Of a stretch of DNA of 64,000 nt, positions 1 through 64,000 are shown in pieces (the stretch's first letter is position 1; each line of letters begins with the position of its first letter). The notes beneath the pieces were generated by a model. The model worked only from the letters and a program-made list of their open reading frames with translations, searched no databases and was not told where the DNA came from. The translations under genes were made by a program, and so were the position numbers. Origin of the DNA: a virus (lineage: Duplodnaviria; Caudoviricetes); IMG/VR virus record IMGVR_UViG_3300028591_000075, positions 128,001 through 192,000 of that record. One strand, written 5' to 3'.

Positions 1-1
1 T

Positions 2-697
2 CCATGGGAGAAGTTCTTGAAATCCGGCGAGTTCCGCGATGCGTATGTGAACTCCGCTTCGAAGAATCCGACTGAAGAAAAGAAGGCGGCGATTGACCCG
101 AAAGTGCTGGAAACGGTGCGTAACGCATACAGCTCCGGCTATGGCAGTGCGATGGAAGCGGTCGATGGAAAGATGAAGCAACTGAACAAGTATCTCGGGA
201 AGAAACCCGACAGCGACATCAAGGATTCCAAGGGATACATCGACACTACGCGCAGGGCGTTTAACTATTTCAAGGATGCCCATATCCAGGAAGGTGCCTG
301 GGCAGTTCATTTCACCAACGATAAGGCGTATCCCAAAATCAAGAAGAACGGATTTGCCAATGGCACGACCGTACTTGACCACCTGGCTTACACGACCATG
401 TATGATGGCGGTAGGGGCAAGCAGGGGTGGCTGTTCGCCCTCCCGGTCGGATGCTCTTATCTGAAACATTACGATCTTGGATACGGTGACTGCGCGTTCC
501 TCATCAAGGCAGATGGAGTTATCGCCAAGCATGTTGGTGAACAGGATGATGAACTCATCTTCCGTGACAAGGATGTGATTAAGAAGATACCTTTCCGCTA
601 CGATTATGATACGAAAAAGTGGGTAGTCGAGCCGGAAGACGGTAAAAATAAGGCATTTGAGACCATCGGGCAGGTTATCGAGGCGTATCAGAAGTAG
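2..697 (+). CDS. Hypothetical protein, 5'-truncated by the window; possible ADP-ribosyltransferase-like fold in the C-terminal part
   Basis: Frame is open from base 2. Motif order WAVHFT...IKKNGF...YG...DELIF resembles phage ART-like domains (weak). Confidence 0.5.
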   Translation, partial: PWEKFLKSGEFRDAYVNSASKNPTEEKKAAIDPKVLETVRNAYSSGYGSAMEAVDGKMKQLNKYLGKKPDSDIKDSKGYIDTTRRAFNYFKDAHIQEGAWAVHFTNDKAYPKIKKNGFANGTTVLDHLAYTTMYDGGRGKQGWLFALPVGCSYLKHYDLGYGDCAFLIKADGVIAKHVGEQDDELIFRDKDVIKKIPFRYDYDTKKWVVEPEDGKNKAFETIGQVIEAYQK

Positions 698-698
698 T

Positions 699-706
699 TA
701 TAAGCT
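699..706 (+). promoter_or_regulatory. Late promoter TATAAGCT (phoH)
   Basis: Copy of the recurring TATAA(A/G)CT motif, 50 nt before the ATG. Confidence 0.7.
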
Positions 707-756
707 GTAAGTGGTGCGGCAATTCCGCCGTACGACAACGACGGGACCTCTATCGC

Positions 757-1728
757 ATGGATACCAAGTTTTGCGGGAGACCAATCATCAGCGATCGCAA
801 TGGGCGCACGATTTTCGAGAAGACACCTGGCCAACAAAAATTGGTCGATGCTATCAATTCCAATGACATCATATTCGTATCAGGGCCATCAGGTACCGGT
901 AAGACCGCCATTGCCACATGGGTTGGCATTGACGGTATAGATGATGGTAAATATGAACGTCTTATACTTACCAGGCCAGTAGTTACCGGCGGTGAGGAGT
1001 TGGGTTTCCTACCCGGCTCTCTGGATGAGAAAGTGGCGCCATATATGCAGCCGCTAAAAGACGCGATTGCAATCATCAAGGGATATCCAAAACAGCATGA
1101 TGCGGAGAAGGAAGTCATCAAGCGCGAACCCATGACTGCAAAGGAAAAGAAGCGCATGCGTGCCAGCGCGAAGGACGTACCGGCACCGGTGGATTTCTAT
1201 GACAGGGTGCGTGTATGTCCACTGGCCTACATCCGTGGTTCGACGTTGGCCAAGTCTTACATCGTGTGCGATGAATTCCAGAACGTCACGCCGATGCAGA
1301 TGAAGATGATGATAACCCGCCTGGGTCGCGGTTCCAAGATGATCATCTGCGGTGACCCGAACCAGTGCGACTTGCCGGAAAAGGCAACATCCGGGTTCAA
1401 TGATGCCATCAGGTTGCTTGACGGTGTCCGCGGTATCGGGTTCGTTGAACTTGGTGTCGATGATATTGTCCGTCACCCGATGATGAAGGAAATCATCCTC
1501 CGGTATGAACGTCCTGGGTATCGAGCAAACAGCGGCAATTTCAGTGACGAGGATGACTTCAGGAAAATTCCGTCTCATACCTGGGAACGTGACCGCGAAG
1601 GCTACGATTTCAGTGATGAGCGGGATGAACTGGAAGATGGAATATGTACCCACTGCGACGGCACCGGAGTCGATTCCTTTACTGGCGACGCATGCCCGAT
1701 TTGTGGTGGAACTGGTCACATTGAATAG
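757..1728 (+). CDS. phoH: PhoH-family ATPase with C-terminal DnaJ-type zinc ribbon
   Basis: GPSGTGKT Walker A, LGFLPG, RGSTL, DEFQN, TRLG, GDPNQCD and VRHP motifs; tail CTHCDGTG...CPICGGTG. Confidence 0.95.
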   Translation: MDTKFCGRPIISDRNGRTIFEKTPGQQKLVDAINSNDIIFVSGPSGTGKTAIATWVGIDGIDDGKYERLILTRPVVTGGEELGFLPGSLDEKVAPYMQPLKDAIAIIKGYPKQHDAEKEVIKREPMTAKEKKRMRASAKDVPAPVDFYDRVRVCPLAYIRGSTLAKSYIVCDEFQNVTPMQMKMMITRLGRGSKMIICGDPNQCDLPEKATSGFNDAIRLLDGVRGIGFVELGVDDIVRHPMMKEIILRYERPGYRANSGNFSDEDDFRKIPSHTWERDREGYDFSDERDELEDGICTHCDGTGVDSFTGDACPICGGTGHIE

Positions 1729-1747
1729 GGAAATTCTATGGTAAACA

Positions 1748-1755
1748 TATAAACT
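1748..1755 (+). promoter_or_regulatory. Late promoter TATAAACT (holin-like gene)
   Basis: Exact motif, intergenic. Confidence 0.75.
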
Positions 1756-1784
1756 TCCGGTCGAAGCCAATCCCGAGGTTTTTA

Positions 1785-2195
1785 ATGGAAGCTATAGAAT
1801 TCATCACGCTGAAACTTAACATGATATCAGCATTTATAGTATCGGTGACGGGCCTGCTCATTGCGCTGGGCACGTTCGTTAAGCCATTTCGTAACTGGCT
1901 ACTTGAGCAGTTCACCAGCAAGAAAGCAATCACAGCCGAACTTGACCTGATGAAGGAAGCCCTCCAAGCAACCCTGCGCAATCAACTCACTGAAATTTAC
2001 TACCGTTCCATCGAACGCGGTTTCATCTATGAAAACGACAGGGAGAATTTTGAGCACCTGAATGTTGCGTATGAGAAGCTCGGGGGCAATTCTTATGTTC
2101 ACACAATTCATCAGCTGATTTCTGTGATGCCCAATGAAACGACTGTCAAGAAGAAAGTGAGGAGTACCCCAAGAAAACGTGCAGTGAGGAAATAA
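1785..2195 (+). CDS. Holin-like membrane protein
   Basis: One N-terminal TM helix, LRNQL..IY...RGFI...YEKLGGNS motif typical of phage holin-annotated proteins, basic C-terminus; GAGG SD. Confidence 0.6.
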   Translation: MEAIEFITLKLNMISAFIVSVTGLLIALGTFVKPFRNWLLEQFTSKKAITAELDLMKEALQATLRNQLTEIYYRSIERGFIYENDRENFEHLNVAYEKLGGNSYVHTIHQLISVMPNETTVKKKVRSTPRKRAVRK

Positions 2196-2197
2196 TT

Positions 2198-2473
2198 ATG
2201 GCTACCGTGGATTGCTATCAGACTGGGGACTACGGGTATTTCGGTGTCGAACGTGACCCAGACTACTATCGGAACCATGGACCGATCCGTCCAAGGCCCG
2301 TTCTGGAACATATGGTTGGACGCCCGGTCGACTGGATGATGCATGTTTGTCATCCATATTACATCCCAAACCAGCCTCCCCCTCCTCCACCTCCGTGCTG
2401 CTGTTGCGGCCCGTTTCCACCTGACCCTCATTACCGGTGGTATTGGCCATGGGCCCCGTGGTGGAGACCATAA
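2198..2473 (+). CDS. Small Pro/Cys/Trp-rich hypothetical protein
   Basis: Starts 2 nt after the holin-like stop, GAGG SD, followed by a terminator. Confidence 0.6.
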   Translation: MATVDCYQTGDYGYFGVERDPDYYRNHGPIRPRPVLEHMVGRPVDWMMHVCHPYYIPNQPPPPPPPCCCCGPFPPDPHYRWYWPWAPWWRP

Positions 2474-2505
2474 AATTGCATCGTCCTGATTTCTTTCAGG
2501 AACTA

Positions 2506-2530
2506 GCCTCCTACGGGAGGCATTTTTGTT
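2506..2530 (+). terminator. Intrinsic terminator
   Basis: GCCTCC-TACG-GGAGGC followed by ATTTTTGTT. Confidence 0.85.
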
Positions 2531-2537
2531 ATAAACT
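2530..2537 (+). promoter_or_regulatory. Late promoter TATAAACT
   Basis: Exact motif directly after the terminator. Confidence 0.8.
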
Positions 2538-2554
2538 GTCATTCGAGGTTTACT

Positions 2555-2941
2555 ATGGATTTCAAAAAGACAATTTTTGAAGCATGTGTTGCGGTCCCTT
2601 CCATGGGTGACGCCATCGCTGCCGCATATGACTGCATTTTTGAGGCAGATGCTGGAACTGCCCAGACATCATCTACCCAGGTGCAGAATGGCGGTACCAG
2701 TCAAAACGATGTTGCCATCGACCCTGCTGCGATTACGGAAAATCCGGAAAGCGCCAAGATCCTGGCCGATATTGCAACTAAGGCATCCCAGCAGCAACAG
2801 CAGGTCGAGCAGGCCCAGAAGCAACTTGACCAGACCACCGAGGCTGCCAAGACGACGCTCATGGAACTGGACAAGGAACATGATGCCCAGGAAACTCTCA
2901 ACGAGCAAAACCAGAAGCAGATTCCTAATACCCAGGGGTAG
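2555..2941 (+). CDS. Acidic Q-rich protein, putative head-internal protein with cleavable leader
   Basis: Late promoter; leader KTIFEA...DCIFEA; coiled-coil C-terminus. Confidence 0.7.
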   Translation: MDFKKTIFEACVAVPSMGDAIAAAYDCIFEADAGTAQTSSTQVQNGGTSQNDVAIDPAAITENPESAKILADIATKASQQQQQVEQAQKQLDQTTEAAKTTLMELDKEHDAQETLNEQNQKQIPNTQG

Positions 2942-2944
2942 TCA

Positions 2945-3514
2945 ATGGTTCCGGCAATCAAGTATCTTGAATTCATGAAGGGCCTGTTTGAGGCTACCGG
3001 CGACCGTGGTGTGGTGGCCGCTGCCGAGACATTCCGCGCCCTCTGTGAAGGCAACTACTTCCGGCCACTGATGGTTCCGGATTCGATACGGCAGAATGCC
3101 GTCATCGACTGGAAGGGCTTTACCCATATTGTCCCGAGCGCTTCGAACACCTCCGGTACGTCGGCGCCCGATGTGCTTCCCGATGGCGGAAACACCATTA
3201 GCGGCCACTGTACAAGGGATATTGGTGCGGAAACCCGTGAGGCGAAGTGGGAAGTGCCTGACCTGATTTCCGGTGGACAGGTGACCGGCCTCGGAAAGTA
3301 CAAGACGGATGTTTTCCAGTCGGTACCCATTGAAGACATGATTAAGCGGGCACAGGCGAACCTTCCCAATCCGATGGAATGGGCTGTTTCCCTGAACCAC
3401 ATGCCGATGAAGTGCGGCTACTCGATAACATGCCCGAATAACCAGAACGGCGTGTATGCCGGCGACGGTGTCGGTGGTGGTTCTGATTCCGGCGGTGGTG
3501 GAGCGCCATCCTAG
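2945..3514 (+). CDS. Hypothetical protein, putative head-internal protein
   Basis: Leader KGLFEA...ALCEG; Gly-rich C-terminus. Confidence 0.7.
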   Translation: MVPAIKYLEFMKGLFEATGDRGVVAAAETFRALCEGNYFRPLMVPDSIRQNAVIDWKGFTHIVPSASNTSGTSAPDVLPDGGNTISGHCTRDIGAETREAKWEVPDLISGGQVTGLGKYKTDVFQSVPIEDMIKRAQANLPNPMEWAVSLNHMPMKCGYSITCPNNQNGVYAGDGVGGGSDSGGGGAPS

Positions 3515-3515
3515 T

Positions 3516-3710
3516 ATGACCAAGCAATTTCTACTACTTTTCATAGCAATCATGATATTCATGGTTGCTTTTGCGTACGAGGCCGGATCGTTGGCAGTCG
3601 CGTCCGATAATATACGCATAGAACACCATGTTGTAAAGGATGGGACCTGGGTGGACACCTCGGCCCCATATAAACTGCCAGAAAAGAAACATTTTTGGAC
3701 ATTGCCATGA
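3516..3710 (+). CDS. Small membrane-anchored protein (64 aa)
   Basis: ATG 1 nt after the upstream stop; hydrophobic N-terminus; its TGA overlaps the next ATG (ATGA). Confidence 0.5.
   Translation: MTKQFLLLFIAIMIFMVAFAYEAGSLAVASDNIRIEHHVVKDGTWVDTSAPYKLPEKKHFWTLP
3669..3676 (+). promoter_or_regulatory. Late promoter TATAAACT
   Basis: Exact motif 30 nt before ATG 3707. Confidence 0.7.
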
Positions 3711-5656
3711 ACGAAGAAATCTTTGATAGCATCTCGGACCTGCTTGCCAAGAGCGGCACGACCGTTTCCAAGAAACTGGATGGCTCGATTGTAGTGTCGC
3801 TGCCGGACAGTTCGGAAAAACTCGCCGATTGTACTGACAACGGCGATGGAACCGTTTCCTACACGATGTACCGCGGTGATGATACGGAGGAGGTCGGTAG
3901 CGGCACTCCGGAAGAGTTCAAGGAACATGTGCTTGATGCGCTTGATTCGTGGATTGACTATGTCCCGTATGACCAGTTCGCCGTAGAACCTAATGTTTCG
4001 GTGGAATACCGTCGCGCAATCGGCGAGAGTCGGGATGATGCCATGCGTCGCTCCCTCTTCGAGATGGGGTTGGATTACAACCAGGCCGAGGCGATAATAG
4101 GTGTCGCCAATGCTCTCATGGAATCCGGTGAATATGTATCGGTCAATGTTGATGGAAAGACCATGGAGGGGAGCTCGTTCGAAAACTTGGTTTCGAGAAA
4201 TGAGCCATACCTCACCCGCAAATGGTTGTTGAAGCAAATTAGGGAAAAGAATGTCGATGTTCAAGGCATGGATCTGAAGATGTCGGGAATATCGGCATTG
4301 ACGGAAAAGATTTGGCAGCATGACCATCCAGGCGAGGACTTGGGTGCCCTGTCGCCGGCAGAAAAGACGGCAGAGCTGAACAAGGTTAAGCCAACCAAGG
4401 CGCAGCTTAAAGAATATGTGGAACAATATCGTTCCGCTGCACAGACCCAGACATTCCAGACCGATGATGATGTCCTGGGCAACAATTTCGACAAAAGGAC
4501 AAAGGAAAAGGACACTTCGAAGGATACTGCTCTTCGTGCCGCGGTCTCGGGTAATGAAGATGCCATTCAAAGTGGAGAGGCCGATGACTACGATGATGAA
4601 ATCGAAGGCCATGGCGGTCATCTTGCTGCGAACTACACCGAGGATGGCCGAAAGATTTCCGGTTCAGATGAGGAAGCATCCGCCGAAATCGGTGCTTCGG
4701 TAAAGGAAATCAAAGACCAGGATTCAAATACCAAAACCGATGCACAGCAGCGCATCATAAAAATGCTCGGTGATAAGGGATACAAGTATCCTGAACTGGG
4801 CACACTCCCAATCAAGACCTTGGAGCAGTGCTTGTTTGCGATTAACAAACTTACCGCAAAGAAGAAGTTCAACCTAGATACTGATGCCGAATTGGAACCG
4901 GGCAAACTGCTTCATAAAGCCGGATATACCAAGGATAATGGTCCGAGCGATGAAGATGTTCGCGATGAAATGATGAAAACTTTGTGGGTTGGCGATGTAA
5001 ACTCGCTCAATAGCAAGGAACCGTATGAAATCCCGACTGACTTCATTGCAATGATTGAGGAGAATGCCGAGACACTTAAGAATTCGTTTGACGAATATCT
5101 GGCTATTATTCCGAGATTGCCTCGTGGAACGGCTACCCGGTATGTAATGGATCTCCTGTTTGGTGCTCCGGGAAATGGCGTTGGCGGAATCGTTGGCGGT
5201 ATCTTGAATGGTGACCAGACAATCATGGACAAGATTGCTAAAGGTGAAAGCCTCATTGATGGAAGCTCGATGACGCCGGCTCAGTACAACGGCATTTCGC
5301 AGGCACTGAAAAACGAAGTGCTCAGTAGCGCCATTAGAGCAGTACAGGATAATCTGGGAAATTACATCGACATCATTGTCAGCGGATTGCCCGGTGCATT
5401 CGATGAAGCATGCAACGATAATGTATCCGATTACACCTATGCGGCAATCGATCCGGAATTCGTTACTATGATTCGTTCCATCTTGTTTGGAAAGCAATGC
5501 CCGCTCGCCGGTTATCCATGGAATGCTATCGACACCCTTATCAATGATATTGGTAAGGTAATGACGGTAAGTGCACCATCCGGTGCGCAGCGTAAGATTA
5601 CTGGAACTGTGCCTGGCAAGACCATTAAACCTAAGAAACCAGAAGAACAGTCGTAA
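3707..5656 (+). CDS. Large acidic hypothetical protein, putative head-internal/ejected protein
   Basis: Long ORF, late promoter, internal RSLFEM...ALMES motif. Confidence 0.8.
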   Translation: MNEEIFDSISDLLAKSGTTVSKKLDGSIVVSLPDSSEKLADCTDNGDGTVSYTMYRGDDTEEVGSGTPEEFKEHVLDALDSWIDYVPYDQFAVEPNVSVEYRRAIGESRDDAMRRSLFEMGLDYNQAEAIIGVANALMESGEYVSVNVDGKTMEGSSFENLVSRNEPYLTRKWLLKQIREKNVDVQGMDLKMSGISALTEKIWQHDHPGEDLGALSPAEKTAELNKVKPTKAQLKEYVEQYRSAAQTQTFQTDDDVLGNNFDKRTKEKDTSKDTALRAAVSGNEDAIQSGEADDYDDEIEGHGGHLAANYTEDGRKISGSDEEASAEIGASVKEIKDQDSNTKTDAQQRIIKMLGDKGYKYPELGTLPIKTLEQCLFAINKLTAKKKFNLDTDAELEPGKLLHKAGYTKDNGPSDEDVRDEMMKTLWVGDVNSLNSKEPYEIPTDFIAMIEENAETLKNSFDEYLAIIPRLPRGTATRYVMDLLFGAPGNGVGGIVGGILNGDQTIMDKIAKGESLIDGSSMTPAQYNGISQALKNEVLSSAIRAVQDNLGNYIDIIVSGLPGAFDEACNDNVSDYTYAAIDPEFVTMIRSILFGKQCPLAGYPWNAIDTLINDIGKVMTVSAPSGAQRKITGTVPGKTIKPKKPEEQS

Positions 5657-5672
5657 ATTTACGTTTACATTT

Positions 5673-5708
5673 GAAAAAATGACGGTCATTTCGATGACCG
5701 TCTTTTTC
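5673..5708. terminator. Intrinsic terminator, probably bidirectional
   Basis: GAAAAAAT-GACGGTCAT-TTCG-ATGACCGTC-TTTTTC. Confidence 0.9.
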
Positions 5709-5739
5709 ATTGGCGGTCCATTTTTGCTACATTTACAAT

Positions 5740-6216
5740 ATGAAATCAAGATCGCCTTTCTTTTATCGCTACATGACGGTGCGTGGCATTCCGTACCAGT
5801 ACACCCAACCAAAGGATATATTCCTTGGCAAATACATTGCGCTTGATGGCACCGAGCGTGAACGCTGGATTCATACCCGACCCGATGATGACGCATTTTA
5901 CCGGCGCCGGAAAATCGTTGAACGGGTTCTACGGAGACATGAGGTTAGTAAGCATCAGCGCATGATTTCCCGGTTTGCTTTTGAATGCTGGTTCAGAGCA
6001 TTTGGGCCAACCAAGACAACCGGGTATCTATATGAGTATAGGCTTGCCGTGCTCAATCGGATGATGTACTTGGTGAAGAAGTATATGATACGGAAGAATA
6101 AGCCGGTTCCGCCTAGGTGTTACCGGGATTCGTGGGCACTTATGATGAACTTCATGAAAATGTCAATGACGTATGTGAATGAACACTTCAAGAGAACGGA
6201 GTTACCTGTTGTATGA
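5740..6216 (+). CDS. Basic hypothetical protein
   Basis: ATG 5 nt after a TACATTT element; stop overlaps the next start (ATGA). Confidence 0.7.
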   Translation: MKSRSPFFYRYMTVRGIPYQYTQPKDIFLGKYIALDGTERERWIHTRPDDDAFYRRRKIVERVLRRHEVSKHQRMISRFAFECWFRAFGPTKTTGYLYEYRLAVLNRMMYLVKKYMIRKNKPVPPRCYRDSWALMMNFMKMSMTYVNEHFKRTELPVV

Positions 6217-6647
6217 AAAGAAAGAAAACTGTAATAAAGGGTGTTGCGATGGTTTCAGACGAAGAAGCCTGGGCTCGCAATAAGCGCAGCTACAACCTCA
6301 TGGACATTCAGCGCGAAGCGGAAGTCGCCCAAAGCGCACAGGCAATGAATGCCGATGAATTAAAGTATCCGAGTGATTTCTATGCCGTTATGCGATTGAT
6401 GAAGCGTCATGGTGATGTCAAGCTAAGCAAGATACTGGCTACATTCAGTCCACTCGGTTTTATATGCCCGCAGTGTAACGGCACCGGCACGGTCAGGGAA
6501 AAGTATGCCACCGATATGCTTGCCGTTTCAACTGGATGCGCCGACTGGTCATACCGTGATGCCGAGTGCCCGCTGTGCAAGGGTACCGGGGCGGTATCTA
6601 AGAAGTTGAAGCCTAAGATGGTACAGGATGGTTGGGAAGAAGCCTAG
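6213..6647 (+). CDS. Protein with DnaJ-type zinc finger
   Basis: CPQCNGTG...CPLCKGTG. Confidence 0.8.
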   Translation: MKRKKTVIKGVAMVSDEEAWARNKRSYNLMDIQREAEVAQSAQAMNADELKYPSDFYAVMRLMKRHGDVKLSKILATFSPLGFICPQCNGTGTVREKYATDMLAVSTGCADWSYRDAECPLCKGTGAVSKKLKPKMVQDGWEEA

Positions 6648-7678
6648 ACATCCTCTATGTAGGTAATGCCACCGGACTTCACGATATCGTTGAAACGCTC
6701 CTTGTCCAGGATTCTGTATCGAATCTTTCGTGACGAGTTTACCGGTGAGCCGTCCCATGCGCTGAAGTAACTGTTGAGATGATACTTGGATATCGGTTCG
6801 CTTACGTTATTTCGCCTCATCATGTCCTCGATGCGGTTCGCCGCATCGTATTCAAGTCTTGGGACTACGAGTGAGTAACCGACACCGTTTCGCCATGGCC
6901 ATGCCAACAAGAGTGCGGTCTGTGGAGCTTCTGGCTTGGGGGGCTGGATTTCCCGCATAATGCCGGATTCAATCATTTCGTCCACGGTAGCATTCGGGAA
7001 TATCTTTCCATGGAGTGTTGACCTTCCTGTAACGAATTTTCCCTTGAAATTGGCATCACTGCATGCGTAGGCCACAATCGGCCTGTTCAGCCATTTGGTG
7101 GCTTTTGGAATTGCCCAACTAAGGTCCTTTTCGGCAACCCTGGATATGGCCGTCTCGCCCGGTTTATAGTCGCGGGCAGCAAGAAGGACTGTCCCGTCGT
7201 TTGCTATGCGGTTGGCCATGCCATTGTTGAGGGTAATCGGCGTATCGTTTACTACCGTGATGCGATAGTCGGATCTTGCGTTGATACGGTCACACCATTC
7301 CTGGAACCTTGGGCCATGGGTCTCCTTTACATCCCTGAGGTCGTCCGAGTAATCGAGATATGCATGTATCATTTCATGGATGAGAACTTCATCCAGCTTC
7401 TTCGGTGTGAAATCATATGCGTCCGAAAGCATGATTTCACATTTGAGTACCTCCGGTACCCCAAAGAAGATTTGAACTCGGCAGCTGCAGTGGCCCAGTG
7501 CCCTGACCCTTTTTGAGAACCCTATCGGTATCATGGCCGGCAGGTTTCCGGCATCTCCTTCAAAGAACTGGTTGCGAAATACCCTATACCGTTCTTCGAT
7601 ATACCCCTTCCCGTATTCGGAGGGGCGTTTGGCTATGCTTGTCTCAACATCCTCGAAAAGTGCGCACTGTACCATCAT
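6644..7678 (-). CDS. SprT-like zinc metalloprotease
   Basis: LIHEMIH zincin motif followed by HGPRFQ; start moved to 7678, just after a minus-strand TATAAACT. Confidence 0.85.
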   Translation of the reverse strand: MMVQCALFEDVETSIAKRPSEYGKGYIEERYRVFRNQFFEGDAGNLPAMIPIGFSKRVRALGHCSCRVQIFFGVPEVLKCEIMLSDAYDFTPKKLDEVLIHEMIHAYLDYSDDLRDVKETHGPRFQEWCDRINARSDYRITVVNDTPITLNNGMANRIANDGTVLLAARDYKPGETAISRVAEKDLSWAIPKATKWLNRPIVAYACSDANFKGKFVTGRSTLHGKIFPNATVDEMIESGIMREIQPPKPEAPQTALLLAWPWRNGVGYSLVVPRLEYDAANRIEDMMRRNNVSEPISKYHLNSYFSAWDGSPVNSSRKIRYRILDKERFNDIVKSGGITYIEDV

Positions 7679-7685
7679 GTAGAAT

Positions 7686-7693
7686 AGTTTATA
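7686..7693 (-). promoter_or_regulatory. Late promoter TATAAACT (SprT-like gene)
   Basis: AGTTTATA on the + strand, 7 nt from the ATG. Confidence 0.75.
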
Positions 7694-7748
7694 GTGGCAA
7701 AATGCACCCTCTGTGCAGTCAATACCTGCGCAAAAACTCATCAACGGC

Positions 7749-7756
7749 TATAAACT
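7749..7756 (+). promoter_or_regulatory. Late promoter TATAAACT (prohead core operon)
   Basis: Exact motif. Confidence 0.8.
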
Positions 7757-7780
7757 TACTGGAAAATCGTGGTAAATGGA

Positions 7781-7954
7781 ATGCAGAAAGCAGAAACACA
7801 GAGACTGGTGACGGCACTGTTCAACAACGACGACGCGGAAATCAACCGGATCGTCAGTGCCAGGCTCGAAAGCCAGTTCAAGCGCCGGGTCGAGGAGACC
7901 AGCAAGGCCGTGTTCGAAAGTATGCTGTCTGACCAGGAGCCTCAGTTTGGGTAA
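7781..7954 (+). CDS. Small prohead core protein, gp67-like
   Basis: LVTALFNND..E...VSARLE...VEE..KAVFES resembles the T4 gp67 pattern; lies upstream of the protease. Confidence 0.6.
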   Translation: MQKAETQRLVTALFNNDDAEINRIVSARLESQFKRRVEETSKAVFESMLSDQEPQFG

Positions 7955-7971
7955 TTCAGGGGAGTCGAAAA

Positions 7972-8712
7972 ATGGGTGCAATAACTAACAATATGGGCAT
8001 TTTCGAGACACCGGTGTTTGAGGGATCCACCTCTCATATCGGTGAACGTATCGGCCTTGATGGCAAGCCCGTCAAGCGCCTGATTATCGAAGGTACCGCC
8101 ATCGTCTGTGGAGTGGTCGGTATTAACGGGCGTGACTACCCCCGCGAAATCATCGCCAGGGAAGTCGAACGCCTGAACCGTGACTATGTTGCCTACGGTC
8201 GTCTCGCTGCGGAACTCAACCATCCGCGTCTGGACGAGGAAGGCAAGCCCCGCGACTACCCGATTTTTGAAATGAACTTGAAGAAGACCTGCGCCGTCAT
8301 TGAGGACCTTCACATGGAAGGTGACAAGCTCAAATGCCGCATGGTTGTTGCTGAGGATACTGATGCTGGACACGACTTGGCTGGCCTCATCAAGATTGGC
8401 TATCATCCTGGCTATTCTCTCCGTGGCGCAGGTGATACGGTCAAGAAGGTGAATGCGGTCACTCGCGAAGAATACGAGCAGATTGCCGACAACTACACGA
8501 TGATTACCGTTGATGTAGTTGGCAACCCGAGCTTCGGACAGAGCGCAATCTTCAATGCGAAGCGCGAATCTGTCGAAAAGCCGATTAAAGTCCTCACCGA
8601 ATCAATCAATTCGCTGCGCCGTGAAGTGGCATACAACAGGACCCTGATATCCACCGGGTATCGCAGCTATAACCGTGAATCGCTCATTGGGTACCTGAGC
8701 CAGATGAGATAG
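7972..8712 (+). CDS. gp21: Prohead core protease (gp21-like)
   Basis: NGRDYP, ELNHP (catalytic His), GYSLRGAG (catalytic Ser), DVVGNPS. Confidence 0.92.
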   Translation: MGAITNNMGIFETPVFEGSTSHIGERIGLDGKPVKRLIIEGTAIVCGVVGINGRDYPREIIAREVERLNRDYVAYGRLAAELNHPRLDEEGKPRDYPIFEMNLKKTCAVIEDLHMEGDKLKCRMVVAEDTDAGHDLAGLIKIGYHPGYSLRGAGDTVKKVNAVTREEYEQIADNYTMITVDVVGNPSFGQSAIFNAKRESVEKPIKVLTESINSLRREVAYNRTLISTGYRSYNRESLIGYLSQMR

Positions 8713-8719
8713 GGATAAT

Positions 8720-9607
8720 ATGGTGCTGGAAAAGATATTGACAGAAGCTGAGATTGGCTCATTGCCAGAAGGTATTGCAGCCAAAATCGAGTCGGACTAC
8801 CAGTCGAGGTTGGAGGCCGGTGTCAAGGCAGAATCTAAAAAGACTGCCGAGAAGTTCTCCAAATTACTTGAATCCGTTAACAACAAAGTTGAAGATAAAA
8901 TCAACGCCGCAGTAGAGTCGTGCATGGCAAACATGCAGACCGATGCTATCAATACCAAGATGTATGCGGCTTTGAAAGGCGTTGCCGCTATTCTTGAAAA
9001 CTCTCTTGGTGTTGACGGATTTGGTGATACACAGACTGTTAAGGACTTGAAGCGTGAATTGGCCAAGGTCAATCTTGAATTGAAAGAGAATTACATCAAG
9101 CATGAGGAACTTACTGACCGTCTCAATAAGGCCAATGCTGAAAAGAAAGTTCTCAATCTTTGCCAGGGTCTTGACCCCAATACGGTCAACAATGTCCTCG
9201 ACCATTTCCGTGGTCATGATGAACGTGAAATCACCAAGGAAACTGTCACTGCATTCATCAACTCTCATCTCATCGATGACCAGAATGGTTTTGTCCTCGA
9301 TGTCGATCCTGATCCGAACGATATCAACATGGACAAGATCCGCAATGCCATCAAGGATGCCGACGATTTCCAGTTGGACTTCAATGGTAACGATGACCCT
9401 GTCCAGCAGAAGCAGACAGCCGCACAGCGCAACTTTGTCGAATCTGTTGGCCGTGGCCTGAAACCGCAGAAAATCGGGCTCCAGGGCACGACTGTCACTC
9501 TCGAATCCATTCGTGAGGAGAATGCCGAACCGGCTGATGACGTTGGACTTGCCATGAAGCAGATGGCTGCCTACGACGAACTGGGCATCGGTGGCCGTTT
9601 CGGGTAG
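8720..9607 (+). CDS. Prohead scaffold/core protein (gp22-like)
   Basis: Acidic coiled-coil protein directly after gp21, with many L/I-x-E sites. Confidence 0.7.
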   Translation: MVLEKILTEAEIGSLPEGIAAKIESDYQSRLEAGVKAESKKTAEKFSKLLESVNNKVEDKINAAVESCMANMQTDAINTKMYAALKGVAAILENSLGVDGFGDTQTVKDLKRELAKVNLELKENYIKHEELTDRLNKANAEKKVLNLCQGLDPNTVNNVLDHFRGHDEREITKETVTAFINSHLIDDQNGFVLDVDPDPNDINMDKIRNAIKDADDFQLDFNGNDDPVQQKQTAAQRNFVESVGRGLKPQKIGLQGTTVTLESIREENAEPADDVGLAMKQMAAYDELGIGGRFG

Positions 9608-9634
9608 TCAACAGTGTCATAAATTGACAAACAT

Positions 9635-9664
9635 AGGCGGCATTCGTGCCGCCTTTCTTGTTTT
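9635..9664 (+). terminator. Intrinsic terminator
   Basis: AGGCGGCA-TTCG-TGCCGCCT-TTCTTGTTTT. Confidence 0.88.
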
Positions 9665-9715
9665 GTAACAAAGAGATAGTTTTACCCTGGATACGGTACC
9701 GTCCTCGGTGACGGC

Positions 9716-9723
9716 TATAAACT
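9716..9723 (+). promoter_or_regulatory. Late promoter TATAAACT
   Basis: ACGGCTATAAACT, same 13-mer as at 7744-7756. Confidence 0.8.
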
Positions 9724-9738
9724 GTAGAAGAGGTATTT

Positions 9739-10311
9739 ATGCGTTCTCAGAGAGATTACAACCAGCCGCAGCAACAACCCGGTCTCGTTATTCCGGGAAT
9801 GGGTCCCGGTTCCATGCCACCGGCACAGCCAGGTTTCCCTCCCCAGCAAATGACGATGCCCGGTGGAAATTATGCGCCAAATCCTTACCCATACAACCAG
9901 ATGGGTGCTGAATTTGGTGGCCCTGGGTATGTGCAGGGGAACTTCCCTCAACAGCAACAGCAGCCGAACCAGGGTGGGTGGGTTTCTCCGGGCTACCGAG
10001 ATCCTAATTCCATTTCTGATGTGATGGACGCTGCTCAGGCCGATGCGGCCGTGGACAAGTATGATGCCCTCATCAACCAGTTGAACGGTATCGACCCTGA
10101 ACTTTCCGAAGTCCGGGCCGGCGGTGCTGTCGTCACGAAGAGTGTCGATGCCACTTACCATGAAATGCTTCGTGTCATCAAGCTTCTGGAATTCCCGGAA
10201 GAATGGATTCCCCCTACACGTGCAAAGTACGTCGAGACCGTTCGTGCCGGTGGTAAGCCAATTGTTGACAAGTTGAAGAACTATGCAGCCCAGATTGCCA
10301 AACTGAGGTAA
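9739..10311 (+). CDS. Hypothetical protein with Q/P/G-rich disordered N-terminus and helical C-terminal domain
   Basis: Composition; GAGG SD. Confidence 0.8.
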   Translation: MRSQRDYNQPQQQPGLVIPGMGPGSMPPAQPGFPPQQMTMPGGNYAPNPYPYNQMGAEFGGPGYVQGNFPQQQQQPNQGGWVSPGYRDPNSISDVMDAAQADAAVDKYDALINQLNGIDPELSEVRAGGAVVTKSVDATYHEMLRVIKLLEFPEEWIPPTRAKYVETVRAGGKPIVDKLKNYAAQIAKLR

Positions 10312-10316
10312 ACTTA

Positions 10317-12722
10317 ATGTTCGGCCTTACCCCGCGTGTATTCAATGTCAAGTCGTTTGCCCAGGTGGGCATTCTTACTGTGCTGGATGAAAATATTGGC
10401 ATCACCATAACCGGTGCCGGTATCGATTCCGATGACCCCGAAATCTATGAACGGTTTGAGGTGGAATACCTGCCCAGGTATGGCGGAATTGACGAATCGT
10501 GGAACGTAGTGTGGAAAGGCGAGGAAACCGTCTCCGGCATGATCCGGTACGAGGTCCCCGTCTATATTGAATTTACCAATAAGTATGGCGAGCACGGCAA
10601 CTGGAAGGGAACCTTTGCCGTCTATGGCAAGGGCAGTGATGTCAAGAAGCCCGTCGTACAATACATCGATAACATCGCAACAAAGGTCGGCACGACTGAA
10701 TATGTCACCATTTATGGTCATGACTTCAACGACGACCTGATTGTGTTTCTCGACAAGCCGGATGGTACGTGCGTTTCCCTTTCCGGCAAGGATTTATATC
10801 GCACCTATGGCGAAGATGGGGAATATGATACCATTTCATTCATATTCGGCAAGCCATTCGTTGCACTGGATTCTACCTGTTCCGAAATTTGCGGCACCTA
10901 TGCGGTGAACCTTGGCTATGGAGAATGTGGCGCCAACAGTATCGAAGCTGGTTCCGCCGATTTTTCGACTGCTTGGAACAATAACCTGTATCTCATCAGG
11001 TATCGGTTTGACAGCGAAAGCAAGGAATTGAGCGAGCAGACGCCTGGCGGCATGATGGCTACGGTTGATCCGAAGTGCTTCTACTCAACCGAAATTGAAC
11101 TGGTCAAGGATGACTATGACTCCGACAGCAAGACACCGTCAAGTGGCGGAGTGACCAGCTCCCTAGGAAGCAACATCTATTTCCGCATCAAGCCAGATAC
11201 GGATTGCTCCAAGCTCGCATATTACCGAGTGAAACTCAAATACTCCCACAACCTCCCAAAGAAGTCCGGTGAACTGACGCTTGATGGTGTTGCGTTATCC
11301 GAAGGCGACCTGGTGTGGTTGGATAAGCAGTTTGATGGCAGCAACGGCCTCTGGATTGTTCAAAGCGGGGAATGGATTGGTCTTAAATCCTATCTTGATG
11401 GGCAGGCCGGATATGACGAGTATTACAACCCGTGCCAGCGCCCTGAACAGGAGCCGCTTCCGGTTGACTCCAACATCATCGCGGATCTCGGTGTCCATGT
11501 AAAGGACAAGGTTACTGTCGCATGCGACAGCGATGTGCCCACCGAGAAACGCTATGGTACCCAGAAGATATGCAATACGATCGTACGACCGGGTGACACG
11601 GTTCTTTTGACCAATCAGAGTGATGGCACTAACGGTGTGTGGGAAGTGACATGTGCCGAATGGATACAGCGTTCCGATACCATTCCTTCACACAGTGGCA
11701 CCACAATTTCGGGTGATGATTTTGTAGTGGTGCAGAATGATATCGATTTTTGTACTTGTGAACATAATGGCAAGAATATCTTCCACATCTGGTACTACTA
11801 TTTGAACGGTGCATGCTATTTGGCCCGTGCAACCCGTACTGTCAAGATTACATGCGGCTTGAAGGGCAGCCTGTTCCCGTCCCAGGGAGTGGACGTTACT
11901 GATTATAAGATTTCAGCCGATGCCGACCCGGACCTTGTCAAGGACACCCGCCGCACCGCCGGCGATCCGGTCAGGGAAACCTGTATGGAGGAAGTGGAGA
12001 ACTATGATGCCGACCACCGCGTGGACATCAAGGATGACAGGTTCGGGTGTGGGGATGAAGTCATAGTCGCTCCGAATGGCATGAAGATTTGCCGTTGCAA
12101 GCATGTGTACAATGTGGATAATGAAACGGCCTTCTCGTCAAGGGACCGCAACGGATTCAGTATCGTATTCTGGCAATATGATGAAAGTGACGAGCGTTGG
12201 CATCTGTATGCCTACATCGGCGCCGGTCGCTACGATATTGGAATGAATTACTATGTGTACCATATCTGCACCAGCGGCATTGCCGGTGAAGAGAATGTGG
12301 ACGAAAATGTCGAAATCATTCCCATTGGCGAAGATGGGAAACCCGCTACCGAGACGACCAAAGATGCCTGGTTCATCAACCACGGCGGAAAGCTGGCTAC
12401 CGGTTTCGGGCTGTTCGACGATACATGGAATTTCAAGATGGTCGATCCTGAAACCGATGAGGTTTCGTACACCCATGTACTCAACCAGAAGACGCTTTAT
12501 TCCAGCTGGGCTATCAAGTGCACCACGACCATGTGTAGCGCCAGGGTCTATACCGACACCTCTATTCTGAGAACAACCTGCGCCGATATGGCCGATGCGG
12601 AGAAGACCGGTTCGGTCATGTCCGAAGCGTTTCCGACACCGGACACCTGGGGTTTCAAGTTCTATAACGAAGCCCTCTCCAAGGGGCGCCTGTGCAACAT
12701 TTGGAACTCTATGCCACATTAG
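10317..12722 (+). CDS. Cys-rich virion structural protein
   Basis: Two copies of the (LDGV.L..)GD.V.L..Q.DG.NG.W.V....W module seen in phage fibre/decoration proteins. Confidence 0.65.
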   Translation: MFGLTPRVFNVKSFAQVGILTVLDENIGITITGAGIDSDDPEIYERFEVEYLPRYGGIDESWNVVWKGEETVSGMIRYEVPVYIEFTNKYGEHGNWKGTFAVYGKGSDVKKPVVQYIDNIATKVGTTEYVTIYGHDFNDDLIVFLDKPDGTCVSLSGKDLYRTYGEDGEYDTISFIFGKPFVALDSTCSEICGTYAVNLGYGECGANSIEAGSADFSTAWNNNLYLIRYRFDSESKELSEQTPGGMMATVDPKCFYSTEIELVKDDYDSDSKTPSSGGVTSSLGSNIYFRIKPDTDCSKLAYYRVKLKYSHNLPKKSGELTLDGVALSEGDLVWLDKQFDGSNGLWIVQSGEWIGLKSYLDGQAGYDEYYNPCQRPEQEPLPVDSNIIADLGVHVKDKVTVACDSDVPTEKRYGTQKICNTIVRPGDTVLLTNQSDGTNGVWEVTCAEWIQRSDTIPSHSGTTISGDDFVVVQNDIDFCTCEHNGKNIFHIWYYYLNGACYLARATRTVKITCGLKGSLFPSQGVDVTDYKISADADPDLVKDTRRTAGDPVRETCMEEVENYDADHRVDIKDDRFGCGDEVIVAPNGMKICRCKHVYNVDNETAFSSRDRNGFSIVFWQYDESDERWHLYAYIGAGRYDIGMNYYVYHICTSGIAGEENVDENVEIIPIGEDGKPATETTKDAWFINHGGKLATGFGLFDDTWNFKMVDPETDEVSYTHVLNQKTLYSSWAIKCTTTMCSARVYTDTSILRTTCADMADAEKTGSVMSEAFPTPDTWGFKFYNEALSKGRLCNIWNSMPH

Positions 12723-12737
12723 GGAATAGTTTTCCCT

Positions 12738-13484
12738 ATGGATAGAAGTCAAAGGATTTTTACAATGAGCCAAGATAACAAGGTTACGCACTACTCATCC
12801 AAGGTAAAGGCAAGCATGCCCGCGAAGATGCAGCCGGAATTTGATGAGAATGGAAACCAGACCGAACTCTCCATGCTTTATGGCACAATCGACAAGGCAT
12901 ATCTCACGAAACTCCTTGTCGAACACCGCGAGAAGATGCTCCCGTACAAGGCCCTTTGCAAGGAAGTCGGCAAGGAAAAGGCGAAGGAAATTCCTCGCCC
13001 GGTGATGGATCCGCGTCTTGCCAGGATTATCCAGATTGTCATCGAGAAGACTTTGGGTTCCGCCCGTTTCTCGGGATATACTCCGGAATGGAAGGAAGAG
13101 TTCAGAGGCCATGCCTTGCTTCTTGCCTTGAACTACATCCACAACTATGACCCGTCCAAGACGAAGACGGCAAAGAGTAACGACCCGTACAACTACATCC
13201 GCCGCTGCGTGAAGTGCGCGTTCTTCCAGAAGTGGGAGATGCTCAACAAGCGCAGCGAGATGGTCCAGTTCGTTCCGCTTGACGAGGGCATCTTGCACTC
13301 CTGCATCGCGTTCGACCAGTATGCCGGCATGGTGAAGCGCGAGAAACAGCGTCGCCACTGGGGCGCATCCGCGAATGCTGGTCTTACCGGGGACACAATC
13401 GACGAGGCTATCCAGAAGGTCGAGAGGCTGGACAAGGCTGTCGAAGACGACAATGTCCTTCCCGAAGATATGGAACAGTTATAA
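12738..13484 (+). CDS. gp55: Late-transcription sigma factor (gp55-like); start may be 12765
   Basis: RFSGYTPEWKEE...NYIHNYDP...PYNYI..CV..AF matches T4 gp55 NFSGYTQSWKQE...LHNFD...PHAYIT..CFNAF. Confidence 0.9.
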   Translation: MDRSQRIFTMSQDNKVTHYSSKVKASMPAKMQPEFDENGNQTELSMLYGTIDKAYLTKLLVEHREKMLPYKALCKEVGKEKAKEIPRPVMDPRLARIIQIVIEKTLGSARFSGYTPEWKEEFRGHALLLALNYIHNYDPSKTKTAKSNDPYNYIRRCVKCAFFQKWEMLNKRSEMVQFVPLDEGILHSCIAFDQYAGMVKREKQRRHWGASANAGLTGDTIDEAIQKVERLDKAVEDDNVLPEDMEQL

Positions 13485-13487
13485 ACT
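13480..13487 (+). promoter_or_regulatory. Late promoter TATAAACT overlapping the gp55 stop codon
   Basis: Exact motif. Confidence 0.7.
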
Positions 13488-13521
13488 TACGACGTAAAGA
13501 TTTAGCTTCGTAGGTGTCCAA

Positions 13522-14001
13522 ATGGGAATCAGAGTAAACAACGGTGATGCAGTAGGGATGATTGGTAACAATTTCGATACCCATCCGGACTATCGTCATG
13601 ACCTCTTCTTGCAGGTCCAGCAGCTGGCGCGTGGTGTCGGTGACGTTACTAGCGGGAAGGCCGACGAGTTCCTTGAACGTGCCTACGAGCAGAACTGGTG
13701 GCACACCGAGGACAAGCTGGCCGAGGTGCAGGACAAGTTCCAGGAAGATGACATGATCAACAATACTCCGGGGCGCGGTTCCAAGAACTATCGCCGCATG
13801 GAGTACGACATCATCAAGAACCCCAATGGCAAGGGTGCCGAACCTGACCGCAAGGCCGCCGAGGAAAAGGGCCTCCTCACCAAGGAGGAACTGCTTGAAC
13901 GTCTCAAATCCAAGAAGTGGACGCTCTGCACGACCGCAAGTGCCGTCAGCAGCACCCCGATTACCCAGAAGGATTACGACGGCCAAATTAAGCTCCGCTA
14001 A
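13522..14001 (+). CDS. Hypothetical protein
   Basis: ORF with strong codon bias, AGGT SD. Confidence 0.8.
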   Translation: MGIRVNNGDAVGMIGNNFDTHPDYRHDLFLQVQQLARGVGDVTSGKADEFLERAYEQNWWHTEDKLAEVQDKFQEDDMINNTPGRGSKNYRRMEYDIIKNPNGKGAEPDRKAAEEKGLLTKEELLERLKSKKWTLCTTASAVSSTPITQKDYDGQIKLR

Positions 14002-14024
14002 GTTTCAACTTGAAACAATTCATG

Positions 14025-14061
14025 AAAAAGTGTCGATTTTATTCAAAAATCGGCACTTTTT
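14025..14061. repeat. 16-bp inverted repeat (terminator or activator site)
   Basis: AAAAAGTGTCGATTTT-ATTCA-AAAATCGGCACTTTTT, one mismatch. Confidence 0.8.
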
Positions 14062-14066
14062 ATAAT

Positions 14067-14082
14067 TGGCACGCATTTTGCA
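14067..14082 (+). promoter_or_regulatory. Sigma-54 (-24/-12) promoter of hsp20
   Basis: TGGCACG-CATT-TTGCA with exact GG-N10-GC spacing. Confidence 0.8.
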
Positions 14083-14126
14083 ATAGGAACAATGAAAAAA
14101 CAAAAGGATTAACAAAGGAGTTAATA

Positions 14127-14513
14127 ATGTCCAAAGAATTAAGTATTTTCCCGTTTGGTTCTTTCTTCGGTAGGGGCTTCGGTGACTGGATGAACGAAAT
14201 CGCTGACAATGGTGCCGTTGGCAACATCGCCTGCTACAAGTCCGAGACCGAGACCGGGACCACGTTCATGTTTGATGTGCCGGGTGTCCAGAAGGATGCC
14301 ATTGACATCGGGTTCGATGACAACGGTCGCATCTTGACCGTAAGCGCCGTGCGTAAGTTCGACGATACCGAGGTGAAGATGAAGGCTCGCGTTGCGGTTC
14401 CCGAAAAGGCCGACTCGACCGGCGATGTCAAGTGCGCGTTGAAGGATGGTGTGTTGACCGTTACGGTCCCGTTGAAGAAGGAATCCCAGCCCCGCAAGCT
14501 GATGATTGAATAA
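14127..14513 (+). CDS. hsp20: Small heat shock protein (Hsp20/alpha-crystallin)
   Basis: DVPGVQKDAIDI, LTVSA and ALKDGVLTVTVP motifs, C-terminal I-x-I-like LMIE; AAGGAG SD. Confidence 0.93.
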   Translation: MSKELSIFPFGSFFGRGFGDWMNEIADNGAVGNIACYKSETETGTTFMFDVPGVQKDAIDIGFDDNGRILTVSAVRKFDDTEVKMKARVAVPEKADSTGDVKCALKDGVLTVTVPLKKESQPRKLMIE

Positions 14514-14532
14514 TCTTCTGGCGAACAATTAT

Positions 14533-14562
14533 GGCCGTCCATCCGGGCGGCCTTTTTTATTT
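14533..14562. terminator. Intrinsic terminator between convergent genes
   Basis: GGCCGTCC-ATCC-GGGCGGCC-TTTTTT. Confidence 0.85.
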
Positions 14563-14564
14563 AC

Positions 14565-14945
14565 TTAGGAATTTGCGTACTTTTCGAGCTTTTGTTTCAG
14601 TCTTGCTTTCAGAGGCGCCTTATCGACCTGTTCAATGGCCTCGCGGAGTGCCTGAACGAAGTCCTTCTTGGGGGTATTCCCGCGTGCTTCTTCGATGACT
14701 TGCATCGGGGTCTTTTCCTTTTCTTCCTGTTTCGGGGCTTCCTGGGTTTCCTGCTTCGGTTCTTCTTTCTTCTCGTCTTCCAGGCCGTACTTGCAGTGGC
14801 CGTTGCAGTCGGGATCGCCGCAGGGGCAGTCGCCGGTTGCTTCGATAATCACCGTCTTCATGCCGGTGATGACACTTTCCAGTACGACACGGTCCTTGAT
14901 CGATGCCTTTGCTTCCTTAAAATACCTATCAAGTTCTTCTTTCAT
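14565..14945 (-). CDS. Charged hypothetical protein, putative head-internal protein
   Basis: Leader YFKEA...VLESV...IIEA, then CPCGDPDCNGHC; GAGG SD; TATAAGTCT variant upstream. Confidence 0.7.
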   Translation of the reverse strand: MKEELDRYFKEAKASIKDRVVLESVITGMKTVIIEATGDCPCGDPDCNGHCKYGLEDEKKEEPKQETQEAPKQEEKEKTPMQVIEEARGNTPKKDFVQALREAIEQVDKAPLKARLKQKLEKYANS

Positions 14946-15008
14946 CGGGGATACCTCGCCATAGACTTATAGGTTCGACCCGCTAAAACATATAAATCTA
15001 TCGCTGAA

Positions 15009-16634
15009 ATGACGCCGTTCTACTATGTAAGAGAAATCGAGAAGCTGCTTGTCGCCATCTACGACATGTTCGACAACCTGCGCGTGAACAAGTACACTGA
15101 CATGAACCGCACCGAATATGCGGATACGGTCAGGGTCAAGCTCGTGACGCACTATTCGGATGACTTCGCCAACTGGTTGAGCTCCACAATGAGCAAGCAG
15201 CAGCTGCAGGTCCTGCCGGTCGCGGGACTGCGTTTCGTCAGTACATCGAAAGATGACAGCAACCTGGTCCAGCCGACATACGCGAGGGAAATCTATTCCA
15301 GGCGCAACGACTTCTGGATTAGGGACATCCAGCCGAAACCTACCGTGTTCAGGTTCGAACTCACGGTCCTCTCCAACAATTTCTCCGACTTCGCGCAGTT
15401 GAAGGAAAACATTGAACCTTACTTCAACGATTACAGAACGGTCCGCCTGAAAGAATTTGACTTTGCGCCCGAGATTGAACAGCCGGTTCCAATCTTCCTG
15501 GCCGGAGTGAACGACAGTCTTGAAGACGAAACAGACAATACCGGTTCAAAGTTCCAGCAGTACAAGACTACCTACCAGCTTGAAGCCCACGGCCTGATGC
15601 ACAAGCCGTACGCGCTTCCTGCGGAAATCCGCTATGCCGAGATGAACTTCATCGTGAACAAGCAGTACAACGATGTCGAGCAGATCCTGGTGTACCCGGA
15701 CGAGATTGCCAAGCAGAAACGCCGCGCATGGGAAACCGTGGAGCCGTCCATCAGGGAAGGATATTCCCTGTTGAAGACATTTGCCAAGACCCTCGTCCGG
15801 CGCGGCGAGGTTGATGGCGAGGAATACTGGGCAGACGAGACCATCAGGTACGCCATGCTCACATACAACGAGATTAGCGGAGTTGATACTAGCGGCAACA
15901 ACATCGGTACCAACCCAATCTTGAAGGGCTACCAGAGGGACGAGAATGGCGAATACGTCCTCGATGCTGATGGTGACCGCATTCCGATTTACGACTGGGA
16001 ACAGGTCATTGTCGATGACATCGAACGTCCTGCGGAGGTGCCGTCTTTCGACCTTATCCATCTCACGTTTGATGAAGACAGCCCGGTTGCGACTGACATG
16101 AGCGGTCTAGGCCGAGACTTCGTTGCAGTGAATGACGATACACGCAAGTTCATTCCGGGACTTCCTCCGGGAAACGGAACGAATACCGATGGCGGTTATG
16201 TATATGACACACCGACCGGTGACGATTCCAGGCTTTATTGGTCCCAGATTCTGAACTGGTTCGGCGATAACAAGGAAGGCACAATCGAGAGCCCGTACAC
16301 CTTCAAGGCTACATTGCAGTTCCATGAAAGTGTTCCGGGTGATACGCTGTTCCAGTATCTGTACAACCCGAACGAGGTGACCCTTGAAGACGGTACGGTG
16401 ATACCCGCTGAAAGCGTATGGTTCGACTGGGGCGTGATGGACAGCAAACTGTATTTCACCTATCACACCACGACCCAGAGTCGGACGTTCGAGACGGAGA
16501 CATTTGAGTTCGACAACCAGATGATTTATTCATTCTACTTCGTGCTGTATGACCATGGCAAGAAGGGTATATTCGGCGTGAAGACCAACCTCAACGATAC
16601 CATGGTGGCGTTGAAGACCGTGGAGGTTGACTAA
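15009..16634 (+). CDS. gp15: Tail terminator/sheath stabiliser (gp15-like) with C-terminal extension
   Basis: FYYVREIEKLL.....MFDNLRV, LPVAG and ENIEPYF match the gp15 pattern; TATAAATC at 14991. Confidence 0.8.
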   Translation: MTPFYYVREIEKLLVAIYDMFDNLRVNKYTDMNRTEYADTVRVKLVTHYSDDFANWLSSTMSKQQLQVLPVAGLRFVSTSKDDSNLVQPTYAREIYSRRNDFWIRDIQPKPTVFRFELTVLSNNFSDFAQLKENIEPYFNDYRTVRLKEFDFAPEIEQPVPIFLAGVNDSLEDETDNTGSKFQQYKTTYQLEAHGLMHKPYALPAEIRYAEMNFIVNKQYNDVEQILVYPDEIAKQKRRAWETVEPSIREGYSLLKTFAKTLVRRGEVDGEEYWADETIRYAMLTYNEISGVDTSGNNIGTNPILKGYQRDENGEYVLDADGDRIPIYDWEQVIVDDIERPAEVPSFDLIHLTFDEDSPVATDMSGLGRDFVAVNDDTRKFIPGLPPGNGTNTDGGYVYDTPTGDDSRLYWSQILNWFGDNKEGTIESPYTFKATLQFHESVPGDTLFQYLYNPNEVTLEDGTVIPAESVWFDWGVMDSKLYFTYHTTTQSRTFETETFEFDNQMIYSFYFVLYDHGKKGIFGVKTNLNDTMVALKTVEVD

Positions 16635-17302
16635 TGACGGTCGCCGAGATAATCGAGATGCAGCGCAAGAAGTGCGAGGCCGATAAGCAGGCCAAGCTGC
16701 AGAAGCGTGCTGCACCAAAGCCGGCACCTGTTCCACCAAAGCCGGCAAAGCCGAAACCGAGTGATGTGGAACGTGCCTATATTGAGGACCGCACATATGA
16801 TGGCAAGGTTCCGGAAGGTGGCATGCGTGGCATCATGCGTAAGGAAAACCCGGAAGAGTATGTGGGTCGAGATGGTACCAAGACCTTCGTACCGTGGCGC
16901 TATGTCTCGATGCAGGACCTTGAACTTCCCGATAACGGCAATCCGTACCGTAAGCCTGAACAGGATACTAATACGAAGAAGCCCCTTGACCCGTGGGGGC
17001 GCCCGTCCGGGTATGTAGGTTCGGCAGCCGGTCCAAACATGTCCCCTGAATATGACCCGTGGTCTGTATCCGGAACCGTCCCGTCGTCACAGGGTGGCCA
17101 GGCCGGTGGGTGGGATGATTGGCTTGCGCCGGCTCCCATGCAGCAACCGATGCCACAGAATGCGGCGCCGGCACAGTCCGGTGGATGGGATTCCTGGATG
17201 TCTCCCGCTCCCGCCCCGGAAGCAGCTCCGGAACAAATTGAACAACAACCGGTCGCCGACACCAATGGAACCTTGGACATAATGCGCTCCATGCGACCGT
17301 AA
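16634..17302 (+). CDS. Pro-rich disordered hypothetical protein
   Basis: Start coupled to the gp15 stop (TAATG); DPW x2 and GGWDxW x2. Confidence 0.75.
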   Translation: MTVAEIIEMQRKKCEADKQAKLQKRAAPKPAPVPPKPAKPKPSDVERAYIEDRTYDGKVPEGGMRGIMRKENPEEYVGRDGTKTFVPWRYVSMQDLELPDNGNPYRKPEQDTNTKKPLDPWGRPSGYVGSAAGPNMSPEYDPWSVSGTVPSSQGGQAGGWDDWLAPAPMQQPMPQNAAPAQSGGWDSWMSPAPAPEAAPEQIEQQPVADTNGTLDIMRSMRP

Positions 17303-17337
17303 GGAACTAATTTTATAACAAAAAGGAAGATACCATA

Positions 17338-17955
17338 ATGGGAATGAGCATTCAAGACATTCTTAAGGCACAGCAGCGGGCTGCTAGTGCAACTCGTAAG
17401 TTTAAGCCGGCACCATACAGAAAGCCTGAACCCAATGCCGGTAATCGTACAGTGCAAGACTTGCTGAAGGCCCAGCAGACGGCTGCAAGTGCTACCCGTA
17501 AGACTCCCGTTGCTACTGCCGCGAAGCCTGAACCCAATAGCAACGTGGCCGAACTTATCGAACGTCAGCGCGTTATCGCTGCCGCACAGAAGGCTGCCAC
17601 TTCCGGGATAAGCCCTGTTCTCTCGTCCAACCAGAAGGCCGTCGTCGATGCCGTCCGTGAACAGTACAAGAAGTTCCTGACCAAGTTGGACAAGGAACTT
17701 GCTGAACAGGAATTGCGCATGACACCTCCCCCGGCACCTGCACCTGAGCCGGAACCGATCTTCACTCCCAATGTTCCCGGTAACATGGAAGTGGTCATCG
17801 AACCCCAGGTGGCCCCGTCCGACGTGAACGGAATTTCCGTTGGCGAAGAAATGGGTGGCCAGGTGGCAGTATCGACCCGTCCGAAGCGCCGGCGCAGGGT
17901 CAAGATTGCAAAGCAAGACACTACGGCGGTTGAAGAACCGGCGGTTGAAGCCTAA
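17338..17955 (+). CDS. Ala/Pro/Lys-rich hypothetical protein with 34-aa tandem repeats
   Basis: QDxLKAQQxAASATRK...KPEPN repeated with a 102-nt period. Confidence 0.8.
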   Translation: MGMSIQDILKAQQRAASATRKFKPAPYRKPEPNAGNRTVQDLLKAQQTAASATRKTPVATAAKPEPNSNVAELIERQRVIAAAQKAATSGISPVLSSNQKAVVDAVREQYKKFLTKLDKELAEQELRMTPPPAPAPEPEPIFTPNVPGNMEVVIEPQVAPSDVNGISVGEEMGGQVAVSTRPKRRRRVKIAKQDTTAVEEPAVEA

Positions 17956-17956
17956 A

Positions 17957-18040
17957 ATGCCTACTATAATTTTTGTTGTCGTGGTCATTGTTGCCGGAGC
18001 GCTATTCTTCAATCATAATGATTGGGGTAGCTTCCGGTAG
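17957..18040 (+). CDS. 27-aa single-TM microprotein
   Basis: MPTIIFVVVVIVAGALFF...; ATG 1 nt after the upstream stop; fills the gap to the next promoter. Confidence 0.4.
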   Translation: MPTIIFVVVVIVAGALFFNHNDWGSFR

Positions 18041-18048
18041 GCATCCGA

Positions 18049-18056
18049 TATAAACT
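18049..18056 (+). promoter_or_regulatory. Late promoter TATAAACT
   Basis: Exact motif. Confidence 0.8.
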
Positions 18057-18080
18057 GCCGATGTATAAAAGAGGTTCGCT

Positions 18081-18563
18081 ATGAATTCCGTTAGTAAAAA
18101 AATCCTTACCGAAGCAGCCACCAAGATTACGGGCGATCCACTGGTTGCAAAGCGTGTCGCCCTCATGGTTGCTCGTATGGAAGCTGCGGATGGAAAGGGT
18201 GAATCCTTCTCTACCGTGAAAGAGCTCTCCAACTGGCTGCTCGATGAATCGAACGGTCTCAACAAGATGCACTGGGGAGTGGACAAGATGAACAAGCACA
18301 CTCTCCTCGAAGAAGCATACGACCTTTGCCGCGACACCGGCGACAAGTTGGCGGAAACCTATGTTTCCCTTACCGGAAAGCCGGCTGCCGATGTGAAAGT
18401 CGATGACGAGACCGTCATTGCCAAGCTCAAAGAACTTCAGTCCCACATGAACGATGCCGTGGCCAAGAACAGTAAGTTCCCGGAAGGGCTGAAGAACATT
18501 TTTGCCGATTTTGATGAGAAAATTACCGGCATTCTTTACAAGTACCAGCAGTTTAACGGATAA
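18081..18563 (+). CDS. Dps/ferritin-like protein (DUF5856-type) with N-terminal leader
   Basis: MHW......H.LLEEAYD...D..DKLAE and LKNI.ADF......ILYK pattern of phage Dps-like proteins. Confidence 0.75.
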   Translation: MNSVSKKILTEAATKITGDPLVAKRVALMVARMEAADGKGESFSTVKELSNWLLDESNGLNKMHWGVDKMNKHTLLEEAYDLCRDTGDKLAETYVSLTGKPAADVKVDDETVIAKLKELQSHMNDAVAKNSKFPEGLKNIFADFDEKITGILYKYQQFNG

Positions 18564-18614
18564 TTTGTAGCCGGTACATCCATTTTCGTATTATATTTCC
18601 TCAGAGGTACCTCG

Positions 18615-19196
18615 ATGAAGATGACCGACATCATGGCTGCTCAGAAGGAAGAAATGCTCCGGCACAAGTGGATTGAGTCGGAAAAGGCCGGCCATGACCT
18701 CGGCGATTCCGTTATGGTCCAGTGGACCAAGGAACATGGCGCCGGGTGGCGATACAATTTCAATCTCGAACATCTGATGGAACTTCCCGAAGGCGACCAC
18801 GCCGTCTACTTCGGCATTTTCCTTGATGAGAAGTCAAAGAAAATTCTCATCGACACGATGTCCAAGTTCGTCCCATCCGGCTGGGATTTCAAGTGCGACA
18901 GATGCACACTGGCATTCGGTAACCCGGACGACCACCCTGATGTGAAGGAATATATCGCGGCAAACCTGGGCAACAAGGTGAAAATGAAAGTCGATTCAAT
19001 CGGCGTAGCAGTCGAGGTATTTGCCGTAGGTGTTACCGGTGACTTCAAGTCCACCATTGAACGACCGCACATCCCAGTTGCCGTGCCGCCCGGCGGCCAT
19101 TCAAAGAATTCAAACTTTATCAAGACGTGGAAGGACTATGCGCCAAAATTTGAACTCACTGGCACAGTCGATACCTTCCCCCGAATGTTTACATGA
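18615..19196 (+). CDS. DUF4032-like helical domain fused to a degenerate 2H phosphoesterase (tRNA-ligase CPDase-like)
   Basis: EMLRHKWIESEKAGHDLG...W...H...WR; YFGIFLD...PSGW...DRCTLAFG...PHIPVAV.PGG..KNSN. Confidence 0.65.
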   Translation: MKMTDIMAAQKEEMLRHKWIESEKAGHDLGDSVMVQWTKEHGAGWRYNFNLEHLMELPEGDHAVYFGIFLDEKSKKILIDTMSKFVPSGWDFKCDRCTLAFGNPDDHPDVKEYIAANLGNKVKMKVDSIGVAVEVFAVGVTGDFKSTIERPHIPVAVPPGGHSKNSNFIKTWKDYAPKFELTGTVDTFPRMFT

Positions 19197-19582
19197 CAAG
19201 AGAAATCGTAACAGAAAAATTCGCCGAGAATTTCGACACTGAGTACGTCTCGCGTGATTTCCCCCTAATATCGGCCATGTGTGCCAAGAATGACTACACT
19301 GGCTGCTACATCCTGAAATTGGTCACCGGTGAAGGCGTTGTCGCGATGGGCATCGTCGATCCGGACGGCTATCCGTTGAATACGAAGCTATGCGCGTTCG
19401 AGGTCAGGCACGATTGCCGTCACAAGGGATACGGCAAGGAACTCCTACAATACATTCTAATCAACTATGATGATGTGCGTGCCGTAGTATTGAGAGAAGC
19501 ACTCGGGTTTTACCGCAAGTGCTTCTTCAAGGTAATCGATGATAACGGCGGACAGGTGGTCACGGTCGAGGCTATTGCCTAG
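19193..19582 (+). CDS. GNAT-family acetyltransferase
   Basis: FEV...RHKGYGKELL and A.GFYRKCFF motifs. Confidence 0.85.
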   Translation: MTREIVTEKFAENFDTEYVSRDFPLISAMCAKNDYTGCYILKLVTGEGVVAMGIVDPDGYPLNTKLCAFEVRHDCRHKGYGKELLQYILINYDDVRAVVLREALGFYRKCFFKVIDDNGGQVVTVEAIA

Positions 19583-20045
19583 TCTTTCCGATAGGGTACT
19601 TCTGGGCCATTTCCCTGGTAGTCAGGTACATCAGTTTCTCGAACTCGTTCATGTTGTTGAACTTGATGATTTCCTTTTCCAACAGCGGATTGAATTTCCT
19701 GATATGCTGCCATTGCTGCTCGTCGCGCATGGCCTTTGCTGGATTTCCCTGCGCGATGATTGGCTGGACGAAGCATCCGGTCGGGTGCTTGGGACGGGCC
19801 TCGGTCTCGACCGTGGCGTCATTGTAGGAAGGATCGATGCACAGCGCGGGATCGCGGTCGAACGCGATGTCGGCAAGCTGCATGATGAATTCGGCAAACT
19901 CGTACCCGACAAGGTTCCCGAGGGACCTCATGGCGACTTCGGTATCGTCACCGGCAACCTCGAATATGCGGATGATTGTATCCGTCAGGTCCGGGTTGTT
20001 CGTTGTTTTGAATACGCTGACGCGCAGTAGCTCGATTGGTTCCAT
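19572..20045 (-). CDS. Hypothetical protein
   Basis: Start moved to MEPIELL, 7 nt after a minus-strand TATAAACT. Confidence 0.7.
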   Translation of the reverse strand: MEPIELLRVSVFKTTNNPDLTDTIIRIFEVAGDDTEVAMRSLGNLVGYEFAEFIMQLADIAFDRDPALCIDPSYNDATVETEARPKHPTGCFVQPIIAQGNPAKAMRDEQQWQHIRKFNPLLEKEIIKFNNMNEFEKLMYLTTREMAQKYPIGKTRQ

Positions 20046-20052
20046 ACCTGGA

Positions 20053-20064
20053 AGTTTATAAACT
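20053..20064. promoter_or_regulatory. Palindromic bidirectional late promoter AGTTTATAAACT
   Basis: Reads TATAAACT on both strands between divergent ATGs at 20045 and 20071. Confidence 0.8.
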
Positions 20065-20070
20065 GCTGGC

Positions 20071-20832
20071 ATGGACGCCAAGTATATCACACGCGATGAC
20101 ATGGTCCGCCGTATCATTTCCAGGATGGGTGGCCAGTGTCAGGAAATTGAAATGGTCGTGGAGGAAGACCGCGGTCTCGGTCATGTCCACATGGCTATCG
20201 AGGACACCGAGGACTTCTTCTACCGTTATTGTGTGGACGAGGCCCAGTATATCGACCTCATGGTCCTGCATCTTCTACCGGGTGTCATGGAATACCGTGT
20301 ACCGGACAACGTGGTCAACGTTATCGAGGTAAACCCCAGCTACGGCAATACCTTCTCCCCGATGATGGCCTGGGACGTGGGTCCGGGTGAATCCCTGATG
20401 GGTGTCGGCGGTGCCGGTCTTGGCGGCCTGGGCCAGTTCGACCTCATAACCTACTCCGGTGCGTTGCGCTACTTGCAGGATGTCAAGAAGCTGGTCGGTA
20501 CCCAGTATCACATCAAGTTCCACCCGACGGACCACCTCCTGAGGATCTACCCGACCCCGAGGTCCAGGACGAATGCTGTTGCCGAGGTGTACTTGAAGGC
20601 CAAGAAATCCGAGCTCTACAACAACATCCTCTTCCGTGACATGGCCTTTTGGCGTGCCCAGGAACAGCTCGGTATCATCTTGAAGAAGCATACCTTTACG
20701 ATGCCCGGTGGCCTGACCATCAACGGTAAGGAAATCTTTGACACGGCTGCCGCCCGTCTCGAAAAGCTGGAAGCAAGGGTTATCAGCGAAGCGCCGGGCG
20801 CATTCATGATGACGGATTTGTCCGGAATATAA
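20071..20832 (+). CDS. gp13: Neck protein (gp13-like)
   Basis: I.SRMG....EIE N-terminus; G.IL.KH...MPGG.TING..IFD.A C-terminal signature. Confidence 0.9.
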   Translation: MDAKYITRDDMVRRIISRMGGQCQEIEMVVEEDRGLGHVHMAIEDTEDFFYRYCVDEAQYIDLMVLHLLPGVMEYRVPDNVVNVIEVNPSYGNTFSPMMAWDVGPGESLMGVGGAGLGGLGQFDLITYSGALRYLQDVKKLVGTQYHIKFHPTDHLLRIYPTPRSRTNAVAEVYLKAKKSELYNNILFRDMAFWRAQEQLGIILKKHTFTMPGGLTINGKEIFDTAAARLEKLEARVISEAPGAFMMTDLSGI

Positions 20833-20835
20833 GCT
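20828..20835 (+). promoter_or_regulatory. Late promoter TATAAGCT overlapping the gp13 stop
   Basis: Motif match. Confidence 0.7.
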
Positions 20836-20861
20836 GTAGTAAAACATTATGGAGTTTAACG

Positions 20862-21161
20862 ATGGAATTCAAAGATCGTATGGTTAAGTTTGACGACTTC
20901 CTCACCAAGTTTGCAAAGGCTAGTGGCGCTTCGGAATTGTGTGAATCTGTTCGCGAGGCGGCAAAGGTGTGTTTTGAAGGTCTTGACACCAATCCGCCTT
21001 GGGCTGATCCGGGTCTTATTGATCCGAAGTACAAGAACAACTTGGTCGCAAGTTCCAATGAAATCCATCGCAAGGTCTTCCATGACATTCCGCTGGCCAG
21101 GTACAAAGCCCGCTTGAAAGCTAAGAAAGCTAATGATGCCTGTGCCGAAACCGTACAGTAA
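20862..21161 (+). CDS. Small putative head-internal protein
   Basis: Leader FDDFL...LCESV..A.KVCFEG; GGAG SD. Confidence 0.7.
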   Translation: MEFKDRMVKFDDFLTKFAKASGASELCESVREAAKVCFEGLDTNPPWADPGLIDPKYKNNLVASSNEIHRKVFHDIPLARYKARLKAKKANDACAETVQ

Positions 21162-21182
21162 TATTCGGATTATGGGGTTTGA

Positions 21183-22499
21183 GTGTTATACAATGCATTC
21201 TCATTTAAGAACGGGTACCTGCTGCAAATCGATGACTTGATTGCAGAACACAGTCCGCAACCTGTTCCACCGGGTCCCACCCCACCGGGTCCCACCCCTC
21301 CTGGCCCAACACCGCCGGGTCCTATCCCTCCTTCGCCCGAGGTGGATGTTTCTATAACAATTTCGGGAAGCATTATAACAATCGACGCCACCGGGGACTT
21401 ATCCGTTCTGGACGGATATGCGGTCAATGTTTACTCGAAAGGTGCCAAAGTATTGTCCGAAAGGATTGAACCTGTAGAAACGTTTGACTTGGACAATTTA
21501 AGGGATGAGCTCCCGATTGGTGCCTATGCCGTAAAGGTCCAGGCTTTTGACATTGACGGCAACCTGTTTCCCGAATCGAATTCGGTGACATGGTACCGTG
21601 AACCGGATGAACGTACCATTTGGATTAAGTTCAAGTTCCTTGATAAGTCATATAACCCGAGCGTCCACCAGCTTGCCACCGGTAAGGCTTGCACGCGGGA
21701 AGACGACATCGGTACTATGGAACGCAAGAAATCATTCTCTGCCGACTGGCAGTTGATTGATGCCGCGACTAATCAATGGATGTGGGGAATTACTTCCGGC
21801 ACAAACATTTCTCATGCATTTGCCACCGTAAAGGGTGAACAGTCGACTCCGTTAATAATCGCGGATGATTGGTTGGACGCAATTCCTGCAGAAATGGGGC
21901 CGCTTGATGGGTACGACCCTGCTGTTTGCCAGAATTTGGTAAATAATGGTACCTGGCCGATAGTCCCGGCAACCGAGTTTACCGGCCATGCCAATATCAT
22001 CGAGTGGGATTTGGCGAATGCTACCGATTTGTCGAATATGTTCGGTGCGATTCCTTGGGTCAGTGGTGCACTGTATGGCGTTGTGCCCGGTTTCAGTTCC
22101 AAGGCCGATAACATGTCTCAAATGTTCAGTAGATGCTATCACGTCACTTCAATCGGTGCGGTAGATGCATCACATTCGTCCCAGATGGTGCAGGTGTTCT
22201 ACTCGATGACTGGGTTGTCCGAGTTGCCTGAACTGACCGTTAGGAACGGTGCTGAACTTACTTACCTGTTCGGGAACTGCGGGAACATAGAGGGTGGAAT
22301 TGAAGAAATGTTCCATTATCTTGATGGCACGAACCCCGGAGCGCATGGCAATGTGTTCGGTAACTGCGGTATCTTGGCAGATGAACATGCACTTGACAAT
22401 ATACCTAAGACATGGGGCGGAAATGCAACAATCGTCGGTACAAACGTAGACGGAAACATTAGCCCGCTAGCCGTCGGTGGAAAGATTTTAAGGTTCTAA
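21183..22499 (+). CDS. DUF285/BspA-like repeat protein with Pro-rich linker and Ig/FN3-like domain
   Basis: (PPGPT)x4; LSNMF, MSQMF and LTYLF repeats; cap NCG...NIPKTWGG. Confidence 0.7.
   Translation: MLYNAFSFKNGYLLQIDDLIAEHSPQPVPPGPTPPGPTPPGPTPPGPIPPSPEVDVSITISGSIITIDATGDLSVLDGYAVNVYSKGAKVLSERIEPVETFDLDNLRDELPIGAYAVKVQAFDIDGNLFPESNSVTWYREPDERTIWIKFKFLDKSYNPSVHQLATGKACTREDDIGTMERKKSFSADWQLIDAATNQWMWGITSGTNISHAFATVKGEQSTPLIIADDWLDAIPAEMGPLDGYDPAVCQNLVNNGTWPIVPATEFTGHANIIEWDLANATDLSNMFGAIPWVSGALYGVVPGFSSKADNMSQMFSRCYHVTSIGAVDASHSSQMVQVFYSMTGLSELPELTVRNGAELTYLFGNCGNIEGGIEEMFHYLDGTNPGAHGNVFGNCGILADEHALDNIPKTWGGNATIVGTNVDGNISPLAVGGKILRF
21267..21326 (+). repeat. 15-bp tandem repeat x4 encoding PPGPT
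   Basis: CCACCGGGTCCCACC twice exactly, then two diverged copies. Confidence 0.9.
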
Positions 22500-22517
22500 A
22501 AACCGGAGGAGTAAACT

Positions 22518-23324
22518 ATGAGCGATATTCACGCAAAGGACACATATACCAACATATCGGACTTGACTACAATGACCGAGATTACTTCTCCGGCATATGT
22601 ACCGGTTGAAGATGCAAATAAGGACGGCAAGAAGGTTGACCTGAATTCAATTAAGCCAGGTGTGTTAGACACAACAGCAACTGATGCCCAAGAACCTAAT
22701 GCTACTGAGAACTTAAGTGGCAATGTAACATTGCACAAAGTTGCAAAGACTGGCTCGTATAATGATTTGAATAATACCCCGTCCATACCGCAAAGCACGT
22801 ACACCCGGAAATCACTGGAGGTATCTCCAGATGATGCAGATGCTACTATTTTCTGTTCATATCATATCGATGTCAATAATAAAGATTGCATTACTGCCCA
22901 TCTATTGCCGGCAAAAGCCAACACCAAGCAATTATGGCTAGATATTGCACCGGACGCTGATGATGCAATTATTAGAATAGAACTGGACACTGGTGAGGAA
23001 TATAAAAATCCAACGCTGCGTCGTATCATTCCTCGTCGTAAGCCGGATAATACAGTGTTGCATGTTGTATATGAACCGAAATTTATTGCGGAAACTTCGT
23101 CGTCTAGTGGTATTCTGTATTCAATGAATGAGACCGGTTCTGATATCGATGTACCAACTGACTGGAATGAAGTTGGCCTAGTTGACTCGGCTGTTACTAA
23201 TGTTAGTATCAAGCGAGAGCATAGTGATGTTATGGACTCATGGGAAGAGATATCAAAATGTGTTTTTAGAATTGTGGCAGATTTTTGCTTTGTTTATATC
23301 GAAAGCGAATATTATGTCAGTTGA
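22518..23324 (+). CDS. Tail fibre-related protein
   Basis: LHKVAKTGSYNDLNNTP fibre motif; GGAGGAG SD; AT-rich. Confidence 0.65.
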   Translation: MSDIHAKDTYTNISDLTTMTEITSPAYVPVEDANKDGKKVDLNSIKPGVLDTTATDAQEPNATENLSGNVTLHKVAKTGSYNDLNNTPSIPQSTYTRKSLEVSPDDADATIFCSYHIDVNNKDCITAHLLPAKANTKQLWLDIAPDADDAIIRIELDTGEEYKNPTLRRIIPRRKPDNTVLHVVYEPKFIAETSSSSGILYSMNETGSDIDVPTDWNEVGLVDSAVTNVSIKREHSDVMDSWEEISKCVFRIVADFCFVYIESEYYVS

Positions 23325-23330
23325 TATTAT

Positions 23331-24107
23331 ATGAAAGTAGCGATAGTGTTACTAACAAAATATTTTAAGTGTGATGCCGACTTCCATGAATGGTGTCGGC
23401 ATCATTTTTCTATTGGTGTTGACCATATTCATGTATTTGACAATAACACGTGTTTCGATATAAAATTGGCATGTGAGAAGTATGGAAAACTAATATCCTA
23501 TGAACAAGTATCTAACCCGCAACAATATCAGCTATATAATAGATACATAACTAACTGTGATGCAGACTATGTGATGCCTATAGATGATGATGAATATTTA
23601 TCTATTTCATCTGACATTGGAAACATCCACGATGCGATTGAATATTATAGCAATAAGCTCGGACAATTAAATGTATTTGGTATACGGTGGCTATTCCGGT
23701 TTCCGAAAGTGTTTCATTCGGAACGCGCGGGCAGTGTATTAGAATACTGTTCAGAAGAAAATGATTACATCGCCACTCGGTTTTCTGGGTATGGAAATAA
23801 CATAATAAAATGTTTAGTAAAGAAAGAATCATTTGTGCGGTATATGGATGCCGATGAGGATATATCAAGAAATCACATACCTCTATCTACTGGGATTGAT
23901 GGTGCTATTATGTGCGATGGTCGCATTACGAAGAAGCAGCATGTGTCCGGTCATCTGGAAGATGAACGAATAAGACTAATACACTGTCCATACAAAGGAT
24001 TCTCGGAATACATGGCCAAGCAGGAGCATCATGTCTCAGTAAGCCATAAAGAACCTCGTCCTCGCCATTATGGTGCGTTCAACATGATTTTGGAGAGATT
24101 ACCTTAA
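23331..24107 (+). CDS. Glycosyltransferase, GT92/GT2_4-like (GT-A fold)
   Basis: EW..HH...GVDHI.VFDN, Q...YN, IDDDEY, KCLV and late H motifs; markedly AT-rich. Confidence 0.85.
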   Translation: MKVAIVLLTKYFKCDADFHEWCRHHFSIGVDHIHVFDNNTCFDIKLACEKYGKLISYEQVSNPQQYQLYNRYITNCDADYVMPIDDDEYLSISSDIGNIHDAIEYYSNKLGQLNVFGIRWLFRFPKVFHSERAGSVLEYCSEENDYIATRFSGYGNNIIKCLVKKESFVRYMDADEDISRNHIPLSTGIDGAIMCDGRITKKQHVSGHLEDERIRLIHCPYKGFSEYMAKQEHHVSVSHKEPRPRHYGAFNMILERLP

Positions 24108-24283
24108 GCCAAGATATTTTATCGGACCATCCGTGTCTGAGAAGTGTAAAACTTGGATGACAATTAGTGGGTACAACAATAAACCCAGGCATTACCGGTT
24201 TAATAAGCTCATCGGCATATAGATCTACCGGCTTCCAAGCCCATGGCATTCCCCCTTGTAATCCGGAAAAATCCTCCAAAAAA

Positions 24284-24312
24284 GAAAGGTCGGCAATTTT
24301 GTCGGCCTTTTC
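24284..24312. terminator. Terminator-like hairpin
   Basis: GAAAGGTCGGCA-ATTT-TGTCGGCCTTTTC. Confidence 0.65.
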
Positions 24313-24314
24313 TA

Positions 24315-24345
24315 TTGCATATAGCATCGAAGTTTTCTATATTTT
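24315..24345 (+). promoter_or_regulatory. Host sigma70-type promoter, near-leaderless
   Basis: TTGCAT-N17-TATATT(TT), ATG at 24350. Confidence 0.6.
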
Positions 24346-24349
24346 GGTC

Positions 24350-25078
24350 ATGAACCCGAAATACGACCTCATCACGGTAGCTGAAATGCTACGCTACATC
24401 GCTGCCCACGAAAAGGCAGCCAACCTGAACAAGGACCTCACCATTCTCCGCGAAACCGCGGTTGACCCTCTGTCCAAGAGCCAGTTCTTCATCGGAAAGT
24501 TCCGGTGCTTCTTCGAGGACATAGGGAACGAGCATGTGGCGGTCACCTGCCCCGGTCTCCGTATTTTCCATGAGGCGCTTACCATGAAGCTCATCGACAA
24601 GATGGCTTCCAGGTATGACCGCCGCGTGGTACAGGGTCATGCGTTCGCCGACAAGACGAACCTCGGGTACCTGTTTGCCAAGGAATACCAGGGTGTCGTT
24701 GGATACTGGTACTATGACGAACGCACCGGTAGCCGCAGGGTGTACCTGTATCACAAGGAAAGTGAGACCAGCTACATCCTGAAATTCGACAGCCAACTGA
24801 AATTCCTGGTTGACGAGAATAGCATGGAGCACTGCGTGAACAACGACTACAAGGTGGTGGACACCATCGAACAGTTGGCACATCCGGAAGTTAAGGCGCC
24901 GGTTCCGCGCAAGTCAATCATCCAGCGCATCTGCGACCTGTTCAGGAAGCCGCAAGAAAGCCAGCTCGACCGCGAGCACAAGATTGCCAAGGAATTGACG
25001 GAATGGATAGCATCCCAGAAGCCGTTGGACCCCGAGGATGCAAAGCTGCTTGAAGAAAACCTGTGGAAACTGGTGTAA
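24350..25078 (+). CDS. Hypothetical protein (probably early)
   Basis: Codon bias begins at MNPKY; host-type promoter upstream. Confidence 0.75.
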   Translation: MNPKYDLITVAEMLRYIAAHEKAANLNKDLTILRETAVDPLSKSQFFIGKFRCFFEDIGNEHVAVTCPGLRIFHEALTMKLIDKMASRYDRRVVQGHAFADKTNLGYLFAKEYQGVVGYWYYDERTGSRRVYLYHKESETSYILKFDSQLKFLVDENSMEHCVNNDYKVVDTIEQLAHPEVKAPVPRKSIIQRICDLFRKPQESQLDREHKIAKELTEWIASQKPLDPEDAKLLEENLWKLV

Positions 25079-26098
25079 TTACCAGCTGCCGAGACCAGGA
25101 CATGCCTGGTAGTTCGGATCGGCGGTAATGTCCTTGACGCACTCGTCCACCTCGGGCGGACGGAACAGGATGGCATCTTTGAGCTTGGCAAGGTCCTCGT
25201 CCCTGATGGCGAGCGGGTTTCCTACAGAATCCGTAAGTTCCTTCTCCGTCGAAGAACCGTCGGTAGCCTTCCCGAGGGAAGCCTGACCGAACAGGTTGTC
25301 GATGAAGTGCTTGTTGACCGGGCTGTTCGCCACGTCTTCCGAAACAATCTGACCACTGTCCACAGCGACCTCCAGATACGCCTTCCACCAGTATTTGCGG
25401 TAGGCCGGCTCGAATTCGGGGAGCTCGTCCGTGATGCTAGTAATCTGGTAAGTGATGTTGTTGTTCGCCATTTTCATCAGGTCGCCAGCCTTCGGATAAA
25501 TCTGACCAGCTGAATAACCGTAATAGTTGAATTTCGAGTACCCGCGCTGCGAGTAGATCGGGTCATGCTTCTCCGGGTCGCATTCCGGAACAATCCCGTG
25601 TTCCTTCAATGACTGGTAGTTCAGTTCGAGGAACAGGTCCATGTTAATGTAAATTTCTTTTTTCGTAGTGAACTGCAGGCCGAGCCTGGTGTACATCTCG
25701 GTCTGCGGGTCGAAGCCGCCCATCATCGGGATGTCGAACGCCCTGTCTATTACGCGGGCGTTGTCCTCGTGCGTGACCGGGTTTGCAGACGCATTGAAGG
25801 TCGTCGTGTAGTATGTGAAGTTGATGCCACCCATACCGAGCGTAGCGGCACGCTGCATGATTGCGATAAGGTTCTGCGTCTTGAACGAGTTCTGCTTGCG
25901 GAAAGTCATGATGCGGCCAAGACGACCGGTGTGTTCGAACACCGGCTGGTTCGCTTGTGCCAGTTCGGAACGTTCCACGTTACCGGTGGCCTTCGGGTCC
26001 CACATGCCTTCCTGCACATGCGCGAGTACACTGAAATTTGGGACGACCACGCTGGTCGCCCTGCAAAACCCAGTAATGTTTAAGTCGAAAGTCGGCAT
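25079..26098 (-). CDS. gp14: Neck protein (gp14-like)
   Basis: HEDNAR, Y.RLGLQF, PKAGDL......YQIT.I....P.F match the gp14 pattern. Confidence 0.7.
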   Translation of the reverse strand: MPTFDLNITGFCRATSVVVPNFSVLAHVQEGMWDPKATGNVERSELAQANQPVFEHTGRLGRIMTFRKQNSFKTQNLIAIMQRAATLGMGGINFTYYTTTFNASANPVTHEDNARVIDRAFDIPMMGGFDPQTEMYTRLGLQFTTKKEIYINMDLFLELNYQSLKEHGIVPECDPEKHDPIYSQRGYSKFNYYGYSAGQIYPKAGDLMKMANNNITYQITSITDELPEFEPAYRKYWWKAYLEVAVDSGQIVSEDVANSPVNKHFIDNLFGQASLGKATDGSSTEKELTDSVGNPLAIRDEDLAKLKDAILFRPPEVDECVKDITADPNYQACPGLGSW

Positions 26099-26114
26099 CT
26101 ATTCCTCTGGGAGT

Positions 26115-26152
26115 AGTTTATAGTGGTACCTACCCCGGAAACGATATAAACT
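26115..26152. promoter_or_regulatory. Back-to-back late promoters (minus 26115-26122, plus 26145-26152)
   Basis: TATAAACT on each strand between gp14 and gp6. Confidence 0.8.
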
Positions 26153-26175
26153 GTTGGCGAAAGAGGAATTGATGT

Positions 26176-28734
26176 ATGGCTGTTGCACGTAAGTACGGAA
26201 TAATCTCATTTGAAGAGGCGAGAGACCATCTCGTCTCGATTCTCCAGGCCAAGGAAGGCCGCCTGGCCGACTTCGGTGCAAGCGCCTACGGCAAGACCCT
26301 TATCGAACTGTTCGCGGGCCAGAGCGACCTCATGGCCTACTATGCCGAATCTGCGTTCGAGAACGCATTCCTTGAAAGCGCGGTCAATAGCTCCGCAGTC
26401 TATGCCGGTGCCAGGATGCTCGGGTACAGCGTGCGCCGTCCGGTTCCTGCAAAGGCCGGTCTCGGTCTGCGCCTCGTGAAATCCGGCGTGTATGACACTG
26501 TCAGGGTCTATATTCCCAAGGGAACTGTGTTCAGCATGAGCTCCCGTACGCTGACTGCCGTGAGCGACATGGAATTTGCCTACGATCGCGCTACTGATGA
26601 AGATTCTACCGGTTTGATGAAGCTCGTTACCGGTGTGGCCGTATTGGCGGAAGGTGTGTATCGTACCGATGCCCTTATCTCCAATGGCCAGCAGAACCAG
26701 GTATTCTACATCAACGACCCCACGTTCTCCGACTACTTTGGTGAAAATGACCCCAACTATGCCGATGATGGTCACGTGACCCAGCGTGCCGCCTGTTTCA
26801 CCACGGTCACCAGTGATGCTACCCTCGTTGACAATGTTGACCCGAATACGGTGAAAAATGACCGCCTCTACTGGCGCATTTCCCGTCGCGGACTTATCGA
26901 CCCGAGCAACGAGGATACTGCAAACGATATCCAGAAGTTTGCCGACGGGGACAAGAACTTTACGACCAACTACACGGTCATCGTGGGCACTTCCAATGAT
27001 GGTAACGTCGAATTGCGCTTTGGTGACGGCTTGAAGTCCGCTATTCCGTATGGCGACATCATTGTCAAGTATTTCTCCACCTCCGGTGAATACGGCAACC
27101 TTCTTGGTGTCGAGGGCACGACCCTCTCCGTTTCCGGTGGCGGTATCAGGATTACCCAGGCAAACGGCAAGGAAAGCGACCTTCTCGTCACTGACCTCAA
27201 CATCTTCCTCACCACTGACCTTCGCGGTGGTCTGAACATCGAATCCATCGAATCCATCAAGGCCAATGCTTCCCAGATTTACAACTCACTCGACCGTCTC
27301 GTGACGCGCCGCAGCTACAAGACGTTCCTCCGTCGCTATGCCGACATCAAGTATGCCTCGGCTTACGGTGAGGACATCCTGAACACCAAGCTCCCGCACG
27401 GTGGCATCAACGTGAAGTACATGAACCAGATCCGTTTCAGTGCGTTGAAGGACCTCTACCGCGAGAAGGATGGCAAGTATTATCCTACCGCCCCGTCCGA
27501 GTATTTCCTGAGTGGGTTCAAGGTCAACGGCCTCATGAACACCTGGGAATATGACTACGAGGAAATTGACAGTTCCGTGGTCGCGCACGATGGCGCCAAG
27601 ATTGTATCGAAGATTAACTCGGCCCTTACTGAAATTGGGTACAAGGGTGAAAAGCTGGCCGAAATCATGCAGAAGGCTATCCTGCCTTATATCCCAACCA
27701 TCGACCCGGATGCCAGGGTGTTCGGCGCGATGATGACCCCGCTTGACTATGTGGTTGACGGAAGTGAACTCCATTCCATCATGGTGGCCTTGAACCGCAG
27801 GTCCATGGTGACCCTCGGCGGTGGATACCATAACTTCGTGTTCCCTACCGTCCATAACATGTCAATGCACATGGATGTCACCCTGTTCAAGGGCAACAAC
27901 TTTACCGATGTGCGCGAGAAGATTACCAAGGCGGTCTACAAGTTCTTGAAGGACAATACCGAGTTCTGCTCACCAATTTACCGTTCCAGGATTGCTTCCA
28001 TCGTCCATACGATGCCGGAAGTTGCCGGTGTGGATGTCACATTCACCGTGCCGGATAACGGATATGCCGAACTCGAACTCGAAGACTATCCGTGGCTCGG
28101 TGTGCTCACATCCGACTACATCACGCCGGGTACCGTGACCTTTGAAGGCCCGGAATTCTCCCTGAATGCTGACGTGATTTACAACGGTGTTTCCAGGAAC
28201 ATTACCTACACGTTCAAGCTCCCGAACCAGAAGGACATGCAGTCCCTGCTGACCTACTACTACACCTCGTATGTCAAGCCGTATACGGCAAGCGACCGTA
28301 TTACCGACAAGTATGTCGGCTACATCTGGTCCAATGTCATGCAGCAGGTGTTCCGTCCGCTGATGGATGCATGGACAAGTGCCAAGAACAGCGGCCAGGC
28401 CGAGAACATGGACATCTACCAGGAACTCATCAACGCCTTGAAGACATGGAGCATGGAACCGGGTGCCGACGAGCTGACGTTCAAGGATTCCGAACATGTC
28501 AAGAACCTCCACGAGGTGAACGGCTCCGTCCTCTTTGACTACCTCCTGTACGGCATGAACTACATCAAGCTGGTCAGGAACATCTTCTGCACGAGGACGG
28601 CGATGGCCCTTATTGACCCGGATACCGGAAACGTGACCAACTACACCAACGACAATGAAATCGTCCAGTTCAACATTCCAAGCGAGGAAATTGAACTTAC
28701 CGTGGCTTACGACTCCTCGCTGCTTACCAAATAG
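26176..28734 (+). CDS. gp6: Baseplate wedge subunit (gp6-like)
   Basis: FLESA...S.V...ARMLGY, LRFGDG...IP, GG.NIESIESIK.NA, RLVT..SY. Confidence 0.9.
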   Translation: MAVARKYGIISFEEARDHLVSILQAKEGRLADFGASAYGKTLIELFAGQSDLMAYYAESAFENAFLESAVNSSAVYAGARMLGYSVRRPVPAKAGLGLRLVKSGVYDTVRVYIPKGTVFSMSSRTLTAVSDMEFAYDRATDEDSTGLMKLVTGVAVLAEGVYRTDALISNGQQNQVFYINDPTFSDYFGENDPNYADDGHVTQRAACFTTVTSDATLVDNVDPNTVKNDRLYWRISRRGLIDPSNEDTANDIQKFADGDKNFTTNYTVIVGTSNDGNVELRFGDGLKSAIPYGDIIVKYFSTSGEYGNLLGVEGTTLSVSGGGIRITQANGKESDLLVTDLNIFLTTDLRGGLNIESIESIKANASQIYNSLDRLVTRRSYKTFLRRYADIKYASAYGEDILNTKLPHGGINVKYMNQIRFSALKDLYREKDGKYYPTAPSEYFLSGFKVNGLMNTWEYDYEEIDSSVVAHDGAKIVSKINSALTEIGYKGEKLAEIMQKAILPYIPTIDPDARVFGAMMTPLDYVVDGSELHSIMVALNRRSMVTLGGGYHNFVFPTVHNMSMHMDVTLFKGNNFTDVREKITKAVYKFLKDNTEFCSPIYRSRIASIVHTMPEVAGVDVTFTVPDNGYAELELEDYPWLGVLTSDYITPGTVTFEGPEFSLNADVIYNGVSRNITYTFKLPNQKDMQSLLTYYYTSYVKPYTASDRITDKYVGYIWSNVMQQVFRPLMDAWTSAKNSGQAENMDIYQELINALKTWSMEPGADELTFKDSEHVKNLHEVNGSVLFDYLLYGMNYIKLVRNIFCTRTAMALIDPDTGNVTNYTNDNEIVQFNIPSEEIELTVAYDSSLLTK

Positions 28735-28745
28735 GACTGTGATCA

Positions 28746-31700
28746 ATGCGTGCACCGATTTACAATGACAGAGGCCAATTCCGATACAGCGACTTTGTCG
28801 CCTACATGCCGGAATATCTGAAAAGCGAGCCCGATGTAGTCACATTGCTGCAGATTTTCAGCGACTACATCAACAACGCATATAGGAACATAGAGACCGT
28901 CGAGAAGTTCGAGTTTGCCATTGTTTCGCGCAGTAGCGAAATCAACGGCGCCGTTGCGAAGATGGAGTATCTCCGCACCATGCTGGAACTCGCCGGCGCC
29001 CGTAACGACTATGTGAACCTCCTGTCTGTACCTCGCGCAAATGTAAAATCCAACTCGGTGTTCGGTCAGGACAGTGGTCTCTCCCCGTTCACGGTGAACT
29101 ATAACGGAAGCGAAATCGTTGACCGCATTGACAATGCCTCCGCTGTGGTTCCTGGAATTAAGGGATTTAGCGACGGTGATGTGATTTTTGTGAATTACGA
29201 CAACATTCCGGGCGAACCCGAGCATGAAGTCGCATATTATTACGATTCCTCGATGAACTGCCTCTACCGAGATCCGGATGGCACGTCCCAGGACCCGTTT
29301 ACTGGTTCCGACAACTCGTCTGCCCGTATCGTTTCGTTCAAGGCATCCGATGTTTCCAGCGTGAAGACCCGCTACGGGTACACCACCGATAACGGGACCC
29401 AGTACAAGGAAGTGTTCTTCACTGCCCGTATTTACGATGTGAAGTCTGAAAATGCCGTAAAGGAAATCACCCTTCCGGGAGGCCAGGAAGGTGTCATCGA
29501 CTACTATGGCACCGAACGCACCCCGTCCGGTAAGATGCGCACCGTGGTTCGCTTCGATGGTGAGAATGGGTGGGCCTGGAAGAATGGCTTTCCGACCGCA
29601 ATCATTTACCTCTCCGAAACGAGCGGTGCCAACCTGGTAAGCGCAAAGGGTGCCGGTGCCAAGTGCCTCCCGCTGAATGTGTGCGTTGACCCGGCATATC
29701 AGGAAACCATGAACCGATATGCGGTGATTGGTGAGCCGAAGGTTGAAGATGGTTTGCTTGTCGTGAACCTCGGTTCATGCTACCCGGCATACGCCAATGG
29801 TACCGTGTATCTGGCAATCAAGCGGAACCTGCATATTTTGGGTGAATTCAATGTCATCAAGGATGACCGTGAAAGTGGCCACCTGGATTTGAGATTATCC
29901 CCGGTTGGAAAGATGCCAGATCTTACCGATGTTGGCGAACTGGTCCTACTTGACCTCCCGTTGTTCTATGGTCGCGGCACCTTGGATTATACCCAGGCCT
30001 CCCCGATTATCCGCCTGGGCGAACTCATGGAACTTGACCGGAAGGATGAGGATGGCCTTAACCTTGTGCCCGATGACAGCATGCTGTCCTATGCCTGTGA
30101 GACCACGGCGAACAAGGTACTGGGCGAGTTGACTATTCTTAAAAAGGAAGATGAGAACCGCACATCCGCCGATGCCTACATGGATGGCGGGTATAGGATA
30201 ATTGTTCCTTTCTCGTCCGACCTTGCCAAGAACTTTGGCAAAACGTATGACCTCGGTGACCGTATCTACATAAGTGGTGGTCACCAGTATTGGTCCGGAA
30301 CTGCCATTGTCAAGGAATTTAACACCGAGGCCGATGGCTATTCCATCAAGTTGGAAGGTATCAGGGCCATTCGCCCGACCGGTGATGTCGCCCAGATAAG
30401 CGTAGCCGATGTTGGATATTTCAGCACCGCCGATAATGTAGTCAGCGGAATTGTCAATGCCTCCCTTCTTTCGGAAGAAGGTTCCGTTGTCGTGCTCCAT
30501 GGCGCCGAACATAAGCTGGTTGCCCGCATGTACCCGGATGGCCATTTTGACCGTGAAATTCCGGATGACTCCTACACCATGGAAATTCTGGAAAAGACGG
30601 ATGACCGTGCCAGGATTTTGCTCCAAGTTGATGAAGGCGATGAATCCATTATGACCGTATGGTCTCGCAGCCGCGGTGACTTGTTCACTCGTAAATACAT
30701 GATGCTTGTGGACGGGATGGGGAACGCCCAGATTCGTCCGGTCGTATTTAACCAGGGCGAAGAAGTTGTTGAACTGGTAGCTCCGGGTGAATACAAGAAG
30801 GGCCAGTACCTGTATGACAAGGTGTCCAAGAAGATTTACTACTGTGGCGAGGACTGCATCGTCCAGGACGTAAACTCGGTTGCGACAAGCAACATCTTTG
30901 TCGAAGACCGCATCGTGCATTACAGTGTCCCGTATGCCGAAAGGTACAATGCGTTCATGCCGTATTACGGCTCCATTGCCGCTATGGAGTATGAAAGCCG
31001 CATTGGGTACAACGACGACCCCGAAGTGTTTACTGCCCCACTCTACATTACCAAGGTCGAGGAAAAGTCCTTGAAGTATGGGTGGGAACACCGTGAATTC
31101 TTGAACTATGGGGACATCATCAACCTTTCCGGTCGTCCCAGGAACGGTATGCTTGAACTGCATACGACTGAGCGTTCTAATGAAGGTAGCCCTCTCACGA
31201 TTGACTCCAAGATGGACATAGTGAACAGCGACCTGTTTGAACGCTGCACCTGGTCATACCCGCATGAAGTTGTGACCAAGGGTTGTTCCTCCACGATATC
31301 GGTCGATATCGATGATCCTATTGTTCTCGGTGCTGAAAAGGATGCCGCAACCGGAAAATGGAACGTGATTGTCCATTCTGCAGCACATGGCCTGGTTGAC
31401 GGTGCCATGGTGTCCGTATCCGGTATCGAGATGGGAGAGGTGAAGGGCATCGAAGTTGACTTCAATGTCGATCTTGCGCCGGTTAATGTCCTGGATGGTG
31501 ACACGTTTACTTACCAAATCACCGTTGACCCGAAGGTTCAGGGCACTACCTGCTCTGCCGAGAAGGGCGATGGCAAAATTGTCTATGTCCAGGACCACTA
31601 TGTGTCGGTGGTCGCAATCTCGTTCGATGCCGAAAACAACCTGTCCGTCTCGTTCAAAAACAAGGTTCATGGGCCCATGGTTGGTGACAAATTGTATCTG

Positions 31701-33821
31701 GAAGGGTGCATGGTTAATGATGCCGCATTCCCGGTTGGACCATACGATGTAATCGAGGTGAATGAGGACTTCACTGGTCTTACGTTGCGTGGCCCATTTG
31801 CCGTACTCCCAGTTCCTAGTGAGGGCGCCATTGTCCGAAAGGAAATCAAGGAAGGCGACGTGGTGGCCATTACCAATTCGAGTGATGAGCCGGTCAGCTT
31901 CTATGAGGTCAGCCCAGGCGTATGGACGGAAGTCGAGCGCAATGCCCTCATTACCCCGCTTGACCTGTACTCACAGACCAACCTGTTTGATGTGACCACG
32001 ACGAACCCTGCATGTGCCCTCGGCGATGCCATCAAGATTCGTGATATCATATACACCGGCAACGGTCGTGCTACCGTGCACCTTGCGTCTCCCCTGATCC
32101 ACTTCACTGATGAAAACCGTCAGTATATCGAGGGAAAGACTGTGGTGCGCATCCTCAATGTCACCCCGTCCGATTTCAATGGATACCATGTCGTTGAGCA
32201 CATAAACAGTCCCACCTCCATCGAAATCTCGATGCGCCTGTACAACAACTATACGAACACCGGAACTCCTACCGGGGATTTGGACATGTTGCTATACGAG
32301 TGCCGTTGGTACAAGTTTATTATTGACGAAATTGAATGGGAAAAGACCAGTTCCCAGGCTACGTTCACCGGCAAGAACCGTACCACCAGGACTGATGGCG
32401 ATGAGGGCACTGCTGCGGATGATGGCCATGTTGCCCTGATGTGCGAATGCGAACATGGACTTGAAGTGGGCGACTACGTGGTTCTCGGATATTCCTTTGA
32501 TGAGTTCGATGAAACCAGCCGCCTGTCCGAATATGCCATGGGCAAGGTGATTTCTGTGCCCGACAAAATGAATGTCGTGCTCAATATCGTCTATGGCCAA
32601 TACTCCGCCGGAATGTCCATCGCCAGGGGTGTCATTACCCTGCCCGGCATGGATAATATCGCGAACCGAACTGATGAGTATAGCCTCCGCCTGGAAAGTA
32701 TAGGATACGAGAAGTATCGCTTTACCGATGGCGACATCATCCTCGCGGCTGGCCAGTTGGTTCCTTCCGAACGGCTGGCATACCTGGTGCGCAGTGGCGC
32801 CCGTTGGTCCGTCCTGAAAAAGAAACGTATCTTGAAGGTGCGCCGCGCTACCGTGGATGAATACCATAACAGCTACTTCATCGACGGCACCGAGGAAGAC
32901 GATATGGACGAGTACAAGTACACCACGTACTCCGATGTGGATGTCGCCAAGGATGTCAACGGGGCGTATGCTTCCCGTATGTTCATGGTGAGAAACCCGC
33001 TGTTCAATAAGCCGGCCATCGAGGCTATCGACACTACGCGCAACGCCAATGCCGAATACTCCTCCGGCGAGGACTTTGCCAATATCGCTCCCCGTGACGA
33101 CATGAAGAATTCCTTCCACGGTGTCCCTGACCTGAAATATCCTCTGATTGAGAAGATCGAACGTCTGGCATACCTCCGAGATGCCAACGTGATTGACTTT
33201 GAACTTATCGGGTATTTGGCCAGGTTCATGGGTTATGACCTCACGTCCATGGCGGACGATGTGCAGACGAGCAACCTGTACCGTACTGTCAAGCAGCAGG
33301 AAAATGCCATCAGGGAAGCCGTGCTGAACCTCCCGCAATACTACGCGCTCGGTGGCACCAATGCCGGCTTGAAGATGCTCATGGGCGCCTTCGGTGTAAT
33401 CGGGGATGTCCTTACTCTCTATACCAACACCATGCACCCTTATGAGGAACTGCTCAACAAGGACGAGGTGGCCGGTCGCCTGGAAGAGGACACTACCAAT
33501 GGCACAATCGAGGGTACATGGGTATCTACCCCGTACATCGACATCGCGCTTACCGACGATTCCCGGTTCCCCCAGTTCGCCATCCAGGTGGACGATATCC
33601 AGAGAATTCGTGAACAGATTCGCGTGTGGAAGCCAATCCAGGTCGTGTTCAGGGATATTCTTCTCCGGTATGTCGGTGAAATCGAGTTGAATTCCTGGAT
33701 TACCGGCCCCATTGTCGGAATTGAGGAATTTGGTACCGTTATCGGGGCAACTGACGGTGACGAGGATGAGGTCCTTGATGCCGAATATGTCGATCCGGCG
33801 TTGACCAACTGCGCATTCTAG
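28746..33821 (+). CDS. Large baseplate wedge subunit (gp7-like)
   Basis: Follows gp6; MPEYL....D...LLQ.F..Y N-terminus; LA..MG...LPQYYAL.GT..G...L C-terminus; HGL..GD.V beta-barrel repeats. Confidence 0.75.
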   Translation: MRAPIYNDRGQFRYSDFVAYMPEYLKSEPDVVTLLQIFSDYINNAYRNIETVEKFEFAIVSRSSEINGAVAKMEYLRTMLELAGARNDYVNLLSVPRANVKSNSVFGQDSGLSPFTVNYNGSEIVDRIDNASAVVPGIKGFSDGDVIFVNYDNIPGEPEHEVAYYYDSSMNCLYRDPDGTSQDPFTGSDNSSARIVSFKASDVSSVKTRYGYTTDNGTQYKEVFFTARIYDVKSENAVKEITLPGGQEGVIDYYGTERTPSGKMRTVVRFDGENGWAWKNGFPTAIIYLSETSGANLVSAKGAGAKCLPLNVCVDPAYQETMNRYAVIGEPKVEDGLLVVNLGSCYPAYANGTVYLAIKRNLHILGEFNVIKDDRESGHLDLRLSPVGKMPDLTDVGELVLLDLPLFYGRGTLDYTQASPIIRLGELMELDRKDEDGLNLVPDDSMLSYACETTANKVLGELTILKKEDENRTSADAYMDGGYRIIVPFSSDLAKNFGKTYDLGDRIYISGGHQYWSGTAIVKEFNTEADGYSIKLEGIRAIRPTGDVAQISVADVGYFSTADNVVSGIVNASLLSEEGSVVVLHGAEHKLVARMYPDGHFDREIPDDSYTMEILEKTDDRARILLQVDEGDESIMTVWSRSRGDLFTRKYMMLVDGMGNAQIRPVVFNQGEEVVELVAPGEYKKGQYLYDKVSKKIYYCGEDCIVQDVNSVATSNIFVEDRIVHYSVPYAERYNAFMPYYGSIAAMEYESRIGYNDDPEVFTAPLYITKVEEKSLKYGWEHREFLNYGDIINLSGRPRNGMLELHTTERSNEGSPLTIDSKMDIVNSDLFERCTWSYPHEVVTKGCSSTISVDIDDPIVLGAEKDAATGKWNVIVHSAAHGLVDGAMVSVSGIEMGEVKGIEVDFNVDLAPVNVLDGDTFTYQITVDPKVQGTTCSAEKGDGKIVYVQDHYVSVVAISFDAENNLSVSFKNKVHGPMVGDKLYLEGCMVNDAAFPVGPYDVIEVNEDFTGLTLRGPFAVLPVPSEGAIVRKEIKEGDVVAITNSSDEPVSFYEVSPGVWTEVERNALITPLDLYSQTNLFDVTTTNPACALGDAIKIRDIIYTGNGRATVHLASPLIHFTDENRQYIEGKTVVRILNVTPSDFNGYHVVEHINSPTSIEISMRLYNNYTNTGTPTGDLDMLLYECRWYKFIIDEIEWEKTSSQATFTGKNRTTRTDGDEGTAADDGHVALMCECEHGLEVGDYVVLGYSFDEFDETSRLSEYAMGKVISVPDKMNVVLNIVYGQYSAGMSIARGVITLPGMDNIANRTDEYSLRLESIGYEKYRFTDGDIILAAGQLVPSERLAYLVRSGARWSVLKKKRILKVRRATVDEYHNSYFIDGTEEDDMDEYKYTTYSDVDVAKDVNGAYASRMFMVRNPLFNKPAIEAIDTTRNANAEYSSGEDFANIAPRDDMKNSFHGVPDLKYPLIEKIERLAYLRDANVIDFELIGYLARFMGYDLTSMADDVQTSNLYRTVKQQENAIREAVLNLPQYYALGGTNAGLKMLMGAFGVIGDVLTLYTNTMHPYEELLNKDEVAGRLEEDTTNGTIEGTWVSTPYIDIALTDDSRFPQFAIQVDDIQRIREQIRVWKPIQVVFRDILLRYVGEIELNSWITGPIVGIEEFGTVIGATDGDEDEVLDAEYVDPALTNCAF

Positions 33822-33843
33822 TCATTACATCGTTCTCAAAGAT

Positions 33844-33851
33844 TATAAACT
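33844..33851 (+). promoter_or_regulatory. Late promoter TATAAACT
   Basis: Exact motif. Confidence 0.8.
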
Positions 33852-33881
33852 AGTTTTCGTAAAAACTGGGTTTTATAGCTT

Positions 33882-36800
33882 ATGAAAAACATGAGATTGA
33901 CTAAGGCCGGTGCCGAACTGCTCGGCACGGCACATGCGGACGGAGAAACCCGCTTCTGGATTGGATATTATGGTCTCGCCTATGTTGCCGACAGGGAAAA
34001 CGACAACATTAAGGATGCCGCGCAGTCCGGTAAACTTACCAAGAACGGTGACTATATCTTCAATATATGGCAGGGAGATATGCTTAACGGGTATGCCCAG
34101 AATAACCCGGAGGATACCGCTGCCGCGTCTCTGTTTGGATTGACCCTTTACGATAAGAGCATCAGGACCAACTACCGCTATGTCTATGATCCGGACACTG
34201 GCCGCAACAGGTTGGTTGCCTGGAAGAGTGAATCCACCGGTAACGGGGAGAATACCCTCGAACGCAAGGGTGCTGCCATTTACTTGGGTACCAAGTTTGC
34301 CGATGGCGAGACCACTCCTTCCGAACTTCCGCTTCCGGCACCTCTCTACTACGGTGGTGAGCCCAATACCAATGCCATCGTGACGGCTTCCGAGAATGCC
34401 GGCAACATCCCCGTGTCCGCGGACTACCGTTACTATGTCGGTACGAAGAATGCCGGTGATTTTGGATGGGTGGATTCCGGTGCTACCCAGGACAGCGAGA
34501 CTGTCAGTGATGACACTCTCCTCACGTCCATCTCCAACTTCAACAAGTTCCATGGAACCGTAAGCAGCGAAGGCTACGGCGTGTCCTCGGTGTCCTCCTG
34601 CCACAACATGAGCAAGGCCACCAAGCTCTTCCCGATTAGCTACTACAACGTAATTAACGACAATGGCAAGAAGCTCGCAGAAACCCAGTATGCCGACAAT
34701 TCGCCGGCCAGGAAGCCTCTTGCCACTGCCATCAAGTTCAGTATCGACCTTAGCCCAGTTACTGCCGATACCGGCTATACCGCGCTGAACTACGAGGATG
34801 GCGGTATCGTCGAGGACCAGGCCGTGGGGGAAAGCGACCTTTACTCCTCCAAGTACATCAGCTTCAAGTTCAACCGTATCGGTATCTATGCTGTGCCGAT
34901 GACCATCCATCGCTACTCGACAGACAGTTCCACGGACGAATGCAACATGCAGAAGGTCCAGTTTGAAATCGCTGGCGACGAGGAACCGGTCCTGTTCGCT
35001 ATTGCCGATGTCAACGACACCATCATTTCCGACAATCCGTCCGCCGAGGAAGGTGGTGTTGCCAAGTTCAGCCTGGAATTCATCCTCAACCTCGGAAACG
35101 GAGACGAGGAAACCGGCATCGAACAGCGCACGGCGGTCTACTACAACCTCTACGAGAATGATGCCACCACCTGGTACAAGAACCAGCTTCTTGCCAGTGC
35201 CAGCATCTCTGAGGCCGTTACGGACCTGTCGCTCGAAATGAACGCGCTGAAACAGCATATGGGCGAGGACAAGGAATGCTGCAGCCAGGAAATGGACCTC
35301 AGCAGGTATGCCTTGAAGAACCATACTCACGACTACTTGAAGAACCTTATCGACGGCGTGAACAATGAAGGCTCCGTCAGGGGTATCTACACCTGCGAGG
35401 AGGGTGACGGTTCCGATATCAAGGCCGTGTTCGGCTTGCGCGAGAATGCCCCGGCAGGTGTACAGAAGTCCTGCACACTTGATGCACTGAGTGAAATGGT
35501 TGACGGGGAAGTCGTGACAATCCCCGACTCCTACATGTACTGCATTGGTCCGGTGGACATGAATGCGGTGCCTTCCGAAAACTTGCTGTCCCTTGAACAG
35601 TTGAAGGCCATCATGCAGCGCAAGGATGGCATCCTGTGGATTGTACAGAACCTTTCGATGAACGGTGGCTGGTATGGGCCCGGCGATACGGTTCCGAATG
35701 ATGTTGACCGTATGTATATCTGGGTTTCTCCCACGAAATATGCCAGGGTTGACCGTCAGACCGACGAAATCGTGGTCAATGAAGTCGATCCCGGTAGCAC
35801 CGCCCAATACCAGGCAATTACCATCAAGGATGCCGCGGTGGAACCATTGTTCAGTGTCGATGGCTACTCGGTTGGTCAGGATTCCCTTGTGCTGGGTGAC
35901 AACACGGCTGCTGCCGGTAAGTTCTCCCTTCTCCAGGGTTCCAACACGTATTCCGACAGCGATTATGCGACTATTCTTGGCACCAATAAGGTAAGGTGTG
36001 CCAATTCCGAGCATACGACAGTCCTCGGTGCGTCCGGATTGGATGTCAAGGATTGCTCTCACTCCATCCTGTTCGGTTCCGCGTACCCTGAGGACAAGGC
36101 CGTCAAGCTGCAGAAAATCAACTATTCTGTGGTTGGTGGCAAGTTCTATGAAGATGATGAAGTTCCTGGGTTTGTCGGCGGAATTTCGGCGTCTCTGTGG
36201 CTTGCCTTTGAAAACGGTCCATACAAGAATGGCGCGAGTGGTTCGGTGAGCGGGTCTATTCTCACGGGTCACGCCTATTTTGCCCAAAATGTGACTAACA
36301 CCGTTTTCTTGCGCATTGGTGAAAATTCGTCGAAAATGACATTCGGAAACTCAAATGCGTCTCTTGTACTTGGCGATGGCTATTCGGTGTATGATGCTGG
36401 TGACCATGATGATGAAATCGACCAGAATATCTCATACAATCGCAGTATTGCCCTGTCAACTAATGTACATGGCTATTACACCGATTCTGAGAAGAATTAC
36501 CGTAAGTTCAAGGGTGAATCAATTACCGCCCCATCGCTGTCATACAGTGTGGCAACCGGTGCCAATATCCGCAGACCGGTATCGTCCTCGTTGATATTGG
36601 CTTCCAGCAGTCTTGATATTGGTAAGGTCTCTCCAAACTCGCTCTATAATAGTGGCGATATTTTCTGTAACCTCATCGCAATGACAGGGTCACGAGTCGG
36701 CACCGGTGTTTATGACACCATACTGGTTGGTGGCGGACATGTTGTTCCAGATGGCACAAATTCGTTTATCCGCGTTGGTGGTGGAATGGGGACGACTTCC

Positions 36801-38432
36801 TATTTCAATGATTTCGCAATACCGCTTGCTGACTTCAATGCACAAGTATCCGCTGAAACCATTGCAAATGGCAACTATGTTATCTTGGGCGATGGTGAAC
36901 TTATCGTATGGGATGATGCAGCCAGCGCTTACAAGCGGGTAACGTTGAGCGGTTCCAGTGACCATATCTATTTTGGCGTTACGGTAACCAATAAGCACCC
37001 GAAGTACGTTCCGTCGCAGAGTATTGTCAGAACAATGTACTATAACAACGATACGTCGAGTACCACAAAATGGCTGCGCACGATTTCTCTTGGTTCCACC
37101 AGGAATTGCCGAGTGAATTCCGGTAAGCTCGTGTACGGCATCGATGTTGGCGGTGGCAACAACTTTGGTTGTCCTGGTCTCGACAGTAACGGCATTCTTT
37201 GTGTGGGGCAGGGAAACCGTGGTATTTATACACAGTTGAAGACAGTTACCATATTAGGTGACCGCAATTCGTTTAATAGTGAGTACATGCCTTATGACGC
37301 TACTGGAGATACACCACTATATCCGTTGGCATCCAATGTTCATGTATTCGGCAGCGACATGTCTTTTGAGTTGGGTTCCAGAGACCCATTTGCGACCCAT
37401 GAGTATAAGGATGCATTAGTTTTCCTCTCTAAGGAATATGATCGTTCGACATTGGGTATATTTGACCACCCGATGGCATACTACTCGCAGCCGAATGACC
37501 AATACCCTGGCCAGTCCTGGGCGATTGCCTATTCCGACCCATCTCATAAGGGGTTCTTCACTATCGACCCAATTCTCTTTGACAACTACAAGAGGGCTTG
37601 GGTGCAGAAAGACAATGTTAATGGTGAGGCTGTGTGGAATGCATACAACTGTCAGGTTGGTACCATTCAGCCATCTACTACACAAGTTACATGGAGTGAG
37701 GTTACTGAGCTTGCCGAAACTCTTGAATCTGAGAGTGACGTATATCGTGGATATGACCTGTATGGTTTCAAGGACCCGTTCAGTGGCATGACCCGCGCCG
37801 AAATTCGCAAGGCTGTTGGTAAACCGAAAGCTCCTATTGTTTACACTGGTGGTATCACGCTTGCCGGCCTACCTCCGAAGAGCGGTGAATCCTATGATAA
37901 GAACTTCGGTCTTATCAAGCTGGGCCACGTTTCCAAGCCGGTTGCCTACATCAATACCTACCCGGTGGATGGTTGGAATACCGGTGGAAATCTCATCTAC
38001 CCGGTGTCCGTCACTGGCACTACGTCATGCCCGTTTGGCGGCATGACACTGGCCATTGACCATACCCAGGAAGCTGATGGCACGATGCACCTGGTTCTTT
38101 CCCGCGGTGGGGGCAGCGGTAGCGGTGGAAACACGTCGTTTACCCGTACTAGCGTATCGCTTTCCGGCGACCTCTTCGAAACGATGAAGGCTGGTCGCGA
38201 ATACAGCGTCAGCGGTACATCTGGTACTACGTTGACTTTCGGTATTGGCACCATGCAGCTTGGTGAAGAAAGTGTCGTGGTTGTCCCGTCATCCGGTCCG
38301 ACTGTAAAGATTTCCGGTCAGACTCTGAACGCGGGAACCACTTACCTGATTCGCCGCACGGCCTATATTGCGTCGGAAGGTTCGACCCCATCAAATGCTG
38401 TCTTGGCTATCCCCTGCCTTGACATCCATTAG
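33882..38432 (+). CDS. Baseplate-attached tail fibre/spike protein
   Basis: LTKAGAELL N-terminus typical of fibre attachment domains; coiled coil; S.VLG/TILG beta-roll repeats. Confidence 0.65.
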   Translation: MKNMRLTKAGAELLGTAHADGETRFWIGYYGLAYVADRENDNIKDAAQSGKLTKNGDYIFNIWQGDMLNGYAQNNPEDTAAASLFGLTLYDKSIRTNYRYVYDPDTGRNRLVAWKSESTGNGENTLERKGAAIYLGTKFADGETTPSELPLPAPLYYGGEPNTNAIVTASENAGNIPVSADYRYYVGTKNAGDFGWVDSGATQDSETVSDDTLLTSISNFNKFHGTVSSEGYGVSSVSSCHNMSKATKLFPISYYNVINDNGKKLAETQYADNSPARKPLATAIKFSIDLSPVTADTGYTALNYEDGGIVEDQAVGESDLYSSKYISFKFNRIGIYAVPMTIHRYSTDSSTDECNMQKVQFEIAGDEEPVLFAIADVNDTIISDNPSAEEGGVAKFSLEFILNLGNGDEETGIEQRTAVYYNLYENDATTWYKNQLLASASISEAVTDLSLEMNALKQHMGEDKECCSQEMDLSRYALKNHTHDYLKNLIDGVNNEGSVRGIYTCEEGDGSDIKAVFGLRENAPAGVQKSCTLDALSEMVDGEVVTIPDSYMYCIGPVDMNAVPSENLLSLEQLKAIMQRKDGILWIVQNLSMNGGWYGPGDTVPNDVDRMYIWVSPTKYARVDRQTDEIVVNEVDPGSTAQYQAITIKDAAVEPLFSVDGYSVGQDSLVLGDNTAAAGKFSLLQGSNTYSDSDYATILGTNKVRCANSEHTTVLGASGLDVKDCSHSILFGSAYPEDKAVKLQKINYSVVGGKFYEDDEVPGFVGGISASLWLAFENGPYKNGASGSVSGSILTGHAYFAQNVTNTVFLRIGENSSKMTFGNSNASLVLGDGYSVYDAGDHDDEIDQNISYNRSIALSTNVHGYYTDSEKNYRKFKGESITAPSLSYSVATGANIRRPVSSSLILASSSLDIGKVSPNSLYNSGDIFCNLIAMTGSRVGTGVYDTILVGGGHVVPDGTNSFIRVGGGMGTTSYFNDFAIPLADFNAQVSAETIANGNYVILGDGELIVWDDAASAYKRVTLSGSSDHIYFGVTVTNKHPKYVPSQSIVRTMYYNNDTSSTTKWLRTISLGSTRNCRVNSGKLVYGIDVGGGNNFGCPGLDSNGILCVGQGNRGIYTQLKTVTILGDRNSFNSEYMPYDATGDTPLYPLASNVHVFGSDMSFELGSRDPFATHEYKDALVFLSKEYDRSTLGIFDHPMAYYSQPNDQYPGQSWAIAYSDPSHKGFFTIDPILFDNYKRAWVQKDNVNGEAVWNAYNCQVGTIQPSTTQVTWSEVTELAETLESESDVYRGYDLYGFKDPFSGMTRAEIRKAVGKPKAPIVYTGGITLAGLPPKSGESYDKNFGLIKLGHVSKPVAYINTYPVDGWNTGGNLIYPVSVTGTTSCPFGGMTLAIDHTQEADGTMHLVLSRGGGSGSGGNTSFTRTSVSLSGDLFETMKAGREYSVSGTSGTTLTFGIGTMQLGEESVVVVPSSGPTVKISGQTLNAGTTYLIRRTAYIASEGSTPSNAVLAIPCLDIH

Positions 38433-39386
38433 CCATTCGGCTCTGGACCTTGAAGAACGACCGGGCACAAGTTGCTCGGCGTTTTTCATATTGCAGTGCC
38501 TGCAGAATGGATGTGGGAGGACAGCAAACAGCAGTATTTCGGCAGCCCGTTCAACATCGTCCAGTTCAATGTAATCAAACTTTCCCGGATGCAAATTGGT
38601 GCCGAATGCATTGTTTAGATAATGTAGGTAAGGTGTTGATGAACAAAGATATACACGTTTCCCAACCAAGGTAAGGCAAGAACTTTCGGCACAGTTCCTC
38701 TTGCCGCTGGTCTCGAAGTCCGGTGTTTCGGATTTCAGCACTTTGTGGAATACTGCGGGTGAGTCTCCAAATCGGACTATCGGGACACCTTCGCTCTGTT
38801 TTATGGCATTCTGGATGGCGTTCCCGTTGCACCGGTATTCGGAATATCCGAACCAGGTTTCGGTTTCTTTCATCGCCGGGAGAAGTTTGTCCTTTCTGAG
38901 GCCGAACAGGAGCATATTTGACACTACGAAGCGCATGGCCCATGGGAAATTGTCATGTACCATGCGTATGATTTCGGGCAGATTGTCGTGGAGGAGGGGT
39001 TCACCACCAAGGATGTTCACCTGGTTTATGGCCGACCGGCATTTTTCACTGAGAAGGGTTACCGATGCTGCGAGGTCGGCCAGGTCTACCGGCTGTGCGT
39101 CATGGGCCAGCGGGGCATAGTGGGAACAACACTCGCATCCGATATTGCACTTGTCGATGATGGGCAGGTCGATTGATATTTTGGAAACCTTGAATGAAAT
39201 GGGGATTGGCGCCGGATGGTCGGGGTACATTTCATCCACGGCCTGACTCAGTATCTCCACAAGGTCCCAGCATGGCCTCAAATCCGGTGATATTTTACAA
39301 AATGCCAGGCATGAAACGAGATATGACAGTTCTTCATCGGTACGGACGACCGCATTTATGTAATCTTTCGGCGAGAAATTCTTCAT
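38391..39386 (-). CDS. Radical SAM protein with C-terminal auxiliary Cys cluster
   Basis: CNIGCECC (CxxxCxxC), GGEPLLH, C....C........Y.C...PFCRHC. Confidence 0.92.
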   Translation of the reverse strand: MKNFSPKDYINAVVRTDEELSYLVSCLAFCKISPDLRPCWDLVEILSQAVDEMYPDHPAPIPISFKVSKISIDLPIIDKCNIGCECCSHYAPLAHDAQPVDLADLAASVTLLSEKCRSAINQVNILGGEPLLHDNLPEIIRMVHDNFPWAMRFVVSNMLLFGLRKDKLLPAMKETETWFGYSEYRCNGNAIQNAIKQSEGVPIVRFGDSPAVFHKVLKSETPDFETSGKRNCAESSCLTLVGKRVYLCSSTPYLHYLNNAFGTNLHPGKFDYIELDDVERAAEILLFAVLPHPFCRHCNMKNAEQLVPGRSSRSRAEWLMDVKAGDSQDSI

Positions 39387-39456
39387 ACCTGGAAACTATT
39401 ATCGAACAATGAAGTAGTTTTCCACCGTAGAACAATTACAACAGAGGTTGTGAATT

Positions 39457-39951
39457 ATGAAAATGACCGTTAAGCGCAAGTATCTCCTGGAACTCCGTAG
39501 CATTCTTGCCAATGCCAACCAGATCTTCGGTGGCACCATCCCGAGCAAGGTCCGCTACGCCTTCTCCGTCAACATGAAGCGTTGCAACGAGGAAGCCAAG
39601 GAAATCGAGGAAGGGTTCCCGAATGATGAAAAGTGGGTGGAATACGAACGCGGTCGTATCAACTTGCTTCATGAAGCCGGTGTAAATTCCAATGCCGACC
39701 TGACGAAGCTCAGTACCGAACAGCTCAATGCACTCGAAGAACGCATCAAGGTGTTTGCCGAACCGTACGAAGACGCCATCAAGGCCCAGGAAGAAATCAA
39801 CAAGGCCCGCACGGAAACCTTGAACGAGGATGTCGAAGTCGAACTCCGTACCATCACTCCTGACGAATTGCCGAACATCATCATCGAAAATGACGATTGG
39901 CAGGTATGGAACGTCCTGTTCAACGATGGCAACGGTATCGTAAGGGAATAA
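39457..39951 (+). CDS. Acidic helical protein, DUF1617-like (possible fibre chaperone)
   Basis: KVRYAFSVN.K....E......YE..R..L...LNEDVEVEL pattern; GAGG SD. Confidence 0.55.
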   Translation: MKMTVKRKYLLELRSILANANQIFGGTIPSKVRYAFSVNMKRCNEEAKEIEEGFPNDEKWVEYERGRINLLHEAGVNSNADLTKLSTEQLNALEERIKVFAEPYEDAIKAQEEINKARTETLNEDVEVELRTITPDELPNIIIENDDWQVWNVLFNDGNGIVRE

Positions 39952-39955
39952 TTCA

Positions 39956-41089
39956 ATGGCAACACTCAGCGCCTGCATAGTTGTCAGGAATGGCAAGGGC
40001 AGCATCATCAAGTGCCTTGATGCCCTGCTTCCCATGGCAAACGAGTATGTCATTGTTGATACCGGTTCCACGGATGGTACCGTGGAACTTGTGAAGCAGT
40101 GGCGTACGAAGCATCAGAACCCCGGCTTCATTGTCGATGAGGTCGGGAGCAAGTTCCATGACGAGGAAGGCATTTTTGACTTCGGTGCCGCAAAGAACTA
40201 TGCCATTTCCCTTGCCCACTGCGACTATGTCATGTGGGTAGATGCCAATGACATCTTGAAGGATGGAAGGGGCGCCCGCAGGGAATTCGAGGCAATTGTC
40301 GCCAAGAATCCCGAGGCAAGCATCGTCATGGATACCAAGGTTTCCAAGACCTTCCAGTTCCCACGAGTTCGCATCATGCGTCGCGGCAAGGCCCATTTTA
40401 CCGGGATGATTCACGAGACGATGGAGGATCCGAACGGTCACACAAACGGTGTCCGGGTCCGCTATGTGTTCGAAAACTACAAGAACACCCGTGATGTTCG
40501 TCGCAACTTGAAAGCCCTCGAAAAGGCATGGAAGCTGGACCGTACCCAGAGGGGTGCTTTCTATCTCGGCAATTCCTACAAGGACATGAAGGACCTTGGG
40601 AAGGCTGCGGAATGGTACGCGGTGGTTGTCGACGAGTTCCCGACGGTTATCAACGAGAACCGTTTCAAGGCTCTTGAAACCATCTGCGAAATCTACCTTA
40701 TCGGGGTCCCGGACCTCGAAGATCTGGCCGCAAGGACTATCCAGATGATTGAGGAGTTCCCTGACCGCCCGGAAGGGTATTTCTACCGCGCCAGGTACCA
40801 GTACATCACCAAGAACTACCACATGGCCAAGAAGTGCCTGTTGCAGGTCATGCGTCTGAACGCAAGCGACAAGACCACCCTGTGGCACAGTCGTAAGATA
40901 TATGACCGGCACTATATCACCAGCCTCATCAACAATGTCGATGTGGCCATCGAAAGGCAGGAAATCTACGATTTGAAGACTGCCGAACCGATGCCGCTGG
41001 AACATGTCGAGGACGGTGGATACATGGGCATGGCTAATTGCGGTCCTATCGGCGGTGGTTTTGGCGGTTTTGGTGGTTTTGCCATCTAG
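39956..41089 (+). CDS. GT2 glycosyltransferase with C-terminal TPR repeats
   Basis: LSACIVVRN, IVDTGSTDGT, DFGAAKNYA, WVDAND, IHE, RNL..L; TPRs FYLGNSY and PDRPEGYFY.A. Confidence 0.92.
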   Translation: MATLSACIVVRNGKGSIIKCLDALLPMANEYVIVDTGSTDGTVELVKQWRTKHQNPGFIVDEVGSKFHDEEGIFDFGAAKNYAISLAHCDYVMWVDANDILKDGRGARREFEAIVAKNPEASIVMDTKVSKTFQFPRVRIMRRGKAHFTGMIHETMEDPNGHTNGVRVRYVFENYKNTRDVRRNLKALEKAWKLDRTQRGAFYLGNSYKDMKDLGKAAEWYAVVVDEFPTVINENRFKALETICEIYLIGVPDLEDLAARTIQMIEEFPDRPEGYFYRARYQYITKNYHMAKKCLLQVMRLNASDKTTLWHSRKIYDRHYITSLINNVDVAIERQEIYDLKTAEPMPLEHVEDGGYMGMANCGPIGGGFGGFGGFAI

Positions 41090-41103
41090 GGGCTCTCAAA
41101 ACA

Positions 41104-41170
41104 TATAAGCTGTAGACCGAGAGTCGAATATGCCCGCATGGAGGTCGGAAGGCTCTCCGGTGGGCATTTT
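41104..41170 (+). promoter_or_regulatory. Late promoter TATAAGCT followed by a structured leader ending in a U-run
   Basis: Promoter 41104-41111; stem 41130-41167 with a GGAA loop, then T-run. Confidence 0.6.
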
Positions 41171-41196
41171 ACTTAGAAATTTAATGGTGGTAATCG

Positions 41197-44100
41197 ATGA
41201 ACGACACGATGTACAAGTTGACCAAGCAGATTGACGCGCTTACATACAATTCCCGCGCAGTGCTTAATGCGCTGGTACGGTCTTGCATCGCGGCTGGCTC
41301 TTCAAATGGGTTCACCGTTAAACGGTACGGGGATGAGCTGACCTTGGATAGGACGGACATCTTCCGCCTCTATGACTTCTATCAGAGTTGGGCAAACGGT
41401 ACCTATGGTTATGACCCGTTTACGTCCGTTCCTGATGAATTTGATGACATTCTTGCCAAGTGCAATGCAAAGTGGAAGGGTGATGAGGAACTGGTTACCA
41501 AGGCCGTCGTGACCCATTCCAAGATCCTGTACCTGGTGTCTACCAACAAGAGCGAGACCGGTTCCGATTATTGGCTCGGCCTTATCCGTGATTCTTCGTC
41601 CCCGAAACTCATTACCAATTCGGCCCCGATTCCCCTGAACCTGAGAACCCCACTATACGATGCCGACCTCTCGACCAAGAGCTTCTCGCAGCATGAGACC
41701 TACCTGTTCCCTAGTGGATACAACAAGATTTCCATTACCGGCATGCCCGGTGATGGTGAAGACCATGTTGGCGGTGGCAAGAGCTGGTTCTGGGATATTG
41801 ACGAATCGTTTGAGGTGACTGCTCCCCGTATCCTCCTTGGGTACCATTCCAACCCGCAGCGCCGTGTGGAGAACTACCGTGGCAAGTACAGCATGAGTTT
41901 CGGTTACGAGACCTATGCCCTCGGCGAACGTTCTGTCGCCCTCGGTGGCCTGGACAATATCGCCTATGGCACTAACAGTGCTGTCATCGGAGGTACCAGG
42001 AACCTCGCCATCGGCACAAATTCCATGGTCGCCTGTGGTTATGTCAATACAACCGTCGGTCCAGACTCGGTCGGCTTCGGCTACATGGTGAATGCCATCG
42101 GACCTTATTCCATGGCCGGCAACCAGCGTGGTAATGCCGGTGATTTTGCGTACGACTTTACCATCGAGGAGCCGGAAACCAACGGCAAGATGGTGGATTG
42201 CGAGGTCATCAAGGACACGAAGACCGGCGTGTGCATGACTACCGATGGTAGTTCCAGCTTCACTTCCGGTGATGGGCGCAATACTGTTAGGATTGCGTAC
42301 TCTACCCTGGTCACAAACGGATTCTGGAGCCTCAACATCGGCATCGGCGATACCGTGGTCATCTTTGCACAGAAGCGCAAGGAAGACGGCAAGGTATATG
42401 CATCTACCGATGAGAACGGATACACGTTTGCCCCGTTGTACTTCAAGGTGACCAATGTCAGCCGTGACAACGGTGACTTCCTGGTTCAACTCAGTGGGGC
42501 CATTCCGAAGGGCGAAACGTTCCTTTCCCTCTGGGAATACGGCGGAAAGATTGCCCGGTACACGAGAACCGTTCGCAACATGAACTACCTCGGTGTGCAG
42601 GGTGAGAACATCACCTACCAGCCGGGCATTGCTTCCAATGCACTGAACTTCAATACGTTTACCCCAGGTTCCAACCAGACCGCTGTCGGTCAGATGAACT
42701 ACGGCGACATCGATGCCAAGTTCATGGTAGGTATCGGTTCGTCCTATGTCGGGAACAAGGCGTTCCGCCGCAACGGTCTTGCCGTTGCACAGGGTTATAG
42801 CTACATGCAGACTGCCGACCAGACCGCCGGTATCGGTGTGAGCTGCGGTCGTGCATTTAGGACTTATGACGCTTGCTTCACGGCACAGGGTGCATGGATG
42901 CGCCACAGTTCCAGTAGTCTGGGCTACACCGGCTATGCCATTGCCAATGACAGCCGCACCGAAATCGGTCTTTACAAGATGGGTACACGTACCGAGGACA
43001 GCCAGTTGACGTTCGTTAGGACTGGTTCCAGCTACCTGTCCGCGAACTACGACGTGACGACCTGTCTGGAAACTCGCGCCGGCACGATGGTCATCTGCGC
43101 CGGTAGCTACACTGGTGCAGCGCATACCTATGACGTTCTCCTGCAGCAGGGCCCGTTGCGTCCTACTGATGGCAACAAGGGCCTTGCAATCTATTCGGAA
43201 GACGGCATGGAGCTCCGTAATACCGATGAACGGTTCACCATGTCCTTCGAGAATAGTGGTTACATCTCGGCGAAGTTCAAGGGATTGTTCCTTTCGGGAA
43301 ATACCTGGGGCGCACTTACTGCGACGGATGATTCCCGTTCGTTCTGGGTGTACCATAACGCCAATAACAACTACAATACTCCGTTCAGTACCAGCGGTCA
43401 CTGTGTTGACTACCCGAACACCATTGCTTACAGTGGTTTCTTCTATGCACAGAACGACTGGAGTGCCGGTAATACTCCGTCCGCTGGCCGCGTGAACCTG
43501 CCTAGCAGGGTAAGGGGTAGCTGGGAAATTCATCAGGGTCGTGGTTTCCACATCATCAACTCCGCAGTTTCTTATGTCAACAGCTCCAACGAGCGTGGCT
43601 TTGATGTGTCTTGCCTTGTTCTTCCGGGCCAGGTCAAGGCTGACGAGGTTAGCGATCCGCCACATCCGAAGTTCATCAACTCGTTCATCTACGGTACGGG
43701 CAACGGCGGTGTCATGCCGCGTGAAACCTATGTCGCGGAAGAACTGGCCTACCTTACTGACGTGGAGAATGCCAAGCCGGCATCGTATGTGTCCTACATC
43801 GCTTCGAGCACGGTTTCGAAGTTCTTCTACCGTTTGCTCGACATGCAGCCGAGTTCTGGTGCGGATATGTTCCCGTTGCCGAGATTCAACAATACCAAAC
43901 CTTGGACCGAAGGCAAGGTATTGTCCGGAACCGCGGCCAACATGGATGAGTATTTCGGTCATCTGAAGGATTCTCCGCAGCCGTTTACCTTGATGCAAGC
44001 ACAGAACGCCAGTGGCATTCCGCATATTCGTGCACCGTATGACCATAACGCTAGTATCGCGATCCATAGGTTTGGGCCGGTTGTCTCGTGCAGCCTGAAT

Positions 44101-44382
44101 CTCAGGTTCCCCGATACTGCTGACAATAAGTATGTTGAATACTTGGTTGTGGCCTCCAATATGCCGGCAGTATCGCTCGGTACTTACGGTAGTATTGTTC
44201 TAAGTGGTTCCGGAACGAATGGTGTATCGGTAACGTGTACCGTGTCGAAGACCATCTCTGCCGAATATAGCATCCTAGACAACAAGTACAATTCGGACAA
44301 CATGTATCAATTCTTGGTAAGGAACCCGAACGGATTGACGAAATGTACCGTGCCGATTACACTCATGGGGGTTATTAGCTAA
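41197..44382 (+). CDS. Tail fibre protein with YadA-like head repeats
   Basis: G..S.A.G...A repeats; QTAVGQ.N.....FMVG.G.....R.NGL.V. Confidence 0.75.
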   Translation: MNDTMYKLTKQIDALTYNSRAVLNALVRSCIAAGSSNGFTVKRYGDELTLDRTDIFRLYDFYQSWANGTYGYDPFTSVPDEFDDILAKCNAKWKGDEELVTKAVVTHSKILYLVSTNKSETGSDYWLGLIRDSSSPKLITNSAPIPLNLRTPLYDADLSTKSFSQHETYLFPSGYNKISITGMPGDGEDHVGGGKSWFWDIDESFEVTAPRILLGYHSNPQRRVENYRGKYSMSFGYETYALGERSVALGGLDNIAYGTNSAVIGGTRNLAIGTNSMVACGYVNTTVGPDSVGFGYMVNAIGPYSMAGNQRGNAGDFAYDFTIEEPETNGKMVDCEVIKDTKTGVCMTTDGSSSFTSGDGRNTVRIAYSTLVTNGFWSLNIGIGDTVVIFAQKRKEDGKVYASTDENGYTFAPLYFKVTNVSRDNGDFLVQLSGAIPKGETFLSLWEYGGKIARYTRTVRNMNYLGVQGENITYQPGIASNALNFNTFTPGSNQTAVGQMNYGDIDAKFMVGIGSSYVGNKAFRRNGLAVAQGYSYMQTADQTAGIGVSCGRAFRTYDACFTAQGAWMRHSSSSLGYTGYAIANDSRTEIGLYKMGTRTEDSQLTFVRTGSSYLSANYDVTTCLETRAGTMVICAGSYTGAAHTYDVLLQQGPLRPTDGNKGLAIYSEDGMELRNTDERFTMSFENSGYISAKFKGLFLSGNTWGALTATDDSRSFWVYHNANNNYNTPFSTSGHCVDYPNTIAYSGFFYAQNDWSAGNTPSAGRVNLPSRVRGSWEIHQGRGFHIINSAVSYVNSSNERGFDVSCLVLPGQVKADEVSDPPHPKFINSFIYGTGNGGVMPRETYVAEELAYLTDVENAKPASYVSYIASSTVSKFFYRLLDMQPSSGADMFPLPRFNNTKPWTEGKVLSGTAANMDEYFGHLKDSPQPFTLMQAQNASGIPHIRAPYDHNASIAIHRFGPVVSCSLNLRFPDTADNKYVEYLVVASNMPAVSLGTYGSIVLSGSGTNGVSVTCTVSKTISAEYSILDNKYNSDNMYQFLVRNPNGLTKCTVPITLMGVIS

Positions 44383-46310
44383 TGGCTACCCAGCAAGTCA
44401 ATATACGGGACATCAACCCGTTGGAACATCTTACGGCTGACCTTGCCAAGGCAAGGTTCAACTACGAATCCATGCTCAATGGTTTGGTCGAGTGGAACAA
44501 CAGCAAGCTGAAGAATGTGACCGTCCGCCTCATGTGCGACACGGACCCTGGCTTCGTTGACTATACGTTCCCTTCAAAACTGGGTTCGGAAAATCTCGGC
44601 ATCAACGTGGCCGACCCGGATTCTACCGAGGATACATATTCGTACACGCAGAGGTACGAAGTGTCCGCGATGGCCTCCGAGGACCCGTTGCTCAATGACC
44701 GTCTCGATATCCGCACCACGGTTACCGAAGGCGCCGATGCCTCCTGGAAACTCTGTGCCGGTGTTGCCATTTACGACGAGGAATACGCACACACGGTTTG
44801 GAGCTACACGGGTGAAACCGATGACGGCCTAGTGATGCACGCCTCTGATGGTGGAAGCGACATGGCCGTGGATGAAATCATTGGGAACATTCTTCTCGAA
44901 GATGGCCCAGATGCTTCCTCCGATTACGTGAAGGGTCAGTTCATCCGCATCACGATTCCAATGTACGGCGTTTCCTATATGCGCTGGGCTAACAAGAACA
45001 TCGTAGCGGGAGATGCAATATCTGACACGAATACCGAAAAGGTATTCAGCCAGTGGACACTTCGCGACATGGCCAAGTACACATCCGAGGATGCGGCCAG
45101 CCATGTTCATGTGATTTACAACCACAAGGTGTATCGTCCGACTGGTACGATTGCCAGGCTGTCCCCGGATAACGAGAACAGCGGTTGGGAATACCTGTGT
45201 GACGAGTTTTATTTGGAAGACGGAGAGACGTTCCCGTTGAAGCACGGGAAGATGTATCTGTATGCGCCAGCCGGCAACTACGAGTATGCCGAACTGTTCA
45301 TCTATAACGGTTCTGACACCTTGTACGGGTACCCTCCGTATGAGCTGGAACTGACAGATAGCGGCATCAACCGTATCTACAATGATGGCTGGGTACATCC
45401 GTCTGTCATTCTGCTCCCGATTACCTCTGACTTCACCAAGACCAATTCCGTCCGCTGGACTGTTCCTACCGATATCGAATCAGTGGTGCTTCTCCGTACC
45501 AGTGACGGTGACCTCAGCAAGATGCCAGAAGTGCGCGTCTTGCCAACGGTTAGGGTAGTTGGTGGCACGACTGAGGATAATGGCGGTCTCTACATTTTCG
45601 ATACGTCGAACTATGCCGAATGGCCTGGAACTACTCCGAAATGGACAATGGGTCATAACTATTACACCGATCCTAATCTCGGCGTGAAGGACACCCAGAA
45701 CTACACCGCCACGATGATTATCGACCATGCCAACCCGAACTGCAAACAGTGCAACATCGTGAACTACGATGGTCCTGACCTTGACCAGGGCCTGGCAATT
45801 TATCTACCGGTTGAGTCTACGGTAGATGGCAAGATTGTGTATCCGAAGAACGGACGCACATTCGAGTTCCTGTTCCGTATATGGCCCAATGCCGCGCTCA
45901 ATGGACATGAGACGGCCGACCTTATCATTAACAAGGCGCAAATTTACGTGTATAGCGTACCTGAGCGAAAGAATATCTCATGTCACGGTGCACCCATTGC
46001 CAAGTTCAGCATGGCACGCCTCACCACGTTCTACGTGTTCTCGGAGAATATTGCAGTTCCCAATCGTCCTGTGCTCTATAAGGCAAAATTCGTCTATTCG
46101 GCTGACGAGAAGGTTTGGAAGACGTATGGATATTATCAGATACCGGACTGCATCTTCCTCTCGCCTGGTGGTTTCGTCGATCCTTCCAAGCGTTCGAATG
46201 ATTCCTACGGGGTGGAGACCGCAGGTTTCCCGCTGGTACAGGACCCGTTCTCCAATTACGATATGTCGCCTGTGATGGTTGACGATGAATTCCGCAACAG
46301 GATAGGATAG
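44382..46310 (+). CDS. Virion structural protein (tail/baseplate associated)
   Basis: Coupled within the fibre operon; acidic and beta-rich. Confidence 0.6.
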   Translation: MATQQVNIRDINPLEHLTADLAKARFNYESMLNGLVEWNNSKLKNVTVRLMCDTDPGFVDYTFPSKLGSENLGINVADPDSTEDTYSYTQRYEVSAMASEDPLLNDRLDIRTTVTEGADASWKLCAGVAIYDEEYAHTVWSYTGETDDGLVMHASDGGSDMAVDEIIGNILLEDGPDASSDYVKGQFIRITIPMYGVSYMRWANKNIVAGDAISDTNTEKVFSQWTLRDMAKYTSEDAASHVHVIYNHKVYRPTGTIARLSPDNENSGWEYLCDEFYLEDGETFPLKHGKMYLYAPAGNYEYAELFIYNGSDTLYGYPPYELELTDSGINRIYNDGWVHPSVILLPITSDFTKTNSVRWTVPTDIESVVLLRTSDGDLSKMPEVRVLPTVRVVGGTTEDNGGLYIFDTSNYAEWPGTTPKWTMGHNYYTDPNLGVKDTQNYTATMIIDHANPNCKQCNIVNYDGPDLDQGLAIYLPVESTVDGKIVYPKNGRTFEFLFRIWPNAALNGHETADLIINKAQIYVYSVPERKNISCHGAPIAKFSMARLTTFYVFSENIAVPNRPVLYKAKFVYSADEKVWKTYGYYQIPDCIFLSPGGFVDPSKRSNDSYGVETAGFPLVQDPFSNYDMSPVMVDDEFRNRIG

Positions 46311-46315
46311 AAACG

Positions 46316-49300
46316 ATGGATTATACGGTTGAGGACAAAACAGGGATACAGGAATATGTGACCCATCGCCCATTGGGGCATTCGGAGGCCGTTGCCACCG
46401 ATGAGCATGGCGTATATCCGGTAAACCCTATTGGGTTCCCGTATGTCAATACTTGTGACGATGATGTCGAATGCCTAAGTAAGGGCAACCCGGAATTTCC
46501 GCAAGGAAAGAACTTTGGTGTATCCTGGGACAGCTTGCGTCCGGAAGGTATAAACCCTGCCGTCGTTTCCACTAATGTAGCGGAATTGAACGGTCTTGGG
46601 CTTACGGTTCCGGTTGAAATCCTCAGGACGGAATCCTTTGGCGACACTGAACAGGTCTATACGATAACCGTTTCCGGGAACATCAGAAACCTGCTCGACC
46701 CGGACCCGAATATGGGCGTGTCCCGGCATCGTTTCTATTTGGCTGATGCCGGGTTTGAGAAGTATTCCATCACCAAATTGGTTGGTGAAGATGATGCACC
46801 GGTATATTACTCTGCGACGAATACTGCCTTGGATGATAACGGCAATACCGTAATTACATTTGAGGCCTCGGACGCTACAGTTAGGGGAACTATCGGGCCC
46901 ATGCGTCTCAATCTCGTGGTTGATATGGAAACCGGGGAATACATTCTTCTCACCGGTCAGAAAGTTAAGGGCGAAAATGGACTGTACCTCGTGCAGGACG
47001 ATATTTGGCCACGTCTGGCCCCAGTCACCTGGTATGACGGTAGCGAACAACTGTCCGCTTATTGTGACTGCCACATTACAGATGAGAATGCGGAAGAAGG
47101 TGACGACACGTGTGAAGGATACAATGGTGGGAAAAATCCATATTGCAGCATCGCGTCTTTGGACAACTCCCCGACCTGTGGACATTACCGTCATGGATAC
47201 AGTGACCGCGAGGTTGCCGAGGAAGTCATGGCACGTTGCGGTAGCATCATCGAGAATGCCATTCATCCGATGTCGGTTGCCGGTGACCTTGCTGGTGCAG
47301 GCCGCATGACAAAGTGGTTCGTTGAATGTGGAAAAGTCAACCTCGGCGGTTCCAGCAACGGTGGTCGACAGGTAGTGATTGATGGGTTTGGGCTCGGTGG
47401 TGCTTATAGTGGCGAATGCACTTACGGTAGCCAGTGTGGTGGGATCCATAAACGGACCGAAGCTTCCGATGGTGAGACTGAACGCCCATGGCTAGTCTTT
47501 GCGATAGGTGCTCGCCGCCCAGAAGATGATCCCGAAGTGGTATTGCCTTATGACTGGCCATTTTCGAATGTAAGCGATTATGCCGGGGACGAAAATGACA
47601 ACAACATTACCCTGATAAAGAACGCAGTGACTTTGACCGACGATTCCACAGTTGGTGGGTTGGAAACCGATATCTATGCGAAATGTGAAAAATGCGATGG
47701 CACCGGTGAATTTGATGGCCATGTCTGTCCGGTGTGTGATGGTGATGGGGAAGTTTTTGTCAGCCACAGTTTGGCAAACAGGATACATCTTTGTGTAAAC
47801 AATGATTTTCAGACAAAGAATGGTTCATTGGTATTCAAAAAGACCTACGTGCATTTGCCTGCTCCGATTGATACCAAGGATGGCGAAGAATATGAAATTA
47901 CCGTATCGATGCCTACATTCAATACGGAAGAAGCGTTTAGCGACCTGAGTCCAATCGATGCACAACGTGCCTACTATGCGTTCATTTCGCAGCCGCGTGT
48001 TATCGTCATGGGCGGCTACTGGAAGTTCAGTGATACCAATTTAACTTGGAGTCTTCCGCTCGATGCAAAGCCAAAAACGGATGGTTTCATTATTCCTTCC
48101 GAAGAAGGCATTCGTGACAAGGAAGGTAAACTGCTTCCGGTTGGTACCAAGCTACGGTTTACGTTCGACGGTGGCAATAACTGCCCTCGCTATGCGGACA
48201 TGAATGGTACATTGTTGGTAAATCAGTCGGGACTGGTAAGAATCGGCGATTTGGCCAATTATCCATATGGAAATCGTCTCCGTGATCGTCATTTCAGAAT
48301 ATGCGGCATGGCATACCTTGATCGTTATGACAAGGAACAGGCTGAACTGAACAATTACTGCAAAACCCCTCTTGGATTGCATTCCAGAAACGATGTTACG
48401 CTCGGCGAGGATATGGGTACCGGCGGTGAACAGTCGTTGAACCACATGAACAAGTTCATCGCCCCCATCGAAACGGATGAAGTGCGACCAGGTCGAGACT
48501 ACGTGACCGAGAAGGATGCCCGCCAAGTTCTGGCTACCGTGTACCCGACGACTACCAGCACGTTCCCGTGGTCAATGGTCGGACGTAACAAGTTGAGACA
48601 TCTTGATGAACTGATGACTGACGAATGGGACCTTGGGCAGCATTCTGTTTCCAAACTAATATGGAAATCTAATAGGGATGTTCTCAACAGAACTGATACG
48701 GTGGCATTCTTTGGTTATGGCGCCGGCAAGTTTAAGTTCTCTTCCGATTCGATGCCGCTTCGCTATGCGGTTGAGAATGTCGATGCCGATGTATCGGTGA
48801 TAGGTGCCCAGTTGCGTGTGACCATTCCTACGGATAATACCTTCCCGGTGTCCGCACAGCCGGTGCGTCAAGCCAGAAAGGCCGCCAAGATGCTATGCGA
48901 GGATTTCCAGAAGCTGCGCATGTACCATGGCTCGCTACCCGGTCTGTCCGGCAGTTCCTTGTTGCGGTATTCAGACGATGGCATCGATACTCCGTTGAAT
49001 AGTGGTAAATTCAATGATTGGTGGCTTGATTCCACGTCGGAAAAACCTTCCGAACCGGTTAAGGAGAACGATGTTGCAAGTGCGGCATGGCTTATAAAGG
49101 CACGGCATTTGCCAAAATACATTATCACGTCCGGGATGGACGAATATAGCGATATGAACTCGTTGGTTGGGTTCGATCCATTTGTCGACACGAATGTGGG
49201 TGGCCGTTATGCCAAGAACCCGTATGGCAACACTGAATACGAGACTTCTGATGCCACCGACAACATACCCTGTACCGAACGTATATACGGAAATCCGGCT

Positions 49301-50836
49301 GCATATGGCTTCCGTAGCATCATTACGGCACGTATTGAAAGCGATGCGGACGCTGTCCGTCACGAGATGTATCACGATGCCCTTAGGGCAACTGAGTTGC
49401 AACATGTGGCCCTCGATGAACATTTCAACCCAGTCGAACCGTATAGCTACCTAGTGTCCTCGACCGATTACGAGAAATGGATGGACATATTCTCCGCTAC
49501 GGCGAACGTGTTTTCAATCGATACTGTTCCGACCACCGGAAACGTTGATATGTCCGAATTTGCCAATCTGCATCCTGAACAGTATCCAATTATATCCGGC
49601 GATCCGTTCGTAATGTATCTCATCCTGAATTCCGACAAAATTGCCGGCCTGGATACGGTAAGCGACAACCTTCCGTTCTATGACAGCGAGTTCCCCAAGT
49701 CGGATGCGCTGACTAGCATGCTGCGTAATTTTGTCACCCCGTATAGTTCCAAGATGGCACTCAGGTGGTGGGATTCGCATCGTATCGCTTTCCCTGTTTC
49801 GGGAAATATCAGTGACTATGAGTCCAACTTCACATATAGGTCTAGGCTTGAATGGCCAGAAGCCGAATGTGACGGTGGACTGGGTGCAGATGTGCGCAGT
49901 GCCATGGTGAACGATACGTTCATATCTAGGTCAGCCAGGAGCAATATCCTAGACCCGAACTGGAACCGTGTGCTGCTATCCGAGGGAAACACCGTTTACA
50001 TGCACAATAATTGGAGTGCATCTCCAATGAAGGTGGACCGTGCATGGTATAACAGAGTACCCTTTGTCGCAACTGACCGGCGGTTTGTCGGCCCAAGTGG
50101 TTATATCCGCGTCCTCATGAAGTTCAAGTTCTCCGTGCAGGCGGGTAGATGGTACCCGGTGGATTATATACAGGCTCCGATGTCCTACCTGTCCCCGTTG
50201 TATGGCGCCGCTGCCATAGAGGAAAAACTGGACGGAAAACGCATCTGGGTAGAATCCATGTGTGCCCCGTGCGGCGGATGGCAGGAAGCACTGATGCATC
50301 CGTACTTCAAGTACGCACCCATGGATATAAATACTCAGGTTGTTCCCGGACTGATTAGTGGAACCCCAACCGGTGGTGCTGCACAGGAAAACAGTGTTGA
50401 CCTGGAAACGAGTACGACATGTTTGCCGAGATTGGCACGTCCATACATGTCCGTAGCTGGTGGGGGTCTTGGGTTGAGTGCACCTATTGATGTGAACGGT
50501 TCCCGTCCTTCCGATGAAGCCGTTACGGGAATGACACATGCGAACTTCTGGAGCGTAAGGACCCACTTGCGCCCAGCGGTCTCTGCCATGGAAGGCACCG
50601 ACATACCCGGATTCGGATATGTAAACGACGCCAGGGTAATGGACCGCACAGGAGGTGTGATGGGCGATGCCGTCCTGTGGGGACAGTATAGTTTCCCGAA
50701 GAAGGGCATCATTGAATACGGAATTCCCGACGCCCAGCAGGGCGAGGATGATTCCTGGGTCAAGTTAATTTACAGCTATGGTGACGATGTCATCATGTCT
50801 GACGACAGCTATGTTGAGGTAACAGAATGGCAGTAA
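46316..50836 (+). CDS. Large virion structural protein with internal DnaJ-type zinc ribbon
   Basis: GEYILLTGQ...ENGLYLV...W module; CEKCDGTG......CPVCDGDG. Confidence 0.65.
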   Translation: MDYTVEDKTGIQEYVTHRPLGHSEAVATDEHGVYPVNPIGFPYVNTCDDDVECLSKGNPEFPQGKNFGVSWDSLRPEGINPAVVSTNVAELNGLGLTVPVEILRTESFGDTEQVYTITVSGNIRNLLDPDPNMGVSRHRFYLADAGFEKYSITKLVGEDDAPVYYSATNTALDDNGNTVITFEASDATVRGTIGPMRLNLVVDMETGEYILLTGQKVKGENGLYLVQDDIWPRLAPVTWYDGSEQLSAYCDCHITDENAEEGDDTCEGYNGGKNPYCSIASLDNSPTCGHYRHGYSDREVAEEVMARCGSIIENAIHPMSVAGDLAGAGRMTKWFVECGKVNLGGSSNGGRQVVIDGFGLGGAYSGECTYGSQCGGIHKRTEASDGETERPWLVFAIGARRPEDDPEVVLPYDWPFSNVSDYAGDENDNNITLIKNAVTLTDDSTVGGLETDIYAKCEKCDGTGEFDGHVCPVCDGDGEVFVSHSLANRIHLCVNNDFQTKNGSLVFKKTYVHLPAPIDTKDGEEYEITVSMPTFNTEEAFSDLSPIDAQRAYYAFISQPRVIVMGGYWKFSDTNLTWSLPLDAKPKTDGFIIPSEEGIRDKEGKLLPVGTKLRFTFDGGNNCPRYADMNGTLLVNQSGLVRIGDLANYPYGNRLRDRHFRICGMAYLDRYDKEQAELNNYCKTPLGLHSRNDVTLGEDMGTGGEQSLNHMNKFIAPIETDEVRPGRDYVTEKDARQVLATVYPTTTSTFPWSMVGRNKLRHLDELMTDEWDLGQHSVSKLIWKSNRDVLNRTDTVAFFGYGAGKFKFSSDSMPLRYAVENVDADVSVIGAQLRVTIPTDNTFPVSAQPVRQARKAAKMLCEDFQKLRMYHGSLPGLSGSSLLRYSDDGIDTPLNSGKFNDWWLDSTSEKPSEPVKENDVASAAWLIKARHLPKYIITSGMDEYSDMNSLVGFDPFVDTNVGGRYAKNPYGNTEYETSDATDNIPCTERIYGNPAAYGFRSIITARIESDADAVRHEMYHDALRATELQHVALDEHFNPVEPYSYLVSSTDYEKWMDIFSATANVFSIDTVPTTGNVDMSEFANLHPEQYPIISGDPFVMYLILNSDKIAGLDTVSDNLPFYDSEFPKSDALTSMLRNFVTPYSSKMALRWWDSHRIAFPVSGNISDYESNFTYRSRLEWPEAECDGGLGADVRSAMVNDTFISRSARSNILDPNWNRVLLSEGNTVYMHNNWSASPMKVDRAWYNRVPFVATDRRFVGPSGYIRVLMKFKFSVQAGRWYPVDYIQAPMSYLSPLYGAAAIEEKLDGKRIWVESMCAPCGGWQEALMHPYFKYAPMDINTQVVPGLISGTPTGGAAQENSVDLETSTTCLPRLARPYMSVAGGGLGLSAPIDVNGSRPSDEAVTGMTHANFWSVRTHLRPAVSAMEGTDIPGFGYVNDARVMDRTGGVMGDAVLWGQYSFPKKGIIEYGIPDAQQGEDDSWVKLIYSYGDDVIMSDDSYVEVTEWQ

Positions 50837-53800
50837 AGGTCAAAAAACAGCGAATAGTCGACACTCCGACAACAGCTACCAAGATGGACTTCGTCGGTTC
50901 CAACTTCATTCTCTTGGATGGTGATGAAGGAAGCAAGAAGGTACCCATGGACCTTCTGGCTGACCGCATGATATATGTGGAACCGGAAGGTACGGTCGAA
51001 GGCGATACCATGACGGTAACTTTGGCCGACTATACTTATAGCAAGTTCGCTGTTCCGGGAACGGTAGCCGAACTCGTCCTGGTAATGGAACACATCGATT
51101 CCGAGGTGAATGCACCGGTGGCCGAAGCCGCGTTCGAGTTCACGCTGCCTGAGATTTCGGCGCTGGAAAAGGTGACTGTTCAGGAGCCGGAAGGTGTCAC
51201 CTGTACTGAGTTCAGCCCCATGGATTGGCCGGGAACATGTACCTACCAGGGAACGGTGACCAACGGTATAGCTACCATAATCGGATATACCGGTGAAACC
51301 GAAGATCCGTTGAACCCATTGGGTCTTCCTGATAGGACCATTCGCGTAAAGTTCAATACGACAGAACCTACTATTGACGAACGATGGGACGCTTCTTTGG
51401 TGGAAAGTTCCGGTGGAACGAGCGTCTGGGATATCACGTATGACTCGGATGATTGGGAATATCTCCTTAGAAACAGGAGTGACCTGATAGCAGTGTTAGG
51501 GGCAAACACGTCGACCGTCACCAACATGAAATGTCTATTCCAGGGTAGCAGCAACCTCTCATCGATTGCATTGTTTGATACATCCAATGTGGAAAACATG
51601 TGTGCCGCGTTCCAGAACACGAAAATCTCATCGTTTGATGGATTTGATCTTTCTAGCGTGACGAACATGGCATATGCATTTTCGTATTGTTCCGAGCTCG
51701 TATCGTTTAATGTGAAGAATACGCCTAATCTTCGAGTAGCCAAGGCAATGTTCACATACTGTCCCAAGCTCACGGAAGTGTTCATTGACACGAGTAAGGT
51801 GAGCGATCTTGAATATATGTTCCAGTCATGTACTAGCTTGGTGTCTGGACCGGATATCGATACATCGTCATGTACATCCATGAAACAGATGTTTGATGGA
51901 TGCACCAGTCTTACTAGTATTCCAGCCTACGATACATCTAATGTGACGAACATGTATGGGATGTTGTGGAATTGTTCCAGTTTAACCACAGTACCCGAGT
52001 TCAATACAGCGAAAGCGACAAACATGGAATACATGTTCAGCGACTGTTCAAGTCTTATTGATGCGCCAGTAATGGATACATCCAATGTGAATAACATGAA
52101 GTACATGTTCCAGGATTGCACTGCATTGAAAACTGTTCCGGCGTATGATACTACGTCCTTAGCGGAATGCACAAGCATGTTCAATAATGCTGGTATTGAA
52201 TCCACACCGGAGATGGACTTCCAGAATATCAAGGACCTTTCCGGGTTGTTCCAAGGTTGTACCTCACTCAAGACCATCAGCGACATGACGTTCAAGAAGA
52301 CAGTTAATGTCAACTACATGTTCAGTGGTTGTAAAAATGTTGAAAGTGGTGCATTGGAAGTATATTCTACGATGCTTACCAATACCAAGCTAGTAAATCA
52401 CATTGATACGTTCAAAGACTGCGGGTTGGATACTGAAAGCGGGCATTCCGATTTGGAAGATATTATGGCATCATATGGTGGCCTTCTTGATATTGCACCC
52501 AATACACTGAGATGCAAGTTTGCAGCAGGAACTGAACCAGCATCCTACTACTCGGCTACAATGACCTGCGTTGATGCCGAACAAAATATATGGGATATGA
52601 CACGCGATAGTGTTTCATTAACCAGTTTCATGTATGGTATAACAAATTTAATAGAAGTCATAGGCGGTAATTTGCCCGACGTAACGTCGTTATCGTATAC
52701 ATTCTGTGACTGTTCGAACCTTCAAAAAGTGGGTAAACTCCGCACGGGTAAACAATTATACGCTACTCAGCGTATGTTTGCCGGGTGTTCTAATTTAACA
52801 TCAGTATCATGGTTTGATACCTCAACTGTTACTAATATGGAGGGTATGTTCTTACTGTGTCATGTTCTGCCATCCATTCCCAACCTTGATATGTCGAAGG
52901 CAACTACTACGGGAGGTATGTTTTGGCATTGCTACGAGTTAAATGAGAATCTACCGGAATTCAATTTGGAAAATGCCACAGACGTTAGTTACATGTTTAA
53001 CCACTGTACCTCGTTGGAATCGGTGTCATTAAAAAATTGTGGGCAGGTAGTTAATGCGGAAGGTCTGTTCTGTGCTTGCTACGAAATACGTGATATATCA
53101 GCAGAAAACTTGCATCCGGTAAACGCACTCAAGATGTTTAGTGAATGCTCTAGCTTGGCAGAATTGCCTGATATAGATTTTACTGATTGCACCAATGCAA
53201 CAGAAACTTTCTGTGGATGTACCGCTTTAACGGAGGCTTCTCTAGTTCTTACTTCGGTACAGAACATGCAATCTATGTTTAAGGATTGCACTTCGTTAAC
53301 AAGTGTGTCACTAACCGGAACGAGCAGTACAACCAACATGCGTACAGCGTTTGCTAATTGTACGTCTTTGGTCGAAGTACCGGAATTGACCACTGATGCG
53401 GTAACGGATGTAACAAGCATATTCAGTGGGTGTCGCAGTGTTGAAAGCGGAGCGTTAGCCTTGTATCAGCAACTTTCTACACAGGCCAATCCGCCTACCG
53501 CGTACTATGGTGCGTTCTCTAATTGCGGAATAGATACGGAAACCGGTGCAGCTGATTTGGAGCAGATACCTGTTCTTTGGGGCGGAAATGGTGGAGAATA
53601 CACCGAATTGGTGAACCTTAGGGACGTAGATGATACCATACGACTTAACCGAAATATTGGAACGGTGACCATTCTAGTGGACGGCAATCCAATTCTGACA
53701 AATTCCACGACAAGCCATTATATCTTTGCTGTACCGGCAAATGGCACGGTGCGTATAATTGGGGCCAAGTATAATGATCCGTATGGTGGTAATAATACGG

Positions 53801-55281
53801 GTGACAGTTTCACCAACGCTCCGGGAATCATACAGCAAAATGGCGATGCAACGGATTCAAGTTTTAGACTGACAAAATTGGATCCGAATGTTCTGTATAA
53901 GCCAAATTATGCGCCTAACTTATTCTTCAGTAGTCCAATATCGGAAATTGCTTCACTTGATATGATTAACTATGAGAATATAGTTGGCATTTTTGGTTCA
54001 TCTTATGGTCCGTCTAATCTTACATCGTTGCCGAGAGTTGGTACACTAAACAAGGTAAAATATGCAAACAACGCATTCCAGTATACCACCAAGATACAGG
54101 GAAAACCATTTGACTCATTTACCGTATTTTCTGTATTGGAATCTGCCCGCTCAATGTTCGCAAGATCTAGCATAGAAGAATTACCTGATTCATTTGATGG
54201 TTTGCAAACGCTGAAATACGCAACGGACATGTTTTCGATGACTAACATTCGTTCTATACCATCATTTGCGGGCCTAGAAAATGTTGAACAGGTTTATTCT
54301 ATGTTTGCAAACTGTAAGAATTTGACGACGGTCAACGCTTCGTTCAAGGATTTGGGCAAGAATAAGACAAATATCCAGGCTTATTCTTTCTTATCTACTT
54401 GTCCAAAGTTGACACATTTTACCATTGATGATGATTTTATGGAATTCTTGAATCGAACGACCGGCAACATTCAAGACTTCTGGTCTTCTTGTGTAAACCT
54501 GGACAATGCGTATGATATTTATCAGGCACTTACAGTCAAATATGGTGTCAACGGAAACTCCAATACCAGGGATTCACTTTCTCGTTGTATAGGCGATAGT
54601 CGGTATAGCCAGATACCAGCTGGTTATGCCTTACAGCCGACAGCATATTATGTTCAGGCGACGTATAAATTTAATGGAGTAGATGACACGTTCAATCCGT
54701 ATTATTGCTATTCAAATTCAGCTACGAAAGGACTGTGGGAGCATGTAGGCACGAATACCTGGACATACACCGATTATACGACGAGTGCGAATGATAGCAC
54801 ATATGGCTATAAGCCATACTTACCGTATGATTATAGCTTTGATCTAACGGACTATCCTAATCTGTCGTATAAGATCGAGAACATTACCGGAAATCTATAT
54901 GTCCCGGCGGGCTCCTGGAACCTGAGATCATTGTGTGAAGAAATATCTGACAGTGCATGCGATTATATCTACACATATTACTCTCACTTCAACAACGGTC
55001 CGAGTGCAATGTCATTCAGTGGAAATAAGAAATTGAAAAAAATACCGAATATTCGGTACCGTCCGGAAATCATACATGGATACCGCAGCGGTTCCGAATA
55101 CCATATCGGCTGTGATTACATGTTCCAAAATTGCGAAAATGTGGAATCCGGCATAACCGAAATGTACAATTATCTGAAAGATGCCGGATTTAGGACGCAT
55201 AGCCGTTGCTTCTATAATTGTGGAACAAACACAGTTTCTGGCGCAGCGGAGCTTGAAGATGTTTCATATGACTGGAAATAG
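50827..55281 (+). CDS. DUF285/BspA-like leucine-rich repeat protein with four capped modules; putative receptor-binding adhesin
   Basis: Many DTS.VTNM..MF..C.SL repeats; C..VESG...Y...F.NCG..T..G...L..I caps. Confidence 0.85.
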   Translation: MAVKVKKQRIVDTPTTATKMDFVGSNFILLDGDEGSKKVPMDLLADRMIYVEPEGTVEGDTMTVTLADYTYSKFAVPGTVAELVLVMEHIDSEVNAPVAEAAFEFTLPEISALEKVTVQEPEGVTCTEFSPMDWPGTCTYQGTVTNGIATIIGYTGETEDPLNPLGLPDRTIRVKFNTTEPTIDERWDASLVESSGGTSVWDITYDSDDWEYLLRNRSDLIAVLGANTSTVTNMKCLFQGSSNLSSIALFDTSNVENMCAAFQNTKISSFDGFDLSSVTNMAYAFSYCSELVSFNVKNTPNLRVAKAMFTYCPKLTEVFIDTSKVSDLEYMFQSCTSLVSGPDIDTSSCTSMKQMFDGCTSLTSIPAYDTSNVTNMYGMLWNCSSLTTVPEFNTAKATNMEYMFSDCSSLIDAPVMDTSNVNNMKYMFQDCTALKTVPAYDTTSLAECTSMFNNAGIESTPEMDFQNIKDLSGLFQGCTSLKTISDMTFKKTVNVNYMFSGCKNVESGALEVYSTMLTNTKLVNHIDTFKDCGLDTESGHSDLEDIMASYGGLLDIAPNTLRCKFAAGTEPASYYSATMTCVDAEQNIWDMTRDSVSLTSFMYGITNLIEVIGGNLPDVTSLSYTFCDCSNLQKVGKLRTGKQLYATQRMFAGCSNLTSVSWFDTSTVTNMEGMFLLCHVLPSIPNLDMSKATTTGGMFWHCYELNENLPEFNLENATDVSYMFNHCTSLESVSLKNCGQVVNAEGLFCACYEIRDISAENLHPVNALKMFSECSSLAELPDIDFTDCTNATETFCGCTALTEASLVLTSVQNMQSMFKDCTSLTSVSLTGTSSTTNMRTAFANCTSLVEVPELTTDAVTDVTSIFSGCRSVESGALALYQQLSTQANPPTAYYGAFSNCGIDTETGAADLEQIPVLWGGNGGEYTELVNLRDVDDTIRLNRNIGTVTILVDGNPILTNSTTSHYIFAVPANGTVRIIGAKYNDPYGGNNTGDSFTNAPGIIQQNGDATDSSFRLTKLDPNVLYKPNYAPNLFFSSPISEIASLDMINYENIVGIFGSSYGPSNLTSLPRVGTLNKVKYANNAFQYTTKIQGKPFDSFTVFSVLESARSMFARSSIEELPDSFDGLQTLKYATDMFSMTNIRSIPSFAGLENVEQVYSMFANCKNLTTVNASFKDLGKNKTNIQAYSFLSTCPKLTHFTIDDDFMEFLNRTTGNIQDFWSSCVNLDNAYDIYQALTVKYGVNGNSNTRDSLSRCIGDSRYSQIPAGYALQPTAYYVQATYKFNGVDDTFNPYYCYSNSATKGLWEHVGTNTWTYTDYTTSANDSTYGYKPYLPYDYSFDLTDYPNLSYKIENITGNLYVPAGSWNLRSLCEEISDSACDYIYTYYSHFNNGPSAMSFSGNKKLKKIPNIRYRPEIIHGYRSGSEYHIGCDYMFQNCENVESGITEMYNYLKDAGFRTHSRCFYNCGTNTVSGAAELEDVSYDWK

Positions 55282-55308
55282 GCCGGTCCATGAATTGCAT
55301 CATTTCAC

Positions 55309-55335
55309 AAGGAGCGGGTTGAACCCGCTCCTTTT
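55309..55335 (+). terminator. Intrinsic terminator ending the fibre operon
   Basis: Inverted repeat AAGGAGCGGG / CCCGCTCCTT followed by TT. Confidence 0.85.
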
Positions 55336-55397
55336 ATGTATACTGTATAAGCATGTCAAATGATATAGTTTTGCGGTAACTTAGGAACCCGGTTGCC

Positions 55398-57203
55398 ATG
55401 CGACTACATTTCGTACTCTTAACCAAATGCTACGATGCGTTTGACCTGAAATACTGGTTCGCATACCACCATGCGCGGTTTCCAGCCGCGTCCTTCCACG
55501 TATTCGACAACGATTCCCTGGTCGATGTTCGTCTGGCGATGGGTGACATGCCGTACCATTATACCCACATCTCCGGATTCCCGGACCAGAAGCGCCTGTA
55601 TTCTGATATAATGAACGGCAAATATGGTTCCTTATTCGAGGATGGGGATGCGGTGGCGTTCATCGACGATGACGAGTACCTGTACGTGAGGGATGCCAAT
55701 TCGGGAAAGTTCGTGTTGCCCCTGGAATCGTTGATATCCGAATGTTTCGGGCAGTACGACAGTCTCTGCATTCCCCATATCAACATGTCCAGCCAGGAAC
55801 TCGCCGGAGACCGGGACACCCGGATACCCATGCCGGAAAATTTCACCTATCGCCGAAACGACGGGGCGACAACGGTAAAGTGCATCGTAAAGTATTGCCA
55901 GGGAAAGACATACACATGGAAACGGACTGCAACTGACGGTGCCGGGCACGTACCGTACGTGAACGGCAGGCGCAATGCCGCAGTGTTTACAGGCTGGTTC
56001 CCGAAGGATGCTTCCGGGAACATCGTACCCGACCGAATCGAGACCCTGAGCTTCCCGTTGCATGATTCCATAGCCGCGGTCGACTATTCCAGCAACGTCA
56101 GGCTGTACCATTACCACATCAAGAGCCGGTGGGACTGGGACCAGAAGATAGCACGCGGATCATGTTCCAGCGTGGTCCCCTGGTATGCCGACGAGATAGA
56201 GAAGAACATATTCTACGGAAATTATGACATACCCGACGGCGACATGAAGGCCGAATACTTGCGGGTGGCCGGTAAGGGGGATACCGTGACCGGAAGCCGG
56301 GAGCATGACCGGTGGTACGACATTCACGAGAATGACACGGTGACAAGGAAGCACAACTTCACCGATACCGGCAAGGTCACCTACGAAACCATACGGTTTG
56401 CCGCCACGTTTGACGAGAAGATAGCGCTGGGCAAGAAGTGGATATCGGAAAATGCCCCGCACATATCGCTTGATGAACCCAAGAATATATGCGACTGGAT
56501 AAATTTTTACAAGTTTAACGACCTGAATCCGCAAAAGGTCGCCTGGACCGACAAGTGCGCGGTCTACAAGGAGCTGTATGACCTTGGACTTGAAAACCTG
56601 CGCATGCCCGTGATGTACGAGCGATACAAGCCGAGCGATGTCGATATCGTCGAAGCGCTGCGGATGTGCCGAAATAATGACTGTATATTGAAATGCAACC
56701 ACGGTTCGGGTTTCAACATCAGGTTCAAGGCTGGGGATTCTATAAACGAGGAGTACCTGGCGAAGAAAATACGCGGGTGGCTTGACACCAACTATGCCTA
56801 CGTGGCCGGATACGAGTGGCAATACGAACCCATAGTGCCGGCGATCCTGGTGCAGCCGACTGTATCGGCGGCCACGCCGGTGGATTACCAGTTTTTCTGC
56901 CTGGATGGAGAGGTGGTTGCCGTGGAACTGCAGCGCAAGGTAAGCAAGGTGCTCATAACACACATCGCGTTCGTCGATACGGACGGGAACGACCTTGACT
57001 GGTATATCGGTGGGACCCCATTGCAGCGTAATTTGTCCACTGAACAGCGAAATGCCATGGAACACATGCTCCCGGCTGTACGCGAAATATCTAAACTATT
57101 TAAGTTCGTCCGGGTTGACATGCTGTGGACCGGTCACAGGGGTTATTTCTGCGAGACGACATTCTGCCCCTGTTCAGGGGTGCTGGACTACGTCAAAAGG
57201 TAA
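55398..57203 (+). CDS. GT92/GT2_4-like glycosyltransferase fused to TupA-like ATP-grasp ligase
   Basis: N-terminal W..YH.......VFDNDS, FIDDDEY, KCIV, LYHYHIKS; C-terminal LKCNHGSG, DYQFFC.DG, FVRVD, ETTFCP.SG. Confidence 0.9.
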   Translation: MRLHFVLLTKCYDAFDLKYWFAYHHARFPAASFHVFDNDSLVDVRLAMGDMPYHYTHISGFPDQKRLYSDIMNGKYGSLFEDGDAVAFIDDDEYLYVRDANSGKFVLPLESLISECFGQYDSLCIPHINMSSQELAGDRDTRIPMPENFTYRRNDGATTVKCIVKYCQGKTYTWKRTATDGAGHVPYVNGRRNAAVFTGWFPKDASGNIVPDRIETLSFPLHDSIAAVDYSSNVRLYHYHIKSRWDWDQKIARGSCSSVVPWYADEIEKNIFYGNYDIPDGDMKAEYLRVAGKGDTVTGSREHDRWYDIHENDTVTRKHNFTDTGKVTYETIRFAATFDEKIALGKKWISENAPHISLDEPKNICDWINFYKFNDLNPQKVAWTDKCAVYKELYDLGLENLRMPVMYERYKPSDVDIVEALRMCRNNDCILKCNHGSGFNIRFKAGDSINEEYLAKKIRGWLDTNYAYVAGYEWQYEPIVPAILVQPTVSAATPVDYQFFCLDGEVVAVELQRKVSKVLITHIAFVDTDGNDLDWYIGGTPLQRNLSTEQRNAMEHMLPAVREISKLFKFVRVDMLWTGHRGYFCETTFCPCSGVLDYVKR

Positions 57204-57229
57204 TTAAAAGTTTACAAGAGGTGAAAACT

Positions 57230-57772
57230 ATGAATGAACAGATTCTCAAAGTAAGTGACCAGATTCTTACCGGTCGCGACATCATCATGCTCTTCGAGTG
57301 GTGCGCCAGCCGTCTCGACAAGGAATGCAGCGATTCCGTCGTCGGCATCCTGACCCTGAGCAACGTCATGCTCATGGACGGAACGTACAAGGAGCTCACC
57401 GGAAAACTGTATGACGAGCGCAGGGACCCGAAATGGTCCGATTGGTTGCGTGCCGAGCAGGGCATTGCCGAAAAATACGGCGACCGCGACAACAACGGAA
57501 ACGTCAAGCGCGATTCCATGGGCAGGGTGATGATCAATGAGCAGATGCTCGAAGCCACCAAGGAACTTGATGCGCTGAAAGCCGGGGAGTTCAAGGAACT
57601 GTGGGACGCCATCGAGGCCGGGCACAAGAAGAACGAAGAGCTCCTGGACGCGACCTATCCGGTGAAAGTCTGCGGCACATCGGACTGGGATATCAAGATT
57701 GCCGGGGCTACCCCGCACATTTTTGGCATCCTGCTGCATGATAGGTTGCTGGAATTGACCAATCCACAGTAA
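57230..57772 (+). CDS. Acidic helical protein, DUF1617-like; paralogue of 39457..39951
   Basis: D.KW......E..I.EKY.DRD..G...ELL...Y.V; GAGGTG SD. Confidence 0.6.
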   Translation: MNEQILKVSDQILTGRDIIMLFEWCASRLDKECSDSVVGILTLSNVMLMDGTYKELTGKLYDERRDPKWSDWLRAEQGIAEKYGDRDNNGNVKRDSMGRVMINEQMLEATKELDALKAGEFKELWDAIEAGHKKNEELLDATYPVKVCGTSDWDIKIAGATPHIFGILLHDRLLELTNPQ

Positions 57773-57833
57773 TTGTGTGAGTTCAGCCGTATTCATTCCG
57801 GCTGTCGGCTTTGTCCCGGCAGCCGGTTAATTA

Positions 57834-57841
57834 TATAAACT
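57834..57841 (+). promoter_or_regulatory. Late promoter TATAAACT
   Basis: Exact motif after a GC-rich hairpin at about 57797-57826. Confidence 0.8.
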
Positions 57842-57850
57842 GCTGTGAAA

Positions 57851-60800
57851 ATGGCAATACTGGTTAGCGCAATGGACAATAAAACGATTATTGGTTATGA
57901 AATCCTCGCCAAAAGGGCTATTGAAACCGAGAGCGGAATAAACATAGATGACGCGCTTAGCCGGATAACTGCATTCCGGGTTGTCCGAGGTGAAGGTGAA
58001 GACCATCATCCGTCTTCCGATGTCACCGTTTCTACGAAGATTCTCTACTATACGAAGACCGACAAGGGATATATCGCATGGATTTGGGTAGACGGCGAAG
58101 GATGGGTATCTGCCGGTGGAGTATCCAATGAGTCCTGGAAGGCATGGTCCGAAGAACATGGCAGTTCTGCCGCCAACGAAGATTCCGTGTATATCGGTGA
58201 AAATCTGACTGCGGAGGGAGAGTTTCCATCCTATCAGTTTGGCCACGATAACGTCGTAGATGGAGAAGTGCCGGAATTTGTCGAGCCGCAGGAGATTGTC
58301 TCCATGAATATCGGTGCCATGAACACCGTTCATGGCGAAGGTATCAATATCGGTAAGAAGAACACTACCGATACATTCGGTATCACGATCGGACAGAGAA
58401 ACGTTTCCCATGGTGCCGGTATTGCCATCGGTGAGGACTTGACTGTCGACAACGGTTCGATCGGCATTGGAAAGCGGATGCGCCTTGAATCCGGTTCTTA
58501 TGCAATAGGATCCAATCCTACCGATTTTCGCGTTGGCTATGGCAGCCACCTGTTTGGTTCGAATAACTCTGGACTTTTAGACAATGGCTCATATCTATTC
58601 GGTGGTCAAAATAACCTACAGTCAACGTATGGTTCCATCATTGCTGGCCTGTCAAACCAGATATTATACAGTTCCGCCGGTGGCATCAGTATATTTGGGT
58701 GCCATAACATAATCGGTAATGGGGACTATCCATCCGGTTCTGTTGCGCTGGGTAATTATCATGATATCAAAGGATCGTCCTCGGTATCACTGGGGATTGC
58801 CGCCGGTTCAAAGAACTGCTCCATAGCCATATCCGCAAAGGGTACGAATTCTGAATTGGGTTCGTTTGCCGACACTGGGTCTATCGCTATCGGTAATCGT
58901 GGCGTATACGCATATTATGGTTCGGCCTCCATGGGTACTGACGGCGTAGCCGCCCATGATCACTCGGTTTCTATAGGAAATGGCGGTGTACATACCTACA
59001 ATTATAGCTTTGCCTTCGGAACGAGGGTAACTGCGCATTCATACTCCATGGCTCTTGGCATGGACGGCTGCTATGCATTCGAACAATCGATTTCAGTTGG
59101 TAGAAGTGGTTCCACTGCCTTAGACCGCTCTATGGTATTCGGGCGAGATGGCGTATTTGGCTTCTATAGAGGTATTGTTGTTGGCCATACCGGAGCTTCG
59201 GCAATGTACCATGCTCTGGCCATAGGTATAGAGAACGTAAAGGGTAAATACAATTCGGTGGCGGTTGGCCGTGCTGGCGTATATGCAACGGAGGGGTCAG
59301 TATCGGTCGGTAATGGTGGATATGCCAGAGCTGGCAGTATGTCACTTCTCAATGTACCGAATGCAGGTTCGTTCTCATACAAGACCGAAGCATGGAATTC
59401 CCTGGAAAAGCTGGCACTATTCTTGTTTAGAAGCAAGGATGGGACACAAGGCTACGTGGATGTGAAACTTACCGGTGTCCAATTTAATTCTGGAACGTAC
59501 ACAGTAACAAGTACAGGCAACCAGTATAGCGAGACAAGATATCTACCATTTAACTCCCTAGGGGTCGCCATCCGTGGTCACATTGATGAACATGGGAATA
59601 TTGTACCTTTCTACATACCGATGACTACGGAAATGGAATCGGTAACTATACCCGATGGCTGGGTGAATGTATCTTGGGGAGATACCTACAATGATACCGT
59701 CAGCGTTGATACTAACGTAACTCCAGATAAGGTAGGGTTTGGTGCAATAAATGGTTCTCTCGTTATGGGAAATGGGGTAACCCTCGCCAGCGGCGGTTCG
59801 GTTGCAATTTCTAAGCGCAAGTCTACGGAAGGATATTTCCAGTACAGTGTTTCCAATGTAGCTAATAATGCTATTTCGATATTAGTAAGAACGGGGACGA
59901 CATCAGATAATTCTTATACTCCGATATCCAGATTTTCGGCATCTGCTACGAATTCGTCGATTGCATTTGGTACAGGAGTTAAGGCAAATGATGAATCGAC
60001 TGTCATAGGTCTCGACTCGTATGCTAATCGTGGTAGCCTGGCTATTGGGTATGGTCTGTGGAATCCGGGTACGCCGGTTGGTACAGCTATCGATGATTCG
60101 CTCCTGATATCAACTGTGGGTTATCCAAGTGATGGAGTGAAAACACGAGGTAGTTCCTGGGGAACATCGATAGCGATAGGAAACGGCCCTGTTGCCACAA
60201 GTGCTTCACAGAGTATAGGAATCTGCACAAAGGCCGAATCCAAATCAGTTTCTATCGGTTATTACAGTAGGTCATCCAACGAATCTATCGCCATCGGTGA
60301 CGACAATGAAACCGGTCTGAACGCATTTGCCATCGGTACGAAGAACCTGTCTTACGGTTGGTCCATGCTGTTCGGTGTAGATAACAAGACTCCGCGTGAA
60401 CGTGGCGCCCATGCTACACTCATTGGCTACAACAACACGTCTACCAGCAACATCGAGAAGCTGGAAAAGGAATATGATGTATGGACCAGTGAACCATATG
60501 TAATCACGGATGCAGACCGTAGCACTATGGATGGCTACGCTAATACTATTACCGGCATCGTGGGACAATACCTAGGTTCATCCGCTGGAACTACGCTGTC
60601 CAACTACTTGAGTGCATACAAATCATACTATTACGGCAATGGTACTGCGCCGGCATACACGTCGGAAATAGAAACAATATTCAATAGCTTGATTACGAAT
60701 CCCGTGTTCATAATGACCGAGGAAGACAAAGCCGCCTACCTGGATGTATATTACAGGGAGGATCCGACCTATACATACTCATGGGAATTTGTTAAGGGTG

Positions 60801-63800
60801 CATATCTGGACCTTTTCGAAATCATTAAGAAGTACGATTCATCGGCTACATCTGCATACAATGCTTTGAGGACTGTATCCAGTGAAAGCGACCTGCGGGG
60901 AGTATATTACAACTATCCTGTGAATAGTTATGTTAATACATTCTACCAATGCGCAACGTTCGAAGGTACTCCTACCACTTCTGCAATTACCGATGCATCC
61001 GACCAGGCGGCGTACAATTCGGCAAGCATGTCCTTCACGTCTTATGGGTCCATGCTATTGTCCAAAATCAACAATCCTACCGGACATTATGAGACAGTAA
61101 CTGAAGATATCATTTGCAACACGGTTGTGTTTGGCGAAGGCAATACGTCCAATCACTACAACAGCATATTGATTGGTAGTGGAAACATTTCCCGCGCTCC
61201 GGATGAGGAAGTTGCCAATACGGATGATGATGGTTTCGTGGTGGCACTCGGGCGGAAGAACGAGGTACTTCGCAACTATGATATCGCCATAGGCTGCAAG
61301 TCGAAGGCGCTTGGTGGCGAGAACGTAGCCATACAGCACTCCACCGCCGGTGATGGGAATGCTTCCTATCATAACCTTGCCATGTTCGACTCTACCGCAC
61401 TCGGCACCGGCAACACTGCAATTCAGCAGAGTTTTGTTGACAGCGGGTATAATAACATAGCCGCCCTACAGAGTCACGTGAACGGAGGAACATACAACCT
61501 TGCCCTGTTTGGTTCCCAAGTTGCGGGTGACCAGAACATAGCATTGATGGGTTCAAAGATTACGGCATCTACCAATACCGAGAAAGGGGACGACCCGTTC
61601 CCCAGGGCACATCAGAACTGCCTGTTTGATTCTACATTGAACCAAGGCGACCTTCCAACTGACGCTCCGTGGGCAAATTATGAAATAGAGAAGAAGTCGT
61701 CCGAGTCGAATTTACTTATTGACACGGACATAAATATTGCTGCGCAATCATTCTCTCGAAACCTTGTGATAGGACGTAACAAACACGAGTACCATGACGC
61801 CACGGTAAACTGGGAAGTATTGAATTTTGTTGACAACATCATTACCGGGTTGAATAGTCAGGTTGAGCCTACACTTGCGTTAAATTACATTCAAAACGTA
61901 ACCCATAATATCTGGTTGAACTGCGAATATGATTTGACTGGTATCGAGGTACTTAATAGTAATTTCGCATTTGCTTCGGAATTAAAGCAAGTGGGCACTA
62001 CCAGCGGGTCAAGCGCGTATCCAGATATGCGCACAAAGTACCTCGGTAACTTTATATTCAGGTCAAAAACGGAAGGAACGGGCGCAGAGATAAATGACAA
62101 CGTACTGTTCTATGATTCTGTCTTAAGAACTAATACGCCAAATGTCGGTGACCATGCGACGTTGGCCGGTAACTTCTTGATGCATTCTGAGCTCTCTTAT
62201 GATAGCAGCGATGTAGATAAGGTACCTGTATTCAACTTCCAGTATAATTCCGACTTTGTAAATACTCAGCAGTCATTCAGCTTCTCGACAAATACCGTCC
62301 CACGAGAGGAATACTATCTCGCGAATGCATATGGTCCTGCTAATCTGATGTATTGTAACCAGTCCTGGAACTTTGGCGGAAATCACCTTGACTTCTGTAC
62401 TCAGTCGTTGATGGTGGGTGCCGATTCCGCAATGAGCAACTGTAACAGGTGTTACACGTTCGGTGCTAAGAATAATATGTTTATGCCAGTTACTGACGCA
62501 GATGGGTGGCATGCGCTGCATAATGATCTTATTGTTGGTGAAACAAATAGGTTATTATATGATTTCAACACAAATGATGATTCTAGTAACCGGCTGTATG
62601 GAACCGATAATCTTCTTAGTGTTCATGGCGGAGGCTTCGCATTCAATAATCTCATAGATGGCACAGAAAACACAATTGAGATATTTAATGCACGGGTTGG
62701 TGCCAACACGATACGTGGCGAACGCAACAGGATGTATCTGACCTTCAATGAAGCCAGTAGTTCCGGTGATCGTGATGTAAATAAAGAGAACGTGTTGCTT
62801 GGTAGTTCTAACCTCATATCAGCCGATAGTAGAATTGGGCGTGTCGTTCTTACTGAGAATCAGGTGGCAAATGGCATTGTGGTTGATTGTCCAAAATTTG
62901 TGCCCGCAACGACTTTCTCGTGGTATGTCTACAAGGGCCCCAAGATGTCAATCTCCAACAATGGCTATTACCTCTACGTGAGAAGACTAGGCACCATAGT
63001 TTCCACCCGTCTCCCATCCGGGGCGACAATAGTGGCAGCATTGGTACCTGGTGACCTTGTGGATGGTGTGAACAATGGCACGTTGGTAGATAATGGATAC
63101 TACAAGGCTACTGGCGATTTGGCTAACATTGAATTGCCGAATATCAGTTACGAGGCGTTGGACGCTGATTATCTATATTCATTACAAAACGGAGTTGCAT
63201 ATCTTGGGGAGAAAAGTGACCCTCATGAATCGAACCAGCCGGCTCACCTGGTAGACCATAACCTACTCGTCGGAAGCTACAACCTAGTACACTCCAATAC
63301 AGTATATTATACTCTCCTGGGGTGTTTTAACGAAGTTAGGTGCACGGACATTCCGTATCCCAGTTTTGCATATGGCCATGGCTTTGTATGCGGTAACAAC
63401 AACCAGGTTGAAAACGGTTCCAACATCCTATGCTTTGGTAACGGTAACTATTCAACCGGGTTCAACTCCGTTGCAATTGGAATGAACCTGAAGTCCAACA
63501 AGTGGCAGACGGTAATCGGGAAGTATAACGTGCCCATCGAAGGTCCAAACAGGTTGGACATCGAAAACCCACAGGATCCTAATGCCGCATTGTTTATAAT
63601 CGGTAACGGTTTCAGTGAGAAGGATGACGATGATTGGCAAGATGAGCAGTACATTACGCGCTCGAACGCTATGGTTGTCTATGCCGATGGTACCGTCAGG
63701 GCCAAGAAGTTCGTATCTGACGAACCTGAACTAGAACTGATCAAGGGTACCGGAATCGAGATGACCGATGACATCACCGCCGGTACGAGGACGATATCCG

Positions 63801-63922
63801 TATCTCAGGAAATTCAGGACCTCCTCACGTTCCTGTCCAGTAGGCCGGCAACCGGAACTTACACTATAAATTCAACGGATGGGGTACTTACGTGGGAACC
63901 TATCGGGATTACGCAGGTATAA
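57851..63922 (+). CDS. Giant tail fibre/adhesin with YadA-like beta-roll repeats
   Basis: Extensive SIAIG/S.S.G repeats; C-terminal QTVIGKYN...LFIIGNG...RSNAMVV..DG. Confidence 0.8.
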   Translation: MAILVSAMDNKTIIGYEILAKRAIETESGINIDDALSRITAFRVVRGEGEDHHPSSDVTVSTKILYYTKTDKGYIAWIWVDGEGWVSAGGVSNESWKAWSEEHGSSAANEDSVYIGENLTAEGEFPSYQFGHDNVVDGEVPEFVEPQEIVSMNIGAMNTVHGEGINIGKKNTTDTFGITIGQRNVSHGAGIAIGEDLTVDNGSIGIGKRMRLESGSYAIGSNPTDFRVGYGSHLFGSNNSGLLDNGSYLFGGQNNLQSTYGSIIAGLSNQILYSSAGGISIFGCHNIIGNGDYPSGSVALGNYHDIKGSSSVSLGIAAGSKNCSIAISAKGTNSELGSFADTGSIAIGNRGVYAYYGSASMGTDGVAAHDHSVSIGNGGVHTYNYSFAFGTRVTAHSYSMALGMDGCYAFEQSISVGRSGSTALDRSMVFGRDGVFGFYRGIVVGHTGASAMYHALAIGIENVKGKYNSVAVGRAGVYATEGSVSVGNGGYARAGSMSLLNVPNAGSFSYKTEAWNSLEKLALFLFRSKDGTQGYVDVKLTGVQFNSGTYTVTSTGNQYSETRYLPFNSLGVAIRGHIDEHGNIVPFYIPMTTEMESVTIPDGWVNVSWGDTYNDTVSVDTNVTPDKVGFGAINGSLVMGNGVTLASGGSVAISKRKSTEGYFQYSVSNVANNAISILVRTGTTSDNSYTPISRFSASATNSSIAFGTGVKANDESTVIGLDSYANRGSLAIGYGLWNPGTPVGTAIDDSLLISTVGYPSDGVKTRGSSWGTSIAIGNGPVATSASQSIGICTKAESKSVSIGYYSRSSNESIAIGDDNETGLNAFAIGTKNLSYGWSMLFGVDNKTPRERGAHATLIGYNNTSTSNIEKLEKEYDVWTSEPYVITDADRSTMDGYANTITGIVGQYLGSSAGTTLSNYLSAYKSYYYGNGTAPAYTSEIETIFNSLITNPVFIMTEEDKAAYLDVYYREDPTYTYSWEFVKGAYLDLFEIIKKYDSSATSAYNALRTVSSESDLRGVYYNYPVNSYVNTFYQCATFEGTPTTSAITDASDQAAYNSASMSFTSYGSMLLSKINNPTGHYETVTEDIICNTVVFGEGNTSNHYNSILIGSGNISRAPDEEVANTDDDGFVVALGRKNEVLRNYDIAIGCKSKALGGENVAIQHSTAGDGNASYHNLAMFDSTALGTGNTAIQQSFVDSGYNNIAALQSHVNGGTYNLALFGSQVAGDQNIALMGSKITASTNTEKGDDPFPRAHQNCLFDSTLNQGDLPTDAPWANYEIEKKSSESNLLIDTDINIAAQSFSRNLVIGRNKHEYHDATVNWEVLNFVDNIITGLNSQVEPTLALNYIQNVTHNIWLNCEYDLTGIEVLNSNFAFASELKQVGTTSGSSAYPDMRTKYLGNFIFRSKTEGTGAEINDNVLFYDSVLRTNTPNVGDHATLAGNFLMHSELSYDSSDVDKVPVFNFQYNSDFVNTQQSFSFSTNTVPREEYYLANAYGPANLMYCNQSWNFGGNHLDFCTQSLMVGADSAMSNCNRCYTFGAKNNMFMPVTDADGWHALHNDLIVGETNRLLYDFNTNDDSSNRLYGTDNLLSVHGGGFAFNNLIDGTENTIEIFNARVGANTIRGERNRMYLTFNEASSSGDRDVNKENVLLGSSNLISADSRIGRVVLTENQVANGIVVDCPKFVPATTFSWYVYKGPKMSISNNGYYLYVRRLGTIVSTRLPSGATIVAALVPGDLVDGVNNGTLVDNGYYKATGDLANIELPNISYEALDADYLYSLQNGVAYLGEKSDPHESNQPAHLVDHNLLVGSYNLVHSNTVYYTLLGCFNEVRCTDIPYPSFAYGHGFVCGNNNQVENGSNILCFGNGNYSTGFNSVAIGMNLKSNKWQTVIGKYNVPIEGPNRLDIENPQDPNAALFIIGNGFSEKDDDDWQDEQYITRSNAMVVYADGTVRAKKFVSDEPELELIKGTGIEMTDDITAGTRTISVSQEIQDLLTFLSSRPATGTYTINSTDGVLTWEPIGITQV

Positions 63923-63923
63923 T

Positions 63924-64000
63924 ATGACGACAAAAGTAAATCTAGTAGCAAGCGTAAACGCTGATACATGCAAGGTTACCATCAACAACAAGAGTCGGTG
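63924..64000 (+). CDS. Start of the next gene (truncated)
   Basis: ATG 1 nt after the fibre stop; frame open to the window end. Confidence 0.5.
   Translation, partial: MTTKVNLVASVNADTCKVTINNKSR

Follow-up and report, generated by a model that had tools for sequence, protein, structure and literature searches.

A set of leaders, 22-39 residues long, precedes otherwise unrelated proteins of an uncultured, giant, T4-like phage, and we conclude that these leaders are probably propeptides that target proteins to the capsid and are then cleaved, like the T4 capsid-targeting sequence (CTS) but longer and in two parts. The end of the leader coincides with a predicted cut site for a head protease of the T4 type, and the leader is therefore most likely an enlarged form of the T4 tag, used to load a protein into the head and then clipped off. 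The phage is represented by a 253-kb contig with 239 predicted genes, a gene set of our own making. The window, which is the whole 64,000-nucleotide stretch analysed here, contains the following leader-bearing genes and late-type promoters; an arrow in a site marks the predicted cut.

1-697, + strand: C-terminal part of a 475-aa protein, the gene for which starts 730 nt before the window
2530-2537: TATAAACT promoter before 2555
2555-2941, + strand: acidic protein, 128 aa; leader residues 1-30 (nt 2555-2644), sites IFE↓A (E9) and IFE↓A (E30)
2945-3514, + strand: 189-aa protein; leader residues 1-35 (nt 2945-3049), sites LFE↓A (E16) and LCE↓G (E35)
3669-3676: TATAAACT promoter before 3707
3707-5656, + strand: 649-aa protein; internal leader-like module at residues 116-139 (nt 4052-4123), ending LME↓S
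14565-14945, - strand: Cys-rich charged protein, 126 aa; leader residues 1-35 (nt 14841-14945), sites at E11, E23 and E35 (IIE↓A)
18049-18056: TATAAACT promoter before 18081
18081-18563, + strand: Dps-like (ferritin-like) protein, 160 aa; leader residues 1-34 (nt 18081-18182), sites LTE↓A (E11) and RME↓A (E34)
20862-21161, + strand: basic protein, 99 aa; leader residues 1-39 (nt 20862-20978), sites LCE↓S (E28) and CFE↓G (E39)

The leaders are typically about 35 residues long, with a preferred site-to-site distance of 23-24 residues, and AlphaFold predicts a two-helix hairpin (mean pLDDT 89.5). Helix 1 carries an aromatic/Phe-hydrophobic-Glu-(Ala/Ser) segment with a near-invariant Phe, and helix 2 ends in small-hydrophobic-hydrophobic-Glu followed by Ala, Gly or Ser, often with a Cys close to the Glu. 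At the final sites the Glu is always present, with Ala, Gly or Ser after it; the two residues before it are hydrophobic, except in the Dps-like family where only the Glu-adjacent one is, and the third residue before the cut is mostly Ile, Leu, Phe or Val. Among leader orthologues the Glu and the small residue that follows are kept while other leader residues change. The first site is predicted to lie in the middle of a helix, and may thus be a docking element rather than a cut site.

Individual genes illustrate this pattern of conservation. Four orthologues of the 2555 protein, with identities as low as 43%, retain both Glu sites with variation in the flanking residues, and these orthologues have an indel directly after the final leader site. 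The 2945 gene is co-transcribed with 2555, and its product, which has no match in Pfam and PHROG scans, has orthologues in which the sites are conserved with a change of LCE↓G to LCE↓S. In the 14565 leader three of three sites are conserved in four orthologues. The 14565 protein as a whole is rich in sites. The 20862 leader has a degenerate first-site position (FLTK), and P0102 and P0108, the database relatives of this protein, both retain the leader and the final site. Two further proteins have internal modules. A leader profile (A3) trained without the 3707 protein matches its residues 116-140 (E=0.003 within the proteome), and the final Glu of this module is conserved in four orthologues; the protein is predicted to be either a long propeptide or a two-fragment protein. 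The 475-aa protein has an N-terminal leader and two internal leader-like modules and so looks like a polyprotein. Over its last 200 residues it has 47% identity with the mature part of a leader-bearing protein from a 422-kb relative; this second protein is 213 aa long, and the alignment begins within its leader.

The Dps-like protein is the carrier with the clearest assignment, and its proposed identity is upheld: from residue 47 it matches the Dps structure PDB 2CHP (E=5e-5), and it also matches phrog_858 and DUF5856. Foldseek searches with its AlphaFold model give weak matches (E 0.05, TM ~0.3), the top hits being all Dps. The model has helices at residues 3-17 and 20-35, a disordered segment at 36-45, and then four helices, such that the final site lies at a helix end and is followed by a disordered linker. 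Across 18 homologues (45-84% identity) E34, A35 and D37 never vary and G40 hardly does; the leader diverges in this family and gains inserts with extra sites, whereas the mature part opens with conserved residues.

The number of sites at N-termini is greater than expected by chance. We scored the motif [ILVFMC]-x-E-[AGS] in the first 45 residues of each protein, and two or more sites are present in 16 of the 239 proteins of the contig, relative to 2.9 expected from internal 45-residue windows (binomial p=6e-8) and 3.6 ± 1.9 (maximum 12) in 1000 shuffles of the N-termini. Where a first site lies within 20 residues of the start, a second follows 17-25 residues on in 11 of 28 instances, against 12 of 311 for internal sites (p=3e-9), an approximately 10-fold enrichment of this spacing. 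With the motif fixed beforehand, both results are replicated in the complete genome of the 422-kb relative, whose protease is 58% identical: 18 of 562 proteins have at least two sites (7.7 expected), and the spacing test gives 14 of 59 versus 21 of 483 (p=2e-7). A crude count over all ORFs in related loci shows no enrichment because spurious ORFs swamped the signal. Enrichment is seen in these loci with gene calls based on coding potential, but redundant orthologues inflate this set, in which a close relative is also mistakenly included, and we therefore rely on the whole-genome replication instead. When the head region and the capsid gene were searched as DNA against a phage collection, there were no matches, and the closest protease matches are in T4-like phages at ~30% identity; the phage is without a cultured close relative. 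Pfam and PHROG scans of 27 leader-bearing or neighbouring proteins returned almost no annotation.

The leaders behave as modules. The mature parts are mutually unrelated by BLAST, and although the genome has, in other places, three genes with paralogous leaders, mature parts are dissimilar even where leaders are 89% identical. A leader profile search of 1.84 billion proteins matched 113 protein clusters, with the leader N-terminal in 96 of 111 matched clusters and proteins 50-778 aa long, and 89 mature parts of these matches fall into at least 53 unrelated groups. An alignment of 61 representatives of one subfamily has column entropies of 1.0 bit across the leader and 0.8 at the position following the Glu, rising to 3.7 beyond it, and homology in the leader proteins ends exactly at the predicted scissile bond. 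Mature parts are mostly acidic (pI 4-5). There are at least 17 carriers in the source genome and about 20 in the 422-kb relative. Copies within proteins or at their C-termini also exist, and an N-terminal address therefore does not account for every leader.

How far the leaders are related to each other is a separate matter. A right-anchored profile of 17 leaders did not significantly recover left-out members in leave-one-out trials, including the five window leaders, and a profile built from the 422-kb relative alone recovered only one subfamily and one other protein, with no significant score for the window leaders; since neither profile recovers these, we have dropped the claim of one homologous domain. 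The preliminary description had proposed a shared leader family, and what stands of this is a common architecture of two predicted helices and a T4-type final site. The five window leaders share this architecture without demonstrable sequence homology.

A SprT-like gene and three head genes lie among the leader genes.

6644-7678, - strand: SprT-like metalloprotease-family protein (Pfam PF10263, E=1.5e-11), with a short LFE↓D near its start
7769-7954, + strand: prohead-core protein, 61 aa, at the T4 gp67/gp68 position; sites RLE↓S and VFE↓S
7972-8712, + strand: prohead protease of the T4 gp21 type (Peptidase S77; PF03420 E=1.8e-14, phrog_207 E=4e-33)
8720-9607, + strand: scaffold protein at the T4 gp22 position, with several sites

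The 7972 protease aligns to the T4 gp21 structure 5JBL, and the His of ELNHP and the Ser of GYSLRG, which we take from T4 gp21 to be the catalytic residues, do not vary among 18 clade members. The leaders are predicted to be removed by this enzyme. Site-like motifs are present near both of its ends; the C-terminal ones, LTE↓S and x-E-S, are conserved across the clade, and the N-terminal site is kept in only part of it. The 7769 core protein is assigned solely by position and processing pattern, having no family match in database scans, and both of its sites are present in 14 of 14 aligned clade members down to ~27% identity. The scaffold likewise has no Pfam or PHROG family match and is identified by position and composition; 18 of the 19 scaffolds compared in the clade retain the sites at residues 24 (KIE↓S) and 241 (FVE↓S), and the leaders probably dock on this protein. 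In the capsid protein, which is of the gp23 type, a site at E51 lies a few residues ahead of the Pfam Gp23 domain, which begins at residue 59. Capsid, core, protease and scaffold proteins are thus all predicted to be processed at leader-type sites. Every motif listed in the preliminary description, in the five leaders, the 3707 internal module and the gp67-like, protease and scaffold proteins, is at the gene named, and its proposal of a helical capsid-targeting propeptide is supported in part, by a leader that is N-terminal, predicted to be two-helix and modular, in a genome with an intact gp21-type protease and conserved head-protein sites. It is not supported for the SprT-like protein, which had been listed as a carrier: here a short LFE close to the N-terminus is followed by Asp, and a search with the leader profile did not match the protein. 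Its homologue in the 422-kb relative begins M-K-S-L-F-E↓R. A longer reading frame of the SprT-like gene is ruled out by a promoter at 7686-7693 on the - strand. With only the short LFE↓D, it is a doubtful member of the family.

The late promoter of T4 is TATAAATA. The genome has 39 copies of TATAAACT, about 36 of them immediately upstream of genes, and this sequence precedes 9 of 17 leader genes compared with 31 of 222 others (p=4e-4); 20862 has the variant TATAAGCT upstream. The earlier suggestion that the leaders are on unrelated late-promoter genes is thereby supported, with the BLAST-unrelated mature parts, and the leader genes are predicted to be expressed late, together with the head genes.

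In T4, the prohead protease cleaves after L/I-x-E, and the CTS, 10-19 residues long, is found on unrelated internal proteins and is transferable to foreign proteins (PMC9026906). The system described here resembles the T4 CTS of IPI, IPII, IPIII and Alt, removed by gp21, in having an N-terminal leader on unrelated, fast-evolving late proteins (PMC9026906, PMC3012670). The likeness includes a leader end of hydrophobic-x-Glu and a small residue, a gp21-family protease, and sites in capsid, scaffold and core proteins; moreover, IPII, in T4 leaders read from NC_000866, has two sites in its first 19 residues. The leaders here differ in their length and predicted two-helix hairpin with preferred spacing, in the near-invariant Phe of the first segment and the frequent Cys beside the final Glu, in having many more carriers per genome and in their internal and C-terminal copies, and the cargo is mostly acidic whereas T4 internal proteins are basic. 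The resemblance to the T4 CTS itself is limited to aromatic, Phe, hydrophobic, Glu and Ala positions in a segment too short for a significance test. phiKZ, 201phi2-1 and SPN3US (proteases gp175 / gp245) are also giant phages with many internal head proteins, and have N-terminal propeptides cut after Glu, often at multiple sites (PMC10052503, PMC9026906). In these phages, however, Ala, Ser or Gly is three positions before the cut, and the propeptides are 20-254 residues long with no shared leader sequence, whereas here, as in T4, hydrophobic residues fill the two pre-Glu positions, and the leader recurs as a module. A propeptide of the phiKZ/SPN3US type does not fit the Ile, Leu, Phe or Val found mostly at the third residue before the cut, nor the gp23-type capsid. 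Encapsulin cargo-loading peptides are also short and transferable, and direct unrelated cargo, including ferritin-like proteins (as with the leader-bearing Dps-like protein here), into an HK97-fold shell; they are usually C-terminal, bind the shell and are not removed, and there is no protease or scaffold. Since tag portability is already established for the T4 CTS, the idea of a portable packaging tag is not new in kind, and with the principle long known from T4, phiKZ and SPN3US the present case is an extension rather than a new kind of system.

The leaders could be cleaved and yet not be address labels, either keeping their cargo inactive or aiding its folding until the head is sealed, or belonging to proteins that are disposable core or scaffold components, with targeting specified elsewhere. 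The presence of multiple sites per leader, and the abundance of sites in the 14565 protein, resemble scaffold-type degradation, and SPN3US and phiKZ propeptides cut at several sites have roles that are unknown (PMC10052503, PMC9026906). We consider this account unlikely, as the occurrence of one leader on so many unrelated mature parts, with homology ending at the cut, is better suited to a generic address than to a cargo-specific inhibitor or chaperone, and mature domains such as the Dps-like one are conserved and folded.

Alternatively, the hairpin could be an uncleaved interaction module that recruits proteins to a common partner outside head assembly (a chaperone or host target, for example), with the Glu-small motifs reflecting only a helix pattern. 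The inter-helix G-L-S/T-P-x-x-Q of the 422-kb relative does resemble a generic helix-turn-helix hairpin, and the internal and C-terminal copies are compatible with this, but what is invariant is precisely the combination that defines T4-type cleavage (hydrophobic, Glu, small residue), which capsid, scaffold, core and protease share; beyond the residue that follows the Glu conservation is lost, the final site is at a helix end with a disordered linker next, and expression is late alongside the head genes, making such a module rather improbable. That the pattern arises by chance, from composition, or from a paralogous family mistaken for unrelated genes is highly improbable: the motif is short and there are the three leader paralogues, but the shuffle, internal-window and spacing controls reject it, the result is replicated in a second genome, and mature parts are dissimilar even beneath leaders with 89% identity.

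If the leaders are capsid-targeting propeptides, late genes with TATAAACT promoters would give precursors whose first residues form the helical hairpin, with a helix 1 segment resembling the 10-residue T4 CTS. The hairpin would dock on the scaffold core and so bring the precursor into the prohead, where the gp21-type protease would cut after the Glu residues, reducing the leader to small peptides that exit and releasing the mature protein inside the capsid. The mature protein probably then enters the host with the DNA, which is the weakest step. Cleavage, presence in the virion and injection of the leader proteins are all expected by analogy with T4. More tentatively, and with somewhat less than even confidence, we suggest that a clade of 250-420-kb livestock-gut phages has turned the T4 trick into general, recombination-mobile address labels, in which a cut-delimited two-helix module at the start, middle or end of almost any protein loads dozens of unrelated cargos, sometimes as polyproteins, into the head for delivery to the host, and the conserved Cys by the final Glu is a recognition or docking determinant absent in T4.

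If the leaders do have this function, they would be a marker, readable from sequence alone, of internal and probably injected head proteins in an uncultured giant-phage group, with ~17-25 candidates per genome, nearly all of them without known function. Host defences encounter internal injected head proteins before any other phage product. The T4 CTS concept, based on a 10-residue peptide, would then also cover a structured module bounded by cut sites, one that shows natural reuse across more than 50 cargo families, and this would bear on how phage payload diversity evolves and on the design of capsid-loading tags.

The 253,312 bp contig from which the window derives (completeness estimated by CheckV at 67%) carries a T4 gp23-type major capsid protein gene about 107 kb upstream of the window. 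The best matches to its protease in the phage collection are from T4-like phages at about 30% identity, and DNA searches of this collection found no close cultured phage. Thirty related loci are present in the viral contig collection, among them two genomes, of 419 and 422 kb, that are complete and have terminal repeats; the protease of the 422 kb relative is 58% identical to that of the contig.

At least 17 proteins of the contig bear an N-terminal leader with repeated hydrophobic-x-Glu sites, of which the preliminary description covered a part; all of the motifs it quoted are present in the sequence. Among 239 genes from the whole contig (identified with a codon-usage log-odds model and ribosome-binding-site scoring), 16 encode proteins with two or more matches to [ILVFMC]-x-E-[AGS] in the first 45 residues, compared with 2.9 predicted from internal windows of the same proteins (p=6e-8) and 3.6 +/- 1.9 for shuffled N-termini. 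The arrangement of the sites is also specific, since a second site lies 17-25 residues after the first (itself no more than 20 residues from the start) in 11 of 28 cases versus 12 of 311 internal sites (p=3e-9). With the motif fixed beforehand, both tests were rerun on the 422 kb relative, where 18 of 562 proteins have at least two N-terminal sites (7.7 expected) and the spacing recurs in 14/59 versus 21/483 (p=2e-7). The N-terminal two-site pattern is therefore real, genome-wide and clade-wide, and so broader than originally described. About 20 leader genes are distributed over the genome of the relative, and their leaders are highly regular, with a few residues followed by a basic residue, a hydrophobic residue, Phe, x, Glu and Ala/Ser, and then, 23 or 24 residues further on, Cys-Phe/Leu-Glu and Ala/Gly/Ser. 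At least six leader-bearing genes cluster around the SprT-like gene of this relative (G001, L053-L074, about 112-120 kb).

The preliminary description grouped the leaders as one family, and here a common architecture has to be separated from common descent. A profile built from 17 leaders gave no significant E-values for the omitted members in leave-one-out analysis, and one built solely from the leaders of the relative finds a single subfamily plus one further protein of the contig, and none of the five window leaders (genes 2555, 2945, 14565(-), 18081 and 20862). These five therefore have a common architecture, with homology not provable from their sequences. An alignment of 21 leaders from four genomes is almost gap-free; the Phe two positions ahead of the first Glu is nearly invariant, and so is the final Glu. 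Its profile has untrained matches to the internal module of the 649-residue 3707 protein, flagged earlier (E=0.003), to an internal module in another contig protein (E=2.5e-5), and to eight more proteins of the 422 kb relative, mostly at residue 1. Unlike T4 sites, the leaders are strongly enriched for Cys in the four positions that precede the final Glu, in 7/17 (41%) contig leaders versus 22/303 (7%) other sites (e.g. window 3040-3049 and 20967-20978), and in 9/13 (69%) versus 58/509 (11%) in the relative. AlphaFold predicts two helices for the 21-leader alignment (residues 3-17 and 20-37; mean pLDDT 89.5), with the first site midway along helix 1 and the final one at the end of helix 2; in the full model of the 18081 protein the two leader helices are followed by a disordered segment (36-45) and four further helices.

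BLAST finds no relationship among the mature parts of the 17 carriers, except that the Dps-like protein is weakly similar to one of the others. Elsewhere in the contig, the leaders of three genes clearly match one another (two are 89% identical), but there is no detectable similarity between their mature parts; four large relatives have 1-3 leader copies of this subfamily per genome, on frames of 117-338 residues. A search of 1.84 billion representative proteins with the 21-leader profile yields 113 clusters at E<=0.001; the leader begins at residues 1-10 in 96 of 111, and protein lengths range from 50 to 778 residues. Leader types of the window itself are represented among these matches, for example by relatives of 20862. 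BLAST sorts 89 mature parts of at least 50 residues into 53 groups that are not linked to one another. Within the commonest subfamily (61 representatives) mean column entropy is 1.0 bit over the leader; it is 0.8 bit at the first residue past the final Glu and 3.7 bits at the second and later ones. The shared module stops exactly at the predicted cut. A 475-residue protein (genome 127270-128697; window -730 to 697) has an N-terminal leader and two internal leader-like modules (~170-216 and 272-296), and a leader-bearing protein that stands alone in the 422 kb relative is homologous to its last domain; the 475-residue protein looks like a polyprotein of putative cargo units with cut-delimited modules between them. 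Three database representatives of unrelated length (P0060, P0062 and P0101; 349-411 aa) have a complete leader at the extreme C-terminus, ending four residues past the final Glu; this may be a tag at the C-terminus or may come from gene calls that run on too far.

All of the Glu sites are kept in orthologues of 2555, 2945, 14565(-), 18081, the 3707 protein and the 475-residue protein, with flanking residues varying within the allowed classes. In 18 homologues of 18081 (45-84% identity) Glu34, Ala35 and Asp37 are invariant, and there is little change in the other residues at the start of the mature part. Upstream of Glu34 the leader diverges, and some members gain a 15-17 residue insert with a further Cys-Glu-Ser/Ala site. 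This is how a propeptide with a fixed scissile bond would be expected to look. The candidate processing enzyme is:

7972-8712: prohead protease of the T4 gp21 type (Peptidase S77, E=1.8e-14; phrog_207, E=4e-33)

It aligns to the T4 gp21 structure 5JBL, and its His and Ser motifs are kept in 18/18 aligned clade members. Its C-terminal site-like motifs are conserved clade-wide and an N-terminal one is present in some members only; for T4 gp21, trimming of the termini has likewise been proposed (PMC9026906). Other head proteins have similar sites: the capsid protein at E18, E30 and E51, ahead of a Pfam Gp23 domain starting at residue 59, the 61-residue protein immediately upstream of the protease at two positions kept in 14/14 aligned clade members, and the scaffold at two kept in 18/19. 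The protease specificity suggested by these conserved substrates matches the leader sites.

An expression signal is enriched upstream of the leader genes. The contig has 39 copies of TATAAACT, a sequence that resembles the T4 late promoter TATAAATA; about 36 of them are correctly oriented and no more than 80 nt upstream of a gene. The sequence precedes head, tail, fibre and leader genes and behaves as the late promoter of this phage. Copies in the window include:

1748, 2530, 3669, 7749, 9716, 13480, 18049, 20057: plus strand
7686-7693, 20053-20060: minus strand

It precedes 9/17 leader genes versus 31/222 others (p=4e-4), and the other leader genes mostly either come after a late gene or are preceded by a version of the motif that differs at one base. 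At 20053-20064 the copies belonging to the divergent genes 19572-20045(-) and 20071-20832(+) overlap and together read as the palindrome AGTTTATAAACT, apparently a late promoter that works in both directions. In these two genes, 6644(-) and 57851(+) the motif begins just 14-17 nt before the start codon, leaving almost no untranslated leader or ribosome-binding site. Two other window features were noted: a 91-codon frame (2198-2473, +) of low coding potential in the codon model, whose end consists of a Pro run, four Cys and a Trp/Pro-rich tail, and 15009-16634 (+), whose product matches the tail sheath stabiliser family (phrog_227, E=6e-15) over its first 230 residues and is about twice the length of that family.

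The putative cargo is mostly acidic, whereas T4 internal proteins are basic. The 18081 protein is assigned as Dps-like from its sequence; its fold-search matches are weak, yet every top match is Dps. Membership of the SprT-like protein (6644(-); PF10263), earlier counted as cargo, is doubtful: it has just a short LFE, followed by Asp, and its homologue in the 422 kb relative has a similar short start segment and then Arg; neither matches the 21-leader profile.

T4 gp21 cleaves after L/I-x-Glu, and T4 internal proteins carry a 10-19 residue N-terminal capsid targeting sequence (CTS) that binds the scaffold core and is then removed by gp21; the CTS can bring foreign proteins into the head, and has been proposed to allow T4-like phages to load varied proteins (PMC9026906, PMC3012670). 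In T4 (NC_000866) the IPII leader has two sites (E10, E19), and IPIII and IPI one each, that of IPI at E19. Propeptides of phiKZ and SPN3US are cut several times, after a small-x-Glu motif (PMC10052503). Architecture, conservation, modularity and a protease with matching sites favour the proposed capsid-targeting propeptide, which is supported in part since its core functional steps are taken from T4, by analogy with which the leaders would be cleaved and the cargo packaged and injected. The literature searched does not describe a longer, two-helix leader like this one, and given the precedents in T4, phiKZ and SPN3US the leader system is a previously unreported version of T4-type capsid targeting and processing, built on a known principle.
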